The translations under genes were made by a program, and so were the position numbers. The notes under the pieces are model-generated. The model ran no database searches. It was not told the DNA's origin and saw only the letters and a list, made by a program, of their open reading frames with translations. Below are positions 1 through 64,000 of a stretch of 64,000 nucleotides of DNA, piece after piece. The first letter of the stretch is position 1; the number at the start of each line of letters is the position of its first letter. Location: positions 248,001 through 312,000 of the IMG/VR virus record IMGVR_UViG_3300033997_000243; one strand, written 5' to 3'.

Positions 1-411
1 ACGCGCAGTCAAAATATCAATAATCATTTTTAATTGTGGGCGAAGTGCAATACTTTTAGCATCGTCACCGTCAGAAAAACGATTACCTTTATAACCACTT
101 AAATATTTTTCTGGAAATTTAGCAGCATCTTCTCCGCGTAAACGCTTTTCCATGAAATCGCGCATTATTTTCTTGCGCTTGTCCGAACCTTTTTTGTGGT
201 CAAATACAACAGCTAAAATAACTTGACCTCGTGACGCTAATCTTCTGCGAATAAGAGCATTTAGCATAACGCAAAAAGTTTTAGCTGCTCCAGTAGGTGT
301 TCCGTCTTTTAACGTCATTCCCTTATTTTTTAAACTGGAGTAATATGCTCGATTGAGCCAATTGTGGCCGTCAATAATATCTATAACCGGATTAGGTTTG
401 ATTTTACTCAT
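1..411 (-). CDS. 5'-3' exonuclease (PolA N-terminal / T4 RNase H / FEN family), truncated by window edge
   Basis: Not in ORF track. Hand translation from ATG 411: MSKIKPNPVIDIIDGHNWLNRAYY...DGTPTGA...VVFD...YKGNR, the FEN/PolA 5' nuclease motifs. ATGA overlap with upstream gene. Confidence 0.85.
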   Translation of the reverse strand, partial: MSKIKPNPVIDIIDGHNWLNRAYYSSLKNKGMTLKDGTPTGAAKTFCVMLNALIRRRLASRGQVILAVVFDHKKGSDKRKKIMRDFMEKRLRGEDAAKFPEKYLSGYKGNRFSDGDDAKSIALRPQLKMIIDILTAR

Positions 412-1109
412 TTGATTATCCCATGTTCGGATAGTTGAATTCTTTCCAATTTATCCGAATCGACCATTAGATTGTATACTAATGGATTTACAGTTTGCGC
501 TACGTAAGGAGTTTCAGTTTCTTTAGATGCTTTTAACCAACGTAAAGATTTAGCATTTACGTGAACAACTCGTTTTGGCTTAACTTGTGTAATAAGCCAC
601 TTTTCAAAAAAGCAACCAACGCTGCGATGACACTCAGCAAATTCTTCAAGCTTTTTCGGAGCGAGTATTCCAGAAAGCGTTTTGTATTCTGAAATAATAG
701 ATCCATTTTCTACTGTATGTATGTCCACAAACTGAAAACTTTTTCCTATAGTCCCCATATTCATAGGAACGCCAGCAAAAATAAAAGATCTTATGTCCGA
801 TTCTGTTTTCATGTTTTCTAACAACAGACAGAGAACTTTATTCCCACCAAAGAAATGCTTTATGTTTTCAACAGTCAGGTCATAAATATTGTTTATGACA
901 ACAAGATCTGTTATCACAGGTTTGAACGGCACATCTTCTGGATTAGCGCATAAATAAACGGAATACTTATCACGCACAAATTTTCTTTTCTTTAAAGGAT
1001 TTGGCCAGCTGCCTCTGATTATATATTGCCTTCCATGTATGTCACAGAAATCTGGCCCTTGCTTTTTAGCTGTGTTACTGCAACCACACGAATATAAAGT
1101 GCATATCAT
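408..1109 (-). CDS. hypothetical protein with N-terminal Cys/His cluster
   Basis: 233 aa ORF, AGGAG RBS, CxxxxCxC...FCxxH. Confidence 0.75.
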   Translation of the reverse strand: MICTLYSCGCSNTAKKQGPDFCDIHGRQYIIRGSWPNPLKKRKFVRDKYSVYLCANPEDVPFKPVITDLVVINNIYDLTVENIKHFFGGNKVLCLLLENMKTESDIRSFIFAGVPMNMGTIGKSFQFVDIHTVENGSIISEYKTLSGILAPKKLEEFAECHRSVGCFFEKWLITQVKPKRVVHVNAKSLRWLKASKETETPYVAQTVNPLVYNLMVDSDKLERIQLSEHGIIK

Positions 1110-1134
1110 AAATCTCTCCTATTACTAAAGAAAG

Positions 1135-1142
1135 ATTTACAG
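1135..1142 (-). promoter_or_regulatory. class II candidate promoter motif CTGTAAAT
   Basis: Recurrent motif, 26 nt upstream of start 1109. Confidence 0.55.
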
Positions 1143-1147
1143 TTTTA

Positions 1148-1450
1148 CTAATGCCACTCGGCTCGTTGGTTAATTAATTTCTGGTCTGGATGATTTTGAA
1201 TAAAGGTAGAAAGGTTCCTGTGTAGCTTTCTGCAATTAAGGCGTCCATTTGTATAGCAATAGCAACTTAACTTATCTGGAACCATAAGCGGCATTACCTG
1301 TTGGACTTTCTTTTTAAAGGTTTCCATATAGCGCTGCGCTTCTAGTGTATCGCTTGTATCACATAAAACAACAGTAAGTTCTCCTGCCATTTGATTGCGT
1401 ACAAAATGATTAACGGTTAAAACTGAGGAATGTACAAGTTGAATATTCAT
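1148..1450 (-). CDS. hypothetical protein
   Basis: ORF; start moved to ATG 1450 (MNIQL), downstream of terminator and AGGA. Confidence 0.7.
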   Translation of the reverse strand: MNIQLVHSSVLTVNHFVRNQMAGELTVVLCDTSDTLEAQRYMETFKKKVQQVMPLMVPDKLSCYCYTNGRLNCRKLHRNLSTFIQNHPDQKLINQRAEWH

Positions 1451-1465
1451 AATGAAATTCCTAAT

Positions 1466-1492
1466 AAAAAAGGGCGACACTGGGCCGCCCTT
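1466..1492 (-). terminator. intrinsic terminator
   Basis: AGGGCG/CGCCCT stem followed by U-tract on minus strand. Confidence 0.7.
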
Positions 1493-1506
1493 CCTTGGGT
1501 TAACTG

Positions 1507-1884
1507 TTATTCAAAGTCATCTTCTTCAGATTCAGCATCTTCAAAGGACGGTATGATTGTAATCAAAATGGTTTGACGAGTACCAAGCGCTAATAACGTA
1601 ACGCCTGAAATCATTGCAATGTTTTCAACGCCATCTTCTTCAGCTGAAGATTCGTCACCAACATACAATTCGTTTTCTTCCTGAAATTCACCAAAAGCAT
1701 CCACTAAAATTTCAGCTGTTTCGTAGTTAACGATCTCACCAAGATTTACGTATTTATCGTACTCTTGTTCAAAGCGTTTTAAGGTTTCCAGATCTTCCCC
1801 ATTGAAATTTCCAACAGGTAATATAACCAGTGCAGGGGCAGAACTCAAATCAACCTGAGAAAAATCAAACAAAGTTTCCATCAT
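1507..1884 (-). CDS. acidic hypothetical protein ending EEDDFE
   Basis: 125 aa ORF in operon. Confidence 0.8.
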   Translation of the reverse strand: MMETLFDFSQVDLSSAPALVILPVGNFNGEDLETLKRFEQEYDKYVNLGEIVNYETAEILVDAFGEFQEENELYVGDESSAEEDGVENIAMISGVTLLALGTRQTILITIIPSFEDAESEEDDFE

Positions 1885-1892
1885 TACTTCCT

Positions 1893-2162
1893 TTACTTTT
1901 TAAGTTGAGATAAAACTGCTTGCATAAGCAGTTTGTTCGGTATGGTTGCCATCATAAAATAAAACAAGTAAGCATCTTGTTGACTAGAAGGCAACTTATA
2001 AAATTGTTCAGAAACAGATCCGCTAAAGCTTGTTGCAATCTTAACTTGCAACTCAAGATCGGTTATAAAGCTTAAATCAAGTTTAACATGATCTTCTGCC
2101 CAAGCTTTAACAGGCTGTTTTGTAAGTTCTGACCAAGCGGCATTTAACTCTTCATTATTCAT
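1893..2162 (-). CDS. hypothetical protein
   Basis: 89 aa ORF, overlap-coupled. Confidence 0.75.
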   Translation of the reverse strand: MNNEELNAAWSELTKQPVKAWAEDHVKLDLSFITDLELQVKIATSFSGSVSEQFYKLPSSQQDAYLFYFMMATIPNKLLMQAVLSQLKK

Positions 2163-2538
2163 CTTGTTTATGATCCCTGTATGTCAATGTTGTTTTGTAC
2201 TGCATTGAATTAAACGGAACACCAGCAAGAGTTGTAGCTCCTGACATCCAAGCCATTACACGATTAACCAACAAACCAGCCGGATAATAAAGAACGTGTG
2301 GAATTACATAGCACGAATTTAAAGAGACGAGATTCTCGGCATTTGCTTGTAGTGCATCAGTCGCGTCTTTTGTAGTGAAGAATCTAACAATAGGTTCTAG
2401 CACTCCTTGATTGCTTCTAAAAATAATCCCAACACAAAACGCCGGTAAATTCACATCTTGAATAAGCAAGCGTATGTTTGATCCAGATTCTTTTTCCTCA
2501 AATTTCTTCAGAAATTCTGACCAAGAAAGTTCCATCAT
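2155..2538 (-). CDS. hypothetical protein
   Basis: 127 aa ORF, ATGA overlap, AGGAG RBS. Confidence 0.8.
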   Translation of the reverse strand: MMELSWSEFLKKFEEKESGSNIRLLIQDVNLPAFCVGIIFRSNQGVLEPIVRFFTTKDATDALQANAENLVSLNSCYVIPHVLYYPAGLLVNRVMAWMSGATTLAGVPFNSMQYKTTLTYRDHKQDE

Positions 2539-3320
2539 TTTCTCCTGAACAGGGCAACATCACTAACCATGCGTTTTGGCGCATATATGTAATTATCACT
2601 TTGAAGGGATTTGAATTTGAATTGCACGGTTGCCATTCTGTTAGACATTCTTTCAGGAAACATACGACGCACAACCATATAAAAATTGTAGCTGTATATA
2701 TGAAAGCTATCGTTGACAACTTCAAACAAAAAATCCTCAAGAAAGGTTTTTGTCTTTATGGCTTCAGGTGAAGTAAACTCTGAATAACCTTTACGCTCAA
2801 ATGCTATTAATGATGCAACAGCATATAAGAAATTGTTAGAGAAATTCACCAAATCTTTTGGGGCAAAAAATCTCAAAAACAACAGAGGTAGAGTTCTGTG
2901 AAATAAATTCAAATAAGTTTCAGTTGTTGTATTCTGGAAACGAGGATCTTCTGAAAATTTCTTAGAAAGCTCGGCAACCATCTTTTGCACTTCAACTGAA
3001 AAATTACTTTTGATAGATGACCTAGCAACAGTATCATATAGATCCGTAGCTACATAATCATTTATATCGAAAAGTTCTTTGTTTATCAAATCACGGCACA
3101 TAAATGCACCGTATTGATTGAAGTGTCTGTCTGTAAACCAAGCGGGATGCTCTGAAGTAAAAGCAAAGAGAATATCTTCAATTGCTTTTACTTCAGACAA
3201 AATTCCTCTCCTCAGATTATCTTCAAAGAAAGATAATGGCTGACGAATGAATCGGTGGAATACAAGCCAGTCAGATATTGCCGCAGTTCCTTTATAGAAA
3301 AGGTCACGGGCTAACTTCAT
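2535..3320 (-). CDS. hypothetical protein
   Basis: 261 aa ORF coupled to portal gene. Confidence 0.8.
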   Translation of the reverse strand: MKLARDLFYKGTAAISDWLVFHRFIRQPLSFFEDNLRRGILSEVKAIEDILFAFTSEHPAWFTDRHFNQYGAFMCRDLINKELFDINDYVATDLYDTVARSSIKSNFSVEVQKMVAELSKKFSEDPRFQNTTTETYLNLFHRTLPLLFLRFFAPKDLVNFSNNFLYAVASLIAFERKGYSEFTSPEAIKTKTFLEDFLFEVVNDSFHIYSYNFYMVVRRMFPERMSNRMATVQFKFKSLQSDNYIYAPKRMVSDVALFRRK

Positions 3321-5248
3321 TTAACTACTCCAAGAAGCCGTTGCATTTCTCTTTGCGTTGGCTTTAAATTTGTCATTGTTTCATGCGTTAACAATGGTGC
3401 ATTGCCATTCTTACTCATAGCAACTAAGGCTTTTGTAATCTTGGCATTTATCATCTTGTTTTTCGCAGTCTGATTAAATACATGCTTTTTCTTACCGCTA
3501 TGATCGTGAGTATATAACTCGCTGCCTTCACCAAAATCGTGACGTAAAAGATTTTGTGAAGCACCGCCCAGAATATTACTGAATCCGCGTGGCTGTGCAG
3601 TTACTTTATCAAGATAGCGATCTGGATTGAAATAACGATCAGAGCTTGAAGAACTGAAAGATCCCATTCCTCCGCCACCGCCTTCACCACCACCTTCGGC
3701 AGCAGCATATTTAGCGGTCATATCGGCAACACGTTTTTTGTAATCAAGAAGTTGACGTTGAATAGCAAAATCTTCATCTTGATTTAATAACAGCTGATCC
3801 AAGTTAAATCCACCAGCAGCAGCCATCATTCGTATTGGAACTGGAATTCCAGCAGCAGTCATACGATCAAGAATTTCCATATAAGATTGATCTTGCTCAG
3901 GCTTTAAACTTTTTGCCCAATGTACATTTGGAATTAAAAGTTTTGAACCATCTTGCATTAAACGTAAGCGTTCTTCTGTAGTTCCAGACATCAAGCCTTC
4001 ACGTTTAACAATCTTACCTTTACGAATTGTATTACCGTGCATCATAGAAACTAACGGAAATACTTTATCGTAGAAAATGCAACGAGTTTGCATATCACGA
4101 TATGCTCTCATTGTTTCAGTGAAAACAGTCATTGAGCCTTCCATTGTTTGATAACTTGCGTCACCACTCAAGAAAGCTTCACTTATTCCAAGCGCTCTCA
4201 TTTTTGCTGGAGTTGTTTGATCCCAAATGTCAGTAACTTTCCAAAAGTCACCACCTGGTCTTAACTCGCTAACGCTAATACCTAAACGTGTTGCGACAAC
4301 AGCACCTATAGGATCAGCATCAGCATCAAGAAATAAATCAGTTGCTTGTTCGTAATCTTGTGGTGTAGGTTCCCAACCTTCTTCACCTAACATTAAGTGA
4401 AGTATGGCTCGTTGTCTACGTCCACTTTCAATCAGTGTTCCGCGATATAAATTTTTCTCAATCAACCAAAGTGGAAGCACTCGTTTAAAGTAACTAACAC
4501 CTTCACCATAAGAGAAAGTTTTACGTGGAACATACAAAGTACCTACTGGATCTAATTCAATTTGATCGTTGAGTAGTTTGTTAAAAAATTCTATACCAAG
4601 ACTTTGACGTATTTGCTCTATGCGTTTTGAAGGCAAACCCAAAGTACGTTTCATATCAGCATCAAGCTGCAAGTACATTATTGGATCTTGACCAAATAAT
4701 GGCAAAGAGTGTACGGTAAGGTTTTCATATTTGTGACACATCAAATCAATGAATTGCTTTTTCTGGCTGTTGTACAAAATAGTTGCAGTGAATGCGCCAG
4801 TAACTTGATGGTCAATACTAATACGAGGCATTGCTGTACGCAGATTCAAGAGTTCAACTACTTCTCTGTATTGATCTAAATATTTGTCCGAAGCTCCGGC
4901 CAAACTAAATTCAGAAAAAGGAAGCGTTGAGTATAAATCTGCACAAGATCCACAAACAGGATCGTGCCAGTACATATCACGATAAACTCTGAACAGTTGC
5001 TGATCTTTTAAATCACTGTCCATACCTTCTAATAATAAAGAGGTATCTAAGTTTACGTCTAAACTACTCATACGTGCGCCAGCTGAAGCGTTACTTTCAG
5101 ATCTGAAGCCTTGTTGTTCGGATCGTGTTTTCTTTTTTTCTGCCTCAGCAGCTTTGCGAACACTAACACGATCTTTAGATGACGTACCTAACCCTTCTTG
5201 ATCTCGACTTCGAGAAGTGGAAGGAATTGTTTTCTTAAAACTGAACAT
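3317..5248 (-). CDS. portal protein (T4 gp20-like)
   Basis: 643 aa; YRDMYWHDPVCGSCAD resembles the gp20-type YRxM..P.V...D motif; YGEGVSYF and KMRALGISEAFL are portal-like segments; lies near terminase. Confidence 0.7.
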   Translation of the reverse strand: MFSFKKTIPSTSRSRDQEGLGTSSKDRVSVRKAAEAEKKKTRSEQQGFRSESNASAGARMSSLDVNLDTSLLLEGMDSDLKDQQLFRVYRDMYWHDPVCGSCADLYSTLPFSEFSLAGASDKYLDQYREVVELLNLRTAMPRISIDHQVTGAFTATILYNSQKKQFIDLMCHKYENLTVHSLPLFGQDPIMYLQLDADMKRTLGLPSKRIEQIRQSLGIEFFNKLLNDQIELDPVGTLYVPRKTFSYGEGVSYFKRVLPLWLIEKNLYRGTLIESGRRQRAILHLMLGEEGWEPTPQDYEQATDLFLDADADPIGAVVATRLGISVSELRPGGDFWKVTDIWDQTTPAKMRALGISEAFLSGDASYQTMEGSMTVFTETMRAYRDMQTRCIFYDKVFPLVSMMHGNTIRKGKIVKREGLMSGTTEERLRLMQDGSKLLIPNVHWAKSLKPEQDQSYMEILDRMTAAGIPVPIRMMAAAGGFNLDQLLLNQDEDFAIQRQLLDYKKRVADMTAKYAAAEGGGEGGGGGMGSFSSSSSDRYFNPDRYLDKVTAQPRGFSNILGGASQNLLRHDFGEGSELYTHDHSGKKKHVFNQTAKNKMINAKITKALVAMSKNGNAPLLTHETMTNLKPTQREMQRLLGVVK

Positions 5249-5274
5249 TATGTATTCTCCATATCTGTAATTGT

Positions 5275-5282
5275 ATTTACAG
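5275..5282 (-). promoter_or_regulatory. class II candidate promoter motif CTGTAAAT
   Basis: 27 nt upstream of portal start. Confidence 0.55.
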
Positions 5283-5294
5283 ATTTAGTGGATG

Positions 5295-5531
5295 TTACGC
5301 AGGAATAGGTGTAACCACGCAACATGGAGCGCACATATAAGCATCCACTGTGCTCATGCTATGTGTGTTAGCTTTAACTATATCCATAGAAACACCACAC
5401 TTTGGACACACACCAGCACGAGTGTTATCTACACTACTTTCACTCTTAATCGCACTACTTTCACTTGAAAGCTTTTGTTGTTTAACAAGTGCGAATGGAT
5501 CTAAAGGCTTTTTTCTTTGAGTTTGGTTCAT
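5295..5531 (-). CDS. small Zn-ribbon protein
   Basis: CPKC...CAPC motif, 78 aa. Confidence 0.75.
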   Translation of the reverse strand: MNQTQRKKPLDPFALVKQQKLSSESSAIKSESSVDNTRAGVCPKCGVSMDIVKANTHSMSTVDAYMCAPCCVVTPIPA

Positions 5532-5551
5532 GATCAGTTTCCTTGTGTTTA

Positions 5552-5564
5552 TACCCTTAAATTA
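5552..5564 (-). promoter_or_regulatory. class III candidate promoter TAATTTAAGGGTA
   Basis: Identical 13-mer also lies ~20 nt before the only plus-strand gene (51939-51951). Confidence 0.45.
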
Positions 5565-5587
5565 TCGAATTAGAGCATGTACCCTAC

Positions 5588-6271
5588 TTATTCTAAACAA
5601 GCGTTTATATATGGCAAATAAGGCAAATCAGCAGGATCTACATTTTCGGACAAAAACTTATCATAGATAAGGCGAGGTTTTTCATAAGGCAATTTCACAC
5701 TAGGAAATATCGAACTTTGGAAGTTCAGAATACCTACAATGAATTTACCACGCATCAATCTTAGATCATTATCTGTGTTAATAGCTCCAACAAATCGAAT
5801 AACTAAATTCCCACACAAAGAGAATTCCATGTCACAGTCTTTAATTGTTAAGGCTTTAAAAGAATTGCTATTGTATTCAGCCAATGATTTAAGTAAATTT
5901 GAGAACCAAGGACTATCTCGGAAAATATCTTTGAATCGATTGAACATATATGCACGTTCAGTACGACACAAATAAAGGTGTTTAGGTTGTGCGTTGTGTT
6001 CGTGAAAATTGAGTGTTGTTATTTGAGTATGTATCGCATATAAAAATAATGCTTCATAATAGTTAACATCACCCATTACACTATTTTGAAAAAATGTAAT
6101 TTTGTGTGCGTAGTCCATTACACTTGCAGTAGACATCTTTTCCCAAATAACAGATTGCCCTAAAAACTGAGGCGCAGAGACAAACTCAAGAAAATTTGCG
6201 GCTTTAAGTACATTATGTTTTTGCAGAAAGTCTGAGTGATGCTTAGCACTATAGACATATTGATTTGACAT
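5588..6271 (-). CDS. hypothetical protein
   Basis: 227 aa ORF, AGGAG RBS. Confidence 0.8.
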   Translation of the reverse strand: MSNQYVYSAKHHSDFLQKHNVLKAANFLEFVSAPQFLGQSVIWEKMSTASVMDYAHKITFFQNSVMGDVNYYEALFLYAIHTQITTLNFHEHNAQPKHLYLCRTERAYMFNRFKDIFRDSPWFSNLLKSLAEYNSNSFKALTIKDCDMEFSLCGNLVIRFVGAINTDNDLRLMRGKFIVGILNFQSSIFPSVKLPYEKPRLIYDKFLSENVDPADLPYLPYINACLE

Positions 6272-6284
6272 AGGTTTCTCCTGA

Positions 6285-6307
6285 TAGGGGATAAAGTTTA
6301 TCCCCTA
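6285..6307 (-). terminator. hairpin / possible terminator after terminase
   Basis: TAGGGGATAAA-G-TTTATCCCCTA perfect inverted repeat; weak U-tract. Confidence 0.5.
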
Positions 6308-6313
6308 ATCAAT

Positions 6314-9262
6314 TTATTTTCCTGTTCGTTTTACACCAATGAATTTTGTCGAACCCGAATAAGTTTTGTTTCCGGTTGTAACAGTAAGTGCATTCATTCC
6401 GCCCGTGAGTTTTTTCAACAGTGCTAACGGTGGCTGAACTTTCTTACTTTCAACCTCACCAACCAAATGCTCTTGATAATCTGGATTAGTTAAACCAAAA
6501 TAACAAAGCGCGGCTGCTCTCCAAAGATCATCGGTGAATCCATTTCCTTTTTCAACAGATTTCTTACCAACATCAACAACGGTTGCAAGTTGCAACAGCA
6601 AATGATGTACAGGTCTACCTTCAAAACACGCTGGATAATCATCGAGGTTACTAGCAAGGATATTTTTAATGCTAGGATCTTCAATGTTTGGTATTTTGAA
6701 TTGACCCATTTCAATAGCTGTTTTAACTTCGTACATATCGTTGTAGCGTAAGCTATATTGACCTGACACTTTTAAACTATCATAGGTGGCTTGAGCATCT
6801 TGCAATAACTTGATACTATTCCAACGGTCTGCTAGAAGTATACTGCAATTGCGCTGTTCAATAAGTGGAAGTACAGCATCTGCAAAAACAGAAGTGAAAC
6901 TTATTGGAATACCAGGAAGAGCATTTATTTCTAAAAGGCAATCCATGTGAGGAATACCATCATGCAAAGATCCACAGACTATGGCAAAACAGTTGTTAGA
7001 GAATCCAGCATCAATAGCCATAACACTCCTAGAACCATTTTGTTTGACGTTAAGTAACTCAACGGTTCTGTGCTTTTCGTCTCGACTGATACGAATAGTT
7101 TTGAGCGCATATTTAACCCAATTTTTACCGCTAGTTCTAACAGTCTCTTCAAGTAATCTGTGATTACTCATAAACGGATTACTTGATAAACTTGGCTCGG
7201 CTCCAAAGTCTCGTGCAGCTCCAATAGGATCTTTACGATATTCTTCACGTATCAATTCACCATCAAATGGAATATGTGGATTCATTTTCCATGTTGGACG
7301 ATGAAGGCCAAGCATCTTACGACTGCCCAAACTTTGTTTATAAAGTTCCATGATTTTGTCACGGATGTTATTTGGAGAACTTACGTTCAACATATATCCG
7401 GTTAACATGAATTGATCAAAGCCTTGTTCGACTAAACGCTTTTCACTTTGTCTGGCAGTAGCCAAACTGTTTGACATTGCTTTATAAACTTCGTGCGCGT
7501 TATCCTTAACTTTTTTACTATCACGATTAGAGTCAAACCACCCAAGTTCATCCAGGGCTCCGAGTATACGAGTACGACCACGAAGTACACGTTTGTCTGG
7601 AGTTGCCGGATAAAGTTTAAGGTTTCTATGACGATAATCAATAAAGGTATCTTTTAGCTTTAGTAGAACTTCTCCGTATTTCTTTTCATAACGACGAAGC
7701 ATTAAGTGATAAGCTTTAAACCAAGGACTATTATTTATGTAACCGAGAAAAGGTTCCCATAAGTTTTGTGTTGCTTGTCCAAGTGTAAGTGCAAGGAAAG
7801 TTCCATGCAATATTTCGTTATTACGAATATTGAAAAGTTCAGTTGGTTTACCACACATCAAAAACAAATGCACTATATAAGCACTTATCATGGTAACAAC
7901 CGCAGACTTGCCGCTGTTATGTGAATCAATGCCATTGGTAATAAAATGTTGTGTGATAGGCATTGTAACATCGTACATGACTTCAGTTCTATCTGTAACT
8001 CCGCAGCTAACAACGGATAAAAGATGCCGATTTCTTTTGACGGATCTGTGATCATCAAATAATATATTTCGGTTTTCGTTTGAGATAGAAATGGAGATTG
8101 TTTCTGAGGTATTTTGAATTGTAGGCAGAATGCCAATGTTTAGCAGCAAGGCATAAACATCTTTTACTAATTGGCGGTAAGCAATAGGATATTGCGTTGT
8201 GTTGTTGTCGAATATTCCACGTAGAAATTCTCGACAATTTTTCATACTATATTTTAAAAGATCTGGATGTAAGCCTTTACCATCCACTGTATCGACCAAC
8301 AAGTCTAGTCGATTTGTAATATCAGATCCTATAGAGCGTAATTCATCAACTGTATAAGGGCAGTTTAAATTTCCCCAACAATTTTGTCCGGTTTGTACAA
8401 CAACTTGCTCACCAGCTTTTATTTGGTGCAAAGCACGATAACCAAACTTTTCAACACGAACAGGATGGTCAAGAGTTCCACTTAAAGTAGATCCATTATC
8501 CAGCTGTAGTGTGTAAACGTGTTCGGCTTTCGTTATATAAAATTCTTTTGTTGTCTCAAGCTTTTCACCGTTGAATACAGGATATTTAAAATCATTGTAA
8601 CCCTGTTTAGCATTGCGCGGAACAAGATCTCCAATTCTTTCAATACCTTTTCCAGTGAAAATATGAGTATCGCCAGTAACACAACGCTGTCCAGCAACAA
8701 CTACAAGTTCGTTATAGAAATTTAGTTCACCACTTGCAATAAGTTCGGATTTACGTGCGCCACACTTTGGACAAACACCATGATGCAAAAGAGACACTTT
8801 TCTGGAAAGTGTTGCTAATGGTTCATCTGCCGAGTGTCCATCATCAGAAAACCATTTTAAATCAGAACATTCAGGTCTTGGACAATACTCAGCAAAAAGT
8901 TTGATACCTATTATGGCCTGTTCGAGATAAGGCGTGGAACTAAGAAAACTTTCATCGTTAGCAAACTGTAAGAAGTTTTTTGCTATCGGCATAGAACTGT
9001 CATCTATACGCAAATCTTTAGAGATCGGCCTAGCATTATCCAGTTCATCATATATAAGTTGTTCGAGATCTAAGACTTCATGGCCATCTTCTAAATCATG
9101 CTTAAAATGATGGCCATCATCGTCGTCATCGTCGTCATGTACTATTGTGACGCTTTCATCGTCATCTTCACCCAACAAATTGAATAAATCATCTAATGGT
9201 TTAATTGCACTAGGTTTTTTGGCTTTACCTATTGGCTTCTTTTTCTTTATCTGCTTTACCAT
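6314..9262 (-). CDS. terL: terminase large subunit with intein
   Basis: Spliced Walker A VVAGQR|SGKS, Walker B LGALDELGW, VSSP coupling motif, RNase H-like nuclease AIDAG...ADRWN...DDLWRA. Confidence 0.9.
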   Translation of the reverse strand: MVKQIKKKKPIGKAKKPSAIKPLDDLFNLLGEDDDESVTIVHDDDDDDDGHHFKHDLEDGHEVLDLEQLIYDELDNARPISKDLRIDDSSMPIAKNFLQFANDESFLSSTPYLEQAIIGIKLFAEYCPRPECSDLKWFSDDGHSADEPLATLSRKVSLLHHGVCPKCGARKSELIASGELNFYNELVVVAGQRCVTGDTHIFTGKGIERIGDLVPRNAKQGYNDFKYPVFNGEKLETTKEFYITKAEHVYTLQLDNGSTLSGTLDHPVRVEKFGYRALHQIKAGEQVVVQTGQNCWGNLNCPYTVDELRSIGSDITNRLDLLVDTVDGKGLHPDLLKYSMKNCREFLRGIFDNNTTQYPIAYRQLVKDVYALLLNIGILPTIQNTSETISISISNENRNILFDDHRSVKRNRHLLSVVSCGVTDRTEVMYDVTMPITQHFITNGIDSHNSGKSAVVTMISAYIVHLFLMCGKPTELFNIRNNEILHGTFLALTLGQATQNLWEPFLGYINNSPWFKAYHLMLRRYEKKYGEVLLKLKDTFIDYRHRNLKLYPATPDKRVLRGRTRILGALDELGWFDSNRDSKKVKDNAHEVYKAMSNSLATARQSEKRLVEQGFDQFMLTGYMLNVSSPNNIRDKIMELYKQSLGSRKMLGLHRPTWKMNPHIPFDGELIREEYRKDPIGAARDFGAEPSLSSNPFMSNHRLLEETVRTSGKNWVKYALKTIRISRDEKHRTVELLNVKQNGSRSVMAIDAGFSNNCFAIVCGSLHDGIPHMDCLLEINALPGIPISFTSVFADAVLPLIEQRNCSILLADRWNSIKLLQDAQATYDSLKVSGQYSLRYNDMYEVKTAIEMGQFKIPNIEDPSIKNILASNLDDYPACFEGRPVHHLLLQLATVVDVGKKSVEKGNGFTDDLWRAAALCYFGLTNPDYQEHLVGEVESKKVQPPLALLKKLTGGMNALTVTTGNKTYSGSTKFIGVKRTGK
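7916..8683 (-). mobile_element. intein (256 aa) in terminase Walker A, degenerate LAGLIDADG remnant
   Basis: Starts CVTGDT, block B GTLDHPV, block F MYDVTM, ends NGIDSHN followed by Ser. Confidence 0.92.
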
Positions 9263-10034
9263 CACGAATTACCTTAGATTTTTTCATTCCAACGCCAGCA
9301 ACATATCCGGCAGGATTGTCCAGTCTTTCTTGGTAACGTCTGTGCTGTTGAGCCGCAAGATTATTTTTAGCTAGATAACGCGCAGATGCAAGAGCATCAG
9401 TTACATAACCTATAATATAAGCTTGTCGGGTTTCTTCACTTAGGTTAGTCAATTGTTTTAGGATAAGGCTAACGAAATCAGTCTTGATCGCGTTATGAAT
9501 ATATGGAATCATATCAACGCTTATCTCAAATTCAGATAAGCCGAGTCCGTCTTTTGCAAATGCCTCTACATAAGCAGAAGCTTCATCAATACCTAAAATT
9601 TGAGGAAGATATTCTTTTATAAAAACATCTTTTATCAAACCTGATTTAGTTTGAAGTATTTTAGGAAAGTTTTTTATATGGGCAGTTTTTAAACGTATCA
9701 GATTGTCAGGTGGAGAAATATCAACTTCGATGTCAACTTCCTGCATGACTTCTTTTTGTTCGGCTGTTCGTTTGTAGCGAGAAAGTTTGCTGAGATCTAC
9801 AGTTGTATATTTTTGTTGAATAAAATCTTGTTCAAAGCTTTCTTCGACAACAACTTGTTTGGCTTCAGGTGGGCGGATTACAATGTGGCATACAGGTTGA
9901 AACCTTGGAAGCTTTTTGACTTTGACCGTTTGACCGTGTATATAAGGTTCACACAAAGATTCTTCTATTTCAACCAAGGGTATTGTATGTTCTGGCAATA
10001 CTCCATAAGGACTATTTTCTGGTGAACTAAACAT
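9225..10034 (-). CDS. hypothetical protein upstream of terL
   Basis: 269 aa ORF. Confidence 0.75.
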   Translation of the reverse strand: MFSSPENSPYGVLPEHTIPLVEIEESLCEPYIHGQTVKVKKLPRFQPVCHIVIRPPEAKQVVVEESFEQDFIQQKYTTVDLSKLSRYKRTAEQKEVMQEVDIEVDISPPDNLIRLKTAHIKNFPKILQTKSGLIKDVFIKEYLPQILGIDEASAYVEAFAKDGLGLSEFEISVDMIPYIHNAIKTDFVSLILKQLTNLSEETRQAYIIGYVTDALASARYLAKNNLAAQQHRRYQERLDNPAGYVAGVGMKKSKVIRDGKADKEKEANR

Positions 10035-10052
10035 ATTTTTATTTCCCCAAAG

Positions 10053-10076
10053 AATAGAGGCACAAAATGTGCCTCT
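10053..10076 (-). terminator. intrinsic terminator candidate
   Basis: AGAGGCACA/TGTGCCTCT stem after dnaB stop. Confidence 0.55.
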
Positions 10077-10085
10077 TATCTAAGT

Positions 10086-11453
10086 TTACGATAACGCATT
10101 AAGACCAGCATCTTCATCATCTTCATCAACGTCAGACCCGCCAGCAGCACTTGCTCCAAATTGAGAACCTGCAACTCCGGGTAAGTTTGAAACACGCATT
10201 GTTTCAAATGTCTCTTGCAACTCAAGACGGAATAATTCACCGTCACGCGCTTTAACAACATCGATTGGTAATATCTTCGTAGCACGAACTTCAGGTTTAC
10301 TATAGTTCCAAGTCCACACAATGTCCGCGTGTTCTTTCATACCACGAGAATATCTCAGATTGTTACTATCGCTATCTAACTGAGCAAGAATTATAAACAA
10401 CACTTTGAATTCAGTTGCATAAACTTTTGCTTTACGACAAATAGCGCTTAGCATACGCCACTGGTTATCATCGTCTACACCTTCAAGCAAACTAATGTAG
10501 TCAAGAATAACAACATTGTAACCAAAAGGTTTGACCATGTTAATGACATCATCTATCGTCATTGAACCATCAGGACTCGAATAACTAAATTTGCTGCCAA
10601 GTTTTTTCAGTTTCTTATCGTGCTTTAAGGCAGCACGTTCTATTCTTTTCTTCTCCTGTTTAGTAAGCTTGTTTTGTTTGAACTTCCATAATGGAATTCC
10701 AGTAAGCATTGAAAGAACCCTGTTGGTTTCTTGCTCTGCCGTCATTTCAAGAGTTATCTTGATAGCTGAAAGTCCAGAATTTAAAGAAGTTAGATTATGT
10801 TCCAAGTTTGATGCGAGAACGGATTTACCGCCGCTCGTTGTACCAGCAAGTAACATAACTCCAGTTGTCGGCAATCCACCATTACGCCTATCGTAATCTG
10901 CGTAACCAGTTTTGTACATTCGTTCTGTTGGTTTATGCAAAGTTCTGCGTACCAAAGCACGAATAGATCCACCAACACCAAACGTGTGTATTTCTTGTTG
11001 CTTTCCAAACTCTTTACGGTTATTGGCTAGTTGAAGCGCTAACTTATCTGCAAGTTCTTCAGGATCTAAAGAATCCTGTAAATCGAAATAGGAAATAATA
11101 TCCTTTCCCATATCAAATAGACCGCGTAATTTGCGGTAACGATCTAAACGCTCAATTAGAGTCCTTGCCTTTATTTTACTTTTTACAGGCTTAGCATCTG
11201 AGTCCGCTAAAAATTCTCGGACTTTTGCATCGAACGTAGGATCATCAACTATATCATCCCAAACAGGAACACGTTGCTTTGCTTCAGTCAATTTTTTCAC
11301 ACGCAAGAAAGCTTTCTTTGTTGCAGGTGTATGAAAAAGACTTGCATCAGTTTTTGCAAGCAACATAGTTCTTTGTTTTTCTGGAACGTCAGTGTCGGTT
11401 ATCGTCTTTAACAAAGTCATTTCCGCTAGTGGCGAAAACAATTTCTTAGACAC
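10086..11453 (-). CDS. dnaB: replicative DnaB-family helicase
   Basis: Walker A AGTTSGGKS, TLEM, VVILDYISLL, ILAQL, HADIV, KARDG motifs. Confidence 0.92.
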   Translation of the reverse strand: MSKKLFSPLAEMTLLKTITDTDVPEKQRTMLLAKTDASLFHTPATKKAFLRVKKLTEAKQRVPVWDDIVDDPTFDAKVREFLADSDAKPVKSKIKARTLIERLDRYRKLRGLFDMGKDIISYFDLQDSLDPEELADKLALQLANNRKEFGKQQEIHTFGVGGSIRALVRRTLHKPTERMYKTGYADYDRRNGGLPTTGVMLLAGTTSGGKSVLASNLEHNLTSLNSGLSAIKITLEMTAEQETNRVLSMLTGIPLWKFKQNKLTKQEKKRIERAALKHDKKLKKLGSKFSYSSPDGSMTIDDVINMVKPFGYNVVILDYISLLEGVDDDNQWRMLSAICRKAKVYATEFKVLFIILAQLDSDSNNLRYSRGMKEHADIVWTWNYSKPEVRATKILPIDVVKARDGELFRLELQETFETMRVSNLPGVAGSQFGASAAGGSDVDEDDEDAGLNALS

Positions 11454-11456
11454 TGG

Positions 11457-11903
11457 TTAACTCCCTTTGCTTTTTTGTTCAAGCGCACCGATTACTACGT
11501 TAACCAATTTCAAAGCCGAATTTTCTAACTCTAAAGCAGATAACCACTGGTCAGCAAGTTCTGCGTTTTGAATAGAGTAAAAAACTTTTTCAGGGCGTTT
11601 AGCATCCTGAGTATTTTTGCGACTCCACACTAAAGGAGGTGTGCCAGCTGCATCCGTTGTTAAAGCATCTACCATTTGCATAATAACTTTTTCTGAAAAT
11701 GGAAAACGCTTAGACAGATTGTAGGACAACATGCTATTAGATATACTCGGATAGCGCTTAAGCGTTTTGAGTACAACATAAAGCAGATTGTTCTTTTCCT
11801 CGAACAAGCCCTCAGAAACCAACCCAAACAATAGTGACCTTTTTATCAATAAGTCACCGTCCACTTTACTACTTTTTAATAACAAATTTGATGTAGTTGT
11901 CAT
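11457..11903 (-). CDS. hypothetical protein (possible winged helix)
   Basis: 148 aa ORF in operon; fold guess only. Confidence 0.7.
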   Translation of the reverse strand: MTTTSNLLLKSSKVDGDLLIKRSLLFGLVSEGLFEEKNNLLYVVLKTLKRYPSISNSMLSYNLSKRFPFSEKVIMQMVDALTTDAAGTPPLVWSRKNTQDAKRPEKVFYSIQNAELADQWLSALELENSALKLVNVVIGALEQKSKGS

Positions 11904-11912
11904 TTTACTTAC

Positions 11913-13043
11913 CTAATTCATGACGCCAAGTTCTAACGCAACTTCCCGTAGTTTTTTATGAACGTAATCGACATCAGATCCCATAAATTTAGCTACAACA
12001 CTTGCAGTTTCATCAAAACCGCGCTCAGCTAAAAAATCTTGACAACTTTTATCTTCTGTACGAATGTATCTTTTCTCACGGAGCCACTGTGTAAACTTGG
12101 CTACTTCCCGTCCAACATAAACAGCAAGGATGAATCCTTTTTTGGTGTTGCGTAAACGATCAAGCATACGATCTACGCTGAAATCAAAATCACTTCCAGA
12201 TTTAGTGTGAGCAGATTCATCGAAACGATCTTCGATTGAAATTTCTTCACCGTCACCATTGTAACGTGGAGTTATTTGACTCATAGCTTCTACGTTCAAC
12301 CGATAACGACGATCTGCGCCTTCACCATCACCAATAAGTGTTTGACGTTTTTCAGTTGTGTACTTATCGATAAGATTGCAAGTTGTATTACGAACACTGG
12401 CTCTTAAATAATTCAGCATGTGGTCATAACTTAAATTGCACGGCTGTCTTTTATAGTATGCTCTTAAAGCAGCTATAGTAAGTTCAGAGTGAAAATCCTT
12501 CTTATCAATATTGTTAGACTGATAAACAAATTTCAGTTTGCTTTTAGTCTTATAACGTATAAAGCGTTGAATCGGCTCGGCATACTGAGCAAAGCCATTA
12601 CGAACCTGCTCAAATTCACTTGGGCAAAAAAGTTTGCTTGTTTGCTTACGTTTAACCAAAAATTTGTTTATTGCCGTTCTGTGTATTTTAACTGCGTGAA
12701 ATACTCGCACAGCATCACAACGGCATAAATCAAATCGCGCATAGTTTTCTTCGGCCACCATACTGTTCAAACCACGATAGCCGGACAGGAATGTTGCATA
12801 GTAACGCAAATTCAAAACAACATAACCTGTTTCAGAAAGAAGTAATCTAAACTGGCTGGCAGAAAGTTCCGTATCATTAAAATTCACAACAGAGGAAATC
12901 TTTTTATGGAAATCCGCTATATTGGTCTGCATACAAAAATGTTCAACAACATAATTGAACAAATCTTTACATTGCTGAGTATCGTATTCAACACCCAAAA
13001 CTTTTTGAAAAACGCTTACTATGGATCTGGACTCTATTTGCAT
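11913..13043 (-). CDS. divergent sigma70-region-2-like protein
   Basis: DFHSELTIAALRAYYK...NYLRASVRNTTCNLIDKYTTEKR resembles sigma region 2; helical C-terminus. Confidence 0.5.
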   Translation of the reverse strand: MQIESRSIVSVFQKVLGVEYDTQQCKDLFNYVVEHFCMQTNIADFHKKISSVVNFNDTELSASQFRLLLSETGYVVLNLRYYATFLSGYRGLNSMVAEENYARFDLCRCDAVRVFHAVKIHRTAINKFLVKRKQTSKLFCPSEFEQVRNGFAQYAEPIQRFIRYKTKSKLKFVYQSNNIDKKDFHSELTIAALRAYYKRQPCNLSYDHMLNYLRASVRNTTCNLIDKYTTEKRQTLIGDGEGADRRYRLNVEAMSQITPRYNGDGEEISIEDRFDESAHTKSGSDFDFSVDRMLDRLRNTKKGFILAVYVGREVAKFTQWLREKRYIRTEDKSCQDFLAERGFDETASVVAKFMGSDVDYVHKKLREVALELGVMN

Positions 13044-13066
13044 TTTTAAATCCCTGAATAAGAAGG

Positions 13067-14152
13067 TTAGTCTGCCATATCGCCAAGTTCAGTTTTGATC
13101 TTACCGCCTTTAGGACTTCGTTTCTTACCAGAGTTTTTCGTTTCGGCCTGAGCCTCTGCCAATTCCAGTTCCAATTTTTCAAGATAAGCTGTTGACAGAT
13201 GTTGTCTTAAGTCATCGATGTCATCGCTTTCTTTAATATCACGAGGTATACGAATTTTGTTCTTTTTAGCAAACTTCAGAAGTTGCGCTTCTTCCATTTC
13301 CTGAATATCTTCAATCGTGGTTTCACGCTTGTAATCAAGTTCATCCAGTTCGTAATGATCTTCATCCGTTTCTTTATGAGCTTTTGCATAGCCACGGTCA
13401 ATATCACGAGCAATATCAACAAGGCTGTAAACTTGCTGATCAGAACTTTCGCGTTTAATTTTGTTGCGCTTAGCCAACGATCCTATGTCATCAATGTAAC
13501 CCATGACTCCATTGGTATTCAATTTTAATTCAAATGGAAGTTCAAGAGCTTTTACATTTTTAGCGGTCGGTCTGTCCAACTTGGGATCTACAACACGACC
13601 TTTGAATTCCATCTGACGGCGGAAAATAGAAAACTGAGAAACAGTAAATATATTCTTCTCTTTTCCTAAATTTTGGAAAGTCAGTACAATCTTCCCATCA
13701 TCACTACACACACGCACATAATCTTTATCAGCTGAAAGAATACGTGCTGTCATGAAATTCGATAAATAATCTGAAGCCAAAGTTCCACGGAAACGAACAT
13801 AAACTTTTTGCAAGAATGTATAACCTTGCTTGCGAGTAATATGTTCGTTTAAAATAGCTGCACCAAAAAGTCGTAACTGTCCATTATCGAATTCACGCAT
13901 AATATCGGCAAGCTCATAAAGTGAACTGCCATTTTTCTCAATGCTCTCGGCCAGAGCCACACTGTTGGGTTTAAAATTTTCACAGCTCGAAGAGTATTCA
14001 AAGCGACCTTGTTTAATGCAAGGCGTATCATCACCAGCAATCAACCGCTCTCGTGTGAGTCCAATGCACTCACCACAAGTTAGTTTTTCTTCTGTTATGA
14101 CTTTTATCTTTATCTGCGCTTTGTTTACTGATGTCTGTCTTTTTGTTGTCAT
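13067..14152 (-). CDS. hypothetical protein with N-terminal Cys cluster and C-terminal HeH/Rho-N-like module
   Basis: CGEC..C..C; IQEMEEAQLLKFAKKNKIRIP...DDLRQHL. Confidence 0.75.
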   Translation of the reverse strand: MTTKRQTSVNKAQIKIKVITEEKLTCGECIGLTRERLIAGDDTPCIKQGRFEYSSSCENFKPNSVALAESIEKNGSSLYELADIMREFDNGQLRLFGAAILNEHITRKQGYTFLQKVYVRFRGTLASDYLSNFMTARILSADKDYVRVCSDDGKIVLTFQNLGKEKNIFTVSQFSIFRRQMEFKGRVVDPKLDRPTAKNVKALELPFELKLNTNGVMGYIDDIGSLAKRNKIKRESSDQQVYSLVDIARDIDRGYAKAHKETDEDHYELDELDYKRETTIEDIQEMEEAQLLKFAKKNKIRIPRDIKESDDIDDLRQHLSTAYLEKLELELAEAQAETKNSGKKRSPKGGKIKTELGDMAD

Positions 14153-14621
14153 TTTTTAATCCTTTGGATCTCAACGTGTGATTGATACAATATAAGATCG
14201 TCTGCTCCATATTGGTTATCCCCGGAAGATCTTTTTTGAGTAACTCTAATCCTTGCCGAGTTGCTGGATCGGCATGTACCATAGGAAGTAAAGTCATTTT
14301 AGCATTGGAAGAAACTGGAGGACTCAATAATGCCTTGACCAAAATTTCTAACCAAGTTTTAGCTCTAAGTTCTGTCTCAGGATCTGCCCAAAATTTCCTT
14401 AAGGGTTTTGGGTTTTTAGCACCAATACGTGCAACTATAGCATCTGCGTGAGCATGAAGTGTTGTATGGCAAGCTCCATCAATAGGAATTTGCAAACTAT
14501 CACTACCACCTAACGATCTTGGAATAGTGTGGTGCCAATGTATATTGGCAAACCAGTTCATACAAATACAGCATAACTCACAGCCGTCGGCTCTTTTTAC
14601 CACTGGCAGTTTGTTTTCCAT
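14070..14621 (-). CDS. HNH endonuclease-like protein
   Basis: CCIC...HHTIPRSLGGSD...CHTTLH. Confidence 0.8.
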   Translation of the reverse strand: MENKLPVVKRADGCELCCICMNWFANIHWHHTIPRSLGGSDSLQIPIDGACHTTLHAHADAIVARIGAKNPKPLRKFWADPETELRAKTWLEILVKALLSPPVSSNAKMTLLPMVHADPATRQGLELLKKDLPGITNMEQTILYCINHTLRSKGLKNDNKKTDISKQSADKDKSHNRRKTNLW

Positions 14622-15963
14622 TTGAAACTCCTAAACTTTTATTTGAAAGCGGAAGTCCCCATGACAAAACTTTGATATTGCCTTTTGTTTGAGCATACAA
14701 CTTTTTATAGACGGCTGTTGGTACGATCCATGCCAAGGAAATATCGCTATTAGCAGGACTGGTAGCAAAATCATTTGACATTAAACTATATTCATGGCCG
14801 CGAGATCTAGCGTCATCAAGAAATTGATTAACGCGCTCAAAATAAACATTTGAGGTTTTCTTGTCAAGGAATCGAGCCTTGGAATCATAGATACTTTTAG
14901 CTTCTACTCCATGACGTTTCAAAATAGAGATCATCTTTTCAGAAGTATCTATTTTAACTTGAACCGATTTCAGTTCGGCTTCAAGTTTTTTACGTAATTC
15001 AGAGTCCAGAGTTCCAGTACGCTTTGCCCCTTCTTTTCTGTTATTTAGTTTTTCACGTTCGGTCAGAAGTTTACGTAACAAACTTTTTTCCGCTTTCATT
15101 GCAGACTTGTTTTTTGTTACGGCATCGGCAAACTTTGAATCGTCGTGTTTTGTAGCAATCAACAATTCGCTTTGACTTTTGCTAAACTGCAAAAGAATTT
15201 GATTAGGTAAAATTAAAGCAACATCACTGCTATCAGGGCCAGCAAAGCCAAGCGCATCGACACCAGTAAATATGTGACGTAAAAGTTTTGTGCTGCGTAA
15301 AGCAACATTTTCAAAGTTAACTGTAACAGGGCACTGCGTTGGTATTACAGCACTTCTGGAGAAATTTAATTTATCAGATTTTATTTTGCTGACTAATGCT
15401 TTGTGTACAGCTTGACTATGAACAGCCAATCTGTTTGTCACAAATTCATATTGAGCTTGAGAAAAATCGGCAATCTCTTCGTACTCCTCGACAGGTTCTG
15501 CCTTGGATTTTGAAGCACCAGAAACTTTTTTGTAGGATTCAACAAAAATGGCATGGCCAACTTCGTCGTCACTTACTTCCATTAAAAGATCTGGATTTTG
15601 CTCGATCCTTTTTATATGGGTCTGCGAAGAATCTTTTAGATCTTGCAATCTGTCAGACATTTCTGTTCTGATCAATTCACAAAATCTAGTGAGATTAATC
15701 TCACGATTTTCCAACGCATCCTTTAAAGAACGTATAGTGTTAGCTAAATACCGAGCAGGTTTTCGCTGTGCGGTAAATTTACGATCCCGCTTTGAGCTAG
15801 AATCGAAGTCAGCTAAAGCATCTATAGTAGATGATAGGTCAGCCAGTGTTTCACTAGCTTTAGCAAACTTTTTAGGTGTTGCAGCCTTTTTAATCAAATT
15901 GTCTGTTGAGCTAATGCTCGACATCAATGATTGAAGTACCGTCGCGTAAAGGACTTCTGACAT
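14578..15963 (-). CDS. coiled-coil hypothetical protein
   Basis: 461 aa ORF with heptad-rich segments. Confidence 0.8.
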   Translation of the reverse strand: MSEVLYATVLQSLMSSISSTDNLIKKAATPKKFAKASETLADLSSTIDALADFDSSSKRDRKFTAQRKPARYLANTIRSLKDALENREINLTRFCELIRTEMSDRLQDLKDSSQTHIKRIEQNPDLLMEVSDDEVGHAIFVESYKKVSGASKSKAEPVEEYEEIADFSQAQYEFVTNRLAVHSQAVHKALVSKIKSDKLNFSRSAVIPTQCPVTVNFENVALRSTKLLRHIFTGVDALGFAGPDSSDVALILPNQILLQFSKSQSELLIATKHDDSKFADAVTKNKSAMKAEKSLLRKLLTEREKLNNRKEGAKRTGTLDSELRKKLEAELKSVQVKIDTSEKMISILKRHGVEAKSIYDSKARFLDKKTSNVYFERVNQFLDDARSRGHEYSLMSNDFATSPANSDISLAWIVPTAVYKKLYAQTKGNIKVLSWGLPLSNKSLGVSNGKQTASGKKSRRL

Positions 15964-16018
15964 TGTGTTAATTTCCCTAATTTTCTGTTTGTTATAATGG
16001 GCTAGGCCCGAAAGGTGT

Positions 16019-16043
16019 AGAGGATTATAAATTATAATCCTCT
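16019..16043. terminator. perfect palindrome after topoisomerase A gene
   Basis: AGAGGATTATAA-A-TTATAATCCTCT. Confidence 0.5.
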
Positions 16044-16064
16044 TGCCTTTATCCTAAAGCAGCG

Positions 16065-17708
16065 TCAGTCTGCTTTTTTCTTGCGCTTCTTCTCAGACTT
16101 TTTAGTGTCTGCGATTGAAGCATTTACCATCCGTACATACTTATTTACAGATTCGGTCAAGGAAGAAGCGATACGAGGATTAGGATCTTTGTGATCGCGT
16201 TTCCATCCTTTAATGTCGGCAGTAGCAATTTTAATCTTGTCCTGTAGCGCTTTCAGTTCAAGTTTTGCCAGCCTACGCATTTTCAATTCCAAAATGAAAG
16301 TAGCTTCATCTTGAGGAATCTTCAATGTTTTTGCAGTGTAAGTATCTGGATCATCTTTGTCCAAAGCTTTTTTCATTACTTCCAAGATTTTATTCTTGTT
16401 GATAACAGCGTAGGACAATACGTTGTATTCCCACAAATCGCGTTCGCGTTTTGCAATAATGTTTTCCAGATAACGCTTTTCCAATTCCACACGATAGCGA
16501 ACCCAGTTTTTAATATAGGTCGCAAAGTTACAGTAAAGGAATTTAGCAGTTCCATCGACGTTGTTTATTGTAAGTCCTAAGTTATAGAACTCACTGCCAG
16601 TCAACATCTTACGAATTTTTTCAGCTAAATCAAAAAGGCCGTCATCTGACATTCCACGTTTTGGTACAACATAATAATATGCACCATAAGGGCCAGCGTT
16701 CGGACGTTTATCACCACAGTCACTTACCCAACGACTAACTTCGGGTAATTCTAAAATCTTATCACGTTTTTTAGCAACGCCATCTTCAGATGCGAAACCG
16801 GGAGAATAAGAAACAATTTCAACGATTTTATTTTTGTAATCAACTTGAACTTTCGGACAATATTTTATTGCCTTTGCTCTACCTGTTTCAATAAAGCTTG
16901 CAAGTTCTTCTGGTGGGCTAACGCAATCAGATCCAAAAGGAGCTTGAATTTTTAAATGCTTTACACAATCAGAAGATTTCAAATCGCCTTTTTCCAATAC
17001 AATTTGAATAAGTTTTGTAACGCCTTCAATTTCAAAAGCAGGATTACAAGCACGAACACCGTAGGCAATACCACCAGCATTTCCAATCAACAGCATTGTT
17101 GGAAGAAGCGAAGGCAAATACAACGGAATTTTTTCGCTGTCATCAAAGTTGTTTATACGCGGAACAACTTCAAGATAACCTTTATCCAAAAGAAAAAGTT
17201 TGCTGTAATCACTCAAACGCGCTTCAGTATAACGCTGAGCTGCCGCCATATCGAGTGGACTGCCAAAATTTCCTCTACCTTGAATAAGTTTTGGAATTGT
17301 ATTGGCTAACGTAACTAATGCACCATACGTTGCAGAGTCACCGTGAGGATGATACTTACCAATTGTATCACCAACAATACGCGCACACTTTTTAAAGTCA
17401 GAACCGAATAAATTCAGCTGAGACATTGCATAAATAATGTGGCGGTGAACTGGCTTTAATCCATCACGGAATTCTGGAACAGCACGATCTTGTACAACGT
17501 ATTCACCGTAATGAGTTAAATTTCTTTTTGCAAAGTTTGCCAAATCTTCTTTGACAATAGTTTTCATCAGTACAGTGGAAGGCAGTTTGAATTGATTAGG
17601 TTCAACAACTGCGGGTAAATTTTTCTTCGACTTTTTATGTTGTTTAATATCTCCCAACTCAGTCTTAGAAACTTTCTTTGTTTTTGCTGGCGGCTTTTTT
17701 GATTTCAT
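16065..17708 (-). CDS. gyrA: type IIA topoisomerase subunit A (GyrA/ParC-like, no C-terminal pinwheel)
   Basis: [36 protein letters not shown] catalytic Tyr. Confidence 0.93.
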
Positions 17709-17748
17709 TGTTTAGTTTACCAACTTTTTGTGTAAGCGAACAGGCCGG

Positions 17749-17807
17749 ATTATACCAAAATAAGGTATTGAAATAAACCCCTGATTTTTGACACACTTGG
17801 ATCAGTT
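17749..17807 (-). promoter_or_regulatory. class I promoter module (AACTGATCCAAGTGTGTCAAAAA-N30-TATAAT)
   Basis: Conserved repeat, TGGTATAAT extended -10, upstream of gyrA. Confidence 0.85.
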
Positions 17808-18232
17808 CATACTAAAGATGGTGTTCCTTTAGGTAACACTTCTTTTAAGAATGAAGTGAACTGAACTTGATCATACGGATTATTTGAACTCAAATAAGAA
17901 ACATATGCTCTTACAGAGTCAAGACCTAAAGTTGAAAGAGTTTTCTTTTCACTCAATTCATTAAGCAATGTATCTGTCAGAAATTTACTATTCTTACCCA
18001 ACCAATAAAGACCTGTAGTGTAAACACGGGAAACGCTACCAATAATATTTTGTGGAGGGCGTTTTATGAAAAATCCGTTCGCATCCACAATAGCTAAGGC
18101 CATACACTGCAATCTAGTCTCCAACAACTTTTTAGGATTGTCATTAACTTCAAGTTCAGCTTTTATCCATCGACAACTTTCTTCGACTACACCTTGAGCC
18201 ATATACATGAATACAATTTGTTTTTTAATCAT
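17807..18232 (-). CDS. hypothetical protein
   Basis: 141 aa ORF, GAGG RBS. Confidence 0.75.
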   Translation of the reverse strand: MIKKQIVFMYMAQGVVEESCRWIKAELEVNDNPKKLLETRLQCMALAIVDANGFFIKRPPQNIIGSVSRVYTTGLYWLGKNSKFLTDTLLNELSEKKTLSTLGLDSVRAYVSYLSSNNPYDQVQFTSFLKEVLPKGTPSLV

Positions 18233-18241
18233 GCAATTTCC

Positions 18242-18631
18242 TCAACAAATATTATGCAAACTATTTTGCGTAACTGGAAGCAAAGCAATACGTCTGCGAT
18301 AAGACTCTCTCGATCCATAATACTGAATCATACGCTTTCGCGCCAGACTTATTTTTAAAAGCTCGTCCCAATTCCAATCATCACCATCAAGAGAAGTTCT
18401 CTCAAACACATTCAATATAACTGAAGATATTGTTTTAGATTTTGTAGGCCAAACACTTTTTACGATTGTACCATCATTACTAAGTACAATCAGAGCGGCC
18501 CGTTTAATCTTTGTGTTGATAAATGAAAGTCGAACCCAAAACACAGTCAAACTATTATTTCGCATGTGATCGGGATTCATCTTTATTGGAATAAAGCTTA
18601 AGTCCATTAGAGCATAGTAGCGTTGTCCCAT
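18242..18631 (-). CDS. hypothetical protein
   Basis: 129 aa ORF, GAGG RBS. Confidence 0.75.
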   Translation of the reverse strand: MGQRYYALMDLSFIPIKMNPDHMRNNSLTVFWVRLSFINTKIKRAALIVLSNDGTIVKSVWPTKSKTISSVILNVFERTSLDGDDWNWDELLKISLARKRMIQYYGSRESYRRRIALLPVTQNSLHNIC

Positions 18632-18643
18632 TTCACGATCCTC

Positions 18644-20626
18644 TTAATCGTTGGAACTTAACCCCAACAATTGCCGTCTGGCAGAGGCATCTTCACCGAC
18701 AACTGATCTGTAAAACGCAAGATCTTCTTGAACTTTACCGTATTCAATTTGAATCAACTTTCTGTTGTTAATATCAAATGCTATGGCTTCAAGTAAATCT
18801 GCATCTGTCTCTCCCCAACCTTTTGCACGGAACACACTTCCCTTCGGAGCATTTTTTGGTAACTTAGCTAAACATTCTTCCATTGTGTTTCCGCTGTAAT
18901 GCACACCATTAACGAGTGCGTTATACAATTGAGCGTCAACAACAAACAAACGACCTTCTTTAATAAAGTCCGGCATAAGTTTATAGAAAAATGCGGTGAT
19001 AAGTACGTTAATGTGAGATCCATCAGCATCAGCATCAGCAAGCAACATTGCAACAGCAACTCGCAGATTCTTTGTACTGAATGTAGGATTATCAGCTTTA
19101 ACATCCAAACTTTTTATGTCAACTCCCAAACTGTTCAGCATATCTTGAATGCGGTCATTTGAAAGTAAGGCACTTAGACTGACGTTCAATGCGTTTGGAA
19201 TTTTACCGCCAAGTTTTAAAACTTCCTGATTAAAACCACGAGCATTTTTGGCAGTACCACCAGCCGAATCGCCTTCGACAAAATACAGCTCACGCTCATG
19301 CGGTTTACAATCTGGAGCTTCATAAAGTTTTATTGGCAGCTTACTTCCACCTTTTTTAACTTCGCTCATGCCTTTCATTGTTTTAGCAAGATCTTCACGG
19401 GAAGCCGCAACATCACTTGCGCGTTTTATAATCTGCTTGGCTAATGTTTTGTTCTTTGCAAAAAAATCGGTTAATGGTTGAGTCAGTAAATCACAAACTT
19501 CGTTATCGATTTTAGATACCAGTTTATCTTTTACCTGACCACTAAATTGAGCGCTGTTCATTTTCCAGTTGATAATAGCAACTGCGCCAACATAAAGATC
19601 TTCTGGCTTAAACTTACCTGCTTTTTTGGGCAGATAGTTTTTCAAAGCTTTTGACATGGCCGCACGGAAACCATTTACATGCGTACCATGATCTATTGTT
19701 GGACTACTATTTACATAACTTCTGAACAGATCACTGTCATAGTGATTAGACCATTGAATAGCAACTTTCAGGCTTGAGCCATCGAACTCGAATGGCTTAC
19801 CCAAAGGCTCTAAATCATGATCAGAAATTATTGAACTGACTACAGCACCCAAACCTTTATCATTGTAGAAAACCTGTTCTTTGTTTGTTTCAAGGTTTAG
19901 GAAACCAATATAAAGCTTGCTATTCATGGTACTCATGAACTTTAAATAATCAGCAAACTTTTGTTCTTCCAAAACAGCTTGGGTATATGTTTTAAGTTTT
20001 GAGGTACGACTAGCATCAACGCTTATCACGCTTTGATCTGGAACCAAGCGAATGATAGTGCCAAGTCGCTTAAACTTTTTCTTGAGAGGTAAAAGATAAC
20101 CAAACTTTTTCTTGAGGAAAGTGTCTGGAACCTTTTTAACCGGACTGGTTTCTTTTCCGCATGAAAAACTTTGGTAGTACCACTGATCTTCACGACAAGT
20201 CCAGACCTCAAGTTCTTTTGATAAAGCATTGACCGCAGAAATACCAACACCGTGCGTACCACCTGAAGTCTGATAAGCTTTTACATCAAATTTTCCGCCA
20301 GCATGAAGTTCAGTAAGAATTACTGTTAATGCGCTTACTTTTTTACCTTCAACTGTTTTCATTCCAACAGGAATACCTTGAGCGCAGTCGGCAAAAACGT
20401 ATTCACTTGTTTTGTTATTAAAGGCTACATAGATTGCGTTGTTGCGTCCAGCTTCGTATTCATCGCGGCTGTTTTCAACAGCTTCTTTGCCCATGCGATA
20501 CATCATTGAATCGCCAAGCTCACCCATGTACATACCAGCGTTTAATCTAACACCAGCTAAACCTTTGTGAACCTGAATACTATCTTCATCATAAGTATTT
20601 GCAGATTTTGCTTTTGCTTTAGCCAT
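18644..20626 (-). CDS. gyrB: type IIA topoisomerase subunit B (GyrB/ParE-like)
   Basis: EAVENSRDE, LHAGGKF, GGTHGVGISAVNALS, VEGDSAGG, DADADGSHI, KGWGE. Confidence 0.95.
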   Translation of the reverse strand: MAKAKAKSANTYDEDSIQVHKGLAGVRLNAGMYMGELGDSMMYRMGKEAVENSRDEYEAGRNNAIYVAFNNKTSEYVFADCAQGIPVGMKTVEGKKVSALTVILTELHAGGKFDVKAYQTSGGTHGVGISAVNALSKELEVWTCREDQWYYQSFSCGKETSPVKKVPDTFLKKKFGYLLPLKKKFKRLGTIIRLVPDQSVISVDASRTSKLKTYTQAVLEEQKFADYLKFMSTMNSKLYIGFLNLETNKEQVFYNDKGLGAVVSSIISDHDLEPLGKPFEFDGSSLKVAIQWSNHYDSDLFRSYVNSSPTIDHGTHVNGFRAAMSKALKNYLPKKAGKFKPEDLYVGAVAIINWKMNSAQFSGQVKDKLVSKIDNEVCDLLTQPLTDFFAKNKTLAKQIIKRASDVAASREDLAKTMKGMSEVKKGGSKLPIKLYEAPDCKPHERELYFVEGDSAGGTAKNARGFNQEVLKLGGKIPNALNVSLSALLSNDRIQDMLNSLGVDIKSLDVKADNPTFSTKNLRVAVAMLLADADADGSHINVLITAFFYKLMPDFIKEGRLFVVDAQLYNALVNGVHYSGNTMEECLAKLPKNAPKGSVFRAKGWGETDADLLEAIAFDINNRKLIQIEYGKVQEDLAFYRSVVGEDASARRQLLGLSSND

Positions 20627-20638
20627 TGGGATCTTTCC

Positions 20639-21016
20639 TTAAGGCGTATTGTTATTTGTATTGAAATAACGAGACTCCAACACTTGAATTATTTTTGAAG
20701 TCAGATCTGGATCAGCATCTGGTAATCTTCCAGAAGAAATAAGGTTAAGAACTTTTACATAAGCATTAACCAATTTCAGATCAGAAGAATCTAACTTGAC
20801 TGGTATCTGAGAAAAATTTTCGTCAAGAACGGTGGCGACAATTTCAATAGGCGCTGTGATTGAGTTACCTGTAGCTGTTATCAGGAAAGTATAACCATCC
20901 AAAATAAAAGCTCGGAAAACATCTTGACGGAAAACATCAACCTTAGCCTCAAACTTTTCAAACCACGAAGTTCCTTGATTCTGCAAAGAAGTCAAGCGCT
21001 TTTTAATGCTCGGCAT
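20639..21016 (-). CDS. hypothetical protein
   Basis: 125 aa ORF. Confidence 0.75.
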   Translation of the reverse strand: MPSIKKRLTSLQNQGTSWFEKFEAKVDVFRQDVFRAFILDGYTFLITATGNSITAPIEIVATVLDENFSQIPVKLDSSDLKLVNAYVKVLNLISSGRLPDADPDLTSKIIQVLESRYFNTNNNTP

Positions 21017-21431
21017 TTAAAGTTATCCCCAAACATTTTCGGAAATATTCGTTAATTCCATCAATCTGAATAGATAAAATCTTTTCTTCGCTGAGATTAT
21101 AATGTTTCCCTAGCAAGGAAAGATTTGCATTAACAGCATCAAGAACCATAGAGGTTTCTATCAGACTAACTTTTAGAATTTCCAAAGAGGCTTTGGCACA
21201 AGATACTGAACCTTCCCAAATTGCAATATCTTCTGGATCTAGATTGTCCTTGTTTTTAGTAAGGATTCTATTTCCTTTTGCAACTAAGTTTGTTTGTTCA
21301 GTTTTTTGTTGCTCTAGTTCAAGTAAGTTGAGGCGAAGCGAAGTGCGGTAAGAAACCATGTAAGCATAAAGCTCAACAGGATCTTTTATGTGAAGCAGAT
21401 TATTGGTTACATGAGCCAAACTCGTGTTCAT
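21003..21431 (-). CDS. coiled-coil hypothetical protein
   Basis: 142 aa ORF. Confidence 0.75.
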   Translation of the reverse strand: MNTSLAHVTNNLLHIKDPVELYAYMVSYRTSLRLNLLELEQQKTEQTNLVAKGNRILTKNKDNLDPEDIAIWEGSVSCAKASLEILKVSLIETSMVLDAVNANLSLLGKHYNLSEEKILSIQIDGINEYFRKCLGITLNAEH

Positions 21432-21463
21432 TTCTCAATTCCATTCGCTAGAGAACTTTTACG

Positions 21464-21488
21464 AAAAAAGCCGCAAGAAGCGGCTTTT
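21464..21488 (-). terminator. intrinsic terminator
   Basis: AAAAGCCGC/GCGGCTTTT stem with U-tract. Confidence 0.8.
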
Positions 21489-21510
21489 GTTTGTTAACGA
21501 CTAAAATTTA

Positions 21511-21978
21511 TTATTCAAAATCGAAGTCGTTATTTTTCTTTTTTGTAGAAGGCTTTTTGTCAGCTTTCTTGTCTGACTTGGCCGGAGCTTTTTTGTCAGC
21601 AGACTTTTTATCAGCTGGCTTTTTGTCAACTTTCTTGTCTGACTTGGCCGGAGCTTTTTTGTCAGCAGACTTTTTATCAGCTTTCTTATCCGCTTTGGCC
21701 GGAGCTTTTTTGTCAGCTTTTTTGTCAGCTTTCTTATCCGCTTTGGCCGGAGCTTTCTTATCGGCTACCGGAGCTTTTTTGTCAGCTTTGGCAGGAGCTT
21801 TTGCGGCAGGAGCTGGATTACCTGCTAAAGCTTCGGCTTGCTGTTTTGTAGCGGCAGCAACTGCTTCTGCTTGTTCAGCGGCTTTAACTAAAGCTTCTGC
21901 TTGTTTGCGTAAAGCAGCGGCTTGCTTTGTAGAAGCAGTTGCACTTTTGTTCAGTGCGGAAATAGCTTGTTTACTCAT
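21511..21978 (-). CDS. histone H1/AlgP-like Lys-Ala-Pro repeat protein
   Basis: Ala-rich helix, then tandem PAKADKK/KSADKK repeats, ends NNDFDFE. Confidence 0.8.
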   Translation of the reverse strand: MSKQAISALNKSATASTKQAAALRKQAEALVKAAEQAEAVAAATKQQAEALAGNPAPAAKAPAKADKKAPVADKKAPAKADKKADKKADKKAPAKADKKADKKSADKKAPAKSDKKVDKKPADKKSADKKAPAKSDKKADKKPSTKKKNNDFDFE

Positions 21979-22009
21979 TTTTCAATTTCTCTTATTGCGA
22001 ATTAAAGGA

Positions 22010-22033
22010 AAGCGATGCAATACACATCGCTTT
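22010..22033 (-). terminator. intrinsic terminator candidate
   Basis: AAGCGATG/CATCGCTT stem. Confidence 0.55.
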
Positions 22034-22066
22034 AAATTTTAAAGAAGGTTAGTTAGAGGTCAGGGA

Positions 22067-22783
22067 TTAATCTTCTTCCCACTCTTCCTCTTCTTCCTCT
22101 TCTTCCTCTTCTTCCTCTTCCTCTTCTTCGTCAGAGGAATAGTTTTCTTCCAGCCACTCACGCAGAGTATCTTCGTTCTTCAGCGCCTTCTTAGGCGGCT
22201 CAAGATCGTTTTCTTTTGCGAAAGCCTTCATTTCTTTTAAATCCATTTCTTCAAAGTCTGGTTCTTCAGACTCTTCTTCCTCTTCTTCCTCTTCTTCGTC
22301 AGAGGAATAGTTTTCTTCCAACCACTCGCGCAGGTCATCTTCGTCTTTCAGAACTTTGGCAGGAACTTCCAGATCATTTTCTTTCACAAACTTTTTCAGT
22401 GCTTTGTGATCCATGTCCTCGAAGTCAGGAGAATCAGATTCTTCTTCCTCTTCTTCCTCTTCCTCTTCGGAATACTGCTCAGCTAAAAACTCGCGCAGGT
22501 CATCTTCATCTTTGATCTTTTTAGGGATCTCGATTTCGTTGTCTTTAGCAAACTTTTTCAGCTGCTTCAGATTCATTTCTTCAAAGTCTGGTTCATCAGA
22601 CTCTTCTTCCTCTTCGACTTCTTCATCCTTTTTGGATTTTTTGCCTTTGGAGGATTTACCGGCAGGAGCGCCTACAGCGGCAACAACGTCATCAGCTTCG
22701 ATAACACCTTCTTCAACACAAACTGTCAGCAATTCCAGTAACGCAGAAGCAACTGTTTTTCCGGCGGTCTTTTTCTTTGACAT
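22067..22783 (-). CDS. poly-Glu protein with three tandem HeH/Rho-N-like modules
   Basis: 3x PDFE(E/D)M.LK.LK.F.K.N.LE.P.K..K.ED.LRE(F/W)L separated by poly-E. Confidence 0.85.
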   Translation of the reverse strand: MSKKKTAGKTVASALLELLTVCVEEGVIEADDVVAAVGAPAGKSSKGKKSKKDEEVEEEEESDEPDFEEMNLKQLKKFAKDNEIEIPKKIKDEDDLREFLAEQYSEEEEEEEEEESDSPDFEDMDHKALKKFVKENDLEVPAKVLKDEDDLREWLEENYSSDEEEEEEEEESEEPDFEEMDLKEMKAFAKENDLEPPKKALKNEDTLREWLEENYSSDEEEEEEEEEEEEEEEEWEED

Positions 22784-22845
22784 GATATTTTCCCAATGTT
22801 CTACTGTTATAAAAAATTGTTTATACCATTTAGGTATACTAAAGA

Positions 22846-22853
22846 ATTTACAG
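22846..22853 (-). promoter_or_regulatory. class II candidate promoter motif CTGTAAAT
   Basis: Intergenic, upstream of start 22783. Confidence 0.5.
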
Positions 22854-22895
22854 TATTCCCAAAGCAGACTAAACTAAGGGAATACTTGAAAAGAA

Positions 22896-23417
22896 TTACT
22901 CGGCCAGTTCGGTCTGCATTTCAAAGCCGTCAGTATTTGACGTATTAAAAACAGTAACGTCACCAGTGTCCAAATTTGTGATAACATTGGCAGAACCGCG
23001 AGTTTCAACATTGGCACGTTTGATTTCACGAACAACTTCTTGTGACATCACGGTGATTTGAGCGCGTTCACCTACAGCACCAGTGTACATGATTACATCT
23101 TTCGCTGGAAAGATTGAAACTGTTTGCTTGGAAGAACGAGGTTTTGTGTGTGAGAAAACAAAAGATTCACCTTCGATTTTCAGCAAATAACCTTGCAGGT
23201 GTTGGGCAGTGCGTTTCGCAACAATACGAACACGTAATTCCATTTTAGGGTTGTGTTTGCGTAAAGAAATTTTGGAAAGTTTGCTTTCAAACTTATCAAG
23301 CATCGAAGGCTGGCCAGCTTTCTTAACTTTTGTAGCAGGAGCTTTGGCAGGTACTTTACCGGCAGCTTTTACAGGGGCTTTGCCTTTGGTTAAAGGCAGT
23401 TTCTTTTGGTTTGACAT
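22896..23417 (-). CDS. Lys-rich N-terminus plus possible Sm/LSm-like barrel
   Basis: LRVRIV...HLQGYLLKIEGESFVF...VSIFP..DVIMY strand pattern. Confidence 0.7.
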   Translation of the reverse strand: MSNQKKLPLTKGKAPVKAAGKVPAKAPATKVKKAGQPSMLDKFESKLSKISLRKHNPKMELRVRIVAKRTAQHLQGYLLKIEGESFVFSHTKPRSSKQTVSIFPAKDVIMYTGAVGERAQITVMSQEVVREIKRANVETRGSANVITNLDTGDVTVFNTSNTDGFEMQTELAE

Positions 23418-23514
23418 AGCTATAAATTTCCTTTGCGATTTTAGTCAAAAGCGACAGTTATTACATTATCATCGGCAGGTCAGAATTCTAAAATTCCTCC
23501 CGACCTGCCTATGT

Positions 23515-23522
23515 ATTTACAG
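23515..23522 (-). promoter_or_regulatory. class II candidate promoter CTGTAAATA followed by 5' leader hairpin (23474-23509)
   Basis: AAAACTGTAAATA, then GGCAGGTC/GACCTGCC stem. Confidence 0.6.
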
Positions 23523-23540
23523 TTTTAGCAGACCAGCAGC

Positions 23541-25691
23541 TTACTCAATGACAATCATTGAGTTTGCAGACCACGGCAACAGGTAAGAAATTGAATCAAA
23601 ATCAGATAACAGAGTGTGAACAATGTCGGTTTCGACTTCTGACTCAGTTTCTTCTTCTGAATCAATTTCTTCTTCTGTTTCTTCAACTTCTTCGCTTTCG
23701 TACTCTTCATCCAATTCACCATCGAATTCAAATTCAGAGTCCTGCATTTCAGCGGCCTGTTCTGCTTTTTCACGAACATATTCAACTAACTGTTCGCGGC
23801 TATAGTAGCCTGTTTTGTTAAACAGATCAACAACAGCACGAGATTTTAACAGCAGATCTAAATCGGCTGCAAAAGTAACCATGATTTCAATCGACTCTTC
23901 TGTCGCTTCATCAGCAATTGCTTGAGCAGATTTTTTTAGTGCCGTCAGATTTCCGCGCAACTTTTCTGAATCACGGCTACGGCCCAACATTGGGACGTTC
24001 AGAGATACGAAAAAGTTGTACACGATTTCATTTTCAGTATCACCGACTGAAGGTTGAACATTGATAGAAGCTAAATCGCTTAAATCAATACCTTCTGGTA
24101 ATACGTTGTCATCGGTTAAACCGTAGACCAAAGCTTTTGCAACTTTTTGCAGGTTCTCACAAATACCGTAAACGGTTTGATGAACAGCAATTGTTGGGCC
24201 GCAGTAAACGCGCTGTTTCATGTTAAACTCTGCAACCATTTGCGATAATGATTGCATTGGATCTACAAACCAGCCCATATTTTTGTCATCGGTTTCACGA
24301 CGGCGTAACGGATGATTGGCACACATTGCATTTTCACCAATGTAAATTGCGGCCAGTTCTTCCTGATCGATTTCACGAGTTTGCTGTGTGCCAGCCGATA
24401 AAACCAGAATAATGCGAGAAGAAGTTGTAAGTTCAAAGTGCGGAACTTCTGAACCTAAATAATCTACTTCTTCTAAGTGACGAATCACTTCGGCATTCAA
24501 AGCTTCAGCTTCAGCTTCAGCTTGCATTTCTGCTTCGATTTCGGCATCCATTTCAGCCAGTTGTTCTTCGGTGAATTCGATCTGAACACCATCTTCTTCA
24601 TCTTCATCAGAAACATAGTTTTCAGGATCGTCGCGTTCAACTTCTTCGACTTCTTCTTCATGAGTTTCAAAGTCGTCAGTTTCGTCAGAAGTTTCTGATT
24701 CATCTTCGGCTTCTACTTCAGCCAAAGCTTTGTTTTCAGCAACGGCCAGAACGTCAGAATACTGGCCGCGTAATTCTTCACGAATTTCTGAAGTACCTAA
24801 GTCAGAAATTTCTGAAAGCTGATCAGCTGTTAAGCTAATGTGCTGTTCAAAATGAGAAAGCAAGGCTTTGCGATCCATAGAGTCCAGAACTTCCAGAAAT
24901 TTATCTTCGTCACCGTTGGTAGCATGTTCCAGAAGTTCATCAAAATCTGAATCATCAACTTTTTCAGTTCCGGTGATTTCCTGCATAACCTGCGCTGTTG
25001 AAACAGTTTCGTTTTCTGCAAAATCAAATTCGCTCGACTCTTCGGCTTCAAAATCGCTGGCAGTCGGCACAGCATCAACAACTACAGTTGTACTTTCATC
25101 TGAATCTTCAGCATAAATTTTGTTGATTGCAGCAATCAACATTTGACGAGCTTCGTCTGAAGTTTCAGCGTTTTCTGTAGCTTCATCGGCATAACCGCCT
25201 AAGTGAATAAGCAGATCGGCCAGACCATCATCAGAAAGTTGTTCAACTTTTGAAGGGTCTGAGTAATCAACCATCGGATCGAATTCAGCAAAATCAGCTT
25301 CATCAAAAGTAGAGTTTGCCGAATTTCCGCCAGATAAAGCGGCCAACAACGGATCAATTTCGGCACGAAGTTTGTTGCGAGATTCAGCACCGTTTTTAAT
25401 ACCTTTCAACAAAGCTTCCGCATTACCACCTAAATGATTCAACAGATCTTTGTGGCCTTTCAAACTTAACTCTTCCAGATTCACCGGATTGGTGTAATCA
25501 ACAGATGGATTGAATTGCTTTTTCTCTGGAGCAGGAATTTTAACTTCGTTAACGTACATTGCGGTTTCTCCAACATTTGTTTTTGGTTCAGCCACAACAG
25601 GCGCTGAGTTCGGCACTACTTTAGATTGTTGCATAGAAGCAGCGGCAGCTGCACTAACTTTAGGCAACAACTTATGTTTTGGTTTTAGCAT
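23541..25691 (-). CDS. large acidic protein with internal repeat
   Basis: 716 aa; repeat FNPSVDYTNP..LEELS..G..DLL.HLGG / FDPMVDYSDP..VEQLS..G..DLL.HLGG; Glu/Asp tracts. Confidence 0.85.
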   Translation of the reverse strand: MLKPKHKLLPKVSAAAAASMQQSKVVPNSAPVVAEPKTNVGETAMYVNEVKIPAPEKKQFNPSVDYTNPVNLEELSLKGHKDLLNHLGGNAEALLKGIKNGAESRNKLRAEIDPLLAALSGGNSANSTFDEADFAEFDPMVDYSDPSKVEQLSDDGLADLLIHLGGYADEATENAETSDEARQMLIAAINKIYAEDSDESTTVVVDAVPTASDFEAEESSEFDFAENETVSTAQVMQEITGTEKVDDSDFDELLEHATNGDEDKFLEVLDSMDRKALLSHFEQHISLTADQLSEISDLGTSEIREELRGQYSDVLAVAENKALAEVEAEDESETSDETDDFETHEEEVEEVERDDPENYVSDEDEEDGVQIEFTEEQLAEMDAEIEAEMQAEAEAEALNAEVIRHLEEVDYLGSEVPHFELTTSSRIILVLSAGTQQTREIDQEELAAIYIGENAMCANHPLRRRETDDKNMGWFVDPMQSLSQMVAEFNMKQRVYCGPTIAVHQTVYGICENLQKVAKALVYGLTDDNVLPEGIDLSDLASINVQPSVGDTENEIVYNFFVSLNVPMLGRSRDSEKLRGNLTALKKSAQAIADEATEESIEIMVTFAADLDLLLKSRAVVDLFNKTGYYSREQLVEYVREKAEQAAEMQDSEFEFDGELDEEYESEEVEETEEEIDSEEETESEVETDIVHTLLSDFDSISYLLPWSANSMIVIE

Positions 25692-25699
25692 AATGTCCT

Positions 25700-26977
25700 C
25701 TAGGCTTTTTGCCAGTACATTTTAGGTTTTGAAATTCTCACAACTGGCTGAGTTCCATTTTTGCCCTTTCTGCTTTCGAGACTGGAACTCTGAGCTGTTT
25801 TTGATTCACAACAAACAAAACCCAAACTTTTTAGTTTGCTCATAATCTGAGTGTGTTTAACGCTCGGTGGAGTGCATGTGATCTCATTTGAATTTGAGCA
25901 AAGAAATAAATCTAATGCTTTAAAACAAAATAAATTCACTGGGTCATTTGCTTTCGCAACTTCACGAGCTTTTTTACGCAATTCACGATTGGCTTCTCGC
26001 TTTTCTTCAAAAGCATCAATCAACTTTTTAGCGGCTTCAGCCAAATTAATCTGGCGTCGTGTTGGCCGTTTTATTTGATCGAACTCTGAAAGATAAAGCA
26101 CTGCCTTTGCTTTCTTTTCACGATACTTATCTAAGAATCCAATATATGGACTTTTTCGATCCGCACGTTCACGATAGATCTCAGCTAAACGATCAACATC
26201 GTGAATAATCCATTCATGAATCACCGAAGCATAATCCATTTCAGGATCGTATTCGTTGCGCTCAAGTTTGCCGTAAACAACATAATACTGCTCACTTTTA
26301 CCAAAAGCACCGTCAGGTAAATTCGGTGGAACAATGTTTGAAGCTTGATACGTAAAATCAACAAACTTTTCTTTTTGTTTGGAGTCTACGTAATTCAGAA
26401 AAGCAGAAACTAACTTAGTCTGACCAGCAACTTTTTTATAAACGCAGTACATATCATAAGCGTCAGTTTGAACACGAACAAAACTTTTACCTAAACAAGA
26501 TTTTGCTGGCCCATCTACTATTTTGAACTGAGAAATACTCTTCATCAATTTTAAATAGTGATCAGAAGGAACATAAGTCACACTGCAATCTAAAGCGGAG
26601 CGCATGTGTTCTTTTAAAACTGATCTTAGATCTTTTTTCGTTAATACGGAATCAGGCAACTGAACCGCATCATAACCAGCAACTTCATTCCAAAGCATTT
26701 TATTTATATTGCTTTGGGGCAAAGCTAAACCGCATTCGTAAAGTAATGCAACTTTTTCACAAGCAACATAACTACCACGACAAATTTGATTGTACAAATT
26801 AATAAGGTGCGAACGTGATATACGCAACATGAAATGATGTTCGCTGCTTGCGCTACCTCGCGCTACCCAACGATCACCAGACAAAGGCACAGCAGTAGTA
26901 ATCAAACAATTTGTTAAAGCGTTTGGCGCTTGTTCATGCAAAATGCTTGAATAGATCAACTTTGTGTGCTGATTCAT
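25700..26977 (-). CDS. hypothetical protein
   Basis: 425 aa ORF. Confidence 0.8.
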   Translation of the reverse strand: MNQHTKLIYSSILHEQAPNALTNCLITTAVPLSGDRWVARGSASSEHHFMLRISRSHLINLYNQICRGSYVACEKVALLYECGLALPQSNINKMLWNEVAGYDAVQLPDSVLTKKDLRSVLKEHMRSALDCSVTYVPSDHYLKLMKSISQFKIVDGPAKSCLGKSFVRVQTDAYDMYCVYKKVAGQTKLVSAFLNYVDSKQKEKFVDFTYQASNIVPPNLPDGAFGKSEQYYVVYGKLERNEYDPEMDYASVIHEWIIHDVDRLAEIYRERADRKSPYIGFLDKYREKKAKAVLYLSEFDQIKRPTRRQINLAEAAKKLIDAFEEKREANRELRKKAREVAKANDPVNLFCFKALDLFLCSNSNEITCTPPSVKHTQIMSKLKSLGFVCCESKTAQSSSLESRKGKNGTQPVVRISKPKMYWQKA

Positions 26978-26992
26978 AAATTTTCCAGATTA

Positions 26993-27014
26993 GGCGGTAG
27001 GAATTCCTACCGCC
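26993..27014. terminator. perfect 22-bp palindrome / terminator candidate
   Basis: GGCGGTAGGAATTCCTACCGCC. Confidence 0.55.
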
Positions 27015-27069
27015 AATTTACTTGGTTAAAGATTCTTCCTCTTCGTCATCTTCCTCTTAAGCTAGAGGA

Positions 27070-28536
27070 TTATTCGCTCTCGAACTCGAAGTCCTCTTCG
27101 CCAGTAGTTTCTTCAGCGTCAACCAACTTTTCAATCAGTAAAGCTTTCAACGCTTTGATTTTACGGAAGTGACGGATGTTCTGCGAAACTTTACCAACTT
27201 TATCGCTGTATTGTTTTGCAATTTCCAGTAAAGAATCGAAGTCGCGGATTTCGTTGATTTCTTCGGCAGTAATGCCTTCCTCAACTTCTTCTTCCTCCTC
27301 TTCCTCTTCTTCAGTTTCTTCAAAGAACAGGCTGACCACGTATTCGATCAGTTCTTCTTTATCCAAACCTTCGATGTAATCAACAGTAGCTTCGTAATCT
27401 TCGCTACCTTCTTCACCTAAATCAACAGCACCAAAGATGAAAGTGCGGATTTCTGATTCAGAGTAATCGGCCAGTGCGTCAGCGGCTTCTTCAGCAGATT
27501 CACAGCCTTCTAAAAGATTTGAATCATCTTCAGATTCTTCTTCCTCTTCTTCGGCTTCGTCCAGCTCGTCCAGTTCATCAACTTCTTCTTCCTCCAGTTC
27601 ATCAACTTCTGTTTCCTCTTCTTCAGAGAAAGGAACAAAGTCTAAACTCTCAAAGTCTTTTGAACCAACATCTTTTGGTTCACCGTTTTCATCTTCCAGA
27701 ATCAAACGAACTGGATCACGTTGCATACCAGCAAAGTAGTAAGTTTTACCATCTTCGTCAACTAAGCGTGAACCGATGACAAACTCTTCCATTTCTTCTT
27801 CGTCCAGTTGCAGTGCGGCAAACACACGTTGAGCAACTTTTGAATTCGCGGCAACCTGACTTTCCCACAGACCTTCTTCAACCAGAGATAAAGTTTCTTC
27901 GCTGAAGTTAAATTCTACAGCTTCTTCCTCTTCTTCCAGTTCTTCCAGTTCTTCTTCCAACTCTTCCTCTTCTTCAGGAATGTCAAAAGTTAAATCTGAC
28001 ATGCAAAGAATAACGGTCGGATCGCCACCTTCTTCTTCGATTTGTGCGCCAGTGTTTACGCTAACGAAATTGTCAAAGCGTTTTGGCAAATGTTCACGCA
28101 GAATTTCTTCAACCGCTGAACGAATTTCACCTGACTGTTCAGTAACATTTTCGATAGTAATGGCATCAACTTCTTCCAGTTCTTCCACAACTTTGGTGGC
28201 AGACTTACGTGCAGGTTTTGTTTCAGCAACTTTTTTGCCAGCTGGTTTTTTGTCGGCTTTGGCCGGAGCTTTTGCTGGAGCTTTTTTGTCGGCTTTGGCC
28301 GGAGCTTTTTTAACTTTTGGCAAAGTCACATAACCAGAACCAACTTTTGCACCGTCAACAGGCTGATCGATTTCTTCAAACTTTTGACCATCACGTACAA
28401 CACAATTTGCGGCAACGCCTTTACGACGACCTTGCAGTTTGTAACCAGTTTTAGTTGTCTCTGTGATAGTGTCACGCGAACCATCTAACAGAGTAATTTT
28501 TTTACCGACTAAAGTTTCATTAGGAGTTACTTTCAT
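27070..28536 (-). CDS. bipartite basic/acidic protein (PAKADKK repeats, poly-E, ends EDFEFESE)
   Basis: Start moved to ATG 28536 (MKVTP) with AAGGA RBS, downstream of CTGTAAAT motif. Confidence 0.85.
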   Translation of the reverse strand: MKVTPNETLVGKKITLLDGSRDTITETTKTGYKLQGRRKGVAANCVVRDGQKFEEIDQPVDGAKVGSGYVTLPKVKKAPAKADKKAPAKAPAKADKKPAGKKVAETKPARKSATKVVEELEEVDAITIENVTEQSGEIRSAVEEILREHLPKRFDNFVSVNTGAQIEEEGGDPTVILCMSDLTFDIPEEEEELEEELEELEEEEEAVEFNFSEETLSLVEEGLWESQVAANSKVAQRVFAALQLDEEEMEEFVIGSRLVDEDGKTYYFAGMQRDPVRLILEDENGEPKDVGSKDFESLDFVPFSEEEETEVDELEEEEVDELDELDEAEEEEEESEDDSNLLEGCESAEEAADALADYSESEIRTFIFGAVDLGEEGSEDYEATVDYIEGLDKEELIEYVVSLFFEETEEEEEEEEEVEEGITAEEINEIRDFDSLLEIAKQYSDKVGKVSQNIRHFRKIKALKALLIEKLVDAEETTGEEDFEFESE

Positions 28537-28568
28537 TTCAACTTTCCTTACATTGGATTCAAATAAAT

Positions 28569-28576
28569 ATTTACAG
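28569..28576 (-). promoter_or_regulatory. class II candidate promoter motif CTGTAAAT
   Basis: 33 nt upstream of ATG 28536. Confidence 0.55.
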
Positions 28577-28625
28577 AACGGTCGGAGCAGGATTGCCCCA
28601 CACATTAATCAAACAAACTTTTTTG

Positions 28626-29231
28626 TTAGAAACTGATTACAGTATCTGACTCAACGCGAACATCTTTGCCTTTGGCATTTTTACAGATTAAGCGGCAAAC
28701 GCCACCACGCACTGAAACACCGTAAACCAGAAGTTCCTGATCATCTACGAATATCGACTTGTTGAACATTGATAATGCAACGCCGAATTCTTTAGCTTTG
28801 GCTAAATTCGCCTTGAACGAATCTTTAGTTTCGCTCAAACCTGCTTCACGATAAACTTTTCGTAACTCTGTGGATGGAGCAACGAACTGCGCTACCGCTT
28901 GCTTTTTACTTGCTTTGCCAGTCACTGTTTTATTTACAGTTTTGGCAGTACCAGAACCTTTCAGATCAACCAACTTTTCTTTTATCAAAGTTGAAAGTTG
29001 ATCTACGGCAGAAAGAACACGAGTTAATGATTTTGCATCTAAGTTGTCGATGTTGTTTACTTCGATGCCAGCACTTTTTAAAGTTGACCTTACCGCAACA
29101 GGAATACTTGCTTTTGGTTTTTTAACCGGAGTATCTTTTGCAGGAAGTTTAGCACTTGGTTTAACTTTACCAGAAGGTTTTACACTTACTGGAGCTTTGT
29201 TTTCACCTTTCTTTGGAAACTTTTTAATCAT
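28626..29231 (-). CDS. basic Lys-rich protein
   Basis: Start moved to ATG 29231 (MIKKFPKK) with GAGG RBS. Confidence 0.8.
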   Translation of the reverse strand: MIKKFPKKGENKAPVSVKPSGKVKPSAKLPAKDTPVKKPKASIPVAVRSTLKSAGIEVNNIDNLDAKSLTRVLSAVDQLSTLIKEKLVDLKGSGTAKTVNKTVTGKASKKQAVAQFVAPSTELRKVYREAGLSETKDSFKANLAKAKEFGVALSMFNKSIFVDDQELLVYGVSVRGGVCRLICKNAKGKDVRVESDTVISF

Positions 29232-29301
29232 GGTCGAGATCCTCAAATGATTGATAAACTTTTTACTTTGATTGGGCGATATTGCCCTAACCAATGTACA
29301 C

Positions 29302-29350
29302 ATTATACTAAAAGTGGCCGCTCATAACAACCACTATTTTTGACACACTT
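29302..29350 (-). promoter_or_regulatory. class I promoter module with embedded terminator hairpin
   Basis: GTGTGTCAAAAA-N29-TATAAT; TTGTTA-17-TATAAT; AGUGGUUGUU/AGCGGCCACU-UUU. Confidence 0.88.
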
Positions 29351-29413
29351 TGTTTAGTAACAAACTTTTTATCGGGAACGAAACTTCAGACAAACTTTCT
29401 CTGTTGTTTCGAT
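29311..29413 (-). ncRNA. candidate ~100 nt sRNA between tandem promoter modules
   Basis: No plausible ORF between promoter 29420 and terminator hairpin 29311-29336; internal stems GAAAC/GUUUC, CAGA/UCUG. Confidence 0.4.
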
Positions 29414-29419
29414 GGTGTA

Positions 29420-29477
29420 ATTATATCAAAAGTGGCCGCTCATAACAACCACTATTTTTGACACACCTCGATCAGTT
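29420..29477 (-). promoter_or_regulatory. class I promoter module (tandem duplicate)
   Basis: Near-identical copy of 29302-29350. Confidence 0.88.
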
Positions 29478-29479
29478 GA

Positions 29480-29731
29480 CTATCGTTGAGCTTTACGTGC
29501 CTTCTTTTGTACAGCACGTTTTGCTCTACGTAAACTTTTTGGAATCAACTTTTTCGTTGCACGATAGCGAGTGGCTGTACCTTCATCGTGCCAAGAATCT
29601 TGCTGCGGCTCACTGTAATCATCTTTTAAACTTTTTACAATGCGCTTTACTTCAGCATCAATATTATCTTCGGCTATCGCAATCTGATTAAATTGAGAAG
29701 CGACGATTGCACCAACTAATTCTTTTCTCAT
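29480..29731 (-). CDS. small basic hypothetical protein
   Basis: 83 aa, AAGGA RBS. Confidence 0.75.
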   Translation of the reverse strand: MRKELVGAIVASQFNQIAIAEDNIDAEVKRIVKSLKDDYSEPQQDSWHDEGTATRYRATKKLIPKSLRRAKRAVQKKARKAQR

Positions 29732-29795
29732 ATAAATATCCTTTTGCTAAAGCTTGCGTAAAAGGCGACTTAATAAAATCACCTTTGCCAAAACT

Positions 29796-30572
29796 TTATT
29801 CTATATCAATTCCGTTTATAACAGCATCCAGATATTCTTGCATAGAAGATTGACTGGTATAAATACCGTGATCAATGCTTGCACCTTTATCCGGCAGATT
29901 TTCACGAGCGTAACGCTGCAAAGCTGGCAAACTCATTTCCTGAAAATCGACAAAGTTTTCTACAGGTAAATCAGCATCATCTTCTTCCATATCTTCTTCA
30001 TCTTCACGAAGAATACGAACGCTGTAACTGCAATTTGTAAAAAGTTGGCCGTCAACCATTATTGAATTTGGGGTTATAGGTTGAATTTTGAATTCGTCGG
30101 CAAATGAGAATTCAACCCTGTACGGAACGTCAACAACAAAAACGGAAAACTTATCTTTCAAAGAATTAATATGCAGCCCAAGTTTAGGTAACTGAATAAA
30201 CTTTTCAACACGTTTTACCATGCCGTAGTTAAACAGCAAACGTGCATCAGTAACCACACCAAGATCTTCACGAATTTCATAACCTGAATTCATAAAGTCA
30301 GGCGCACGACCTTTTGCAGCTGTTTGTGCTAAAAATTCTACATAAGCATCAACACATTCGCTGGAAACCAAAAGTTTGCATTCCTGAGTAGTGTCGATAA
30401 CAACATGAACAGGTGCTTTGTTTGCGTAGATTGCGTTTCGAGTCAAATACTCAACAACAGCTTTTTGATATTTTGTTGAACGCATTTGTTCAGGAATGGT
30501 TAAACCTTTTTCTTCCGCGAAAGTTAAAAGGTCTGACATACTAGCGTTGTTTAACTCTTGTATACTTTTCAT
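29796..30572 (-). CDS. hypothetical protein with terminal HeH/Rho-N-like modules
   Basis: LNNASMSDLLTFAEEKGLTIP and FQEMSLPALQRYAREN. Confidence 0.8.
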   Translation of the reverse strand: MKSIQELNNASMSDLLTFAEEKGLTIPEQMRSTKYQKAVVEYLTRNAIYANKAPVHVVIDTTQECKLLVSSECVDAYVEFLAQTAAKGRAPDFMNSGYEIREDLGVVTDARLLFNYGMVKRVEKFIQLPKLGLHINSLKDKFSVFVVDVPYRVEFSFADEFKIQPITPNSIMVDGQLFTNCSYSVRILREDEEDMEEDDADLPVENFVDFQEMSLPALQRYARENLPDKGASIDHGIYTSQSSMQEYLDAVINGIDIE

Positions 30573-30633
30573 GATCTAGATTCCCATCATAATATGTTTA
30601 ATTGGTGGCCTTATTGCCTTAACCAATGACTGT

Positions 30634-30688
30634 ATTTTACCAAAAAGCTTAGTGTCGATCAATCACTGTTTTTGACACACTTGGATCA
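30634..30688 (-). promoter_or_regulatory. class I promoter module overlapping 3' end of upstream CDS
   Basis: GATCCAAGTGTGTCAAAAA-N29-TAAAAT; TTGATC-17-TAAAAT. Confidence 0.82.
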
Positions 30689-31065
30689 ATTCGTTTAGCT
30701 TGGTGACGATCAAGAACAAATTCCAGATCGCGCTGTTTGCGTGGAACACAGGCCATAGCAAAACTTGCAAACAAACGAACAGCGTAAAATGGCGTAAGTC
30801 TGTAAACATCTTTTTGCGAGTTACCTTCAGAATCAATACGATCCAAAAGTAATTGATAAACTTTTTCACTGATGCGAGTCAAAGTGATTGCATAATCTTT
30901 TGATGAATAGCGCAAACTTTTTCCAGCTGTTATTAAGTTCTCAGCAAAGGCCGGACGTTTTTCAGCATATAACCTGAGTGTTTGAAAGTCAGCATCAGGA
31001 ACTTTAGCAAAGAACTTCTCGGCGTATGTTTGAAGTGCAGGAATTCCAACAATTTCTTTTTTCAT
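30649..31065 (-). CDS. hypothetical protein
   Basis: 138 aa ORF. Confidence 0.75.
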   Translation of the reverse strand: MKKEIVGIPALQTYAEKFFAKVPDADFQTLRLYAEKRPAFAENLITAGKSLRYSSKDYAITLTRISEKVYQLLLDRIDSEGNSQKDVYRLTPFYAVRLFASFAMACVPRKQRDLEFVLDRHQAKRIDPSVSKTVIDRH

Positions 31066-31068
31066 ATA

Positions 31069-31323
31069 TCACCCGTAGGTCAAGCTGTGATTCACTAAAC
31101 GAATAATGCTCAACTGGCTTGCTCTAAATTGATCACCTTGTTGAGTCATTGCCATAAAAAATCTTTCGCCTTTAAAACCTTGTTTAACTTTTTCAACGGA
31201 AATAATCAAACAATTTTGTTGGCGTCCGTTAATATGAATTTCTACAACTGCATTTGGCTTTAATTGCTCAACAGTCATATTGAATGGGAACCCATTATTA
31301 ACGCTAAGTATATTAGCTTGCAT
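31069..31323 (-). CDS. small hypothetical protein
   Basis: 84 aa, AAGGAG RBS, directly after class I promoter. Confidence 0.8.
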   Translation of the reverse strand: MQANILSVNNGFPFNMTVEQLKPNAVVEIHINGRQQNCLIISVEKVKQGFKGERFFMAMTQQGDQFRASQLSIIRLVNHSLTYG

Positions 31324-31349
31324 GTTTTCTCCTTTGTTTGAATGTGCCT

Positions 31350-31397
31350 ATTATATAAAAACAGACTATAATAGGCAACACTCATTTTTGACACACC
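31350..31397 (-). promoter_or_regulatory. class I promoter module
   Basis: GTGTGTCAAAAA-N29-TATAAT; TTGCCT-17-TATAAT. Confidence 0.85.
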
Positions 31398-31406
31398 TAG
31401 AAAAGT

Positions 31407-33116
31407 TTAGGTCAACAGTGCATCGATAAGATTTTTAACGCGCTGTTCTTTGCTATCAACACTATTGATAGAAGTTACTTCAATTTCAGGATGAAGCATT
31501 GAACAAACTGACAGTGCCACCGGAAAAGTCTTTGTGGAATAATCCGCGAATTCAATATCCATATCGTCAGTCGCAAGTAAGGCGGCTTCAAGTTGAGCTA
31601 ACCATGAATCACCGACAACAATAACTCCAGTATCGGACAGACGTTTTTCAACTTTACATAAAGCTTCGTAAACGTCTGGTACGCACGAAGATAAAGCGTT
31701 CACTGTAATAACATCATTCAAAACAGCGCGAACAATTTTAGCGCGTTTCTCGATAGATGTTTCGGATAAACAGCGATTGTCAACCAGCTTGCGAACTTTT
31801 AAAGCTTCAAAAAGTTGGTCAATAACTTCAGGAACATAGCGAAGTAAATTAGTGCAGCCGCTATCTTCAAACTGATCTTCTGTTGTGTAATAAGTTCGGA
31901 TCAGGTCAACAGCATACAATGCACCATCTTCTGTGAATCGTGTTTCTGGATTCACATCAATAAAGCCGAGCAAGCTTAAAACAATACACGCTTTACCGCG
32001 CTTAGACCAAGCTGTTGTAGTTTTACCATCGTTGATCGCAACATAAATGTTTAGGATTGCGCCCAAAACTTCGTTTGTTACATAAGCTGTATCAAGCAAG
32101 AAAGCTTCAACTGTTGGAGCATCAAGCGACGATTCAAACGGCAGACTTAAATGTTTTATGATTCGTAAGGCAGCACAAAAACTTTCAAACGAAGTACAAT
32201 CAAACTGACTACTAACTTTAATAACGCGCGTCTGGCCTTCAGCCAAAGCGGTCAAGTGTGAAAGAACAGGGGCCAAATAGTTGGCACAAAATTCCTGATC
32301 CCAAACTAAACTTGTATCGTCTGTTGTAAGGCCAACAAAAGCTTCATAAATGAAAGCGCTGACATCACCGCTTTCTCTTAAAGATTCTGTTAACTGTTGG
32401 ATAAACTCAGCGTTTTGAATATTCGCGTAAACTTTGTAACTATCCAAAGAAAACAAATGCGCGTAGCCTGAGTTTTCAACAGCGGCATCAAAAGCATCTT
32501 TATTCAATTGAGTAGCATCAGTTTCGAGTAAAGCTGAAGTTGTTGGAATCAAATCAAACTCAACTTCTTCAGGTTCTACATTGGACTCGCTGTTTTCGAC
32601 AACGGGTTCAGGCGCAACAACTTTTGCGCCTTCGTCTGTTGGAACAAACTCTAAAGATGAAGCCTGTGGCTTTTCAAATCCTGTTGCAAATTCTTCAGGA
32701 TCTTTTACCAAAGCCGCAATATCAACTTCATCGGCTGGTACGGTCAAAGTTGGTAAGAACAAAGAACTACCATAAATTGTTTGAACCATACCCGCAATAA
32801 AAAAGATTGGACGAGTTTTTCCGGATTTTTTGTCATGCGTAACCGCAGAATAAACCGGATAGATAGAGTCACCATAACCAACTTCCATTTCGGTTAGCTG
32901 AATTGTATTTGAGCAATCAGCATCAATCGGATTTTTAGGAACCAAAAGTACAGCGCCAGAAAGTTGTTCAATCAGACTGTAATCATCGGTTTCAATTTTG
33001 TAAGTTGGCAAAGCATCATCTTTTGGGATGATAGCGGCCATAGCTTTGTTTGTTTGAGATTGAAAAAGTTCACCAACAGCAATAAGGTGAGTAATACGAA
33101 CTGTGATACTTTGCAT
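31407..33116 (-). CDS. large acidic hypothetical protein
   Basis: 569 aa ORF, GAGG RBS. Confidence 0.85.
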   Translation of the reverse strand: MQSITVRITHLIAVGELFQSQTNKAMAAIIPKDDALPTYKIETDDYSLIEQLSGAVLLVPKNPIDADCSNTIQLTEMEVGYGDSIYPVYSAVTHDKKSGKTRPIFFIAGMVQTIYGSSLFLPTLTVPADEVDIAALVKDPEEFATGFEKPQASSLEFVPTDEGAKVVAPEPVVENSESNVEPEEVEFDLIPTTSALLETDATQLNKDAFDAAVENSGYAHLFSLDSYKVYANIQNAEFIQQLTESLRESGDVSAFIYEAFVGLTTDDTSLVWDQEFCANYLAPVLSHLTALAEGQTRVIKVSSQFDCTSFESFCAALRIIKHLSLPFESSLDAPTVEAFLLDTAYVTNEVLGAILNIYVAINDGKTTTAWSKRGKACIVLSLLGFIDVNPETRFTEDGALYAVDLIRTYYTTEDQFEDSGCTNLLRYVPEVIDQLFEALKVRKLVDNRCLSETSIEKRAKIVRAVLNDVITVNALSSCVPDVYEALCKVEKRLSDTGVIVVGDSWLAQLEAALLATDDMDIEFADYSTKTFPVALSVCSMLHPEIEVTSINSVDSKEQRVKNLIDALLT

Positions 33117-33131
33117 AAAGTTTCCTCTGCA

Positions 33132-33404
33132 TTAATCTAAGAAATTTAATTTAACGACAAAACCTTCATCGAACAATTCAAAAGAATATTCGCCATCTTC
33201 GTTTTTATAGAAACTGAGATTTTCGATATATTTCTCAAGTTGTTCATCCGTAAGTTCTGGATATTGACAATCAGCTTCAAAATAACGCTGCCAATAAGTT
33301 CGCATGGCAGCATCGTGTAAAACATCAACTATTTCCGAGGTGCTTGTACTAAACTCAACTACTTCGGTTGATTCACAAACTTGCGCGGTGTTTTGCTGTG
33401 TCAT
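33132..33404 (-). CDS. acidic hypothetical protein
   Basis: 90 aa ORF. Confidence 0.75.
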   Translation of the reverse strand: MTQQNTAQVCESTEVVEFSTSTSEIVDVLHDAAMRTYWQRYFEADCQYPELTDEQLEKYIENLSFYKNEDGEYSFELFDEGFVVKLNFLD

Positions 33405-33472
33405 AATTAATTCTCTGTTGTTATATTTGATTCGGCCAGTTTATCTGGCAATACTATTTAACGAAGTAAAAT

Positions 33473-34291
33473 CTACTTCTTATCTTTCTCACGAGATTTC
33501 TTATCGTGAGATTTTTTGTCCTTACCTTCCAACTTGCTTGCGACTATTTTATGTATCTCAAGCTTATCGTCGTCGGACATTAATTCAGATTTGTCCTGTT
33601 TCGGCACAACAAGATCGTAACTGTTATTCACATCAACCACAGTCTTAAACTTTTTACTACGTGCCAAAATTTGCAAAGTTTTCTCAGGAACAAATATCAA
33701 ATCTTTCCAATCCAAGCGATCTATCGGACGGAACTTAGTTGGCACAATGCCAACATTTCCTTTATCCGTAATAAGGACTGTAAAAGAAGTTGCAGGGATT
33801 TTAGATCCGCAGCGAGAACATTTACCTGTCTGTCGAATAGACAAACGACTGTGGCCAACGGCTTCACATACAACGGAAGCAACTTTATCTTCCGGTAAAT
33901 TTAAACGCTTCAGATTTTGAATATCTGCAAACAAAACTTGCTTACTATTTAACAGATCATCAAAATCATCCATTGAATATTTTTCAGCATCTGTCAGGAA
34001 AGTATTTGTATCACGGAAAATGTAATACAACTTTCTGGCCTTGCCTTCAGTGGCTGATTCACGCTGTTCTGTTGGTAAGCTAACCAAACATACACCGCTT
34101 AACATCAGCATTTCCTGCAACTTTAAAATCGCAGAAGGATCAGCTTTAAGATCAGCAGAATTAACTGCAATCAATTTTAAAAGCTGTTCGGTCGTCAAAG
34201 CAATAACTAAATCGTCAACGACTGTACGAGCAACGAATTGTTGGACGGCAGAAACCATTGTATCGAGTTTTGCATCAGTTAACTGTGTCAT
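33473..34291 (-). CDS. hypothetical protein (C..H..CSRC possible Zn site)
   Basis: 272 aa ORF, ATGA overlap with NADAR gene. Confidence 0.8.
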   Translation of the reverse strand: MTQLTDAKLDTMVSAVQQFVARTVVDDLVIALTTEQLLKLIAVNSADLKADPSAILKLQEMLMLSGVCLVSLPTEQRESATEGKARKLYYIFRDTNTFLTDAEKYSMDDFDDLLNSKQVLFADIQNLKRLNLPEDKVASVVCEAVGHSRLSIRQTGKCSRCGSKIPATSFTVLITDKGNVGIVPTKFRPIDRLDWKDLIFVPEKTLQILARSKKFKTVVDVNNSYDLVVPKQDKSELMSDDDKLEIHKIVASKLEGKDKKSHDKKSREKDKK

Positions 34292-34917
34292 AAGTAACGA
34301 TCCATATAAACAGTTGTGATTGATTTATCGGCCAGAATTTCACGAACTTCTTCTGTAAGTAAACCAGAATTGTTTGATCCGTTCCCTTGTTCGTCAACAC
34401 CCCAAAACTTTTCTTTGTCCCAAGGTGCAAGTTCAACCAACTTAGCATCTTCAGTAGCAAGAAGCCACTTTTTCAAAATCAAGTTTTGGCCATATTTTGC
34501 AAGAAGAAGATTTTTCATCACGCTCTTGCGAATTTCTTTCCAGTCAGGTCGCATAGGGCAACCAGATTTTTCACTGCCATGATAACGAGCGTCTTTTGCT
34601 TTGACGCAGTTGTAAATCTTTTGGCGGAATTCAGGACTGCGAGTTTTGAAGTAATGGAAGCCTTGTTCCACACTGCTAAACTTTAATGTTTCGCCAGTAG
34701 TACGATCAATAACCACAACGATCAAACAAGGTTGAAAGTTTGATAACCATTCCAACTTTTCAATCTGGCTGTTGTAAGTTAAAGTGACAGGTTCTTTTTT
34801 CTCTGCTTTAGCAGGAACAGATTTTTGCTCGGCCTGAGACTTAATAAAAGACTTCTTCAATGGAAGCGAAGGCTTTTTAGCCAAAGGTTTCTTTGCAAGT
34901 TTCTTAGGTTCTTTCAT
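34288..34917 (-). CDS. NADAR (YbiA-like) family protein
   Basis: WLSNF, FSSVEQGFHYFK, RPDW..IRKSVM..LL.AKYGQN, LLAT.DAKLVELAPWD..FWG...G.NNSG. Confidence 0.9.
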   Translation of the reverse strand: MKEPKKLAKKPLAKKPSLPLKKSFIKSQAEQKSVPAKAEKKEPVTLTYNSQIEKLEWLSNFQPCLIVVVIDRTTGETLKFSSVEQGFHYFKTRSPEFRQKIYNCVKAKDARYHGSEKSGCPMRPDWKEIRKSVMKNLLLAKYGQNLILKKWLLATEDAKLVELAPWDKEKFWGVDEQGNGSNNSGLLTEEVREILADKSITTVYMDRYL

Positions 34918-35072
34918 TTAGATTCTCTCTTTGATTCAAGGCTTTTAGGATCTACACCCAAAGCCATTAACTTGCGCTCATACAATTTCATCAAGCGTTT
35001 GTGCTCTACGAGCTTTTGCTTAAGACGTTTGTTGAGCTTGCGTTTTGATTCACAACCTAAACAAGCACACAT
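34914..35072 (-). CDS. small Cys/basic protein (52 aa, below ORF-track cutoff)
   Basis: MCACLGCESKRKLNKRLKQKLVEHKRLMKLYERKLMALGVDPKSLESKRESK fills the gap exactly; ATGA overlap. Confidence 0.7.
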   Translation of the reverse strand: MCACLGCESKRKLNKRLKQKLVEHKRLMKLYERKLMALGVDPKSLESKRESK

Positions 35073-35074
35073 AT

Positions 35075-35647
35075 TTAACGTGAGCTATAAACAGAAGCAG
35101 AGTAAAGCTTCTGGAGTTCTTCACCCGCATCTGAGATATAATCCATAACATGGCGTTTCGCCAAATCATGAAAGTGTCTTTGAATGCGAGTGCAGAAATT
35201 TTTGTTGTAGGTAAGAAAAGTACCGGAGTCCAGATCAAACCAAACAACATTACGTAAATCGTTGTTCTCGCTTTGAGGTAAACAAAAAGCGCAGTCAGAG
35301 TTTTCCACAGTCTTTTTGCGGTACGCTGATATAGTTTCCTGAAGATCCAGCAAATAATCCGCATCAATCGGCTGACTTTGGTTCAAAGGTAAAGCACGTA
35401 AATACCACACGCTGCTTTGCTCAGACTTTTTCTCAGGAACAACGATTTCACGATTCAAACTAAAATCCAATATTGGATTTTCATTATTCAATAAAATACT
35501 ACGCAACATAACATCGTTGGCTTTATTGAAAGCATCCAACTTATCGTTGCGAGTTTGGGCCGGACGAATTACGTCACGCATTGTTGCAGGAATAGATTTC
35601 CATTCCGAATCCCAACGGTGATTAAAAATATAAGACACTAACTGCAT
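35075..35647 (-). CDS. hypothetical protein
   Basis: 190 aa, AGGAG RBS, CAFC...C..H. Confidence 0.8.
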   Translation of the reverse strand: MQLVSYIFNHRWDSEWKSIPATMRDVIRPAQTRNDKLDAFNKANDVMLRSILLNNENPILDFSLNREIVVPEKKSEQSSVWYLRALPLNQSQPIDADYLLDLQETISAYRKKTVENSDCAFCLPQSENNDLRNVVWFDLDSGTFLTYNKNFCTRIQRHFHDLAKRHVMDYISDAGEELQKLYSASVYSSR

Positions 35648-35657
35648 TTTTATTCTC

Positions 35658-35879
35658 CTAGCTAGTATGCCAGATTACCGGATCTAAACTTTTCTTATCA
35701 GCTTTTTTCTTGGCCTTGCGTTTTAAGGCACGAACAAGTTTAGCTGCCTTTTCAATCAAACGCTTAGGTGGCTTTCTTTTTGGCGGCTCCAAACCCAACA
35801 AAGCATATTCAGCATCAGTAAGATCCAATAAAGCCAATTTACGTTTCAAAGACCTGAGAAGCTTTTCATTCTTTGTCAT
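35658..35879 (-). CDS. small basic protein
   Basis: 73 aa, Lys/Arg-rich. Confidence 0.7.
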   Translation of the reverse strand: MTKNEKLLRSLKRKLALLDLTDAEYALLGLEPPKRKPPKRLIEKAAKLVRALKRKAKKKADKKSLDPVIWHTS

Positions 35880-36450
35880 TACACTTTACCTTAAGATTTA
35901 CAGTTACTAAATCCAGTTTGACCGCCAAAACAATTAGACCTAAACGGCCAAACATTTCATTCATCAAATTCATCAATGTCGGCCAAGCATCAAAATCGCT
36001 GGCAGTTCTGCGAAAGTTGATCTCAAACTTTTCACGAGTAAAAGAAGGATCATCTTGCTCGTTTCTAGCCAAAAGCAAAAGAGTGTAAAATTCATCCAAA
36101 GCTTTTTCTCTGTGTTGCAGCCACGTTGTAGATTTTTCATCACTCAACATCAAGCTTTCCGCAAAGTCCAAAGACATAAAGCGATGCAGCGCGTTAAAAC
36201 GACGACACATAGATCGGCTGAGCATTTCTTCCGACTGACACATTTTATTTTTTGTCCACAAAGTAATACGAGTAGATTTAAGTTCGGCAGCCACTGTATC
36301 GATGTGTTTCGCTTTGGTCGCAAACTTTTTATCCAGTTTTGAATAAAAGGGCAAACAAGCTACGACAATTCGGAAAAGCAATTCAATAAAAAGAGCTATT
36401 AATAATCCGACTGTGTAGCGCAAAATAAAGTTGATTACATTCTTAACCAT
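35866..36450 (-). CDS. membrane-anchored hypothetical protein
   Basis: N-terminal hydrophobic segment, GAGG RBS. Confidence 0.75.
   Translation of the reverse strand: MVKNVINFILRYTVGLLIALFIELLFRIVVACLPFYSKLDKKFATKAKHIDTVAAELKSTRITLWTKNKMCQSEEMLSRSMCRRFNALHRFMSLDFAESLMLSDEKSTTWLQHREKALDEFYTLLLLARNEQDDPSFTREKFEINFRRTASDFDAWPTLMNLMNEMFGRLGLIVLAVKLDLVTVNLKVKCNDKE
35896..35903 (-). promoter_or_regulatory. class II candidate promoter motif CTGTAAAT
   Basis: 17 nt upstream of start 35879. Confidence 0.4.
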
Positions 36451-36474
36451 TTCTAGATCCTCAAGTGGTTACGT

Positions 36475-36648
36475 TTAAAAGTGCCGTGGCCTATAGAATA
36501 CAAAGTATATTAAATAAATAACACAAATTGATCCAATAGTCGGCGTTAATATCGAATGCGCTTTAACAAAAGGAAATGGCAAAACGCAAACAATTAAAAG
36601 AATAACAGCAATCAGCGCGATTACCCGTAAGCAATATTCAACAAACAT
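36475..36648 (-). CDS. small two-TM membrane protein
   Basis: Start moved to ATG 36648 (MFVEY) with AAGGA RBS. Confidence 0.65.
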   Translation of the reverse strand: MFVEYCLRVIALIAVILLIVCVLPFPFVKAHSILTPTIGSICVIYLIYFVFYRPRHF

Positions 36649-36802
36649 TTTGATCCTTAATTCGCATCGACAATTTTGCTTCAATGTCATGGCGAAAAGT
36701 TTGTATTGTTATTAAATCTAGTTCAATACCGAACAAAGTTTTGAATAAACGGACTAGCTGCCATTCGGTCATAACAGCCAGTCCTTGATTTATCACACAC
36801 AT
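36638..36802 (-). CDS. small protein (54 aa from coupled ATG 36802, or 44 aa from ATG 36772)
   Basis: MCVINQGLAV-MTEWQLVRLFKTLFGIELDLITIQTFRHDIEAKLSMRIKDQNVC; TAATG overlap with upstream gene. Confidence 0.55.
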   Translation of the reverse strand: MCVINQGLAVMTEWQLVRLFKTLFGIELDLITIQTFRHDIEAKLSMRIKDQNVC

Positions 36803-37446
36803 TACTTTTCTAAACGGGAAAGTCTTTCCAAATATACTTCTTCTGTATCAGAGTATAAGACTTTTTCCATCAAAGTTTGTTTATCAGAAATTGGTGCATA
36901 AGCAACATATTCAAACTGAGCGGCAAGCGTCATAACAACCTTTGATTGCAATAGCTTAGAAAGTCTGACGATACGCGCTCGGTTGTGATTACATTCCAGC
37001 ACCAGAACAACTTCAATATCTTCGCAGGAATCAATATTCAGCGTGGAAAAGTTGATCGTGTCTGCGGTACAGAATAAAGCGTATCTGTTTTTATACACCG
37101 AACAATCAATGACTATGGCAGTTTGAGACATACCAGATTCAAAAGGTTCATAAGTTTCAAGTTCAAAATCGGAAATATCTAATTCTGAATATTGATAAAC
37201 CTTATTAGTCTTTTCAATTTGAATAAAATGCTCAAGCAGACTAATCAGTTCTTTCAGATCGGAAAGATTTTGTCGTCCAGATAAACCAACAGCGTAATTA
37301 TCCCAATCTACTTCAAAAGAATAGCCAGCGGCTTTTGATACCAGATCAAAACCAAAGTAAGCAGCTGGAAACAATGGAGTAACTAAAGTAGGCTTTTCTT
37401 TCTTTGCTTTACTTTTAGTTGTTTTTTGTCGTGTTATTTTCTTCAT
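36802..37446 (-). CDS. hypothetical protein
   Basis: 214 aa, GGAG RBS, Lys-rich N-terminus. Confidence 0.8.
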   Translation of the reverse strand: MKKITRQKTTKSKAKKEKPTLVTPLFPAAYFGFDLVSKAAGYSFEVDWDNYAVGLSGRQNLSDLKELISLLEHFIQIEKTNKVYQYSELDISDFELETYEPFESGMSQTAIVIDCSVYKNRYALFCTADTINFSTLNIDSCEDIEVVLVLECNHNRARIVRLSKLLQSKVVMTLAAQFEYVAYAPISDKQTLMEKVLYSDTEEVYLERLSRLEK

Positions 37447-37457
37447 AAAGTTCTCCG

Positions 37458-37949
37458 CTAAACTTTAAAGTAACGAGGTTCTAAACGATCCGCATAAAGC
37501 ACTACAATTTTATTGGCATCGGCATATCCTGAAATGTTTGAGCCTTCCACATAATAAAGGCAGCGCATAATATTAAGTCTGTTGTACGCTTCTTCAGAAA
37601 TTTCACGATAGCCATCTGAGTGCATAGTGAACTCGCCTTCATATAATGTTTGGCGGCTGGCCTCTAAAATCGTGTGGCCTAAAAGTTTGAAACCTGCAAC
37701 AGCGTTCGCGCAAAACGAATCAACCTGCAATTCACCTTTTTCGTTAAACGAAACAGCGTCAACAAAAAGAACTTCTGTTTTAATAATAGGATATGTTATT
37801 AAGTAGTCAGATTCTTCCATGAAAACACAATCAACTTTTTGAGCAGGAACCAAAAGATTTTCGATCTTAACAAAACCATTTTTTGGTTCTATTGGTTTAC
37901 GTGAAGTTACCGTTACGTTGCTTTCATATACTAATGTTACTTGATACAT
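37458..37949 (-). CDS. hypothetical protein
   Basis: 163 aa, GAGG RBS, first gene after class I promoter. Confidence 0.8.
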   Translation of the reverse strand: MYQVTLVYESNVTVTSRKPIEPKNGFVKIENLLVPAQKVDCVFMEESDYLITYPIIKTEVLFVDAVSFNEKGELQVDSFCANAVAGFKLLGHTILEASRQTLYEGEFTMHSDGYREISEEAYNRLNIMRCLYYVEGSNISGYADANKIVVLYADRLEPRYFKV

Positions 37950-38003
37950 TTATTGATCCTCAAATGTCATTATCGGAGGCACTATTGCCTTACCAATGAA
38001 GCT

Positions 38004-38054
38004 ATTATACCAAAAGCGGCCATTCATAACAACCGCTGTTTTTGACACACTTGG
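38004..38054 (-). promoter_or_regulatory. class I promoter module with embedded terminator hairpin
   Basis: TTGTTA-17-TATAAT; AGCGGUUGUU/AAUGGCCGCU-UUU, compensatory change relative to the 29302 copy. Confidence 0.88.
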
Positions 38055-38055
38055 T

Positions 38056-38526
38056 TTAGTTCAGATTACGAAGAGAAGTTTCTAAGTTGTTCGATGATTC
38101 TAAGAATCGGCACAGTTTCTTTATACAACTTTTTGTATTGCCCTTTAAGTAAAAGCGTTGCGTGTAAACAGTATCAAATTTAGAATCGATCTTGCATTCT
38201 AAATAAAGACCAGTATCTGAATCACAGCATAGCCAGAAAGTTCCATAACAGTCAACAAAGGCAAAAGGAAAGCTTAAAGCAATTTTTCCAGAATCACGTT
38301 CTCCCATCATTTCTTTATTCGTTGTATCATGTTTGAATGGACGTAAAATACCAAGATTCTTCTTAGTCCTTTTATTTGTAGAACGACCTATCAGATTAAC
38401 GGCCAATGTTTTTTGTTGTCCTGTTATAAATCCTTTGTCAACTGCCTTAGATAATTGAGAGTCAACACTGCGAACTACCGATTGAACTTCTGCTGTTATT
38501 TGAATTCTATTGCCAGCTTTTTTCAT
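38056..38526 (-). CDS. hypothetical protein
   Basis: 156 aa ORF. Confidence 0.75.
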   Translation of the reverse strand: MKKAGNRIQITAEVQSVVRSVDSQLSKAVDKGFITGQQKTLAVNLIGRSTNKRTKKNLGILRPFKHDTTNKEMMGERDSGKIALSFPFAFVDCYGTFWLCCDSDTGLYLECKIDSKFDTVYTQRFYLKGNTKSCIKKLCRFLESSNNLETSLRNLN

Positions 38527-38858
38527 TACGACTTCCTTTGATAATAAAATGGGATTTCAACACGAACATAATCAGGATGAAAAGCAAGTAAACAAGGTAA
38601 TACATAGATCTTGTATTTGTTCACATCCAATTTCTGTTGGACAACCTCGTTAAGTTTATCCAAACATTCTTCTAAAGTTTTTGCACTTTTTTGAATTCTT
38701 TTGTAGTGGCATTTCTCCGTATCAACATTTATAAATTTAGATGCAACGCCAAATACAGCGTCACATATTTCTTTGGTGCTAATTAGCTTTTTGGGAACCA
38801 AACTTTTTTCAAGTTTGTGTGGCTTTCTAGGTCGGCCACTTCCATCATAAATTGACAT
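38526..38858 (-). CDS. hypothetical protein
   Basis: 110 aa, GGAGG RBS. Confidence 0.75.
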   Translation of the reverse strand: MSIYDGSGRPRKPHKLEKSLVPKKLISTKEICDAVFGVASKFINVDTEKCHYKRIQKSAKTLEECLDKLNEVVQQKLDVNKYKIYVLPCLLAFHPDYVRVEIPFYYQRKS

Positions 38859-39867
38859 TCCTTCCTCCAGAAATAGATTTCAGGTATTGATCAATTAATT
38901 GCTGTGAAGCAATGTTTTTATGTTTCGCCTCACACATAATATCGAAGCTTGGTAGAAAACTTAGCGCCCAAGCATTCGAGTGCCAGTTTGGATATTGGTC
39001 ACTGTGCTCACGCAACTTTCTACTATCAGTCTCCATTTTTGCCAAAGTAGGTCTACGTGAAAACTTTTCATTGACCAGATATTCCTCACGCGAATACGCA
39101 TAGTGAATAACTGGCCTGACGCCTCTCCAACTTTCTATAACTTGTAACGCACGTTTAGAATCAGGTTTAATGTAACCGCCGCTATGAATCCAATGATGGT
39201 GAATATCCAGAACAATAGGAACCAAGTCGGCTATAGCTAAAACGTCATCCAAGCCAGAACTGTATTCATCATTTTCCACAGTGATTATGTTACGGGCAGC
39301 CGCACTTAATCTTTTGTAGGTTTTTCTGAAAACAGATTCACCACCTTTACCATTCAAATGAATGTTGCATTTAAAATCTTGAAACTTTCTACCATAGCCC
39401 ATAAGTTCTGCGATATAAGCATGATACTCAAATTCTTCAATACTCTTTTCAACAACATTTGGATTCTCACTGGCAAGCACACAAAATTGCGCTGGATGAA
39501 AACTAAGTCTAACGTCACCTGCAAAAGTTCGCACATTTGCCAAATGTTTTTCTAGGTAACGCTCTACGTCTTTACGTTTGTAAAAATGAGAAAAATCAGG
39601 ATGCGTAAAAAGAGGAAAAGCATCACTACTAAGGCGAACCATTTGTGCAATCTTTGGAAGCGACCTAACATAGCTAATCATGTTGTAGATAGCTTTGATG
39701 TTGAATTCCATTATTTCCCAAAGGCGATCTTGCCAAAGGTCAGGATTGTCTTTGCACCACTTGACAGTTGTGGTTCTCATATTGTAAGGTTCTTCCAACT
39801 TTTTAAGTTCACTCGTTTTTAGTGATCTGTCAGGGTGCATGTATTTACAAGCGAAGCCAATTTTCAT
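38845..39867 (-). CDS. uvsE: UV damage endonuclease UvsE/UvdE
   Basis: KIGFACK, VRLSSD, RLSFHPAQF, ITVENDE, VLDIHHH, HSD, DIMCEAKHKN. Confidence 0.93.
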   Translation of the reverse strand: MKIGFACKYMHPDRSLKTSELKKLEEPYNMRTTTVKWCKDNPDLWQDRLWEIMEFNIKAIYNMISYVRSLPKIAQMVRLSSDAFPLFTHPDFSHFYKRKDVERYLEKHLANVRTFAGDVRLSFHPAQFCVLASENPNVVEKSIEEFEYHAYIAELMGYGRKFQDFKCNIHLNGKGGESVFRKTYKRLSAAARNIITVENDEYSSGLDDVLAIADLVPIVLDIHHHWIHSGGYIKPDSKRALQVIESWRGVRPVIHYAYSREEYLVNEKFSRRPTLAKMETDSRKLREHSDQYPNWHSNAWALSFLPSFDIMCEAKHKNIASQQLIDQYLKSISGGRNVNL

Positions 39868-39868
39868 A

Positions 39869-40147
39869 TTACACCAGTAAAAGAAGTATTAAAAGTTGCG
39901 GAGCAAAAATCAAATCATTTTTGTACGCGGCTATTCCCGTGCGATCAGGATTAGCTTCTGAATCTTTTATCAGCAAATAAAGGCTAACAATTGAAAATAA
40001 AGTTGAAATAATTATAGGGGCCGCTGATAAAATTCCAACTTGTCTAAAGTATTTATCGAGGCAAAAAGAAAATAAACTAATGGCCGTCAGTGCGGCAATC
40101 AAATGAAAAGTTTTTCCACTTGTAATAATCGAGCCTGACTGGATCAT
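39869..40147 (-). CDS. small membrane protein
   Basis: 92 aa, 2-3 hydrophobic segments. Confidence 0.65.
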   Translation of the reverse strand: MIQSGSIITSGKTFHLIAALTAISLFSFCLDKYFRQVGILSAAPIIISTLFSIVSLYLLIKDSEANPDRTGIAAYKNDLIFAPQLLILLLLV

Positions 40148-40577
40148 GATGAATTACCCTTACAATACTTTTATCTTTATTGACTGATATACAAAAGAAG
40201 CCTTTACGAAAACAAAACAGATCCAGATCTCTAAGTGAGTTTCTGTTTTTGTAATGCAAATCTTTAATGACTAATGGATCACTGATGCACATTTTCATTT
40301 GATGTGCATAATAGCGAACAAAAGCTTCAGAGTTTGATGCGTTCCAAGAACTTCCTGTAATAACACACTTCAAACTTTTCTGTTCTTGATCATTCGCCTT
40401 ATAGGTATACAAAATCGGATTAGGATCAAAGCGATTGTATTTTGAAACGTGTACAGGATTTAATTTTGGATAAGGGAAGAAGATTTTATCTTCTGTTCGA
40501 CCATAGCTCAAATGAGTTGTTTCTATACGACAACCATAACGTCTAAGGTCTTTTAAAATCTCTAATCTAGTTTGCAT
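40077..40577 (-). CDS. hypothetical protein
   Basis: Start moved to ATG 40577 (MQTRL). Confidence 0.7.
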   Translation of the reverse strand: MQTRLEILKDLRRYGCRIETTHLSYGRTEDKIFFPYPKLNPVHVSKYNRFDPNPILYTYKANDQEQKSLKCVITGSSWNASNSEAFVRYYAHQMKMCISDPLVIKDLHYKNRNSLRDLDLFCFRKGFFCISVNKDKSIVRVIHHDPVRLDYYKWKNFSFDCRTDGH

Positions 40578-40631
40578 ATCACAATTCCCATACGCAAAAG
40601 TTTGCGGCCCCAATTAAGAGGCCACGTTTGT

Positions 40632-42251
40632 TTATTCTACAGAAACAGTTGTCGGCATTTTGAAAACAGCACGAGTTGTTTTCACAACTTCTTCTTCATA
40701 AGTAATCAGCCCCAAATGAGCAAATTCCAAAATGAAGTTTTCTGAGTATTCATCACAATTTTCGTACACGGGTTTTTCAGTACCAACTTTTGTACGTTTG
40801 CTAACTTCTACAACCAAAGGTTCTCCAGAGATTCGCGTCTGACTTTCAACCAGATAGTTGTAGAAAACTCTGATAGCATCTGCCGCTGTTTCAACTTGTT
40901 GTATAAAGTTTTGTATTGTCAGACCAACACGGCCTTTAGATGAAACATAATGAATGCCGAACATATAAACTTTGCCGTCCAAAGATTCTGCAAAAGTATA
41001 GCTCTGCTCTTCAAAAAATTCAGTATCTGGAATATCCAGAACGAAGCCGTAAAGTGAAGTTTGACCCAAGACCGAAATAATATCAGACTGTGTATCTTCA
41101 TCCAGATCAATAAGCATAAGCCTTGGCGTATCTAAATGCGTGGCGTTAAAGCTGGAAACCATTGACATTAAAGCAGGGCCGACACCGCGAATCACAACAG
41201 GCTTTTCTTCTTTTTTGAACTTTGGATTTAGTTTAATTCTTTTTGGCTTCTTAACAGGCCGAACCTTTTCAGAAGCGCTTTCTGCCGGAACTTCAACAAG
41301 TTCGTCAACTGGAACGGATTCAGATTCCAGTGGAAGTTGTTTTTGTTCTGAAACTTTTTTATCTTCAGTCGGCTCACGCAGCAAAGATGCCAGTTCAAGC
41401 TTTTTACTTGAACTGCTTGGAGCTTTTTGTTCTTCAGTCATAGCGGCCTCGGCTTTTGCAAAGTTGTTTAAAATAAATGCTGATAACTCTTTGTACTTTT
41501 TGGCTTCATTCGCTTCTGGATGTTCCATATACGAATTAATATAACGATATTTAAAGTTCAGGATATAAGAATAGAACTTAGATTTACTTCTGGCATATTT
41601 TGCCATGAAGTCGATCATAGTAGAGACTTTCTGATGAATGTGTGAAGCATCAGTTAATTCATCAATGTCCACAGACTTGTAATAAGTCTGATTTAACCAA
41701 ATGGCTGCCTCAACAAATTCGTCGGAAATTTCTGAAGTAACATCCAGACGATTTATTTGATACATCAGAGTTTCTTTACCATGTACCGCAAATGCCTGAC
41801 ACACCATTGGAATCTTATCAAGAAACATAAGTTTATCCATTTCCTGAGTGGTAATAAACTTTCCTACCAAGCCGTACTGATCAATAAGATCGACCATGCG
41901 AAGAACAAGGCTATTGTTAGAACTACGAACAGTATTGGTCTGTTTAATAACAGCCGATTCACAAAACTTGCGAAGAGGTTCGCGGATTTCTGCTTTACCT
42001 TGGCAGTGACGAACATGAAAGGCACGAAAGCCAGACAGAGTATCTGACAAACTTTTTTGTTCAGAATTGGCCAGTGAAGATTTCTCAGTTAAATTCTCAA
42101 CGAGAATTTGTGCTTGAACACAAACATCGTTAATTAAATTCAGTGGAACTTTTGAAGCTTTTGCTTGTGTGCGAAAAGCTTCTGGAGTAGCGCAAATTTC
42201 TAACGCCATTGCAGATAAAACGAAACTTAATGATGAAGTGACTTTGCTCAT
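40632..42251 (-). CDS. hypothetical protein
   Basis: 539 aa, GAGG RBS. Confidence 0.85.
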   Translation of the reverse strand: MSKVTSSLSFVLSAMALEICATPEAFRTQAKASKVPLNLINDVCVQAQILVENLTEKSSLANSEQKSLSDTLSGFRAFHVRHCQGKAEIREPLRKFCESAVIKQTNTVRSSNNSLVLRMVDLIDQYGLVGKFITTQEMDKLMFLDKIPMVCQAFAVHGKETLMYQINRLDVTSEISDEFVEAAIWLNQTYYKSVDIDELTDASHIHQKVSTMIDFMAKYARSKSKFYSYILNFKYRYINSYMEHPEANEAKKYKELSAFILNNFAKAEAAMTEEQKAPSSSSKKLELASLLREPTEDKKVSEQKQLPLESESVPVDELVEVPAESASEKVRPVKKPKRIKLNPKFKKEEKPVVIRGVGPALMSMVSSFNATHLDTPRLMLIDLDEDTQSDIISVLGQTSLYGFVLDIPDTEFFEEQSYTFAESLDGKVYMFGIHYVSSKGRVGLTIQNFIQQVETAADAIRVFYNYLVESQTRISGEPLVVEVSKRTKVGTEKPVYENCDEYSENFILEFAHLGLITYEEEVVKTTRAVFKMPTTVSVE

Positions 42252-42277
42252 TTATTGATCCTCAAATGATAAACTTT

Positions 42278-42502
42278 TTATTTCCACAATTTCTTTGGAG
42301 CTTTAGTCCGATTGATTTTGTGGTAAACAGTTGATACTACAAATCCGAAAGTTGTTAAAGTAAAAAATACTACTAAACAACCATAAACAAAATACGCGGC
42401 AGCTTTAGTCGAGTACACATCAAAAAGAGCGCACGATAAAAGTAATAAAGTGGCACTAATTACAGCACCGAATAATCGACGTTGCCAACGCTGAGTTTGC
42501 AT
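42278..42502 (-). CDS. small two-TM membrane protein
   Basis: 74 aa, AGGAG RBS, first gene after class I promoter. Confidence 0.75.
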   Translation of the reverse strand: MQTQRWQRRLFGAVISATLLLLSCALFDVYSTKAAAYFVYGCLVVFFTLTTFGFVVSTVYHKINRTKAPKKLWK

Positions 42503-42569
42503 TTACTTCTTCTCCTAACAAACTTTTGTGCTTGTGAAAGTACAGCACTTCCCTTGTTTGTATGATGCC

Positions 42570-42627
42570 ATTATACCAAAAATGACCAAGTGCGTCTATG
42601 TCGATTTTTGACGCACTTGGATCAGTT
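42570..42627 (-). promoter_or_regulatory. class I promoter module
   Basis: AACTGATCCAAGTGCGTCAAAAA-N29-TATAAT; TAGACG-17-TATAAT. Confidence 0.85.
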
Positions 42628-42629
42628 GA

Positions 42630-42722
42630 TTACACACGTTTAATTTGACGCAGAACACGAATCATATTCGCTTTGTTCTGCCAGACCAAACGCTTTTGTT
42701 TTTCCAAAAGTTCTTTGCTCAT
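42630..42722 (-). CDS. 30 aa basic peptide (below ORF-track cutoff)
   Basis: GAGG RBS, then MSKELLEKQKRLVWQNKANMIRVLRQIKRV. Confidence 0.6.
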   Translation of the reverse strand: MSKELLEKQKRLVWQNKANMIRVLRQIKRV

Positions 42723-42764
42723 ATCTACCTCTTAATGACTGAGCAAAATATTACTCAGTCTTAC

Positions 42765-43403
42765 TTACTCAATATCAATGTTGTCTGCATTATATACTTG
42801 CCAGACACGTTTAATTATTTCCATAGAGCGATCATCTGGATGCCGATTTTTATTGTGCGGATTTTCAGCGTCCCACAATCTGTACTCATTACGAATCGCT
42901 TGACCAGTTGTATGATGAAGTTCAATCAAATCATCAAACGCAATTTCAAGCCAGCTTTCCATTTCATCCTGTGTGGAATTCTCCGTAATGTCATGTACTA
43001 TTTGATCGTCGTCCAGATAAACGAATTTACTTTCCTTAGTCTCTTTATCATCAAGCTGTTTTACAACTTTTCTGATTCGAGAATAAAGCTTTGCTCTTTT
43101 TTCTTTCTTACGGATTAATCGTCTTTTACGCATTAGCCGATCATGAGTTACCATGCCAGCAACGTAACCTAAACCGATACCTAGACCTGTGAATACACCA
43201 AACACAAATCCATTATTCGCGACAATAGCAATCGAAGCTGCATCAGCTAATCCCATAAACCAGCCTACACCAAAGGCCGAGAATTTTAGATTAGCCTGTA
43301 CGTTTTTACTTTGTATGGATCTGAAAAACGCACTAATGAAACCTGCTAAAGTAGCATACAAGAAAAATTGATACTCGATAATAAACTCCATCCAATACCT
43401 CAC
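42765..43403 (-). CDS. membrane protein with C-terminal G.AIRN...LW...HPDD.S domain (DUF6794-like, from memory)
   Basis: Three hydrophobic segments, then HHTTGQAIRNEYRLW...HPDDRSMEII. Confidence 0.7.
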   Translation of the reverse strand: MRYWMEFIIEYQFFLYATLAGFISAFFRSIQSKNVQANLKFSAFGVGWFMGLADAASIAIVANNGFVFGVFTGLGIGLGYVAGMVTHDRLMRKRRLIRKKEKRAKLYSRIRKVVKQLDDKETKESKFVYLDDDQIVHDITENSTQDEMESWLEIAFDDLIELHHTTGQAIRNEYRLWDAENPHNKNRHPDDRSMEIIKRVWQVYNADNIDIE

Positions 43404-43843
43404 AACTTTTCATAAACATAAGCGTCTATATTTTCCTGATTTATTCTGGCCCAACCTCCGGCAAGAATACGAGGATTAAGATGAAACAATTCAAGCTTAG
43501 GCTTAAACTGAATAGCTTCCTCGTTTTCAAGTCGATAATAACGCTTACCATTTCCTTTACGTAACAAATGAAAAACTGCTTCTTCAAACTTTTCAGGTGT
43601 TACAGCAACTAACCAGCCATGAAGATCTTTTTCACCTTCAGACTGTTCGACTATTCGAGCGCAATAAATAATCGAAGGCAAAGCTGGCTCAGCTTGGGCG
43701 CGAACTAAAGAGATCAGATCATTTAACATGGCCTCTTTCTTAAGTTTGACTGGCGTTCTTTGCGTAGATAGTCTACGAATTTCAGACTCAAGCCACTGAA
43801 TTTGATCGCGTCTAGTAAACTTACTTAGATTATTCAACTGCAT
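43400..43843 (-). CDS. hypothetical protein
   Basis: Start moved to ATG 43843 (MQLNN), GGAG RBS. Confidence 0.75.
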   Translation of the reverse strand: MQLNNLSKFTRRDQIQWLESEIRRLSTQRTPVKLKKEAMLNDLISLVRAQAEPALPSIIYCARIVEQSEGEKDLHGWLVAVTPEKFEEAVFHLLRKGNGKRYYRLENEEAIQFKPKLELFHLNPRILAGGWARINQENIDAYVYEKL

Positions 43844-43850
43844 AAAATTT

Positions 43851-44594
43851 CTACTCTCCAGCACTAAACTTACGCAATGTGTCAACTAAGTTATCTTCGT
43901 AATTGACAACACTGCGATTCGGTAAATAAATGTGAGGCATGAATTCTTCAATGAAAGAACATACCACGTACATGAAGTACCATTTATTTTCCAGTATCTT
44001 AATATTGTTCTGGAAGAAAAAACTGAATTCACTTAAAGCCATAAGCTCAGTCATTATTGCATTCAATTCAAAACGCGGGTTTATGTAAAGTTCTTTCTTT
44101 AAATATTTCACGCAAAGTTCTGTGGACTTACGTACAGAAAAATAACCACCTTCTAACCTTGAGGTGAAAAGCCAAGCTGCATTTGGAGCATCAGCAAAAC
44201 AACTGGCTACAGCAGTAGCTGAATGCGTTTCATGTTCGCTATTAATAAAGTAAAGTATGCGAGACATGAAAGCATTTTTGTTCGCCATATTTTCTTCCAT
44301 GATAATCCGGCAGCTTGATTTGTAGCAGGATATAACAGGATAATACTGTTGCATTGCCAAGCTGTCAGACGCATAAAGTCTGGTGTTGAGGTACTTGAGA
44401 ATACGACCGCCTTTGGACAAACTAGAGAAACCATACTGAGTTATTTTGGTTTCATCTTCAAACATTTCAAAGACAGCGTTAACAACAGAATCATACTGAT
44501 CCACGGTTGTTTCACCGGAAATCAGATATTGAATTTGATGATCCAGTTCTTTGTGGAAATCTTCGATTAAAAGAGAAAGCATTTGATAGTTCAT
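43851..44594 (-). CDS. hypothetical protein
   Basis: 247 aa ORF. Confidence 0.8.
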   Translation of the reverse strand: MNYQMLSLLIEDFHKELDHQIQYLISGETTVDQYDSVVNAVFEMFEDETKITQYGFSSLSKGGRILKYLNTRLYASDSLAMQQYYPVISCYKSSCRIIMEENMANKNAFMSRILYFINSEHETHSATAVASCFADAPNAAWLFTSRLEGGYFSVRKSTELCVKYLKKELYINPRFELNAIMTELMALSEFSFFFQNNIKILENKWYFMYVVCSFIEEFMPHIYLPNRSVVNYEDNLVDTLRKFSAGE

Positions 44595-44596
44595 TT

Positions 44597-45055
44597 TTAT
44601 TTCCTTACCAGATTGGCAATTGCAATTTGCATTAACTTCATAAATTCAGAAGCGGTTATTGTCGGCATACGTCTGTAAACAATCCAAACAAAAATTAACA
44701 CTTCTGGATTGTACATATAAGGCCGTTGATCATTTTCCAAATTGAACTGGGCGTACTCCAAATGCAAATTGAATTCAATAAGATCGAATTCTTTGCGCTT
44801 CGTTAAATGTATGCCAGCTAAAATATTCACGCCGAGGTTACTTACAAAAGTTTGCATTGCAGCAACACGTACTTCCATTTCAGAAAGCGGCCAAAATTTC
44901 TTATCGAAAAAGTAGCTACGAAAAACACGGCCTTCAACAACCAGCTCTACGTTAAAGCCTTCGATTAAACTTTCAGCAAATAGCTGGCAAGTTGTCTCTA
45001 ATGTTTCGGCTGTAAAATGAACCGGATGAATTAACGGAAAATCAAGTTGACTCAT
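44597..45055 (-). CDS. hypothetical protein
   Basis: Start at ATG 45055, ATGA overlap, GGAG RBS. Confidence 0.75.
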   Translation of the reverse strand: MSQLDFPLIHPVHFTAETLETTCQLFAESLIEGFNVELVVEGRVFRSYFFDKKFWPLSEMEVRVAAMQTFVSNLGVNILAGIHLTKRKEFDLIEFNLHLEYAQFNLENDQRPYMYNPEVLIFVWIVYRRMPTITASEFMKLMQIAIANLVRK

Positions 45056-45633
45056 TTTGGACTCCAATAAATGCTGGCTTCACCAGCACGTTTTTGTTCT
45101 ATAGAGAAAGCGTCAGAGAACTTTAGATAAATCTCAAAACTGTCTACCATAGAATCATCGGCAACCAAAGACAGATAAGTAAAAACAATTGAGCGTAACG
45201 CAGAAGCTGTTACTGCACCAGCAGTAGCATCGCGTTTGTTCAAACTGTTTCGGACATCAGCCAAAACCATTTGATAAAACACACCTGTCATTTTATCATC
45301 AGGCAAAGTATTATCAAGATAAACTGTGCGTAATAAAGTTTGCAGCAATACTTTGTCTGTATCAAAGGACACAAGTTCGACAAACTGCAAAAAATTACGC
45401 ATCACAACCGCAGTCACCAAATGAGCAGAACGCATCTTCTTTAATTCTGCAAATACGTCTTTGCGAACTTTGCTCTCAAAAGAATCGTTGATTCTTATTG
45501 ATTCACCGTCAGTAGGTAAAGTTAATTCGCCTATTACAGTGGCGCAGTGTTTAACTATATTTGTGCGAAGTTTATTGTCGGTTGGAAAAGAACGCATAGC
45601 CATTAAATAGGTTAATACAGCATTCGTACTCAT
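45052..45633 (-). CDS. hypothetical protein
   Basis: 193 aa, GAGG RBS. Confidence 0.8.
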   Translation of the reverse strand: MSTNAVLTYLMAMRSFPTDNKLRTNIVKHCATVIGELTLPTDGESIRINDSFESKVRKDVFAELKKMRSAHLVTAVVMRNFLQFVELVSFDTDKVLLQTLLRTVYLDNTLPDDKMTGVFYQMVLADVRNSLNKRDATAGAVTASALRSIVFTYLSLVADDSMVDSFEIYLKFSDAFSIEQKRAGEASIYWSPK

Positions 45634-45646
45634 AAAAATTCCTCAA

Positions 45647-45928
45647 TTATTCGATGATCATTACGTGCTTGATTATATCGTTAGACCAAACCAAGCCATT
45701 AAATTTTTGAACGGTTTCGATGCCAATAGGACTAAGTAAGCAGCGCTTAAACTGTCCAGATATTTCACTGCGAACATCAGCATCTTTGTAAACGTAGCCT
45801 TGTTTTGCAATAGCAAACTTTTTACCTTCTTCAACATCAAAGCAAACAATATGTCCATCTGGACGAGACATGCCGTGATCGAATTCGGTAACAGAAACTA
45901 TGTACGCATTAAACTTATCAGAGTTCAT
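45647..45928 (-). CDS. hypothetical protein
   Basis: 93 aa, GGAG RBS. Confidence 0.75.
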   Translation of the reverse strand: MNSDKFNAYIVSVTEFDHGMSRPDGHIVCFDVEEGKKFAIAKQGYVYKDADVRSEISGQFKRCLLSPIGIETVQKFNGLVWSNDIIKHVMIIE

Positions 45929-45931
45929 AAA

Positions 45932-46522
45932 CTACTCCGCAGGTTCTGGCTGATTCTCTTCTGAACAGACAATAGATTTAGATCTGGTTCCAGCAAGAAA
46001 TTTAGAGTCAACTAAGTCACATTGCTGCATTAACAAACCAAGTGCATAAAATATCCTTGAGTGCAAAACAAACTGATGCCAAAGCATTTGGTCGTTAAAA
46101 GATTGCAACCCAATAGTTGAAACGTCCACAACGTAAGTTTGATTTACGTCTTTGTTTATAAGTTTCATTATCTGATTTACAGTAGTCTTATCGAAAGGAC
46201 TTTCGCTTTGAACCATGTAGTGCATAATCAATACGAAAATCATGGGAAGCCAACGCATGGTGCGATCTTGATAAGACATTTTATGACCTTGTTTATCAGT
46301 GGCAACCATACCTGCTATATGTTTTTCTATAAACAAATTGTTTTGCAAGAATCTGTCTATGCGTGAATACACGACTATCAAATCCTGTTCTTCAGATTTA
46401 TTGACAAGATCGTCGTTCAGACTTAACCTTAAACTGTTCATGTGTATAATGAAGTTGAGTTTGAAGCTTAAGTTGTTAAAGAACACAAGAATTTTAAACT
46501 TTAAGTTATGATAAAATTTCAT
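45932..46522 (-). CDS. hypothetical protein
   Basis: 196 aa ORF. Confidence 0.75.
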   Translation of the reverse strand: MKFYHNLKFKILVFFNNLSFKLNFIIHMNSLRLSLNDDLVNKSEEQDLIVVYSRIDRFLQNNLFIEKHIAGMVATDKQGHKMSYQDRTMRWLPMIFVLIMHYMVQSESPFDKTTVNQIMKLINKDVNQTYVVDVSTIGLQSFNDQMLWHQFVLHSRIFYALGLLMQQCDLVDSKFLAGTRSKSIVCSEENQPEPAE

Positions 46523-46532
46523 TGTACTTTCC

Positions 46533-47213
46533 TTATACCCAAGAACGCATGTTTAATTGCATTCTTTTCAATGCTTGTTTATGAAGATTACTTATGCGAG
46601 GCACACAAAGTTCCATACGATTTCCAATCTCTTCCATGTTAAGATCGCGCATATAGTAAAGATTAACTACAATGGATTCCTGCTTTGGCAGTTTTGATAC
46701 GAATACTTTTAAAGCAGATCCTAACTTTGTGACCTCGCACTGACGATCCACAAAATCCACTTCAGTGCAGAAACCGTCAAAGTTGCTTTCATTGAGTTCA
46801 CTGTCAAGTAACACATGAATGCTGTGTGTTTCACGTTCGAGTTTATTAAACTCTTCGATAGAAATATTCAGCTCACGAGCAATTTCAATATTTGTTGGAA
46901 CGCGCAAAAACTTCTGCTCTAATGCAGAACGCACTTCATTTAGTTTACGAGCTTCTGCACAAACATTTTTAGGAATCCAACCTAGTTTTCTGGCCTCGTC
47001 TAACATTGAACCGTAAACTCGAATTCCAGCAAAAGTTTGAAAAGAAGTGCCAGAGTTTGAATCATAACGATCAATCGACTCCAGTATTCCAAGCATACCA
47101 GCTTGGATTAAATCATCCAGCTGTATACTCGCGGAAAGTTTGCCAATTAAACTGTTGGCAATGCGTTTAACCATAACCATATTATCCGCAATAATTTTTT
47201 GTTTGCTATTCAT
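46533..47213 (-). CDS. fliA: FliA/sigma28-family sigma factor
   Basis: VKRIANSL..KLSASIQLDDLIQAGMLGILES..RYD...G..F.TFAGIRVYGSMLDEARKLGWIP; region 4 LYY..DLNMEEIG..M.L...RIS.LHKQAL. Confidence 0.9.
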   Translation of the reverse strand: MNSKQKIIADNMVMVKRIANSLIGKLSASIQLDDLIQAGMLGILESIDRYDSNSGTSFQTFAGIRVYGSMLDEARKLGWIPKNVCAEARKLNEVRSALEQKFLRVPTNIEIARELNISIEEFNKLERETHSIHVLLDSELNESNFDGFCTEVDFVDRQCEVTKLGSALKVFVSKLPKQESIVVNLYYMRDLNMEEIGNRMELCVPRISNLHKQALKRMQLNMRSWV

Positions 47214-47961
47214 TATTGCCTCCTATTGCGACAATCTGATTTAAGTAAAGAGTTTTGTAAGACATATAACCGCCTTCTTTAAACTCAATGTTGATCAAAT
47301 GAAGATCTCGTGTCGGCACACCTTCCTGTTTAATCAGTGCAAAGTTTACCGGATTGAAATTTACAACCGTAGCATATTTCAACTTACCACGATCAAGATA
47401 TGTTATGCGTGATCCTTTTTGAATGCTAAAAAGATTAAGACCAAAACGCATATCATAGTTAAAGTTTTTCAGAGTGTGTGCAGAATAAGATTTGCCTTCA
47501 AACTCTAAAACTTCATTCAGATGATCTATGTAATTTTCTAAATCATCTTTTAATACATCAAGTGCCGCTCTTGGCGATACTGATATACTTGGGTCTGGAC
47601 TGTAATTACTACAGTTCAACAAACATTTTATTTTGTAGATGCGTTCTTCGTCAATAGTCGGAAACGAACCATCCCAAATAAGTTCAACGTGTAAGTGACA
47701 AGAGTTATTAATAATGATAACCTTGTTTTCTTCAACGAACATTTTTCGTGAAGTCACGTTGAACAACTGATAAACTTTTTCAACACTAATCTTTATAGTG
47801 CCACGAACTATTAAAGTTGCTAAACTGTCAGGTTCATAAAGACACTCACCAAGATAACTGCCTGAGATACTAATCCGCGCTTGTTGATCATACATGATCT
47901 TTATTAAGCTTGATAAATCCGCAGTAGCAGGTTTGTTTGGTATGGTATATAATTGTCGCAT
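47206..47961 (-). CDS. hypothetical protein
   Basis: 251 aa ORF overlapping fliA start. Confidence 0.8.
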   Translation of the reverse strand: MRQLYTIPNKPATADLSSLIKIMYDQQARISISGSYLGECLYEPDSLATLIVRGTIKISVEKVYQLFNVTSRKMFVEENKVIIINNSCHLHVELIWDGSFPTIDEERIYKIKCLLNCSNYSPDPSISVSPRAALDVLKDDLENYIDHLNEVLEFEGKSYSAHTLKNFNYDMRFGLNLFSIQKGSRITYLDRGKLKYATVVNFNPVNFALIKQEGVPTRDLHLINIEFKEGGYMSYKTLYLNQIVAIGGNNE

Positions 47962-47982
47962 TTGATTTTCCTTTCAAGCGGT

Positions 47983-48002
47983 AGGGGAACTTCTGTTCCC
48001 CT
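47983..48002 (-). terminator. hairpin / terminator candidate
   Basis: AGGGGAAC/GTTCCCCT stem. Confidence 0.5.
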
Positions 48003-48012
48003 CAGTTTAGTT

Positions 48013-48801
48013 TTAAGAACGCACGTAATTCAAAGCTGACGCCAACGCATCTTCAATAGATGCAATAATCAAAACTTTATCAACTTTTTTCTGACGTTTT
48101 ACCGCAGTCGGCCCAAAGTTGTCTATAAGAATTTGACTGATCGGATGAAAAGCGGTTGTAGAATTTTTAATATTCAGCTGGTCATTAGTTACGTAAATAG
48201 ATGCAGGCATTCCTACATTTTTATTTTTGGTAAAAAAGTCAACAATTTGAGCAGCCGATGAAAACTCTTCGATTTTGTTTTCATCTAAAAACACAAACTT
48301 TGCTTTCATCGCGGATAGTGCAGATACCTTAAACTTTTCCAGTTCGATACTAACAAGATTGGATATATCATCAAAGTTAATATCCAGATCCAGCTGGTCA
48401 AGACCTTCACAAAGTTCATTGGCAATTTCTGGCAAGTCCAGATCGTCAAGCGCATCGTGCGCTAAAATATCAGCGGCCATGCCTTTTAATATCCAGTCTG
48501 CAAAAATTGTGGAATTCATTTCCATCTTACGAAGATTAGCAACGACTACTTTTAAAGCAGAATATACTTCGTCAGTATTTCCATCAACATAAGAAATTTC
48601 GTTTTGCGCGGAAAGCAGTGTGATCCGGTAAACATAATTTTCAGGTTCACAATCAGATACGTCTTTGGTAATGTTCTCTATGTTCATTACCACATCGTAA
48701 ACATCACCAAGAGTAAGGCGTTTCACCAGCGATAAAACTTGCAGAGGTGAGTTTGAACCGCCTTTCTGTGGTTTGTTAGATTCTAATTTGAATAAATTCA
48801 T
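48013..48801 (-). CDS. hypothetical protein
   Basis: 262 aa, GGAG RBS. Confidence 0.8.
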   Translation of the reverse strand: MNLFKLESNKPQKGGSNSPLQVLSLVKRLTLGDVYDVVMNIENITKDVSDCEPENYVYRITLLSAQNEISYVDGNTDEVYSALKVVVANLRKMEMNSTIFADWILKGMAADILAHDALDDLDLPEIANELCEGLDQLDLDINFDDISNLVSIELEKFKVSALSAMKAKFVFLDENKIEEFSSAAQIVDFFTKNKNVGMPASIYVTNDQLNIKNSTTAFHPISQILIDNFGPTAVKRQKKVDKVLIIASIEDALASALNYVRS

Positions 48802-48812
48802 AGATTCTCCGT

Positions 48813-49502
48813 TTATTTATCAGAAGCTAAACTGCTTATTAAATTTGACTTGATGAAAAGTTTTTTGCCTTCACACAAAACTTGTATGTCGAGGGCAAAA
48901 GGTTGTTTACGTCCATCACGAGTTTTAGCAACATCTTTCAAATCTGTGTAAGAAAGAACGTCAACATTGACCAGATCGTTACTGAGGAAAACACCAACTT
49001 TTTTGTTGACCAATTGGTGAATGCTAAGGCCGATAGGTAAACCGTGATTGATTCGCATATCGATATTTTTTGCGAAACAAACTTTTGTATGAGCCTGTGT
49101 CACATGAAACTTCAGGTACTGAGAAAAAGCGTGAGCTTCCATCGTTTGATCGAAAACATCATAACTTGCTTCAGGCGCAAGACCGATAGTAATATCCATC
49201 AAAGTAAATTCAGTAATTCGACCTGTTGCTGTATTTTGAACGACTGCTTTTATAAAATCGTTCTCATAACGATCCATGAAAAACTTACTTGCAACAGTCG
49301 GTAAAGTTGGTTCAGCTCGTTCTTGCCTGTGACATTGTTTTGCACACAGTCTGAGAATTTCACGAGCCTCGTTTGACTGAGCAAAAAGTTTGCCGAAAAT
49401 GTACACGCGATTTCCCTGCAAAGAAACTTCAGGCATAGCCTTAGTTGATTGCATCAGCAAATGAAGCACTTGAAAAACTACTTCCGTGGTAAGTTTACGC
49501 AT
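48813..49502 (-). CDS. hypothetical protein
   Basis: Start moved to ATG 49502 (MRKLT), GGAG RBS. Confidence 0.8.
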   Translation of the reverse strand: MRKLTTEVVFQVLHLLMQSTKAMPEVSLQGNRVYIFGKLFAQSNEAREILRLCAKQCHRQERAEPTLPTVASKFFMDRYENDFIKAVVQNTATGRITEFTLMDITIGLAPEASYDVFDQTMEAHAFSQYLKFHVTQAHTKVCFAKNIDMRINHGLPIGLSIHQLVNKKVGVFLSNDLVNVDVLSYTDLKDVAKTRDGRKQPFALDIQVLCEGKKLFIKSNLISSLASDK

Positions 49503-49515
49503 AAACTTTTCTCCC

Positions 49516-49543
49516 AAAAAGTTGGTGGCCCGAAAGCCACCGA
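49516..49543 (-). terminator. intrinsic terminator
   Basis: GGTGGC-TTTCGG-GCCACC then U-tract on minus strand. Confidence 0.7.
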
Positions 49544-49549
49544 ATGATT

Positions 49550-49957
49550 TTACTGAGCCAGAGCTACCAACTTTTCTTTGATCGAATCAAAGTCCAGTGT
49601 GTTTATTTGGCTCTGGAATTCGTCTTTGATTCGGTTAGCACCTTTGGCACTTAGCGCATCTGAAACCGCAGCGTAGATGTCAGCTTCTGGATCATTAACA
49701 TCAAAATGTTTATCGTCAGTCAGATAGTTCATAACCGTACTTTCCTGCAAGCCGTTGTTACGAATATCGTAGCAAACAACTTTTTTAACATTTTCTTCCG
49801 TGGTATGACAAATTTCATCGTCAGAATCCGCCATGCAAGTGATCATGGTTTTTGTTGGATTCGATGAAAAACGAAAAGACAGTATAGTGAAAGTGCCTTT
49901 ACGATCTTTCAGTGTAACGCGCATTAAACTTTTCAAATTGATTCGTGCTTGTGACAT
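49550..49957 (-). CDS. hypothetical protein
   Basis: 135 aa, first gene after class I promoter. Confidence 0.8.
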   Translation of the reverse strand: MSQARINLKSLMRVTLKDRKGTFTILSFRFSSNPTKTMITCMADSDDEICHTTEENVKKVVCYDIRNNGLQESTVMNYLTDDKHFDVNDPEADIYAAVSDALSAKGANRIKDEFQSQINTLDFDSIKEKLVALAQ

Positions 49958-50017
49958 AACTAGATTCTCTTATGCTTGGCAAGATTTGACATGGTTCTTG
50001 CCCTAACCATTGAATAC

Positions 50018-50068
50018 ATTATACCAAAAAAGGGCAGCCGAAGCCACCCCTATTTTTGACACACTTGG
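50018..50068 (-). promoter_or_regulatory. class I promoter module containing a canonical UUCG terminator
   Basis: GTGTGTCAAAAA-TA-GGGGTGGC-TTCG-GCTGCCC-TTTTTT-GG-TATAAT (29 nt spacer). Confidence 0.88.
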
Positions 50069-50069
50069 T

Positions 50070-50690
50070 TTAGTTGCTATTCGCGCTTAAATCGCAGATT
50101 GAATCGGCCATTTCTTTTCCAACCATCGAAACGTACATGGCGTGTTTCATCTTGTCGAATTCGGCTAAAAAGTTTGCATCCAGTTTAGTCTTATCCGAAT
50201 CTATTTCAACAGCCAACTCTGGCAATGATGTCCACAGCTGATAACTATTCAAGATCAAACTCTGGCCATTTTCATCAGCAGGTGCAATCGCATTTACTTC
50301 ATTCCCTTGAATGTAAATCAATCCGTGATAGCCAGCAAAGTTGGTGCGAACAATGTAACGTCCTTCGCTAGTTTTAAAATCGCGCGGGTAAATAGAAAAA
50401 ATAACTCCATCTTCACCGACAAAATAGCAGGTCTTTGGTAATAAACGATCTGCCGTACTTACAGTTGGTTTCTTTCCAGTAGAGATTTTTTCAGCTGTTA
50501 AATCGATTGGATCGTAACCCAAAATCTCAATTCGTTTTTCACGGGAATCTTCTGAATCAGCATACTTGCCTTCAAAAGCTTGCCACAACTTTTCAGCATC
50601 GGCCAGAGAACGTAAGCCCATTGATAAAAATGAACTTTGTAATGCTAACCAACGAGAAACTTCAACCATTTTGTTTGTTACGTCTTTCAT
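50070..50690 (-). CDS. hypothetical protein
   Basis: 206 aa ORF. Confidence 0.8.
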   Translation of the reverse strand: MKDVTNKMVEVSRWLALQSSFLSMGLRSLADAEKLWQAFEGKYADSEDSREKRIEILGYDPIDLTAEKISTGKKPTVSTADRLLPKTCYFVGEDGVIFSIYPRDFKTSEGRYIVRTNFAGYHGLIYIQGNEVNAIAPADENGQSLILNSYQLWTSLPELAVEIDSDKTKLDANFLAEFDKMKHAMYVSMVGKEMADSICDLSANSN

Positions 50691-50691
50691 G

Positions 50692-51087
50692 TTATTTCAC
50701 CTTTTTCAGAAAACCAATTGATAATACATAACGTGTACCGGACTCAATGTAAGAAACAGAGTGTCCAATTAAATCAGGTCGAAAATAAACTAACGGGCCG
50801 AAGTGTGTAACCTTGTTTTTATGACCAAACTTATTGAATTGATCATAACGGAATTCACCGCCAACTTTTGCTGGAAACAACACAATGTTGATTCTATGAT
50901 GTTCGTAATCCTTACCAACACGATCAAAGTGATATGGAATGCTGCTTCCGGCTTCGTAGCGCAGAATATGAAGATCCAGATTAAAGCGTTTGCTGATTAA
51001 GATCTCGAACTTTTTATATCCGGTTCCTTGTCTACCGTCTTTCCACCGAAAGTAATTTCTCAGGGTATCAACAAACTTTTTAATCAT
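50692..51087 (-). CDS. 2OG-Fe(II) oxygenase
   Basis: LRY..GSSIPYHFD (HxD), GGEF, FRPD..GHSV...GTRYVLS. Confidence 0.88.
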   Translation of the reverse strand: MIKKFVDTLRNYFRWKDGRQGTGYKKFEILISKRFNLDLHILRYEAGSSIPYHFDRVGKDYEHHRINIVLFPAKVGGEFRYDQFNKFGHKNKVTHFGPLVYFRPDLIGHSVSYIESGTRYVLSIGFLKKVK

Positions 51088-51455
51088 ACGTCACCAAACA
51101 CAAGTTGTTTATTACGGCCACCATCAAGATCGTGAAATACCCAACCATCGTTATACTCAAGGATTAAGGCAATTTCACAATCTCGATAGATTTCTTCAAT
51201 GTCATCTACCCAAGACCAAGGCATAAATTTTTCATCATGTCCATGATAGAATTGCCATCCGTTTTCGTCATCAAAATAAATGTACGAATATTTTTCAAAA
51301 ATTGCATCATTGTAAAATCTGATGCGTGTTGATATAGGTTGATTCATCGTTCTGGCTAAGAAAGATTGTATCTGTTCAACTGTAATCGGATATTCAACAG
51401 GATCAACTATCAACTCACCTTCAACAACTGGCGCTACTTTAATTAAATCATTCAT
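51084..51455 (-). CDS. hypothetical protein
   Basis: 123 aa ORF. Confidence 0.75.
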   Translation of the reverse strand: MNDLIKVAPVVEGELIVDPVEYPITVEQIQSFLARTMNQPISTRIRFYNDAIFEKYSYIYFDDENGWQFYHGHDEKFMPWSWVDDIEEIYRDCEIALILEYNDGWVFHDLDGGRNKQLVFGDV

Positions 51456-51465
51456 AAACTTTTCC

Positions 51466-51792
51466 TTATTTCTTAACTGTTACATTGTAAAGTTCATCTT
51501 CAGTTATTTCTACTGAAAAGCACAATTTTTCAAAAGAGCCTTTTGCGGTTCTGCGAGCATGGTTATCTAAAAGAACGAGTACGAAAGATTGTGGACAAAA
51601 AGCATCCAGATTTTCAATATAACTTTTATTTAACTCATGAATAGATATGACCTGATAGAATGATTCGGAATCCAGTAGAGGATCTTTTCCCAATAAAGCT
51701 TCATCTAATTTAATAAAGTCCAGCAGTTTAACTTCTGCCAAACCTACTCCGCAGCTTCTAACAAACTTTTTATTTGATACCGATACTTTCAT
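51466..51792 (-). CDS. hypothetical protein
   Basis: Start moved to ATG 51792 (MKVSV), GAGG RBS. Confidence 0.75.
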   Translation of the reverse strand: MKVSVSNKKFVRSCGVGLAEVKLLDFIKLDEALLGKDPLLDSESFYQVISIHELNKSYIENLDAFCPQSFVLVLLDNHARRTAKGSFEKLCFSVEITEDELYNVTVKK

Positions 51793-51832
51793 TTTTAATA
51801 CCTCGTAGATTCTTCGCTGTTTCAATGTGCCT

Positions 51833-51890
51833 ATTATAGCAAAAATCTAGGATCATGTATATAGCTATTTTTGACACACTTGGATCAGTT
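51833..51890 (-). promoter_or_regulatory. class I promoter module
   Basis: AACTGATCCAAGTGTGTCAAAAA-N29-TATAAT; TATACA-17-TATAAT; TGC extended -10. Confidence 0.85.
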
Positions 51891-51938
51891 CAGCAACTTT
51901 CAACGATTTTTGTTAAATTTGAAGGTCATACTTGTTAG

Positions 51939-51951
51939 TAATTTAAGGGTA
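51939..51951 (+). promoter_or_regulatory. class III candidate promoter TAATTTAAGGGTA
   Basis: Same 13-mer as 5552-5564, similar distance to ATG. Confidence 0.45.
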
Positions 51952-51969
51952 CTACTAAAGGAGATTATT

Positions 51970-52173
51970 ATGAAAGAAGTTATTCAAGAAGTGATCGAAG
52001 GAACTAAAACTCTGGAGGATCTTGAAAAGTCAATTGCAGAAAATTTTGAATTGCGTAATAGCAGTGATAACAAACAACGTGGAATATACAGACTTGCAAC
52101 ATTACTATTGGCAAGTCCAGAAAAAGCCAAGGACGGTCAATTTTTAGATCGCTTTAAACAACTGTCAGAATAA
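51970..52173 (+). CDS. small hypothetical protein (only convincing plus-strand gene)
   Basis: GGAG RBS, ATG 51970 MKEVIQEVIEG..., 67 aa, followed by bidirectional terminator. Confidence 0.8.
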   Translation: MKEVIQEVIEGTKTLEDLEKSIAENFELRNSSDNKQRGIYRLATLLLASPEKAKDGQFLDRFKQLSE

Positions 52174-52177
52174 ATGC

Positions 52178-52209
52178 AAAAGGGAACCCCGAAAGAGGTT
52201 CCCTTTTTT
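52178..52209. terminator. bidirectional intrinsic terminator
   Basis: AAAAGGGAACC/GGTTCCCTTTT between convergent genes. Confidence 0.85.
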
Positions 52210-52212
52210 GAT

Positions 52213-52656
52213 CTAACTTGGATGTTTTATTTTCAGTGCTTTTTTAATTGCGCGTGTTAAAGAAGGAGAAAGCCTCGGAGCTTCTTTAACTTTGGTTCCA
52301 GATAAAATCATTATCTTGCCTTTATCGGGATTTGATATGCGATCAATCAAAGCACTGAGTTCGGCAGGTTTTAATTTTTCATCGGAAAGATCGACAGATA
52401 GAATTTCGTATTCTTCAATTTGCTGCAAAGTCATTTCATTGGTAGGTAGGAAAGTAATCTCAGTAACAAGATCTTTATCAATGAATACGCTTGAAAATAC
52501 GCGAACGGTAGCTTGTCCTGCTTCGGCCACTATTCGATTTTTATCCGCAGAACTAAGTTCTGCAAAATCAGAAAGTTTTCGATAGGCTTCGGCCATTGTC
52601 CAACGCACACCAGAAAATGTGAGTCTAGGGCTGTTTAAGTGGCATAATATTCTCAT
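52213..52656 (-). CDS. hypothetical protein
   Basis: 147 aa, ATGA overlap with tmk. Confidence 0.75.
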   Translation of the reverse strand: MRILCHLNSPRLTFSGVRWTMAEAYRKLSDFAELSSADKNRIVAEAGQATVRVFSSVFIDKDLVTEITFLPTNEMTLQQIEEYEILSVDLSDEKLKPAELSALIDRISNPDKGKIMILSGTKVKEAPRLSPSLTRAIKKALKIKHPS

Positions 52657-53288
52657 ACATCACCAAAAGCTTTACGCGCACACATTAAAATCATTTCCGC
52701 AGTATCTTCAATACTAACTCCATTTATGTCGAAAGTGACTAAACTTTTCGCAACAGTATGATCCATATTGCTAAGAGCAAACATGCGGTCATATTCGGCA
52801 CCAATCTTTTCTCTGAACTCAAAATACTCAAACTCAATTCGATCTTCAGGCTCTTTTACTTTGCCTGAGTTAGTTCCGTAAAAAATCATATCAGGAACCA
52901 AGGTATCTAAACTCAGTATTTTACGCAGGTTATAAAAGTGCTCAAGTGGAAAACCTTTACCTCCACACTGAAAAGCTCTTGTTGAAAAATCCCAACGATC
53001 TGCAACAACATTAACGCCAGCGGCAAGTTGTGATCTTACGTAAGGAACCAATTGCGCTCTGGCAGCAAACATTAAAAGAGTTTCTGCTTCTACAGTAAAC
53101 TTTTCATCAGAGTTATTAGCATTACCTTTTACCACAGTACGTATCTGTTCTGCAATCGGAGTTCCTCCAGGTTCGCGTACTTGAATAGTCGGGCCAAATA
53201 TTTTAGTAAGATTTGCCGTCAATATTTTTGCTTGTTCACTTTTACCAACACCATCCAATCCTTCAAGTACAAAAAATTTACCTTGCAT
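52653..53288 (-). CDS. tmk: thymidylate kinase
   Basis: MQGKFFVLEGLDGVGKS, REPGGT, ETLLMFAARAQ, VVADRW; start moved to ATG 53288. Confidence 0.93.
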   Translation of the reverse strand: MQGKFFVLEGLDGVGKSEQAKILTANLTKIFGPTIQVREPGGTPIAEQIRTVVKGNANNSDEKFTVEAETLLMFAARAQLVPYVRSQLAAGVNVVADRWDFSTRAFQCGGKGFPLEHFYNLRKILSLDTLVPDMIFYGTNSGKVKEPEDRIEFEYFEFREKIGAEYDRMFALSNMDHTVAKSLVTFDINGVSIEDTAEMILMCARKAFGDV

Positions 53289-53310
53289 AGTTATTTCCCC
53301 AGTTAAGATC

Positions 53311-53336
53311 AAAAAAGGCCACAGCAAAGTGGCCTT
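53311..53336 (-). terminator. intrinsic terminator closing the structured-RNA island
   Basis: AAGGCCAC/GTGGCCTT plus U6 on minus strand. Confidence 0.8.
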
Positions 53337-53342
53337 GTGTTT

Positions 53343-54356
53343 AATAGATTTTTGTTCTGACGGCAAAACGCAACAGACTGTAATATGTACTGGTGCTCGA
53401 ACAAAGCCAGTGCGAAAGTTGAATCTTACCGTCAGAACAAAAATCTATTTTATTCGGTGGGTTTGTTTTCCTTGTCCAAAATGCGAACAACAAACCCACC
53501 TGCTGGATTATTTAATATCGGTATTGCGGCTACCGAGATTTGTTCTTACCCTCTCAACAAGATAAGGAGTCATGTAAATAACAAATCGCCAAGCATCATA
53601 TCAACGAGTGCTTATAGTGAGCAGGTTTATGCTCCACTTGTACAACGCGAACAGTTAACCAACCTTTAAGGTCAAAGTAATCTGTTATACGTTGAATGTT
53701 GGTTGATATGCGAAAACTTTCTACGGATGACCGCCGTAAATTGTTTTCGCGGTTAATACAAATCGTTAGAAAAAAGATGAATAGAGTTACCATGAATATT
53801 CCTGTATAGCGGCATTTCAAATACACGACCCAAGAATTGAAGCAAGGAAAAAAGTCCAAAAACCTACAACAATTCAAAGTCTAAACATTGCTTAATGTTA
53901 GATTAAGGTTTGTACTCTCAGCGGGAGTTCGCGTCAGCACGTTCATGTTTTGAAATAACGAATGAGTGCGTGAGATACTCACAATACTAACCGACTTGGA
54001 GGGACGCAAGTATTGTCTCGTTGTTTTTCCTCTATAAGTTCATCAGCACAGCGGCAAGGAAGAATCCGCCTCACACAAAACTTTTTCAAGGACTGCTTAA
54101 ACTAATGCCGCGAAAAATTAGAATGCCTGTTCGACACAACTTGCTTGGAACCCCACGTACCTAAAAGGAGATCGAACAGACAAAGATGTTAAAGGAGATT
54201 CCACTAAAAATCTCGAAGTTAGGCTACTTCGTATAAAGTCTAGTCAAGGGATCTAGCTTGACATAATAAACTTTGCACTGCATACCAGCGCACAAGCAAC
54301 GGCTGTTCTGACCTAAGACAAAAAATGTCTCTGCTTGCAGATCTAAAGTGGAATCT
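53343..54356 (-). ncRNA. candidate large structured ncRNA(s), ~1 kb
   Basis: No credible CDS. Contiguous stems including a 21-bp perfect IR (53343-63/53429-49), a 12-bp IR (53456-67/53489-500) and a 10-bp IR (54196-205/54347-56); G-U extensions mostly favour the minus strand. Confidence 0.65.
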
Positions 54357-54687
54357 ACTTTAACATATTCAAAATATCTTCAAATTCTTCTGTAGTCAAT
54401 TGGTTTCGTTCAACTAAAATTTTCATGTAATTCAAATACAAACCTTTTGAGTAAGAAGTTTGGGCTATCAAGAATTCTACTTCAGGCCAACGACATTTCT
54501 TTTCGCGCAAAACAATTAAAGCGCATCTGTAAGGTATTCTATTTGGAGGCAAAGAAGTTAAAGCTTGCTTAAGCGTTGTAAATCTTCGCATCTGACTCCA
54601 ATAAAAAGCGCAGAATTTTTCTTTGTTGTTAAGTTCAAGAAAATGTTTAGAATAAAATTCAGGGCAATTTAAAAACTCTGGTTCCAT
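54355..54687 (-). CDS. hypothetical protein inside RNA island
   Basis: 110 aa ORF, RWPEVEFLI motif. Confidence 0.7.
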   Translation of the reverse strand: MEPEFLNCPEFYSKHFLELNNKEKFCAFYWSQMRRFTTLKQALTSLPPNRIPYRCALIVLREKKCRWPEVEFLIAQTSYSKGLYLNYMKILVERNQLTTEEFEDILNMLK

Positions 54688-54705
54688 AAATGATTACCAA
54701 ATAAA

Positions 54706-54819
54706 GATTCCTGTTCAGTGATACACTTAAACCACCAACTTTTCATAGTCTCCTACGCGGCTAAGTGCATGACTATCTTAAGTTACTTAGCTAACTGAAA
54801 TAAGTTTAGTGTTGGAATC
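54706..54819 (-). ncRNA. candidate structured RNA domain
   Basis: Nested GATTCC/GGAATC, ACACT(T)AAAC/GTTTAGTGT, TTTCA/TGAAA, TAGTC/GACTA, AGTTA/TAACT. Confidence 0.45.
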
Positions 54820-54906
54820 AAAAACTTAGCGCAATCAAAATAACAAAAACTAAAACAAGAGAAAGCAGATAGGGTTTTAATTCTGAATAATCTGGAAGCA
54901 TTTTTG

Positions 54907-55000
<94 letters not shown>

Positions 55001-55019
<19 letters not shown>

Positions 55020-55390
55020 CATGGAAAGTCACTGAAAAGCAATTTCAACAAACAGCCTCTAGTGGAAAGCATTACACTATAACCATCTATCTTATATGCT
55101 TTGATAAACGTGATCAGATCGCCAATCAGATTCGGTGGCGCTAATACAAAACAAAGAATTTCTCATGACAGCTACTCACGTATCTCGCATGTCGATGCAA
55201 ACGAATAAACTTGTTTTGTAAAACCAGTCTTGCGACCAGAAACAGCACTTAGAGGACGCTAGAGTGCCGAAATAAAAAAGACCGTAAGAAATTCTTACAC
55301 AAACTATCGGAAAGGATGTAGCGCAGACACAATCCAGTTCCTGAGTTTAGTTGCCAAACAAATACATGCAAAGTTTGGCAGGTCAGGGAA
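55001..55390 (-). ncRNA. candidate structured RNA upstream of tRNA
   Basis: Non-coding; stems CCATGTTT/AAACATGG, AAAGCAT/ATGCTTT, TACAAAACAA/TTGTTTTGTA, AAGAATTTCT/AGAAATTCTT, TGCCAAAC/GTTTGGCA. Confidence 0.5.
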
Positions 55391-55392
55391 AT

Positions 55393-55815
55393 CTATATAC
55401 TGTCTTTTATAGACAGAACTATACGGGCTTCGCCAGTTGTGACTATCTTAACTGCGGTTACAAGATGTTCAATGGATTCCATTTTAGTTTCACCAGCTGG
55501 AATTCCGGTAAGCAGATCAGATAACATCCAATCGGCTGTAATAAATTTTTCCTGTGTTTCCCCATCAGCCGGAAGATCAGGAATATTCGCAAGTTTTATA
55601 TCAGAAGCTGTGTAGAAAATATCTGTTGTTCCACTTATACTGTGAGCCTGCATGGTAAGAAATGAATAATTCTGTGGAACCAACAAAATAAAATCTTTTG
55701 TTGGATCAGATGGAACATGGTGAGTAAAAATATTTTTGTTGACTTTTAAACTGGCACTTACGTCACCAAGTTGTTCTAAAAACTTTTTACTATTTACTAA
55801 AACTATAGGTTTCAT
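55393..55815 (-). CDS. hypothetical protein inside RNA island
   Basis: 140 aa, AAGG RBS. Confidence 0.75.
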   Translation of the reverse strand: MKPIVLVNSKKFLEQLGDVSASLKVNKNIFTHHVPSDPTKDFILLVPQNYSFLTMQAHSISGTTDIFYTASDIKLANIPDLPADGETQEKFITADWMLSDLLTGIPAGETKMESIEHLVTAVKIVTTGEARIVLSIKDSI

Positions 55816-55835
55816 TTGAGTGTACCTTAATGAAG

Positions 55836-55961
55836 TGCTGGTGCGGAAAGCTAGAAGTTCAGGTTTAATGTTCTACTTTCACCCCTAAACCAAAAGCCTT
55901 GTGAGTGTAATAACAAACTGAGTGAGTTATGTTTAAATTACCTAACATTTCCGCACCAGCA
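55836..55961 (-). ncRNA. candidate 126-nt RNA closed by a perfect 14-bp stem
   Basis: TGCTGGTGCGGAAA (55836-49) / TTTCCGCACCAGCA (55948-61). Confidence 0.55.
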
Positions 55962-55967
55962 AAACTT

Positions 55968-56309
55968 TTAAGATGACTTTTTAGCCGACAGTTTTGGTAA
56001 GCCGAAATTATCTAACAAACTATCCAGCTTTGATATACGATTTACAGTTTCCTCTGAGCGCTCGTCGATGCAGATAAGAATGTTATCGCGGTGCTGGATC
56101 AACTCTTCAATGTAGCCGACCAATTGATCCAGTTTTAAGTTTGCCGTACTTTCTTTCAAACGTGTTTTAACATTTGAAATAGTAGAATCGTAACTAAGAT
56201 CAAAATGATCTTCAGCAAAAGTAATGAGATCAGAAACTTGTTGACGAGCCTTAACCAGCTTTGCATTTAAAGAAGCACGATCAATTTGAACAGATAATTG
56301 TTGCAACAT
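55968..56309 (-). CDS. coiled-coil hypothetical protein
   Basis: 113 aa, AGGA RBS. Confidence 0.75.
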   Translation of the reverse strand: MLQQLSVQIDRASLNAKLVKARQQVSDLITFAEDHFDLSYDSTISNVKTRLKESTANLKLDQLVGYIEELIQHRDNILICIDERSEETVNRISKLDSLLDNFGLPKLSAKKSS

Positions 56310-56380
56310 TTTAAGATTCCTATAATAAAGGTGGAACTCTCCTTGTTCCGGTTGGGACGTCCGATTTACCTACGACAACA

Positions 56381-57169
56381 CTAAACTAAAAGGCGAGGGA
56401 AATTCAAAAGATTTTCACAGGCCACTAAAGCTTTAGACCACATTTCGAGTTGGTCAAAATACTTTTCGTTAAGTTCTTCACGAGTGAACCAGCCAAGGAA
56501 GTTTAACTGTTCTTCAATTTCAAGAACATCAGCATCTTTGACCTCAACAACATAAACAAGTGCAAGATGACGACAATCAACTGGAACAGCACGACTTGTA
56601 ATTATGGTATGCAAACGAGTACCATAAGTGCGCTCCATATAAGTATCGTGATCCAAGGTTTCAGAATAACCTACAATGTTGTGTTGATCTATTCCAAACT
56701 CTTCGTCAAGTTCACGTAGCGTACTGCTAACAAGAGTAGAAGGAATATCCAAAGAATCTTTTTTGTACTCATGGCGATCAACATTAACTGTAGCACCAAA
56801 ATACGCACACTCGGCCATTTCAATATGGCCACCAAAGCCAATACTTAATTTGCCGTGAAGTTGACCTTCAGTTCCTTTTGGTGTACGTGCGTACAAAGCA
56901 AATTTTCCGTCATGCACAACAGGGATATACGGAATAAAATGTCTGTGTTTAATTGGAGTGAAACGATCTTCAGTATCATCCAATAGTTCGCGTGAAGCAC
57001 CAAACAAATAAAGCGGGTTAAAAAGTTCGGCAAACGAAGCGGTGTGTTCGGTAACAATGATAGAGTTTGGCAAACGAGGATCTAAAGATTCAGAAGGATT
57101 TGCCATGTGTTCATCAAGGTAAGCATCGAACTTAGGGTCTAAAGTACCTAAAATTAATTCTGTACGCAT
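56381..57169 (-). CDS. Nudix-family hydrolase
   Basis: HFIPY...YAR...E..LHGKLSIGFGGHIE...RELDEEFGI...HLALVY...LEMWS. Confidence 0.85.
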   Translation of the reverse strand: MRTELILGTLDPKFDAYLDEHMANPSESLDPRLPNSIIVTEHTASFAELFNPLYLFGASRELLDDTEDRFTPIKHRHFIPYIPVVHDGKFALYARTPKGTEGQLHGKLSIGFGGHIEMAECAYFGATVNVDRHEYKKDSLDIPSTLVSSTLRELDEEFGIDQHNIVGYSETLDHDTYMERTYGTRLHTIITSRAVPVDCRHLALVYVVEVKDADVLEIEEQLNFLGWFTREELNEKYFDQLEMWSKALVACENLLNFPRLLV

Positions 57170-57179
57170 TTCAAATTCC

Positions 57180-57893
57180 TTAAGCTTTAAGCGCGTAAGT
57201 TTCGTCGCCAGCGGATTCGTCAGATTCTGGAGAAAGACCTAAAGCGTTTTCAACAGAACCTACTTGAGAAGAATCAATTGCAACAGATTCTTTTGTTTCA
57301 ACTTGATCCGCTGTTGGATCGTAACCATCAGGGCCACCACAACAACCGTCTGATCCAATTGGGCCTTCAGATCCATCAACAGAAGTAGATGGAGGAACAG
57401 GAAGATTTGAAAACATTTTCAACAGTGCCATTGCACCAGCTTCCCACGCAGCAATAACTTCAGGACGTTGAAGATTGTATTCAGGTAAATCAGCACCAGA
57501 GTAAACTGACTTCCAATTTGTTGCATCACAATAAGCATTGTAAACTACTTCACCCAATGAAAGTGGAGTACCTTCAGATTGCAAGGAAAAGGTTCCATTT
57601 GAGTTGGGTAAAAGTTTTGGAAATTGTGTCGCTGGAGAATGTGCAGAATAGTAATGACTGGCCCAAACTTCTTTAGCAGGTTTGTCATTAACTGTAATTG
57701 GATCTGATTCTGCATCCATTTCAGCGCCACCTTTCACATTATGAAAGGTTTTGTATGCAACTATTGCAGCATAATTAACAAGTTGGTCTGAAGTAAATTC
57801 ATAAACTTGTTTATCGTGTGAGAAATTTTCACGATCAGCACTTTCCAAAGCAAGTGCTTTGCTAAAAGCAAACGATGTGTTTTCGTAGGACAT
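57180..57893 (-). CDS. hypothetical protein
   Basis: Start moved to ATG 57893 (MSYEN) with GGAG RBS, removing the overlap with recA. Confidence 0.8.
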   Translation of the reverse strand: MSYENTSFAFSKALALESADRENFSHDKQVYEFTSDQLVNYAAIVAYKTFHNVKGGAEMDAESDPITVNDKPAKEVWASHYYSAHSPATQFPKLLPNSNGTFSLQSEGTPLSLGEVVYNAYCDATNWKSVYSGADLPEYNLQRPEVIAAWEAGAMALLKMFSNLPVPPSTSVDGSEGPIGSDGCCGGPDGYDPTADQVETKESVAIDSSQVGSVENALGLSPESDESAGDETYALKA

Positions 57894-57945
57894 AATAAAT
57901 CTCCAAGTCGATTTGTTAGGATAGGCGGCTGTTAACCGCCTATTT

Positions 57946-60177
57946 TTATTCGTCATCAGTATCGATTTTTTCTTTACTGCGTTTGACGATTTGATCTTTG
58001 TAGCGTTTCGGGCCTTTTCCACTTGCACAATGTTTAGAACACCATGTACGAATGTTTCCAGCTTTCTTCAAACCAACTCGCTCACAAACTTCGGTGATTT
58101 GTTTTTTACTACCAAGAACAAGAACTTTGAAATCTTCAAAGCTTAATTTTTTCGCACCATGCAGTGGAACATCTGGATGGAACTTTAAGTTGTTTCTTGT
58201 TCCATCTACATACCCAAGTTGTTTTAAATACTCAAAGGTATCAAAAACTGGATCGAATCCACGAGCACGACCGTCACCATCAGTAACCCAAACACGCGCC
58301 CAAACTTCACGGTTAGGAATACCACCGAGTTTGTTTTTGACAGTACGCAAACAGATGAAACGATAAATATCTTTACCGCCTTCAACAGTCACAGAATTTT
58401 CTTCCATGATACCTTTATCAAGAACAAAACCGTAAGGTGCAGATCCACGAGAAGTAGATTTTATACGAACGTCTGAGTTATGGCTAACAATTCCGTTAGT
58501 GATAATTGTATGCGTGTCAGGCATGTTTGCATCGTAAGTCTGCTCAGCTTCTTGATATTCAATATCGACAATTTCGTCAGTAAGATAATCGACATCGCAA
58601 GAAAGATCCAAGACAGAAACAGTATAAAAGTTCTCTACCTTTTCTAACTTTGAAAATACACAACTATCAAGAAGTAGTAACTGGAAATCTACTGCGTGTT
58701 GGTAGTGTCTGTGGGTATTAGTTACAGAACTATATCCTTTAATATAAGCACTAACAAGATCGGAAGATCCTGTCCTTATATTAAATGGAACTCCATGTAA
58801 GGAATCCAACTGACCTAAACCTACCTTGACGCCTGTATTATAAGCATCTTGATAATCAAGATCAGAATTGCTTGATACAGGTCTAGTAATTTCGTTTGAT
58901 GGTTTAATCAAAACAAATTTACCAACAGTCAAAGAATCAAGTCTAGCAAATTGATAGTTACTTGGTGATTTAGCTTGGTCATTAGCTAAAACCTGATGTC
59001 CATGTTTGCCGCGCAGTGTATAGCCATTTGATGTAGTAATTTTAATGATATTATCTACACCAGTATCGTCGAAGATTGTCGGAGATTCCAAACCGCATTT
59101 ACCTTGAATTTTAGGTAAAGAGTGTCTGAATTTTTCGTAGTATTCTTCAACAGATACCAACCCAAGTTCTGTTCTGATTCGAGTTTCAGGTGCCAGACAG
59201 AAAAATTTGAGCGCTTCCCCGGAAGGCTCATACTCAGGATTACCGTGCATAACAGCAGGACGTAAACGTAATTGGTTTACACCAAAAACAGTCATACGTT
59301 TTTTACGCATACCGCTTCGTACTTTTTTAATACCAGCAGCGTGCATACGTGCTTGTTCTGCCATAGCTTCATTACGATCATCATCATCTAAGCCTTCAGG
59401 CAACATGGCCGGATAACTATCAACGATTGATACTGCTTGCATAAAGCCATCTGGAGCAGGAATACGAATTTTATTTGTTTTAGTCAAATACTTGACATCG
59501 TACTTACCAGAAAACTTCTTTTTGTTTTCTTGCGTATGTTCGTAAACATACCAATACTTATCACCGATTTTTTGTACGTCAGGCAGTGCGCGACGAAGTT
59601 TTGCTTGGTAACGATAAAAATCTTCGCCAACATCAGGCATGTAGTAACGAATTTTTGGTTTAATCAACCAAGAACCAGTATCGTCATCTTTGATACCGAA
59701 TATTGTAGTAGCATCAGATTTTAATCCAAGCGCTTCCATCATGTTACCGATATATTCAATGTCGGTAGAGCCTTCGTAATCAAAAATACTGGCAGCAATT
59801 TTTCTGTTTAATTCATCAATAGCATTCTGAATCATACAGAGAAGAGTCATTGTCAATGTCGATTTACAGCTTTGTTCACCACCATAAATAGTGTACCAAC
59901 CGCCACCAACAATACCGCCATTAAGAAGTAAATCAAGAGCCAACAGCCCTGTGGACAATCTTTTTTCATCACGGTCAACCAAACTGCTTGAAAGGCCATA
60001 TTTCTTTTCAACACCATCAAGCAAATCATCGATGTCGTCAGCAGGAGAATAACCACGAGCATCTTCAATAGCAGAGTCTACAATTTCTTTGGCAGACTTG
60101 CCTTTTGATTTACCCTTTTTCTTTGACTCTTCTACAGCAACGTCATCATCAATGTCTAACTTTTTCTTTTTAGCCAT
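57946..60177 (-). CDS. recA: RecA/UvsX recombinase with intein
   Basis: STGLLALDLLLNGG, IYGGEQSCKST, IVDS, MAEQARM, VNQLR, GNPEYEPSGEALKFF|SDVR, VKNK. Confidence 0.93.
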   Translation of the reverse strand: MAKKKKLDIDDDVAVEESKKKGKSKGKSAKEIVDSAIEDARGYSPADDIDDLLDGVEKKYGLSSSLVDRDEKRLSTGLLALDLLLNGGIVGGGWYTIYGGEQSCKSTLTMTLLCMIQNAIDELNRKIAASIFDYEGSTDIEYIGNMMEALGLKSDATTIFGIKDDDTGSWLIKPKIRYYMPDVGEDFYRYQAKLRRALPDVQKIGDKYWYVYEHTQENKKKFSGKYDVKYLTKTNKIRIPAPDGFMQAVSIVDSYPAMLPEGLDDDDRNEAMAEQARMHAAGIKKVRSGMRKKRMTVFGVNQLRLRPAVMHGNPEYEPSGEALKFFCLAPETRIRTELGLVSVEEYYEKFRHSLPKIQGKCGLESPTIFDDTGVDNIIKITTSNGYTLRGKHGHQVLANDQAKSPSNYQFARLDSLTVGKFVLIKPSNEITRPVSSNSDLDYQDAYNTGVKVGLGQLDSLHGVPFNIRTGSSDLVSAYIKGYSSVTNTHRHYQHAVDFQLLLLDSCVFSKLEKVENFYTVSVLDLSCDVDYLTDEIVDIEYQEAEQTYDANMPDTHTIITNGIVSHNSDVRIKSTSRGSAPYGFVLDKGIMEENSVTVEGGKDIYRFICLRTVKNKLGGIPNREVWARVWVTDGDGRARGFDPVFDTFEYLKQLGYVDGTRNNLKFHPDVPLHGAKKLSFEDFKVLVLGSKKQITEVCERVGLKKAGNIRTWCSKHCASGKGPKRYKDQIVKRSKEKIDTDDE
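58477..59199 (-). mobile_element. intein (241 aa) in RecA, degenerate LAGLIDADG remnant
   Basis: Starts CLAPETRI, block B G..GHQV, block F TYD, ends NGIVSHN followed by Ser. Confidence 0.92.
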
Positions 60178-60193
60178 TTTAAGAATCCAAGTT

Positions 60194-60215
60194 AGCGGCC
60201 AGTTTATTGGCCGCT
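60194..60215 (-). terminator. hairpin / terminator candidate between ssb and recA
   Basis: AGCGGCCA/TGGCCGCT stem. Confidence 0.5.
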
Positions 60216-60258
60216 CATTAAAACAAAATGCAGTTAACTAAATTTAATAGTCAAACAA

Positions 60259-61290
60259 CTATTTCTTTTTCTTCAGTTTTGAAGTTGTTTTCTTAACAGG
60301 CTTCTTGCCGGACTTTTTAGCAGGTTGGTCATCTTCGTCATCAAACTTTGAAGTTTTCTTGACAGGTTTCTTTTTCTTGGTCGGTTTGTCATCTTCATCT
60401 TCGTCGAATTTTGAAGATTTTTTACCAGACTTTTTCAGTGGCTTCTTGCCGGATTTTTTCTTGCTGCCAAGAGAATCTTCATCCTCTTCTTCATCTTCGT
60501 CATCGATGTCAGTACCACCAACAACTTTCATGCGTTTGAAATCTTCGTCGGCTTCTTCCTGTGATTTAATGCCAAGCTTTTCTACCAGTGAAGCATCTAA
60601 ACACCAAACAAGATATTTTGATTCTTCTTCTGTGATTGGAGAAAGTTCACCACGGTCAATGCTGTATTTATCACCACCAGCTTTATCATTGTCAAAGTTG
60701 ATTGCAAGATCAATACCGTACTTAGGATGGGTGATTGGGAAAGATTCTTTCTCACCAGTTTTCTTGTTTTTATGGATATTGCGCTTTTCGGCCTTCTGAA
60801 TTTTTTCAGCTAAAGAACCAGGAAGTGCAAGAACTCGAACAGGTGTCCAAGTTTTACTGCCTTGTTGAATAAAGCCAGTTTTCTTTTCTTCTGCCGAAAG
60901 TTTTTGTTTCATTGCAGCACGAGGCATGTCAGCTTGCAAGTCACGAACAATAGCGTTCGCATAATACTTAACGCTTGTTTGACAAGCTCCATCTTCGCCT
61001 TGAGAAAGTGAACAATATGGGCACGTTACACCTTTGCGTGGAACTTTTTCGTTTGTAGGATCAAATGCAATACACCAACGACTTACCTTGATTTCTTTGT
61101 TGTCTTTACCAGCAATGATTTTAATCCAGTGCTGTTTTAACGGCAGGATAGGAGTTTGTAAAAAACGAAATTCTGAAAAGTCTTGATTGGACACAAATTT
61201 GTGCATACCCAATACTTCGTCAATTCGAGCCTCGTCTTTGTACTTACTGTTTCCTGCTTTTGGGTCTATACTACCAAAACCACTTGCCAT
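60259..61290 (-). CDS. single-stranded DNA-binding protein (T4 gp32-like)
   Basis: FRFL, H-W, C...CPYC Zn ligands, KYYANAIVR, PITHPKYGIDL, KYS; adjacent to recA. Confidence 0.7.
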   Translation of the reverse strand: MASGFGSIDPKAGNSKYKDEARIDEVLGMHKFVSNQDFSEFRFLQTPILPLKQHWIKIIAGKDNKEIKVSRWCIAFDPTNEKVPRKGVTCPYCSLSQGEDGACQTSVKYYANAIVRDLQADMPRAAMKQKLSAEEKKTGFIQQGSKTWTPVRVLALPGSLAEKIQKAEKRNIHKNKKTGEKESFPITHPKYGIDLAINFDNDKAGGDKYSIDRGELSPITEEESKYLVWCLDASLVEKLGIKSQEEADEDFKRMKVVGGTDIDDEDEEEDEDSLGSKKKSGKKPLKKSGKKSSKFDEDEDDKPTKKKKPVKKTSKFDDEDDQPAKKSGKKPVKKTTSKLKKKK

Positions 61291-61328
61291 TATTTTTCTC
61301 CGAGAATTGTATGAAGCTTCATCTTATT

Positions 61329-61336
61329 ATTTACAG
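61329..61336 (-). promoter_or_regulatory. class II candidate promoter motif CTGTAAAT
   Basis: AAACTGTAAATA 39 nt upstream of ssb start; overlaps upstream stop codon. Confidence 0.55.
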
Positions 61337-62350
61337 TTTAGACAGAGTATGCCGTTCCATTAACTCTAGCTCTGCCTCAGTAAATACCTCTGGTATCTCA
61401 AGCGTAAGTCTGGCCAATCCAAAAGGATCTGCTCTTTTTGCCATGAGATATAATCGCCTTAGTTCATGATCGACAGCATGTTCATCAGAAAGATCTTCTG
61501 TTTCTGCCGTAAGTAATTCATGTAAATTTCCATCTTCATCTTCACCCTGAGAAAGTAAGGTGTCCATTGAAGTTGAAAAGTTTACATTTGAACTATGACC
61601 ACCACTCAAAGTTTTCTTGTGGTTCTGTGGGATAACATAAGCTATTCCATATTCATGTTCAGAACTTGCACAAGTAAGACTGTTGAGAATCCAATACTTT
61701 ATATATGACGTTAAAGCGCCTTTGCTACTGTCATATTTGTTTAGTGCTACCACAACATTACGCAAAAAGTTTTGCACCACATCTTTGTAGTCGTAATTAT
61801 TTCCAGTGTTTGTATCAATCAAATGTTTTGCATGTGTATAACAAAACTTATGATACTGCTCAACAACACTGTTGAAATATTTGTAGAATAAGGCCAGATA
61901 CTCAGAAGGCTGAGTAATAGCAACGAAAACATCTTGTATACTATCTGCACCCAAAAGAGCTTTGTAAGGAACCATCCGATCACGATAAAAAATTCTTCGC
62001 TTTGGTTCGCTCATATAATGGAAATAAAGTTCCATGTATACGTCTTTGTATTCGGCTAAAAATTTCTTTATGAAAACATGAACAAAAGATCTTTCGATCT
62101 TGAGTTTTTTGATCAGCTCGAACTTACGAATGCGGTCAGGACAAACTATGGCTTGTGCCAAAATGTCTATGGTCTGAGATCTTTCAAGAGCACAAAACTT
62201 TCGTTTTTTGTTTTTTATAACAGCGGTTAGTAAATAGATAAGTTGACTGTCAAAGACATTTGTATGGATCACTATTGGTTCAAGTGCTTTATATAAAAGC
62301 GTGTCCATTATTTCTTGTATTTGACCGCCTGTTAAATTTTCTTTACTCAC
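61331..62350 (-). CDS. divergent sigma70-family factor
   Basis: DVVQNFLRNVVVALNKYDSSKGALTSYIKYWILNSL matches sigma regions 2.2-2.4; SMDTLL resembles region 3.2; no obvious region 4 HTH. Confidence 0.7.
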   Translation of the reverse strand: MSKENLTGGQIQEIMDTLLYKALEPIVIHTNVFDSQLIYLLTAVIKNKKRKFCALERSQTIDILAQAIVCPDRIRKFELIKKLKIERSFVHVFIKKFLAEYKDVYMELYFHYMSEPKRRIFYRDRMVPYKALLGADSIQDVFVAITQPSEYLALFYKYFNSVVEQYHKFCYTHAKHLIDTNTGNNYDYKDVVQNFLRNVVVALNKYDSSKGALTSYIKYWILNSLTCASSEHEYGIAYVIPQNHKKTLSGGHSSNVNFSTSMDTLLSQGEDEDGNLHELLTAETEDLSDEHAVDHELRRLYLMAKRADPFGLARLTLEIPEVFTEAELELMERHTLSKL

Positions 62351-62384
62351 ATAGAATCCTTTAACATTAAGCCCTTACCCTAGT

Positions 62385-62392
62385 ATTTACAG
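62385..62392 (-). promoter_or_regulatory. class II candidate promoter motif CTGTAAAT
   Basis: AAAACTGTAAATA 35 nt upstream of sigma-like gene, just after a terminator. Confidence 0.6.
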
Positions 62393-62413
62393 TTTTACAA
62401 AAGCAGAGGCAAT

Positions 62414-62443
62414 AAAAAAAGGCAGCTTTTTAGGGCCGCCTTT
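62414..62443 (-). terminator. intrinsic terminator
   Basis: AAAGGCGGC/GCTGCCTTTTTTT on minus strand. Confidence 0.8.
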
Positions 62444-62450
62444 AACATTG

Positions 62451-63137
62451 CTATTGATTACTTTCTGACTTGGCTGAAATAAGCAGTCGTGCTTTCTTTG
62501 CATACAGTGTAATGTGTGTACGTAGAATATACATGCGTGTATCTGCATTATTCAAAGATTCTTTTTGCGATTTGTCATAGTTTTCAGCGGATTCTTTTAT
62601 ACCGCAACTTTTGAATGTTTCATCGGTAGAAAGAAAGAACGTACTTAATAACCAGCACAAGGTTCGCTTACCATTCGCATATTCACGAATACGTTTGGTT
62701 GCATCAACATCAGTAAAACAAGAGGTAAAGAAATCGCACACCCAATCGTTAATCGCATCACTTTCGCGTTGACGCTCAGCTCTTTGCACAACTTGTTGAG
62801 AACTTACGTTGGCTTGACTACGCGCAAGTTCAAGATCTTTCTTGCTTTGTTCAGCATTGATCTTGGCTTCATACTCTAAAGTTTTTACTCGCTCAGTAAG
62901 ACTCATTGCAAGTTGTTGCGTTGTTTTAAGAATTGTAAGTTCTTCAACTAATCGATTGTTTGCCGCGAATAACATTTCTTGTAGAACCGAAACTTTGTTG
63001 CAACTGATAGAAAGATCATTACTTTGTTTTTGAATAATGAAATTTTTATCACTAACAAGAGTTTCCAATTTGCTCACTTGATTTGAAAGATCAGAGATCA
63101 ATTTCATTTCTTGTGTTACGCCTTTAGTTTCTTCCAC
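62451..63137 (-). CDS. coiled-coil hypothetical protein
   Basis: Probable GTG start at 63137 after AGGAG. Confidence 0.75.
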   Translation of the reverse strand: MEETKGVTQEMKLISDLSNQVSKLETLVSDKNFIIQKQSNDLSISCNKVSVLQEMLFAANNRLVEELTILKTTQQLAMSLTERVKTLEYEAKINAEQSKKDLELARSQANVSSQQVVQRAERQRESDAINDWVCDFFTSCFTDVDATKRIREYANGKRTLCWLLSTFFLSTDETFKSCGIKESAENYDKSQKESLNNADTRMYILRTHITLYAKKARLLISAKSESNQ

Positions 63138-63148
63138 TTGTATTTCTC

Positions 63149-63430
63149 CTAGCAATCACATTTTGGTTTTAATTTGTGAGGTATTGGTTTCGCTTCGCTA
63201 ACTGCTCCGCATATTGTGCATTTATTGATCCAACCATCTGCCGTAACTGATGTAGTGCAATTAGCGCAAGCTGATTGACCTGTCGGCCCAGTTAATGGTT
63301 TAGCTTGAGCAACTGAATCACTACCGATAGAAGTGACCAACTTTTTTGCACCACTAGCTATTTTGTCTGTAATGTTTACTGCAAAAGATTTAATTGCTGC
63401 CCTACGTCTAGCGCAACCTGAACAAGCCAT
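63149..63430 (-). CDS. small Cys-rich protein
   Basis: MACSGC...CANC...CTIC...CDC. Confidence 0.75.
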   Translation of the reverse strand: MACSGCARRRAAIKSFAVNITDKIASGAKKLVTSIGSDSVAQAKPLTGPTGQSACANCTTSVTADGWINKCTICGAVSEAKPIPHKLKPKCDC

Positions 63431-63440
63431 TTTATATCAC

Positions 63441-64000
63441 CTACCAATTTTTCTTAACTAATTCTTCGGCCAACGCAACACAGTGTTTGCATAAACCAAC
63501 TGCATTTCCAGGATTGGTAAAAGTCGGTGGATCACCATTACCATAAACCAATTTACTTGCGCCATGTAAAGCATTTGCGTATTCCCAAGTAAAAACATAG
63601 TTTTCGCACGGACAGCTTACAAGAACTCGACGCTGTTTATTAATCGGATCTGTTTGACTATCAAGTCCAATTATATAAAGCTTGTGATCTCTTCTTGTTT
63701 TATTCGGACGATAAGGATCTACGGAATAGGCAACTGCTTCAACAGCAGGTAATCCACTTTTAGTTTTCTTACGAACCAATTTGCTTATAATAACGTGCTT
63801 GGCGTTATGTTTGAAAAGTGGTGGAGTACCACGCAACAATTCTTTCAAGCTTTTACCTTTACGTGTAAGAACTGTGTCAGGTAATTGTTGAACAATGCCA
63901 GCATTTTGTTTTAATGGAACGACACGGACAACTCGATCTTTAAGTTCAATTCTTTTTGTCTTAGCTTTGTCAGCTGAAGTAGGTTTCTTTTGCGCTGTTT
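63441..64000 (-). CDS. SWIM-type Zn-finger protein (5' end outside window)
   Basis: VSCPCENY...LCKH; frame is open to the window edge. Confidence 0.8.
   Translation of the reverse strand, partial: TAQKKPTSADKAKTKRIELKDRVVRVVPLKQNAGIVQQLPDTVLTRKGKSLKELLRGTPPLFKHNAKHVIISKLVRKKTKSGLPAVEAVAYSVDPYRPNKTRRDHKLYIIGLDSQTDPINKQRRVLVSCPCENYVFTWEYANALHGASKLVYGNGDPPTFTNPGNAVGLCKHCVALAEELVKKNW

What the first reader, a model, noticed from the sequence alone, without database searches (positions are those of the whole stretch)
13067..30572. A ~40 aa Rho-N/HeH-like module reused in at least three, possibly five, proteins
Seen: consensus F.EM.L..L..FAK.N.I.IP......DDLR..L occurs three times in 22067-22783, once at the C-terminus of 13067-14152 and at both ends of 29796-30572. 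Weaker copies are in 23541 (LDSMDRKALLSHF) and 27070 (INEIRDFDSLLEIAKQY). Known: helix-extended-helix (Rho-N/SAP/LEM) modules tether proteins to nucleic acids or partners. Inference: the multivalent sticker domain of the proposed scaffold.
Basis: partly seen in the sequence, partly recalled or inferred. Interest (0 to 1): 0.6.

Follow-up and report, generated by a model that had tools for sequence, protein, structure and literature searches.

The report
Acidic SAP/Rho-N modules in jumbo phage
A ~42-residue helix-extended-helix module of the known SAP/Rho-N type really is reused six times in three proteins of a 320-kb phage's DNA-replication region. It belongs to a widespread, unusually acidic branch that elsewhere often forms the tail of phage single-stranded-DNA-binding proteins, so the finding is sound but fairly ordinary.

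Summary
The window lies in a 319.5-kb jumbo phage with direct terminal repeats. The six main copies are real:
- three in p238 (22067-22783), a 168-bp tandem triplication;
- one near the C-terminus of p361 (13067-14152);
- one at each end of p258 (29796-30572).

Leave-one-out HMMs and profile-profile tests support them (E 8e-6 to 5e-8; shuffled control 1.8).

AlphaFold gives helix / 11-residue loop / helix (pLDDT 88). The best structural matches are SAP-like, T4 endonuclease VII C-terminal, Rho N-terminal and LEM domains (Z 4.5-6.3). The window copies miss Pfam cut-offs. An exhaustive profile search found 599 clusters, and among 145 top proteins 34 carry Rho_N and 34 SAP, on the module residues in every case checked.

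The branch is unusual: 93% of 332 copies are net negative, they usually come 2-5 in tandem on Asp/Glu linkers, and the commonest recognised partners are phage SSBs (DUF669 20, gp32 6).

The weak copies fare worse. The p511 C-terminus is marginal. The flagged p716 site sits in a 5-helix bundle, although p716 has two other Rho-N-like units.

The fold call is supported; the 'scaffold sticker' role is untested. My best guess is a protein-docking unit of the replication machinery.

The parts
22067..22783 (-). p238: 238-aa protein, pI 4.06, 41% Asp+Glu. It has a conserved ~40-aa N-terminal segment, a Lys-rich patch, then three modules separated by poly-Glu linkers.
   Evidence: orthologues P0001-P0003 with 2-3 copies
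22469..22591 (-). p238 module copy 1 (residues 65-105)
   Evidence: folded (pLDDT 88.3)
22304..22429 (-). p238 module copy 2 (residues 119-160)
   Evidence: tandem repeat of period 168 bp
22136..22261 (-). p238 module copy 3 (residues 175-216)
13067..14152 (-). p361: N-terminal domain of PHROG 17701 (residues 10-271), conserved in the replication blocks of PaBG, NCTB and Y3-type jumbo phages, plus one module near the C-terminus.
   Evidence: the PaBG (210 aa) and NCTB (256 aa) relatives have no module
13181..13312 (-). p361 module copy (residues 281-324)
   Evidence: found by the p238-only model at E 8.4e-6; E 1.2e-13 with the wider profile, of which this copy is itself a training member
29796..30572 (-). 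p258: unknown central domain flanked by a module at each end. It is an accessory gene: present in relatives L013 and L014, absent from the syntenic position in L004 and L005.
30441..30572 (-). p258 N-terminal module copy (residues 1-44)
   Evidence: hhalign E 9.2e-6, 36 columns; Pfam Rho_N E 0.044; window scan
29817..29951 (-). p258 C-terminal module copy (residues 208-252). Helix 1 matches well; the loop and helix 2 have diverged.
   Evidence: hhalign E 5.2e-8, 19 columns; top of the window scan
27115..27261 (-). p511 C-terminal candidate copy (residues ~449-497). Marginal: possibly a degenerate module.
25098..25283 (-). p716 unit 2 (residues 137-198). The predicted fold resembles the Rho N-terminal domain.
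   Evidence: AlphaFold pLDDT 83-90; Rho 1a62 residues 1-47 at Z 5.8, rmsd 2.0; weak in-register hhalign E 0.005
25335..25508 (-). p716 unit 1 (residues 62-119), an internal duplicate of unit 2
   Evidence: BLASTP 41% identity over 59 residues, E 6e-15; same helix pattern in the model
It is part of a five-helix bundle (247-324), not a free-standing module.

Best explanation
SHOWN. The repeat is a small, independently folding helix / extended-loop / helix domain. It belongs to a diverged, net-acidic branch of the SAP/Rho_N (HeH) superfamily. Tandem duplication spread it within p238, and domain shuffling placed it on p361 and on both ends of p258. All three genes lie in the DNA-replication block of a jumbo phage. 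In other, mostly uncultured, phages the same module comes 2-5 in tandem on Asp/Glu-rich linkers. There its commonest recognised partner is the OB fold of a phage single-stranded-DNA-binding protein.

INFERRED. The module is a protein-docking unit of the replication and recombination machinery, doing what the acidic C-terminal tails of SSBs do, which is to recruit partner proteins. Contact would be through the one conserved non-acidic surface: the Lys-rich extended loop (profile positions 25-30) and the Arg at the start of helix 2 (position 36). Several copies on flexible acidic linkers would add avidity and reach. On this reading p238 is a free-standing tail with three docking units, and p361 and p258 are client proteins that carry one or two units. 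The partner is not identified.
For: Homology of the copies.

Fold: AlphaFold pLDDT 88.3, helix 10-19, loop 20-30, helix 31-44.

Structural neighbours: CDNF C-terminal SAP-like domain in complex with BiP (Z 6.3), T4 endonuclease VII residues 110-155 (6.1), SLX4 SAP with MUS81 (5.5), classical SAP domains (about 5.1), Rho 1a62 residues 1-45 (5.0), LEM domains (4.5-4.8). Several of the best matches are protein-binding SAP-like domains.

Family: 599 clusters at E<=1e-3. Of 145 top proteins, 34 have Rho_N (best 4.6e-16), 34 SAP (1e-17), 18 SAP_new25 and 14 Ish1. In all five proteins checked the Pfam hit lies inside a module, for example P0023 Rho_N 117-143 at 49.5 bits inside module 115-157.

Acidity: every one of the 21 copies in A1 has net charge -2 to -11. 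Across 332 copies the mean is -4.9 and 93% are negative; linkers are 35% Glu and 22% Asp.

Conserved basic loop and Arg36.

Partners: DUF669 in 20 of 145 proteins and gp32 in 6. DUF669 is an experimentally shown OB-fold SSB with an acidic, flexible C-terminal region (PMC13687109). P0026 (gp32-like plus four modules) lies between a family-A DNA polymerase and a RecA-like recombinase.

Window context: DnaB-like helicase, GyrA- and GyrB-like genes, SSB and UvsX.
Against: - No partner was identified and no binding was tested.
- Most characterised members of the superfamily contact nucleic acids, and the conserved Lys-rich loop plus Arg36 could equally be a phosphate-binding surface.
- The structural Z-scores (5-6) are modest, and the tool warns that such values are common for small helical models.
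- The link to SSB tails is by position and composition only.
- Only 26 of the 145 top proteins have a recognisable SSB domain; most of the others have no recognised partner domain.
Confidence: 0.45

Rival explanations
1. A nucleic-acid-binding SAP domain. The Lys-rich loop and Arg36 contact the DNA backbone, and tandem copies give multivalent, salt-sensitive tethering of replication proteins to duplex DNA. The acidic linkers would act as an auto-inhibitory or tuning element.
For: - The module belongs to a superfamily whose classical members bind DNA or RNA; SAP, Rho N-terminal and Ku70 SAP domains are among the structural matches.
- The only conserved basic surface lies in the extended loop and at the start of helix 2, which is where SAP domains contact DNA (my own knowledge, not tested here).
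- All recognised partner domains act on DNA: DUF669, gp32 and YebC.
- The genes sit in a replication block.
Against: - Net charge is negative in 93% of 332 copies, mean -4.9 on about 45 residues.
- The flanking linkers are 57% Asp/Glu.
- p238 as a whole has pI 4.06, which should repel DNA.
Confidence: 0.25
2. The modules are multivalent stickers that cross-link neighbouring low-complexity proteins into a scaffold or condensate. The candidates are the Lys/Ala/Pro-rich basic proteins p155, p173 and p225 and the acidic proteins p716 and p511.
For: - Acidic proteins (p238, p716, p511, p258; pI 4.1-4.6) alternate with basic ones (p155, p173, p225; pI about 10) in one conserved gene block.
- p238 has three copies.
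- p716 has two Rho-N-like units of its own.
Against: - No evidence of any scaffold.
- The module's wider distribution is on SSB-type proteins, not structural ones.
- p258 is an accessory gene missing from two relatives that keep the rest of the block.
- The p716 site that was meant to link it into the network is not a module.
Confidence: 0.12
3. There is no specific ligand. p238 is an acidic DNA mimic or decoy, or simply a solubilising spacer, and the folded modules only give the polyanion its shape.
For: Extreme acidity: 41% Asp+Glu, pI 4.06. Many very acidic phage proteins are DNA mimics (my own knowledge, not tested here).
Against: - The hydrophobic core and a specific basic loop with Arg36 are conserved across 332 copies from hundreds of clusters.
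- Length changes between samples fall in the low-complexity spacers, not in the modules, wherever contigs covered them.
- The module also occurs singly on non-acidic p361 (pI 6.9).
Confidence: 0.08

Closest known systems
Pfam Rho_N (PF07498) and SAP (PF02037), with the related HeH/LEM-type families Ish1, SAP_new25 and HeH
   Same: - About 40 residues forming two helices joined by an extended loop.
- Structural matches to Rho 1a62 residues 1-45, several SAP domains and LEM domains.
- Relatives of the module carry Rho_N and SAP hits on the module residues, above the Pfam cut-offs in most cases checked.
   Different: - The window's own copies stay below every Pfam cut-off; the best is Rho_N at 18 bits against 24.9.
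- An Asn takes the place of the usual Gly at the end of helix 1 (the Gly is from my own knowledge of SAP and Rho_N sequences).
- The domain is net acidic.
- It usually occurs in tandem on Asp/Glu linkers.
Phage SSBs with module arrays as their tail (DUF669- or gp32-like OB fold followed by 2-5 modules; examples P0004-P0007, P0020, P0026)
   Same: The same module, the same acidic linkers and the same tandem layout as p238, in a replication context. DUF669 proteins are SSBs with an acidic, flexible C-terminal region (PMC13687109).
   Different: - p238 has no OB fold. The phage's own SSB (60259-61290) is a PaBG-type protein whose tail alternates acidic and Lys-rich stretches and has no module.
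- That paper does not describe folded SAP-like units in the tail.
C-terminal domain of T4 endonuclease VII (PDB 1e7d, residues 110-155), the source of the PHROG 3281 'endonuclease VII' label
   Same: Second-best structural match: Z 6.1, rmsd 2.1, 44 residues. PHROG 3281 matches p238 in three stretches at E 3.6e-15.
   Different: - Only profile positions 41-103 of PHROG 3281 and only the C-terminal domain of EndoVII are matched.
- No nuclease domain is present in p238, p361 or p258.
- In EndoVII the C-terminus of one subunit packs against the N-terminus of the other (PMC10956419).
Protein-binding SAP-like domains: the CDNF/MANF C-terminal domain with BiP, and SLX4 SAP with MUS81
   Same: Best and fifth-best structural matches (Z 6.3 and 5.5). 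They show that this fold can serve as a protein-docking unit.
   Different: Eukaryotic proteins with 17% identity, and single copies rather than arrays. The similarity is of fold only.

Membership tests
SAP/Rho_N/HeH (helix-extended-helix) superfamily | About 35-45 residues: two helices joined by an extended loop, packed on a small hydrophobic core | tested here: met
   AlphaFold model of p238 copy 1 with a 21-copy alignment: pLDDT 88.3, helices 10-19 and 31-44, loop 20-30. Core positions are conserved across 332 copies.
SAP/Rho_N/HeH (helix-extended-helix) superfamily | The window's own copies reach the curated cut-off of a Pfam model of the superfamily | tested here: not met
   Best hits are Rho_N at 18.0 bits (cut-off 24.9) and HA at 23.4 (28.4) for p238, and Rho_N at 14.2 for p258. 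Per-copy hits are all below cut-off.
SAP/Rho_N/HeH (helix-extended-helix) superfamily | Homology by linkage: proteins found by the module profile carry Pfam hits to the superfamily on the module residues | tested here: met
   Of 145 proteins, 34 have Rho_N (best 4.6e-16) and 34 SAP (1e-17). Coordinates coincide in all five proteins checked (P0019, P0021, P0023, P0024, P0028); four are above the cut-off and P0028 is just below at 22.3 bits.
SAP/Rho_N/HeH (helix-extended-helix) superfamily | Structural similarity to solved members | tested here: met
   Z 4.0-6.3 to CDNF/MANF, SLX4, Tho1, PIAS1, Hcc-1 and Ku70 SAP domains, Rho 1a62 and emerin/LAP2 LEM. These scores are modest, and Foldseek gave no E<=0.001.
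SAP/Rho_N/HeH (helix-extended-helix) superfamily | Binding of nucleic acid or of a defined partner | not testable with these tools
   Composition only: copies are net acidic, with one conserved basic loop and Arg36.
Rho transcription termination factor | An N-terminal helix bundle followed by a cold-shock-type RNA-binding domain and a RecA-type ATPase | tested here: not met
   No such domains appear in p238, p361 or p258. Only residues 1-45 of Rho are matched.
Phage SSB with a module array as its tail (DUF669 or gp32 type) | An N-terminal OB-fold SSB domain | tested here: not met
   No DUF669 or gp32 hit in p238, p361 or p258. The genome-wide searches for both families were blank, but so were the tool's control genomes, so those two searches say nothing.
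Phage SSB with a module array as its tail (DUF669 or gp32 type) | Two or more modules in tandem separated by Asp/Glu-rich linkers | tested here: met
   p238 has three copies with poly-Glu linkers, the same layout as P0004-P0007 and P0020-P0028.
T4 endonuclease VII (the PHROG 3281 label) | An N-terminal zinc-binding nuclease domain | tested here: not met
   The PHROG match covers only profile positions 41-103, and the structural match covers only EndoVII residues 110-155.

The most novel reading that the evidence does not exclude
Acidic SAP-like arrays are an unrecognised kind of folded, multivalent SSB tail in phages. On this reading p238 is such a tail cut loose from its OB fold, acting in trans as a hub or decoy that recruits, or competes for, the partners of the replication and recombination machinery in this jumbo-phage lineage.
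Probability: 0.15. Interest if true: 0.55.

Novelty: new member of a known kind. Interest (0 to 1): 0.3.

Why it matters
It gives a fold and a family to parts of three otherwise unannotated proteins in the replication block of an uncultured jumbo phage, and it explains a misleading 'endonuclease VII' PHROG label.

The more general point is that hundreds of phage protein clusters carry tandem, net-acidic SAP/Rho-N units on poly-acidic linkers, often behind an SSB fold. SSB tails are usually described as disordered acidic peptides. Folded docking units in that position would be a modest but testable addition to how phage replisomes are thought to be organised. I found no description of this in six completed literature searches; those cover open-access papers only.

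Tried and rejected
- **PDB sequence search with the module profile:** only designed helical repeats at E >= 0.07.
- **Foldseek against PDB:** no hit at E <= 0.001. The domain is too small, though TM was 0.66-0.73 to SAP-type domains.
- **BLAST against cultured phages:** nothing for the region's DNA, for p238, or for the module arrays of P0020 and P0026.
- **Related loci in viral contigs:** only a 99%-identical contig. The record behind L004 is not held, so its p361 orthologue could not be examined.
- **ESM Atlas:** no usable lead for the p361 N-domain or the p258 central domain.
- **Pfam on the p716 units and the p511 C-terminus:** nothing.
- **Genome-wide search for gp32 and DUF669:** blank, but the tool's control genomes were blank too, so no inference was drawn.
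- **Laying contigs of four runs:** contigs break at the repeats, so module copy number between samples could not be judged, and contigs cannot show expression.
- **Complex prediction:** not run, because I have no defined partner to propose.
- **Chance similarity of the six main copies:** rejected.
- **Membership of the Rho or endonuclease VII protein families:** rejected.


Full report
**Setting.** The window is bases 248001-312000 of a 319,518-bp virus record with direct terminal repeats, rated complete. All genes between 12 and 33 kb are on the minus strand. The block is a DNA-replication region. By ascending window coordinate it contains a DnaB-like helicase (10086-11453), p376, p361, an HNH protein, p461, a GyrA-like (16065-17708) and a GyrB-like (18644-20626) gene, and then a run of unannotated proteins that includes p238, p716, p511 and p258. 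The phage's SSB (60259-61290) and an intein-bearing UvsX-like recombinase (57946-60177) lie further on. The nearest cultured relatives of individual genes are PaBG, NCTB and Erwinia Y3-type jumbo phages. No cultured phage matches the region at the DNA level.

- A model from p238 alone finds the p361 copy at domain E 8.4e-6 among 2,818 ORFs of the whole genome.
- It finds p258 only at E 0.05-0.09, through helix 1 of the C-terminal copy.
- It never finds p716 or p511.

A wider profile of 22 copies, with the acidic flanks trimmed and p258 excluded, scores p258 at full-sequence E 9e-4. The best hit in a shuffled database is 1.8.

With the p258 orthologues P0013 and P0014, profile-profile comparison gives E 9.2e-6 for the N-terminal copy over 36 columns and 5.2e-8 for the C-terminal copy over 19 columns.

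As a matched control I cut 14 orthologue families of the region into 198 windows of 75 columns and scored each against the module profile. The two ends of p258 rank first (E 1e-6 to 2e-5), and none of the 11 control proteins reaches the top 25. So the six main copies in three proteins are real and homologous. No other copy exists in the genome.

**The two weaker copies.** The p511 C-terminus comes next in the window scan at E about 1e-3. Six sequences in a favourable alignment give E 5.6e-5 over 40 columns, probability 66%. However, purely acidic stretches of p511 score almost as high in the scan (17.6 against 19.5), and no Pfam model sees the segment. I call it marginal.

The flagged p716 site scores E about 2e-3. 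I folded p716 residues 55-325 with three orthologue segments (mean pLDDT 71.4, folded parts about 80-90). The model has three helical units separated by disordered acidic linkers. The flagged site lies inside the third unit, a five-helix bundle (residues 247-324) whose structural neighbours are generic helical domains.

The second unit (residues ~146-197) is different. It matches Rho residues 1-47 (Z 5.8, rmsd 2.0), the EndoVII C-terminal domain (4.7), the emerin LEM domain (4.3), SLX4 SAP and YqbF, which is much the same set of folds that the p238 module matches. Unit 1 (residues 62-119) is a clear duplicate of unit 2 (41% identity, E 6e-15). These units occur only in p716 and align to the module profile in register but weakly (E 0.005).

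**What the module is.** The window copies stay below every Pfam cut-off. The sub-threshold hits do cluster on related families: Rho_N, Ish1, SAP_new25, HA and DUF6887.

AlphaFold on p238 copy 1 with a 21-copy alignment gives a confident model: pLDDT 88.3, helix 10-19, an 11-residue extended loop, helix 31-44. Foldseek E-values mean little for 45 residues. The wider structural search lists the following:

| Match | Z |
|---|---|
| CDNF C-terminal SAP-like domain | 6.3 |
| T4 endonuclease VII residues 110-155 | 6.1 |
| SLX4 SAP | 5.5 |
| Classical SAP domains | about 5.1 |
| Rho residues 1-45 | 5.0 |
| PIAS1 | 4.9 |
| LEM domains | 4.5-4.8 |
| Ku70 SAP | 4.0 |

These scores are modest, and the tool warns that such values are common for small helical models.

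The decisive evidence is by sequence. An exhaustive profile search of 1.84 billion representatives found 599 clusters at E <= 1e-3 and 107 at <= 1e-10. Of 145 top proteins, 34 carry Rho_N (best 4.6e-16), 34 SAP (1e-17), 18 SAP_new25 and 14 Ish1. In the five proteins I checked, the Pfam hit lies inside a module, and four of the five are above the curated cut-off. The module is therefore a diverged branch of the SAP/Rho_N family. The PHROG label 'endonuclease VII' reflects only the C-terminal domain of that enzyme.

**What is unusual about this branch.**
- All 21 copies in alignment A1 have net charge -2 to -11.
- Across 332 copies the mean is -4.9 and 93% are negative.
- Of the 146 proteins in which copies were counted, 127 have two to five, and the linkers are 35% Glu and 22% Asp.
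- The column profile keeps a hydrophobic core and one basic surface: the extended loop (positions 25-30, 36-52% Lys/Arg) and Arg at position 36 (75%). Nearly everything else exposed is acidic.
- The commonest recognised partner domains are phage SSBs: DUF669 in 20 proteins and gp32 in 6.

A 2026 paper shows that a DUF669 protein is an OB-fold SSB with an acidic, flexible C-terminal region (PMC13687109). One gp32-type fusion lies between a DNA polymerase and a RecA-like recombinase. In the window, the phage's own SSB has a tail of alternating acidic and Lys-rich stretches without the module, so p238 is a free-standing array. The p361 relatives in PaBG (210 aa) and NCTB (256 aa) lack the module, and p258 is missing from two syntenic relatives. 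The module is evidently mobile between proteins.

**Mechanism.** Shown: the fold, the family, the tandem acidic architecture, and the association with DNA-metabolism proteins. Inferred: what it binds. I favour protein docking (0.45) for three reasons.
- The domain is net acidic.
- It occupies the position of an SSB tail, which in E. coli SSB, T4 gp32 and T7 gp2.5 recruits partner proteins (established knowledge, not tested here).
- Several of the best structural matches are protein-binding SAP-like domains.

The main rival is direct DNA contact through the basic loop (0.25). A non-specific polyanion role (0.08) is hard to square with the conserved surface.

**Novelty.** The domain family is known, and Pfam annotates many of the relatives. 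I found no description of acidic SAP-like arrays as phage SSB tails in the searchable literature, which covers open-access papers only. I rate the finding a new member of a known kind, with moderate-to-low interest.

**Occurrence.** Near-identical sequence is present in subsurface and wastewater metagenomes from two studies. Between samples the only length changes seen are in-frame and lie in the low-complexity spacers.

Noticed in passing
window 25098-25283 and 25335-25508 (p716 residues 137-198 and 62-119): Two duplicated units (41% identity, E 6e-15) whose predicted fold resembles the Rho N-terminal domain. The more distant orthologues (L004, L005) have one unit, while the closer one (L013) has two.
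   Followed up: yes
window 57946-60177: The UvsX-like recombinase is 743 aa, against 501 aa in PaBG. The PaBG match is split at residue 326/327 by an insertion of about 240 aa that starts with Cys and ends in His-Asn followed by Ser, as an intein would.
   Followed up: partly
L004 12122-17268 and 18184-20747, compared with window 16065-20626: In the relative L004 the GyrB-like and GyrA-like genes are interrupted by inteins (Pfam Intein_splicing, LAGLIDADG, HNH), with a gene on the opposite strand between the GyrB pieces. The window's copies (660 and 547 aa) have no insertions.
   Followed up: no
window 60259-61290: The phage's PaBG-type SSB (343 aa) ends in a tail of about 90 residues that alternates acidic runs with Lys-rich runs. 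This is a different tail design from the SAP-like arrays.
   Followed up: partly
window 21511-21978 (p155); also p511 residues ~98-135 and the N-termini of p173 and p225: Lys/Ala/Pro-rich repeats resembling histone H1, with DNA-level tandem arrays at 21551-21801. These proteins have pI about 10 and alternate with very acidic neighbours (pI about 4.1). One wastewater sample has a net 39-nt in-frame deletion in the p155 repeat.
   Followed up: partly
window, just after 22600 (p238 acidic linker before copy 1): All four other samples examined carry a 9-nt in-frame insertion (three extra Glu codons). The linker length varies, while no length change was seen in the parts of the modules that the contigs covered.
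   Followed up: partly
window 29796-30572 (p258) and 29480-29731: p258 is absent from the syntenic position in relatives L004 and L005 but present in L013 and L014, so it behaves as an accessory insertion. The 83-aa gene beside it also has a counterpart in L013 and L014, and tblastn against L004 and L005 returned no match for it.
   Followed up: partly
window 14070-14621: An HNH-motif ORF (183 aa) overlaps the start of p361 by 83 nt and the end of p461 by 44 nt. NCTB has a 196-aa gene at the same position.
   Followed up: no

What the first reader, a model, noticed from the sequence alone, without database searches (positions are those of the whole stretch)
17749..51890. Nine-copy promoter module with a fixed upstream box and a terminator built into the spacer
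Seen: minus-strand (AACTGATCCAA)GTGTGTCAAAAA-N29/30-TA(T/A)AAT at 17749, 29302, 29420, 30634, 31350, 38004, 42570, 50018 and 51833. The -35 position is variable (TTGTTA, TTGATC, TTGCCT, TAGACG, TATACA, TGGCTT), while the box at about -42 to -64 is nearly invariant. In several copies the spacer is an RNA hairpin plus U-tract. One is a UUCG terminator (50018); two others show a compensatory change AGUGG/CCACU to AGCGG/CCGCU (29302 vs 38004), with G-U pairs valid only on the transcribed strand. Inference: a stop-and-restart cassette that ends upstream transcription and re-initiates under control of a sequence-specific activator or alpha-CTD-binding site.
Basis: partly seen in the sequence, partly recalled or inferred. 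Interest (0 to 1): 0.7.

Follow-up and report, generated by a model that had tools for sequence, protein, structure and literature searches.

The report
Jumbo-phage early promoter cassette with upstream box
A 65-bp module repeated 13 times in an uncultured 320-kb phage is most likely its standard early promoter, read by the host RNA polymerase. It carries a strictly conserved upstream box of unknown reader, and in about half the copies it also holds the terminator of the gene before it.

Summary
The window holds nine minus-strand copies, and the whole 319.5-kb phage genome holds 13. Each reads AACTGATCnAR-GTGTGTCAAAAA, then 29 nt (30 in one copy), then TA(T/A)AAT. All lie between genes and point the same way as the genes.

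- **Promoter type:** this is a complete sigma-70-type promoter, with an invariant T at -35 in a weak TTGAC/TTTAC/TATAC-like hexamer. It also has a T-tract, an extended -10 (TGnTATAAT) and a CA start. It is the only such promoter class in the genome.
- **Terminators:** only 4 of 9 window copies (6 of 13 genome-wide) have a credible hairpin plus U-tract in the spacer. A diverged relative has 1-2 of 12, and Phage NCTB has 0 of 8. The terminator is therefore optional. Where present, it matches the "promoter-coupled terminators" recently described in bacteria.
- **The box:** it is kept letter for letter in a relative whose shared genes are only about 66-69% identical in DNA. Phage NCTB and Erwinia phage Y3 have different, lineage-specific boxes at the same position. 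This points to base-specific recognition, probably by a phage-encoded factor plus an alpha-CTD A-tract contact. That step is inferred.
- **Context:** modules sit at junctions of variable small genes, like PeSL cassettes of T4-type phages.

No transcript ends could be mapped.

The parts
17742..17807 (-). Module copy: left arm and box 17785-17807, 30-nt spacer, TATAAT 17749-17754, predicted +1 near 17742. It lies upstream of the topoisomerase II subunit gene (16065-17708). No spacer hairpin.
   Evidence: The orthologous copy in G001 also has the 30-nt spacing.
29295..29359 (-). Module copy, downstream member of a tandem pair. Box 29337-29348, terminator-like hairpin 29313-29335 followed by UUUU, TATAAT 29302-29307. 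Type-A leader.
   Evidence: (dG -11.3, z -3.6)
29413..29477 (-). Module copy, upstream member of the tandem pair, 118 nt from the next copy with no ORF between them. Box 29455-29466, hairpin 29431-29453, TATAAT 29420-29425.
   Evidence: One repeat unit is missing in a wastewater strain (run X2, contig 8).
30627..30691 (-). Module copy. Box 30669-30680, -35 TTGATC, -10 TAAAAT 30634-30639, no hairpin, type-A leader. The upstream ORF ends inside the spacer.
31343..31407 (-). Module copy. Box 31385-31396, -35 TTGCCT, TATAAT 31350-31355, no hairpin. It lies upstream of an 84-aa ORF.
   Evidence: Orthologous junction in G001.
37997..38061 (-). Module copy. Box 38039-38050, hairpin 38015-38037 (the AGCGG/CCGCU variant) followed by UUUU, TATAAT 38004-38009. 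Type-A leader.
   Evidence: (dG -10.4, z -3.3)
42563..42627 (-). Module copy with a one-mismatch box (GTGCGTCAAAAA, 42605-42616). -35 TAGACG, TATAAT 42570-42575, no convincing hairpin.
   Evidence: Orthologous junction in G001.
50011..50075 (-). Module copy. Box 50053-50064, 9-bp UUCG-tetraloop hairpin 50030-50051 followed by U6, TATAAT 50018-50023. It heads the gene run that includes the 226-aa sigma factor gene.
   Evidence: (dG -13.3, z -3.4)
51826..51890 (-). Module copy. Box 51868-51879, -35 TATACA, TATAAT 51833-51838, no hairpin. About 25 further upstream bases are shared with two copies outside the window.
46533..47213 (-). Phage sigma factor, 226 aa, with regions 2, 3 and 4. It lies downstream of the 50064 module. 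It is absent from relatives that still carry the module, so it is not the module's reader.
61331..62350 (-). Phage sigma factor, 339 aa (only region 2 detected; phrog_17569). It is conserved in G001 (70%) and NCTB (43%). It is preceded by the other promoter-like motif, ACTGTAAAT.

Best explanation
The module is the sigma-70-type, probably early, promoter class of an uncultured jumbo phage of the Lu11/PaBG/Y3-related group. This phage has no RNA polymerase of its own.

Host core enzyme with the host primary sigma recognises four elements: TATAAT, the TG of the extended -10, the T-tract at -18 to -15, and a weak -35-like hexamer. Transcription starts at the conserved CA.

The 23-bp upstream box (-64 to -42) is a second, base-specific recognition element held at a fixed helical phase. 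Its A5 tract (-46 to -42) probably contacts alpha-CTD. Its lineage-specific part (AACTGATCnARGTGTGTC) is probably bound by a phage-encoded factor, either injected or made early, that boosts or later shuts off these promoters.

Because the region between the box and the T-tract is otherwise unconstrained, about half the copies place the intrinsic terminator of the upstream gene there. In those copies the hairpin overlaps the -35 and the U-tract is the promoter's T-tract. That gives a promoter-coupled terminator that insulates each small transcription unit.

Shown here: sequence architecture, copy number, spacing, conservation and hairpin energetics.
For: - Ten of the genome's 13 TGnTATAAT sites lie in the module, and almost all intergenic sigma-70-like matches are module copies.
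- No RNAP beta homologue was found in the genome.
- A logo of 25 copies from two phages shows invariant TATAAT, T-35, TTTT-G, C-1/A+1 and a 29-nt box-to-(-10) distance. The single 30-nt exception is preserved in the orthologous copy upstream of the topoisomerase gene.
- Every copy is intergenic or overlaps only the last codons of the upstream ORF, 45-163 nt before the next start.
- G001 shares only about 66-69% DNA identity in conserved genes. The module is the only other DNA that blastn detects between the two phages in the loci compared.
- NCTB has eight copies of a homologous module with a different box (TAACTTTTTTATCnTGGTACAAAA) at the same 29-nt distance. Erwinia phage Y3 has five TGnTATAAT sites with yet another shared box.
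- The 226-aa sigma lies downstream of a module and is missing from G001 and NCTB. The -10 stays canonical although the conserved phage sigma has diverged to 43% identity.
- Six copies have hairpins of -10 to -17 kcal/mol (z -3.3 to -6.9) directly followed by U-tracts, and these are stronger on the sense strand.
- The same architecture has been shown to function in bacteria (bioRxiv 10.64898/2026.08.19.745784).
- Downstream genes include a topoisomerase II subunit, a sigma factor and many small ORFans.
Against: - There are no transcript 5' or 3' ends. The only runs holding this phage are kept as assembled contigs, without direction or ends.
- No candidate box-binding protein was found among 20 proteins encoded near the modules.
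- A promoter with a consensus extended -10 should be strong without any activator, and early promoters must fire before phage proteins are made. The box could therefore be purely an UP-like element or a repressor site.
- Early timing is inferred only from promoter type and gene content.
- Seven of 13 copies, and nearly all copies in relatives, lack a terminator.
Confidence: 0.6

Rival explanations
1. The box is simply an unusually long, lineage-drifted UP element. Host alpha-CTDs bind it, no phage factor is involved, and the module is a constitutively strong host-type promoter.
For: - The A5 tract at -46 to -42 sits where the proximal UP subsite lies (UP consensus from established knowledge).
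- The NCTB and Y3 versions are A/T-rich, with a T-tract followed by an A-tract.
- Early promoters must work on naked injected DNA.
Against: - Positions such as C-62, G-60, C-57, G-53, G-51, G-49 and C-47 are nearly invariant, with about 1.2-2.2 bits each. UP elements are degenerate A/T-rich sequences.
- Each phage lineage keeps its own exact box across 5-13 copies, while the adjacent spacers are free to vary.
Confidence: 0.22
2. The module is read by the conserved phage sigma factor (339 aa) rather than by the host primary sigma. It would then be a middle-type class, not early.
For: - The 339-aa sigma is conserved in every relative that carries a module.
- Group-2 jumbo phages are thought to redirect host core polymerase with their own sigmas (PMC7824862).
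Against: - The -10, TG and -35 consensus equals the universal housekeeping consensus. It stays the same in G000, G001, NCTB and Y3 while the phage sigma diverges to 43% identity.
- Only region 2 is detectable in that sigma.
- No other sigma-70-like promoter class exists to express early genes.
- The sigma's own gene is preceded by the other motif, ACTGTAAAT.
Confidence: 0.1
3. The box is conserved mainly because the copies are homogenised by recombination. On this view it is a mobile regulatory cassette, as proposed for PeSLs, with no separate regulatory role for the box.
For: - Modules sit at junctions of variable genes.
- A two-gene block in G000 (277480-278680) that is absent from G001 is flanked by modules. 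An 8-kb versus 1.1-kb replacement starts at a module.
- A wastewater strain lacks exactly one unit of the tandem pair.
- Subfamilies share extra flanks and leaders.
Against: - Gene conversion would homogenise the spacers as well. In fact the spacers differ almost completely between copies, while the box and -10 on either side are fixed.
- Orthologous copies in G000 and G001 keep the box although their flanking genes are only about 45% identical in protein.
Confidence: 0.08

Closest known systems
PeSL cassettes (promoter-early stem-loops) of T4-type phages (Arbiol et al. 2010, PMC2839356; Comeau et al. 2014, PMC4122927)
   Same: - Many copies of a composite sigma-70-like early promoter plus stem-loop terminator.
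- The copies sit between small, variable, mostly ORFan genes, all in one orientation.
- Indels between related phages are bounded by copies.
   Different: - In PeSLs the stem-loop lies just upstream of the promoter. Here it lies inside the promoter, over the -35, and only in about half the copies.
- PeSLs are described with an AT-rich upstream region, not an invariant 23-bp G/C-containing box.
- The phage is not T4-like. Its portal is closest to NCTB, Y3 and Lu11-type jumbo phages.
- Mini-circle formation was not tested.
Promoter-coupled terminators of bacteria (Fletcher, Grainger and colleagues, bioRxiv 10.64898/2026.08.19.745784)
   Same: - A-tract, then a stem-loop that coincides with the -35.
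- A T-tract directly upstream of the -10 serves both termination and initiation.
- Pyrimidine/purine start, with the predicted 3' end about 10-15 bp upstream of +1.
   Different: - That work describes individually evolved sites in bacterial chromosomes.
- Here the arrangement is one multi-copy phage module with a fixed extra upstream box, and many copies carry no terminator.
- Function is unmeasured here.
T4 early promoters with UP-like A-tracts and extended -10
   Same: A phage early promoter class for unmodified host polymerase, with conserved positions well upstream of the -35, an A-tract near -42, and TGn plus TATAAT.
   Different: The upstream part here holds a long, near-invariant, non-A/T sequence. 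The -35 is weaker.
T4 MotA-dependent middle promoters (sigma appropriation)
   Same: A phage-specific conserved box combined with a good -10 and a poor -35.
   Different: The MotA box replaces the -35 at about -30. Here the box lies at -42 to -64 and a -35-like hexamer is retained. MotA or AsiA homologues were not searched for.

Membership tests
Sigma-70-type bacterial promoter | -10 hexamer TATAAT with A at position 2 and T at position 6 | tested here: met
   25 of 25 copies have T-12, A-11, A-9, A-8 and T-7.
Sigma-70-type bacterial promoter | -35 hexamer related to TTGACA, 16-18 bp upstream of the -10 | tested here: inconclusive
   T-35 is invariant. The consensus is T-T/A-G/T-A-C/T at 17-bp spacing, but individual copies match only 2-4 of 6 positions.
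Sigma-70-type bacterial promoter | Extended -10 (TGn) | tested here: met
   T-15 in 24 of 25 copies and G-14 in 21 of 25. Ten of the genome's 13 TGnTATAAT sites are module copies.
Sigma-70-type bacterial promoter | Transcription actually starts 6-8 nt downstream of the -10 | not testable with these tools
   Only assembled contigs of public runs were available, and no ends were reported. A conserved C-1/A+1 sits 6-7 nt after the -10.
Intrinsic (Rho-independent) terminator | Stable G+C-rich hairpin directly followed by a U-tract on the transcribed strand | tested here: inconclusive
   Met in 4 of 9 window copies and 6 of 13 genome copies (dG -10 to -17, z -3.3 to -6.9). Not met in the rest (dG -4.3 or weaker). 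G001 has 1-2 of 12 and NCTB 0 of 8.
Promoter-coupled terminator | Terminator stem-loop overlaps the -35, and its T-tract abuts the -10 of a same-strand promoter (termination site 35 bp or less upstream of the start site) | tested here: met
   By sequence geometry, in the six hairpin-bearing copies. The stem covers about -39 to -19 and the U-tract is -18 to -15. Definition. RNA ends were not measured.
PeSL cassette | Multi-copy strong sigma-70-like promoter plus terminator stem-loop in variable regions of the phage genome | tested here: met
   13 copies lie among small ORFans. G000 and G001 differ in gene content next to modules.
PeSL cassette | Stem-loop located just upstream of the promoter | tested here: not met
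   When present, the hairpin lies between the box and the -10, over the -35. PeSL layout.
PeSL cassette | Copies act as recombination points (indels, mini-circles) | tested here: inconclusive
   A 118-bp one-unit deletion occurs in run X2. A two-gene indel is flanked by modules between G000 and G001. Other apparent joints were explained as cross-mapping of paralogous copies.
UP element | A/T-rich sequence from -40 to -60, with an A-tract proximal subsite and an A/T distal subsite | tested here: inconclusive
   The proximal A5 tract at -46 to -42 is present in 23-25 of 25 copies. The distal part holds near-invariant G and C positions.
MotA-type middle promoter | Activator box centred near -30 that replaces the -35 | tested here: not met
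   The box spans -64 to -42, and a -35-like hexamer is kept.

The most novel reading that the evidence does not exclude
The box is the DNA target of a so-far unidentified phage-encoded specificity factor, injected or made early. The factor co-evolves with the box across a whole family of jumbo phages: G000/G001, NCTB and Erwinia Y3 each have their own version at the same phase. It would direct host polymerase to promoters with a weak -35, a recruitment system distinct from MotA/AsiA.

In addition, one bacterium has placed a copy of the same module in front of a defence-type gene. Rheinheimera texasensis carries it upstream of an IetA-like AAA+ ATPase in a low-GC island next to a GajB-like helicase. 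This could be a promoter that responds to infection by such phages.
Probability: 0.15. Interest if true: 0.8.

Novelty: new variant of a known kind. Interest (0 to 1): 0.5.

Why it matters
Non-nucleus-forming jumbo phages of the Lu11/PaBG/Y3 group have no described promoter classes. The PaBG paper that was searched for the word mentions "promoter" once and describes no motif.

This module gives a concrete, testable definition of their host-polymerase-dependent promoters. It suggests a transcription programme with three layers: the module, an ACTGTAAAT motif upstream of replication genes and a sigma gene, and two phage sigma factors. It also supplies a natural multi-copy example of promoter-coupled terminators.

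The invariant, lineage-specific box is a handle for finding the unknown factor, by pull-down in a cultured relative such as Erwinia phage Y3. The modules also mark the boundaries of exchangeable gene cassettes, which helps in reading the mosaic structure of these genomes.

Tried and rejected
- **Stops in all three frames in the left arm of the module.** Only 2 of 13 G000 copies and 0 of 12 G001 copies close all three frames. Rejected. However, the upstream ORF often ends inside the left arm.
- **Loose ends in runs X1 and X2 as evidence of large recombinants between modules.** They match the flanks of other module copies. They are best explained by contigs from paralogous copies mapping partly onto the laid stretch. 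Rejected as evidence.
- **Mapping RNA ends.** The runs are small wastewater libraries held only as contigs, and no begin or end sites were reported.
It is absent from G001 and NCTB, which keep the module.
- **The box as a common host regulatory site.** A scan of one genome per bacterial species found five single hits, about the number expected by chance. Only one had the full module. There were no further copies in that genome, and none in 200 genomes of its family.
- **Dyad symmetry in the box (dimeric regulator).** By eye only a 3-bp TGA/TCA symmetry is present. Not supported.
- **Consensus structure of the type-A leader.** RNAalifold returned no pairs, although single sequences fold into 5'-terminal hairpins.
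- **DNA and protein searches of the deposited phage collection with variable-region queries** found nothing. Only the portal found relatives.
- **The generic sigma-70 scan** finds no more sites than in shuffled sequence, although module copies top the list.
- **T7-like RNAP family search.** The control did not ring, so the result is uninformative.

Full report
**What the window is.** The window is bases 248001-312000 of a 319,518-bp viral record with direct terminal repeats. It has about 38% G+C, and genes in the window run almost entirely on the minus strand. Annotated genes include an intein-bearing large terminase, a portal, two topoisomerase II subunits and an intein-bearing UvsX-like recombinase. 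The portal is 56% identical to that of Phage NCTB. It is 47-50% identical to portals of Erwinia phages Y3 and Alexandra and Dickeya phage AD1. More distant matches fall in Pseudomonas and other jumbo phages. No RNA polymerase beta homologue was found. Two sigma-70-family genes were found, both in the window. This fits the published picture of jumbo phages that lack a polymerase but carry sigma factors (PMC7824862; PMC7412058).

**The observation.** Aligning the nine copies shows invariant columns in the box, in a TTTT run and in the -10 hexamer, with unrelated sequence between them. Genome-wide there are 13 promoter-type copies, all on the minus strand, at 147-183 kb and 265-300 kb. There is also one box remnant without a -10, inside an ORF. 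All copies are intergenic or overlap only the end of the upstream ORF. They lie 45-163 nt before the next start codon on the same strand.

**Anatomy.** I pooled the 13 copies with 12 from a diverged relative (G001, 286.6 kb) and anchored them on the -10. The consensus reads:
- -64 AACTGATC-n-A-R-GTGTGTC-AAAAA -42
- y-A-g
- an invariant T at -35 within a T-T/A-G/T-A-C/T hexamer
- 17 bp of spacer ending in TTTT (-18 to -15) and G-14
- TATAAT
- five free bases, then C-1 A+1

This is a full sigma-70-type promoter with an extended -10. The -35 is weak but not absent. The box-to-(-10) distance is 29 nt in 23 of 25 copies. The two 30-nt exceptions are the orthologous copies upstream of the topoisomerase gene in the two phages. 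Ten of the 13 TGnTATAAT sites in the genome are module copies. Nearly all intergenic matches to a relaxed TTGACA-N16-18-TATAAT search are module copies too. The module is therefore the only host-type promoter class this phage has.

**The terminator claim.** I folded the segment from the A-tract to the T-tract for each copy. Six of 13 copies give strong hairpins directly followed by U-tracts. These are window copies 50064, 38050, 29466 and 29348, and genome copies 182690 and 179413 (dG -10.4 to -17.1, z -3.3 to -6.9). The other seven give nothing beyond shuffled sequence. The independent pattern scan picks out the same four window copies. The hairpins contain G-U pairs and are 5-7 kcal/mol weaker on the opposite strand. 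The U-A to C-G change between the 29348/29466 and 38050 copies is real. In G001 only one copy is strong and one is marginal, out of 12. In NCTB none of eight is strong. The terminator is thus an optional use of an otherwise free segment bounded by a fixed A-tract and a fixed T-tract. A 2026 preprint reports that this geometry is common and functional in bacteria. There the stem-loop coincides with the -35, the T-tract serves both the terminator and the -10, and termination occurs about 10 bp before the next start (10.64898/2026.08.19.745784).

**Who reads the promoter.**
- The 226-aa sigma (regions 2-4) lies five genes downstream of the 50064 module. It has no counterpart in G001 or NCTB, which keep the module.
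- The 339-aa sigma is conserved (70% in G001, 43% in NCTB). Its gene is preceded by a different motif, ACTGTAAAT. That motif also precedes the clamp loader, DNA polymerase and primase genes, and a near-match (TCTGTAAAT) precedes the portal gene.
- The module's -10, TG and -35 equal the universal housekeeping consensus. They stay the same in G000, G001, NCTB and Y3.

By elimination and by consensus, the host primary sigma is the likely reader, and the class is likely early. This is an inference.

**The box.** G000 and G001 share about 66-69% DNA identity in conserved genes and about 45% protein identity in genes flanking modules. The module itself is otherwise the only DNA that blastn detects between them in the loci compared. 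Spacers between the box and the T-tract are unrelated among copies, so blanket homogenisation does not explain the box. NCTB has eight copies of a homologous module with the box TAACTTTTTTATCnTGGTACAAAA, again 29 nt from TATAAT. Erwinia phage Y3 has five same-strand TGnTATAAT sites that share yet another upstream box ending in rAAAyAG. The A-tract at -46 to -42 is common to all three and fits the proximal UP subsite (established knowledge). The remainder is lineage-specific and, in G000/G001, contains near-invariant G and C positions. That pattern suggests base-specific protein recognition that co-evolves with the phage. No candidate protein emerged from family searches of 20 neighbouring gene products.

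**Relation to variable genes.** Module positions are orthologous between G000 and G001 at four junctions.
- Between two of these junctions, G000 carries an extra block of two genes plus one module that G001 lacks.
- Downstream of another module, 8 kb in G000 (including the 226-aa sigma) corresponds to 1.1 kb of unrelated sequence in G001.
- The other G001 copies lie in regions with almost no G000 homologues.
- A wastewater assembly lacks exactly one 118-bp unit of the tandem pair at 29348/29466.

This resembles the PeSL cassettes of T4-type phages. The evidence for recombination at modules is suggestive only, and several apparent joints proved to be cross-mapping.

**Other features of the module.** Similarity among copies runs from about -64 (to about -90 in three copies) to about +25. 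Leaders fall into two types. Type A (AUUGGUUAGGGCAA...) folds into a 5'-terminal hairpin in most copies and in relatives, but no alignment-based consensus structure was obtained.

**Verdict.** The finding is real and biologically meaningful, but it is best filed as a new variant of known kinds. Those kinds are phage early promoter/terminator cassettes and promoter-coupled terminators. The unexplained part is the invariant, lineage-specific upstream box.

Noticed in passing
L122 3267-3324 (minus strand); Rheinheimera texasensis DSM 17496, NZ_JONU01000008.1: This is the only bacterial genome, among one representative per species, with a full module copy. It has the box with its CTG and CAGCTA flanks, 29 nt, TGTTATAAT and a CA start, and is 33/38 identical to the left part of one phage copy. 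It sits in a 33% G+C island about 150 nt upstream of a 668-aa IetA-like tandem AAA+ ATPase, divergent from a GajB-like helicase. The ATPase has no homologue in the phages. There are no further copies in that genome, and none in 200 genomes of its family.
   Followed up: partly
window 62385-62393, 61329-61337, 46175-46183, 35896-35904, 1135-1143 and others (minus strand); about 34 sites genome-wide: A second promoter-like motif, A-ACTGTAAAT-C, lies 24-70 nt upstream of start codons on both strand blocks. It precedes the clamp loader, DNA polymerase, primase and 339-aa sigma genes, and a near-match (TCTGTAAAT) precedes the portal gene. It is probably read with a phage sigma.
   Followed up: partly
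window 29308-29413 (minus strand): The tandem module pair encloses no ORF. The predicted 106-nt transcript, from the first promoter to the second module's terminator, folds at -27 kcal/mol (z -3.65), so it may be a small RNA. A tandem pair also exists at the orthologous place in G001, 170 nt apart. One unit is missing in a wastewater strain.
   Followed up: partly
window 46533-47213 and 61331-62350 (minus strand): There are two phage sigma factors. The 226-aa one (regions 2, 3 and 4) is strain-specific cargo inside a module-flanked variable block. The 339-aa one is the conserved family sigma.
   Followed up: yes
window 49967-50011, 37953-37997, 30583-30627, 29251-29295 (minus strand): The type-A transcript leader (AUUGGUUAGGGCAA...) forms a hairpin starting at +1 or +2 in most copies, including those in relatives. 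This is a possible 5' stabiliser or protein-binding site. No consensus structure was found by alignment.
   Followed up: partly
window 6314-9265 and 57946-60177 (minus strand): The large terminase and the UvsX/RecA-like recombinase both carry weak, sub-threshold matches to the intein splicing domain.
   Followed up: no
whole genome G000 (for example window 29361-29369 and 42519-42527): The 9-mer AAAAGTTTG occurs 103 times. My own composition estimate for the related 9-mer AAAAAGTTT is about 10. Most copies lie inside genes and point the same way as transcription. The cause (peptide bias or a signal) was not examined.
   Followed up: no
G000 196242-196253 (outside the window); also in L044: A box remnant (AAGATCCTAGTGTGTCAAAAAT) without a -10 lies inside a 208-aa ORF. 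It is conserved in the near-identical relative, and it resembles the degraded 'half PeSLs' described for T4-type phages.
   Followed up: no
window 54924-54995 (minus strand): A tRNA gene is the only Rfam match at gathering threshold in the window.
   Followed up: no
G000, several intergenic regions (for example upstream of genes at 69213, 72112, 77692, 206835 and 253295): A possible third upstream motif, (A)TAATTTA(A/G), lies 15-35 nt before start codons of genes that lack the other two motifs. Counts are low and it was not tested statistically.
   Followed up: no

Follow-up and report, generated by a model that had tools for sequence, protein, structure and literature searches.

Why would a 320-kb jumbo phage carry, next to its topoisomerase genes, a run of strongly basic and strongly acidic, low-complexity proteins? 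An earlier note, made from the sequence alone, had proposed that this cluster encodes an undescribed electrostatic scaffold that condenses or shields phage DNA or forms a shell-less replication compartment, with DNA mimicry by the acidic members as an alternative. To answer this question, we analyzed the locus within a window of 64,000 nucleotides (positions 248,001 to 312,000 of IMG/VR record IMGVR_UViG_3300033997_000243) and compared it with related phages.

A cluster of oppositely charged proteins upstream of topo II

We first asked whether the cluster is real. All six proteins listed by the earlier note were present on the minus strand, with the composition that it had described, and its observation therefore holds (Table 1). 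Clustering is non-random: of the 12 proteins in the 319.5-kb genome with an absolute net charge per residue of at least 0.10 and a length of at least 150 aa, 5 lie in 8 consecutive genes (permutation p = 1.2e-4). The four most highly charged proteins fall on the disordered side of the Uversky charge-hydropathy boundary. Several details of the note required correction. Homologue alignments put the start of the 511-aa ORF at Met24, and the 225-aa ORF most likely starts at Met25, because its upstream ATG lies inside a promoter -10 box. The 425-aa protein located within the cluster has an ordinary charge, and plus-strand ORFs such as the one listed in Table 1 are mirror artefacts of the low-complexity genes.

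Table 1 Features of the charged-protein locus (positions in the window; disordered, helical and folded parts are predictions).
Position	Strand	Feature	Length, net charge	Description
29302..29466	-	Two tandem class-1 phage promoters		GTGTGTCAAAAAT, about 22 nt with a hairpin, then TTTTGnTATAAT; upstream of the 201-aa gene
28626..29231	-	Lys-rich protein, peripheral member of the module	201 aa from Met25 (ATG 29231); ORF as listed to 29303, 225 aa, +24	Disordered basic N-terminal half, folded C-terminal part
28569..28576	-	Class-2 promoter motif, variant form		TTCTGTAAATA, 40 nt upstream of ATG 28536
27070..28536	-	Bipartite protein (511-like)	488 aa from Met24 (ATG 28536); ORF as listed 27070-28605, 511 aa, -91	Conserved N-terminal domain of about 70 aa (phrog_33433), PAKADKK basic stretch, long acidic tracts with embedded helical segments, C-terminal acidic-aromatic tail (DFEFESE)
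28241..28309		PAKADKK-coding DNA repeat in the 511-like gene		Shared with 21560..21802, 85-94% over 33 nt
26993..27014	-	Hairpin between the 511-like and 425-like genes		9-bp GC-rich stem, no T run; intergenic fold -29.4 kcal/mol, z = -4.2
25700..26977	-	425-aa protein	425 aa, ordinary charge	One Sel1/TPR-like repeat near the N-terminus, charged helical segment
23541..25691	-	Large acidic protein	716 aa, -119	Repeated helical modules at the N-terminus, acidic tracts, non-acidic domain at about residues 400-650, conserved hydrophobic C-terminal peptide
23515..23523	-	Class-2 promoter motif		AAAACTGTAAATA, upstream of the 173-aa gene, followed by a conserved GATAATGTAATAACTGTC element
22896..23417	-	Basic-tailed protein (173-like)	173 aa, +14	Disordered Lys/Ala/Pro tail (residues 1-37), short helix, all-beta domain (residues 60-173); phrog_22271
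22846..22854	-	Class-2 promoter motif		ATACTGTAAATT, 70 nt upstream of the poly-Glu gene
22067..22783	-	Poly-Glu protein	238 aa (74 Glu), -66	Conserved N-terminal helical domain of about 45 aa, short basic patch, three tandem repeats of 56 aa (168 nt), each a helical module of roughly 45 aa plus a poly-Glu run; single Trp 4 residues from the end
22009..22033	-	Hairpin between the poly-Glu and H1-like genes		10-bp stem, short T-rich stretch, z = -2.7; probably a partial terminator or attenuator
21511..21978	-	H1/AlgP-like protein	155 aa (43 Lys), +23	N-terminal heptad-repeat helix, K/A/P/D repeats, C-terminal DFDFE tail
21560..21802		PAKADKK-coding DNA repeat in the 155-aa gene		Shared with 28241..28309
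21491..22042	+	ORF, mirror artefact		
21466..21488	-	Strong intrinsic terminator ending the poly-Glu/H1-like operon		9-bp stem plus a T run
20639..21431	-	Two small neutral proteins	142 and 125 aa	Always between the H1-like gene and topo II
18644..20626	-	DNA topoisomerase II large subunit		Downstream neighbour of the module

The cluster is a conserved and constrained module

To test whether the cluster is conserved, a condition whose failure had been named beforehand as a refutation, we examined its counterparts in related phages. The order 511-like, 425-like, large acidic, 173-like, poly-acidic, H1-like, then two small genes is kept in Phage NCTB, Yersinia fHe-Yen9-02, Erwinia Y3, Dickeya JA11 and Pseudomonas PaBG, while the one Lu11 locus examined holds large acidic, 173-like, poly-acidic and H1-like. 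These phages belong to the ‘Lupandier’ jumbo phages. The order is also kept in seven metagenomic contigs (here L024, L027, L028 and L032-L035). The cluster is thus conserved, and it appears to be undescribed. Orthologues of the 425-aa protein are found in NCTB, fHe-Yen9-02, Y3, JA11, PaBG and the metagenomic contigs, and the two small proteins have positional counterparts in all relatives. Positional counterparts of the large acidic protein, of 289-1062 aa, exist in all relatives, but sequence links across clades are weak (hhalign 50-57% through NCTB). The 173-like family has 63 clusters at 50% identity among 1.84 billion representatives. By contrast, the Lys-rich 201-aa protein is peripheral: positional homologues of 207-210 aa with the same C-terminal motif sit upstream of the 511-like gene in L027 and L035, but none was recognised in the enterobacterial or Pseudomonas phages.

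The genes are under constraint. Compared with an 85%-identical sister phage, dN/dS is 0.08-0.13 for all module genes, and among strain SNPs, 7 of 7 in the 173-aa gene and 22 of 26 in the 716-aa gene fall at third codon positions, with repeat-length changes in frame. Terminal motifs are also conserved: the F-x(1-2)-F acidic tail is present in 10 of 11 H1-like orthologues, an aromatic residue lies near the end in 11 of 12 poly-acidic proteins, and heptad periodicity of the H1-like helix reaches p < 0.05 in 8 of 11. We considered whether these could be unrelated, fast-evolving ORFs without joint function, whose low-complexity tracts arose by replication slippage and sit together by chance or by local duplication. 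The variation of repeat length between strains, the weak similarity of the large acidic protein between clades and the absence of family assignments would be compatible with this reading. However, the clustering statistics, the shared modules described below, the selection data and the conservation of gene order among phages whose topo II large subunits are only 43-50% identical to that of this phage, and in several metagenomic lineages, largely refute it, and we consider it very unlikely.

The proteins are built from shared modules. The Yersinia and Y3 orthologues of the 511-like protein end in the same helical module as the poly-acidic protein, the basic repeat is shared at the DNA level between the H1-like and 511-like genes, and in L026 a single protein carries the basic tail, the beta domain and a poly-acidic tail. 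Such repeated modules give the multivalency that a scaffold would need.

Core genes share a promoter motif with DNA-metabolism genes

The earlier note stated that most genes of the cluster have their own promoter and terminator, which is only half right. Recognisable phage promoters precede the 225-, 511-, 173- and 238-aa genes, whereas the 425-, 716- and 155-aa genes have none and are read from upstream. Hairpins follow four genes, and only two of them have a T run. The poly-Glu and H1-like genes form one operon with an internal hairpin; in relatives, a hairpin of unrelated sequence occupies the same position. Likewise, a hairpin of different sequence sits between the 511-like and 425-like genes in relatives, and terminators equivalent to that ending the operon occur in L032, L027 and L028. 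The note also inferred high expression, but the public runs that hold this phage show flat, DNA-like coverage, and expression level thus remains an inference.

Two promoter classes were distinguished. The class-1 12-mer, of the sigma-70 type, occurs 8 times in the window against 0.08 expected, and precedes the peripheral 201-aa gene. The class-2 motif AACTGTAAAT occurs 10 times in the window against 1.16 expected, and is otherwise found upstream of the clamp loader, DNA polymerase, SSB, sigma factor, exonuclease, primase, SbcC-like and helicase genes. Three module genes carry it, the 173-, 238- and, as a variant, the 511-aa genes. This placement is conserved in relatives: the motif lies upstream of the poly-Glu orthologue in L032, L033, L034, L035 and L027, and CTGTAAAT lies 38-57 nt upstream of the orthologue of the 511-aa gene in L033, L035 and L027. 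This class is assigned from the functions of its target genes and not from transcript data, and a variant of the motif also precedes the portal gene. Downstream of the module lie the topo II large and medium subunits, a further topoisomerase, a DnaB-like replicative helicase, terminase and portal. In PaBG, the module sits next to the sigma factor, SSB and UvsX genes instead.

The proximity to terminase and portal, within 13-17 kb in the same gene array, raises the question of whether the proteins are virion-associated, the basic members being packaged with the genome as condensing counter-ions or ejected with it, and the acidic members being prohead core or scaffold components removed or cleaved during maturation. 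Oppositely charged sets are typical of prohead cores, as in the T4 prohead core with its acidic scaffold and basic internal proteins, the portal gene carries the motif variant, and PaBG virion proteins undergo proteolytic processing (PMC7412058). However, none of the PaBG counterparts (gp124-131) is among the 14 identified virion bands (PMC7412058), although this proteome covers only Coomassie-visible bands. Moreover, the PaBG module lies between replication and recombination genes rather than head genes, the promoter motif is otherwise found at eight DNA-metabolism genes, and the genome has another pair of large basic and acidic proteins elsewhere (genome 69213-74469). A role in the virion therefore seems unlikely.

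The module proteins match no known family

We next sought to assign the proteins to families. No protein reaches any Pfam, NCBIfam or PDB family threshold. The term H1/AlgP-like used by the earlier note describes composition only, as no linker-histone, Hc1, phasin or other family model is matched. The bacterial repeat proteins AlgP, PhaF and chlamydial Hc1, and the Hc1-type (PF07432) protein reported in ‘moraphages’ (PMC12619734), share K/A/P-rich tandem repeats with the phage protein, which, like PhaF, has an N-terminal helical or oligomerising part followed by a basic repeat tail. By contrast, its repeat unit contains Asp (PAKADKK), making it a well-mixed polyampholyte (kappa 0.09), and it ends in a conserved FxF acidic tail and is always paired with a poly-acidic gene. 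AlgP, the closest compositional analogue, localises to polyphosphate granules (PMC9239181), and the KPAA-type disordered region of PhaF binds RNA and activates translation (PMC12818456), suggesting that the ligand of the phage proteins may not be DNA. They could instead bind mRNA, rRNA or polyphosphate, and tune translation or sequester polyphosphate during infection with the acidic proteins as regulators. The acidic tail with an aromatic residue also recalls the ribosomal stalk P-protein tail, but only through sub-threshold hits to Ribosomal_60s and archaeal P1. This reading is unlikely: there is no significant match to phasin, AlgP, PhaF or ribosomal families, the gene context and the promoter motif are shared with DNA enzymes rather than translation factors, and the phage SSB carries the same style of tail, which links the motif to DNA transactions.

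Indeed, the phage SSB has a blocky basic/acidic tail with KFDEDEDD motifs. The tails recall the acidic C-terminal tips of single-stranded DNA-binding proteins (E. coli SSB DDDIPF; T7 gp2.5 and gp4 tails), which end in aromatic residue(s), recruit partners and compete with DNA for the protein’s own basic surface. Here, however, the tip sits on a disordered, presumably dsDNA-binding repeat protein, and also on acidic proteins.

The helical module of roughly 45 aa has the pattern of two short helices with a Lys-rich connector found in HeH/SAP/Rho-N/LEM DNA-binding motifs. Its only hits are weak ones to Rho_N, Ish1, SAP and LEM models and to a PHROG annotated from the endonuclease VII C-terminus; all Pfam hits are below the gathering thresholds and there is no significant PDB hit. 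Unlike these motifs, the module is embedded in poly-acidic tracts, and it is absent from the PaBG and Lu11 orthologues. For the 173-aa protein, AlphaFold2 gave a mean pLDDT of 87, and 96-98 over the predicted beta domain, but Foldseek found no significant PDB match. No module protein matches a DNA-binding family. Finally, the profile of the 425-aa protein hits the Sel1-repeat protein 6onw at E = 1.4e-4.

A possible polyelectrolyte system for replicating phage DNA

The earlier interpretation is partly supported by these data. Our best reading, which remains tentative (probability about 0.4), is that the cluster is a conserved polyelectrolyte module of the ‘Lupandier’ lineage, made in the infected cell alongside the DNA-replication and recombination proteins, and not a major virion component. 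In this view, the basic members, namely the H1-like protein, which would oligomerise through its N-terminal coiled coil, the basic-tailed beta-domain protein and the basic stretch of the bipartite protein, would bind nucleic acid, most likely the replicating phage DNA, non-specifically through their disordered K/A/P tails. The acidic members, that is, the poly-Glu protein, the acidic half of the bipartite protein and the 716-aa protein, would act as counter-ions or chaperones keeping the basic proteins soluble, exchangeable and removable, as prothymosin-alpha does for histone H1. Repeated helical modules and acidic-aromatic motifs (the FxF tails, also present in the phage SSB tail) would supply multivalent, specific contacts, possibly read by the Sel1-like 425-aa protein. 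The result would be a dynamic, shell-less DNA-protein phase that compacts and organises the replicating concatemer for the adjacent topoisomerases, helicase and packaging machinery. Our analysis establishes composition, conservation, selection, the shared promoter motif, operon structure and gene context; every step of this mechanism, including DNA binding, mutual binding, condensation or phase separation and any protection from nucleases, is inferred.

The comparison with the eukaryotic histone H1/prothymosin-alpha pair supports physical plausibility. In both cases, a disordered Lys-rich protein is paired with a disordered poly-Glu/Asp partner, net charges are of comparable magnitude (+23 and -66 here, against +53 for H1 and -44 for ProT-alpha; PMC11592313), and the chaperone and coacervate logic would be the same. 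There is, however, no sequence or domain homology: the phage basic protein has a coiled coil and an acidic-aromatic tip instead of a winged-helix globular domain, the acidic partners carry folded modules, and the pair belongs to a module of six to eight genes.

By contrast, the module as a whole is strongly net-acidic, about -276 against +78, which fits decoy or sequestration roles as well as a chaperone role. The cluster could therefore be a host-takeover or counter-defence module, in which the poly-acidic proteins would be decoys or DNA mimics that soak up host DNA-binding proteins, such as the nucleoid proteins HU and H-NS, restriction or other nucleases, or RNA polymerase, with the basic proteins compacting or silencing the host nucleoid. 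Acidic phage proteins that mimic DNA or bind nucleoid proteins include T7 Ocr, T4 Arn and T7 gp5.5, which acts with H-NS. PaBG and Lu11 keep only a small N-terminal domain plus about 100 residues of pure Asp/Glu, suggesting that the charge itself is the active element, and the class-1 promoters of the peripheral 201-aa gene are compatible with early expression. However, the core genes carry the motif of replication genes rather than the class-1 motif. In addition, the known mimics are compact and folded, with fixed charge arrays, and are usually early, single and variable genes, whereas the proteins described here are low-complexity and match no Ocr or ArdA model. Their strict pairing and co-transcription with a basic partner, and the L026 fusion, point to a phage-internal partnership. 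Finally, anti-defence genes are usually variable between relatives, whereas this module keeps its order across hosts from Pseudomonas to Yersinia and, for NCTB, a putative cyanobacterial host (PMC7412058). Action on the host remains possible but is less likely than the main reading.

Organisation of replicating DNA by a compartment, such as the chimallin-bounded phage nucleus, is a strategy used by other jumbo phages, and disordered, multivalent phage proteins are implicated in condensates (ChmC in Chimalliviridae, PMC11077065; SPO1 transcription condensates, PMC13401047). The module has no homology to ChmC or the SPO1 factors. No chimallin or PhuZ homologue was detected in the genome, in searches with single sequences that could miss a distant homologue, so any compartment would be shell-less. 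The phage uses sigma-70-like promoters and its own sigma factor, suggesting that it relies on the host RNA polymerase.

The charged cluster is real and belongs to a complete jumbo-phage genome

The viral record that holds the window (bases 248001-312000) is 319,518 bp long and has direct terminal repeats, so it is a complete jumbo-phage genome. A nucleotide search of the cluster against 50,697 GenBank phage records returned no match, and no near-identical record to this phage was found among them. By topoisomerase II, its nearest annotated relatives, at 43-50% identity, are Phage NCTB, Dickeya JA11/JA29/AD1, Yersinia fHe-Yen9-02, Erwinia Y3-like phages, and Pseudomonas PaBG and Lu11, that is, the 'Lupandier group' of Evseev et al. 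(PMC7412058), which is subgroup 2.2 of Iyer et al. (PMC7824862). To test whether this is a nucleus-forming phage of the Chimalliviridae type, we searched the complete genome with phiKZ chimallin (gp54) and PhuZ. Nothing was found at E <= 1, although these were single-sequence searches that could miss a very distant homologue. The phage has sigma-70-like promoters and its own sigma factor, and it is therefore very unlikely to be a nucleus-forming phage.

The earlier note had described a cluster of oppositely charged, low-complexity proteins next to topo II. This observation held: every ORF that it named exists on the minus strand with the composition it described, and the clustering is statistically non-random. 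Genome-wide, 12 proteins of at least 150 aa have a |net charge per residue| >= 0.10, and five of them lie in eight consecutive genes (permutation p = 1.2e-4). The four most highly charged fall on the disordered side of the Uversky boundary. The poly-Glu gene contains three 168-nt tandem repeats, and the PAKADKK-coding repeat is shared at DNA level (85-94%) between the 155-aa (H1-like) and 511-aa genes. Two start codons need correcting, the 511-aa ORF starting at Met24 and the 225-aa ORF most likely at Met25 (hereafter the 201-aa protein). By contrast, the note's claim that most of the genes have their own promoter and terminator is only half right, as detailed below with the expression signals.

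Coordinates of the features (window positions unless stated otherwise)
Position	Strand	Feature	Length	Net charge	Details
21511-21978	-	H1-like protein	155 aa	+23	K/A/P/D repeats
22067-22783	-	Poly-Glu protein	238 aa	-66	74 Glu
22896-23417	-	Basic-tailed protein	173 aa	+14	Lys-rich N-terminal tail
23541-25691	-	Large acidic protein	716 aa	-119
23541-23620	-	C-terminus of the 716-aa protein			Hydrophobic peptide (DFDSISYLLPW...) after the last acidic tract, conserved in the window-clade orthologues (contigs L032, L033, L034); may be a docking or anchoring peptide
27070-28605	-	Bipartite protein	511 aa	-91	Basic stretch, then acidic tracts
28626-29303	-	Lys-rich protein	225 aa	+24
17785-17796, 29337-29348, 29455-29466, 30669-30680, 31385-31396, 38039-38050, 50053-50064, 51868-51879	-	Composite promoter-like element (class 1)			CCAAGTGTGTCAAAAAT, about 22 nt often forming a hairpin with a T run, then TTTTGnTATAAT
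486-494, 1135-1143, 22846-22854, 23515-23523, 28932-28940, 35896-35904, 46175-46183, 56040-56048, 61329-61337, 62385-62393		Promoter-like motif (class 2)			AACTGTAAAT(C/A); found on both strands of the genome
23465-23492		Conserved element (T)GATAATGTAATAaCTGTC			About 55 nt upstream of the 173-like gene, also at the equivalent positions in L032, L033, L034, L035 and L028; may be a second, sigma-70-type -10 promoter or an operator
13067-14152	-	Further topoisomerase gene (phrog_17701)			Downstream of the two topo II subunits; three topoisomerase genes within 8 kb of the module
10086-11453		DnaB-like helicase
6314-9265		Large terminase
3317-5248		Portal
60259-61290	-	Phage SSB
61331-62350		Phage sigma factor
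54921-54995	-	tRNA-Gly			Single; anticodon TCC
21491-22042, 22413-22877, 27980-28333	+	Long ORFs opposite the low-complexity genes			Mirror artefacts (Phe/Leu/Ser-rich translations of the antisense repeats); a length-based gene caller would pick the wrong strand for the H1-like gene
21400-27399		Segment compared with public sequencing runs (X1-X12)
Genome 13649-14389 (locus L013, outside the window)	+	Second AlgP/H1-like protein	246 aa	+58	About ten APAGKKP repeats; in the plus-strand block near the replication genes
Genome 69213-70931 (locus L018, outside the window)	+	K/A/P-rich coiled-coil protein	572 aa	+68	Forms an oppositely charged pair with the next entry
Genome 72112-74469 (locus L018, outside the window)	+	Acidic protein	785 aa	-185	Two CxxC...CxxC zinc-ribbon motifs; C-terminal domain matching phrog_20988
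Locus L025, 62-286		PC4-like gene in a distant relative of the module			PC4-like (PF02229) single-stranded-DNA-binding protein gene just upstream; the 173-like protein there ends in an acidic-aromatic tail (EEFFDED)

The genes are under selection and form a conserved module

To determine whether the genes are constrained, we compared them with those of a sister phage on a 329-kb metagenomic contig (L032). The dN/dS ratio is 0.098 for the H1-like gene, 0.105 for the poly-Glu gene, 0.098 for the 173-aa gene, 0.134 for the 716-aa gene and 0.082 for the 425-aa gene, against 0.039 for topo II. Public sequencing runs provided a second view. Near-identical phage DNA occurs in subsurface metagenomes and, as a variant about 1% divergent, in wastewater libraries labelled RNA-Seq. 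Coverage is flat and DNA-like even in the libraries labelled RNA, and these runs gave no expression information, but the differences of a strain variant in a wastewater run were usable: 7 of 7 positions in the 173-aa gene and 22 of 26 in the 716-aa gene are third codon positions, and the indel in the poly-Glu repeats is an in-frame 6-nt insertion. Assembler contigs break or mis-join at the charged repeats, with, for example, position 21802 joined to the repeat of the 511-aa gene.

The gene order 511-like, 425-like, large acidic protein, 173-like, poly-acidic protein, H1-like protein and two small neutral proteins recurs in fHe-Yen9-02, NCTB, Y3, JA11 and PaBG, and in the metagenomic contigs L024, L027 (261 kb), L028, L032, L033, L034 and L035. 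The one Lu11 locus examined holds the large acidic, 173-like, poly-acidic and H1-like genes. In most lineages topo II follows directly. By contrast, the module of PaBG sits beside the sigma factor, SSB and UvsX genes, 12-15 kb from topo II, and that of Lu11 likewise lies about 12 kb from topo II. A profile of the 173-like protein finds 63 clusters at 50% identity among 1.84 billion representatives, but nothing in the outgroup phage Motura. A search for related loci with the single 173-aa protein found only an identical copy, and a word-based homologue search with the H1-like protein was swamped by low-complexity candidates and gave no hit.

Several features tie the members to each other. In the distant contig L026, one protein carries a basic repeat tail, the 173-like beta domain and a poly-acidic tail ending in EDWEE. 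The helical module of roughly 45 aa of the poly-acidic proteins also ends the 511-like proteins of Y3 and fHe-Yen9-02, and the N-terminal domain of the 511-like proteins recurs in a second, basic protein of the enterobacterial phages (hhalign 96%). Terminal motifs are conserved as well: an F-x(1-2)-F acidic tail is present in 10 of 11 H1-like proteins, a single Trp or Phe lies 3-10 residues from the end in 11 of 12 poly-acidic proteins, and heptad periodicity in the H1-like N-terminus reaches p < 0.05 in 8 of 11. The phage SSB has the same style of tail, long and blocky, with alternating acidic and Lys-rich segments and two KFDEDEDD-type motifs, and the PaBG SSB has a similar one, raising the possibility that acidic-aromatic motifs are a common docking signal among the DNA-metabolism proteins of this phage. 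On the other hand, internal homology of the 173-like domain with the 511 N-terminal domain, and of the 201-aa protein with the 511-like or Y3_316-like proteins, was not supported. Taken together, these data show a lineage-wide, selected gene module that appears to be undescribed, and we regard the alternative that its members have no joint function as very unlikely.

The module shares a promoter motif with DNA-metabolism genes

Two promoter classes stand out. Class 1 is GTGTGTCAAAAAT, then about 22 nt (often a hairpin), then TTTTGnTATAAT. It occurs 8 times in the window against 0.08 expected, and 12-13 times in the genome, always on the minus strand. Two tandem copies precede the 201-aa gene. 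Its upstream box is too far from the -10 hexamer (about 32 nt) to be a -35 element, and it may be an activator site or a terminator-promoter cassette. Class 2 is AACTGTAAAT(C/A), with 10 copies against 1.16 expected, lying 25-105 nt upstream of start codons. Its annotated targets are the clamp loader, DNA polymerase, SSB, sigma factor, exonuclease, primase, SbcC-like nuclease and a helicase, plus the portal gene in a variant form. It is probably the middle-gene promoter of this phage lineage, perhaps read with the phage sigma factor.

Within the module, the 173-aa and poly-Glu genes carry class 2 and the 511-like gene carries the variant. CTGTAAAT is found upstream of these three genes in most of the related contigs, although the intergenic sequences have otherwise diverged. 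The 425- and 716-aa genes have no promoter and follow the 511-like gene after a positionally conserved hairpin. The H1-like gene has no promoter either. It follows the poly-Glu gene after a hairpin, and a strong terminator closes that operon. A consensus RNA fold of the poly-Glu/H1-like intergenic regions was precluded because the hairpins are not alignable, being conserved in position but not in sequence. Our reading, inferred from promoter sharing rather than from transcripts, is that the module belongs to the DNA-metabolism ('middle') regulon, and that the acidic partner is transcribed before the basic one and probably in excess of it.

The proteins match no curated family

We then asked whether the members belong to known families. 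None reaches a curated threshold in Pfam or NCBIfam. PHROGs offers only function-less families, plus a match of the helical module to a family annotated from the endonuclease VII C-terminus. For linker histone H1 and chlamydial Hc1 (PF00538, PF07432), there was no hit at E <= 0.1 for the window protein or at E <= 1 for seven orthologues, and NCBIfam gave none. The composition of the H1-like protein, 28% Lys, 28% Ala and 6% Pro in repeats of 4-7 residues, recalls the KPAA-type repeats of AlgP and PhaF, but its unit contains Asp and no phasin or AlgP model is matched. 'H1/AlgP-like' is therefore a statement about composition, not homology or family membership. An RNA- or polyphosphate-directed role, as for PhaF and AlgP (PMC12818456, PMC9239181), is a reading that we consider unlikely.

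The helical module gives sub-threshold hits only to HeH-class models, the best being Rho_N at 18 bits against a cut-off of 24.9 and SAP at E = 0.0095 in 1 of 13 modules, with Ish1 and LEM weaker still. An alignment of the 13 modules shows the hydrophobic spacing and Lys-rich connector expected of a helix, extended connector, helix architecture of about 40 residues, as judged from sequence alone. For the 425-aa family, a profile of six orthologues hits the Sel1-repeat protein 6onw at E = 1.4e-4 and 6deh at E = 0.0076 over positions 57-124, pointing to one Sel1/TPR-like repeat, although the single sequence gave no Pfam hit. PDB profile searches with the 173-like family, the helical module, the 511 N-terminal domain and the poly-Glu N-terminal domain returned nothing significant, and the H1-like N-terminus hits only generic heptad-repeat coiled coils. 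ESM Atlas look-ups for the 425-, 173- and 716-aa proteins gave no usable hit.

The 173-aa protein was modelled by AlphaFold2 with a 52-sequence alignment, with a mean pLDDT of 87. Residues 1-37, the basic tail, are low-confidence, residues 39-48 form a predicted helix, and residues 60-173 form a predicted all-beta domain at pLDDT 96-98. Foldseek finds no significant PDB match for this model (best E = 0.029, TM <= 0.22).

With regard to the acidic members, a host-directed role as decoys or DNA mimics was considered. No Pfam hit to Ocr- or ArdA-type anti-restriction families was obtained for any acidic member, and the sequences are low-complexity rather than compact. This reading seems unlikely, albeit less so than the other alternatives.

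A putative polyelectrolyte system that would organise phage DNA

Downstream of the module lie the topo II large and medium subunits, the further topoisomerase, the DnaB-like helicase, the large terminase and the portal. To assess a prohead-core or packaged-protein role, we examined the PaBG structural proteome, whose 14 Coomassie bands comprise gp76, 80, 81, 83, 94, 191, 202, 213-215, 240, 257, 261 and 263, and none of gp124-131, the module counterparts (PMC7412058). The sensitivity of this proteome is low and minor components are not excluded, but we consider a virion role unlikely. In the open literature searched, we found no virion proteome for Y3 and no paper that discusses these genes. 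The nearest report is a Pfam Hc1-type protein in unrelated aquatic 'moraphages' (PMC12619734).

The H1-like and poly-Glu proteins have large opposite net charges, both fall on the disordered side of the Uversky boundary, and their genes are adjacent and, from the promoter and terminator positions, co-transcribed, as required of a disordered polyelectrolyte pair of the H1 / prothymosin-alpha type (PMC10576128, PMC11592313), which serves as our physical model. The multivalency expected of a condensate scaffold is also present, with three tandem helical modules in the poly-Glu protein, the same module in 511-like proteins of relatives, basic repeats shared by three or four proteins, and a coiled coil in the H1-like protein. 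A complex prediction for the H1-like N-terminus (residues 1-60) with the poly-Glu N-terminus (residues 1-46) scored 0.01, which is evidence neither way, and it is not used here.

The best-supported reading, held only tentatively (probability about 0.4), is an intracellular polyelectrolyte system that organises nucleic acid, most likely replicating phage DNA. The basic members, namely the coiled-coil H1-like protein, the basic-tailed beta-domain protein and the basic stretch of the bipartite protein, would bind DNA through disordered tails. The poly-acidic members would serve as chaperones or counter-ions and, through repeated modules and acidic-aromatic motifs, as multivalent scaffolds, and the adjacent topoisomerases would act on the resulting compacted DNA. 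The sequence analysis establishes the charge composition, the conservation and selection of the module, its gene context and the shared promoter motif, while DNA binding, binding between the partners, phase separation and timing of expression are all inferred. The note's mechanistic idea, an electrostatic scaffold that condenses or shields phage DNA or forms a shell-less replication compartment, is plausible and partly supported by context, every biochemical step remaining hypothetical. The assembly may be a true condensate, although we consider this unlikely.

A more far-reaching possibility, which we consider unlikely, is that shell-less jumbo phages of the Lupandier lineage build their own chromatin-like phase. 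In this view, the coiled-coil H1-like protein and the basic-tailed beta-domain protein would coat the replicating genome, and dedicated poly-acidic chaperone/scaffold proteins, made from the same operons, would load, exchange and strip them, giving a coacervate-type replication and packaging compartment that works with the phage topoisomerases and may also exclude host nucleases. This would be a bacterial-virus analogue of the histone / histone-chaperone system, made of new protein families.

How jumbo phages without a chimallin nucleus organise and protect several hundred kilobases of replicating DNA is an open question, for which this module is a concrete, conserved and experimentally accessible candidate, since the same genes exist in culturable phages of Pseudomonas, Erwinia, Dickeya and Yersinia. 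If it works as proposed, it would be the first phage-encoded pairing of a histone-like protein with an acidic chaperone, and a natural, minimal system for studying complex coacervation with DNA in bacteria. Whatever the function, the analysis defines two promoter classes for this lineage and several new protein families, which include a confidently modelled beta domain with no significant PDB match, a conserved FxF acidic tail and a shared helical module.
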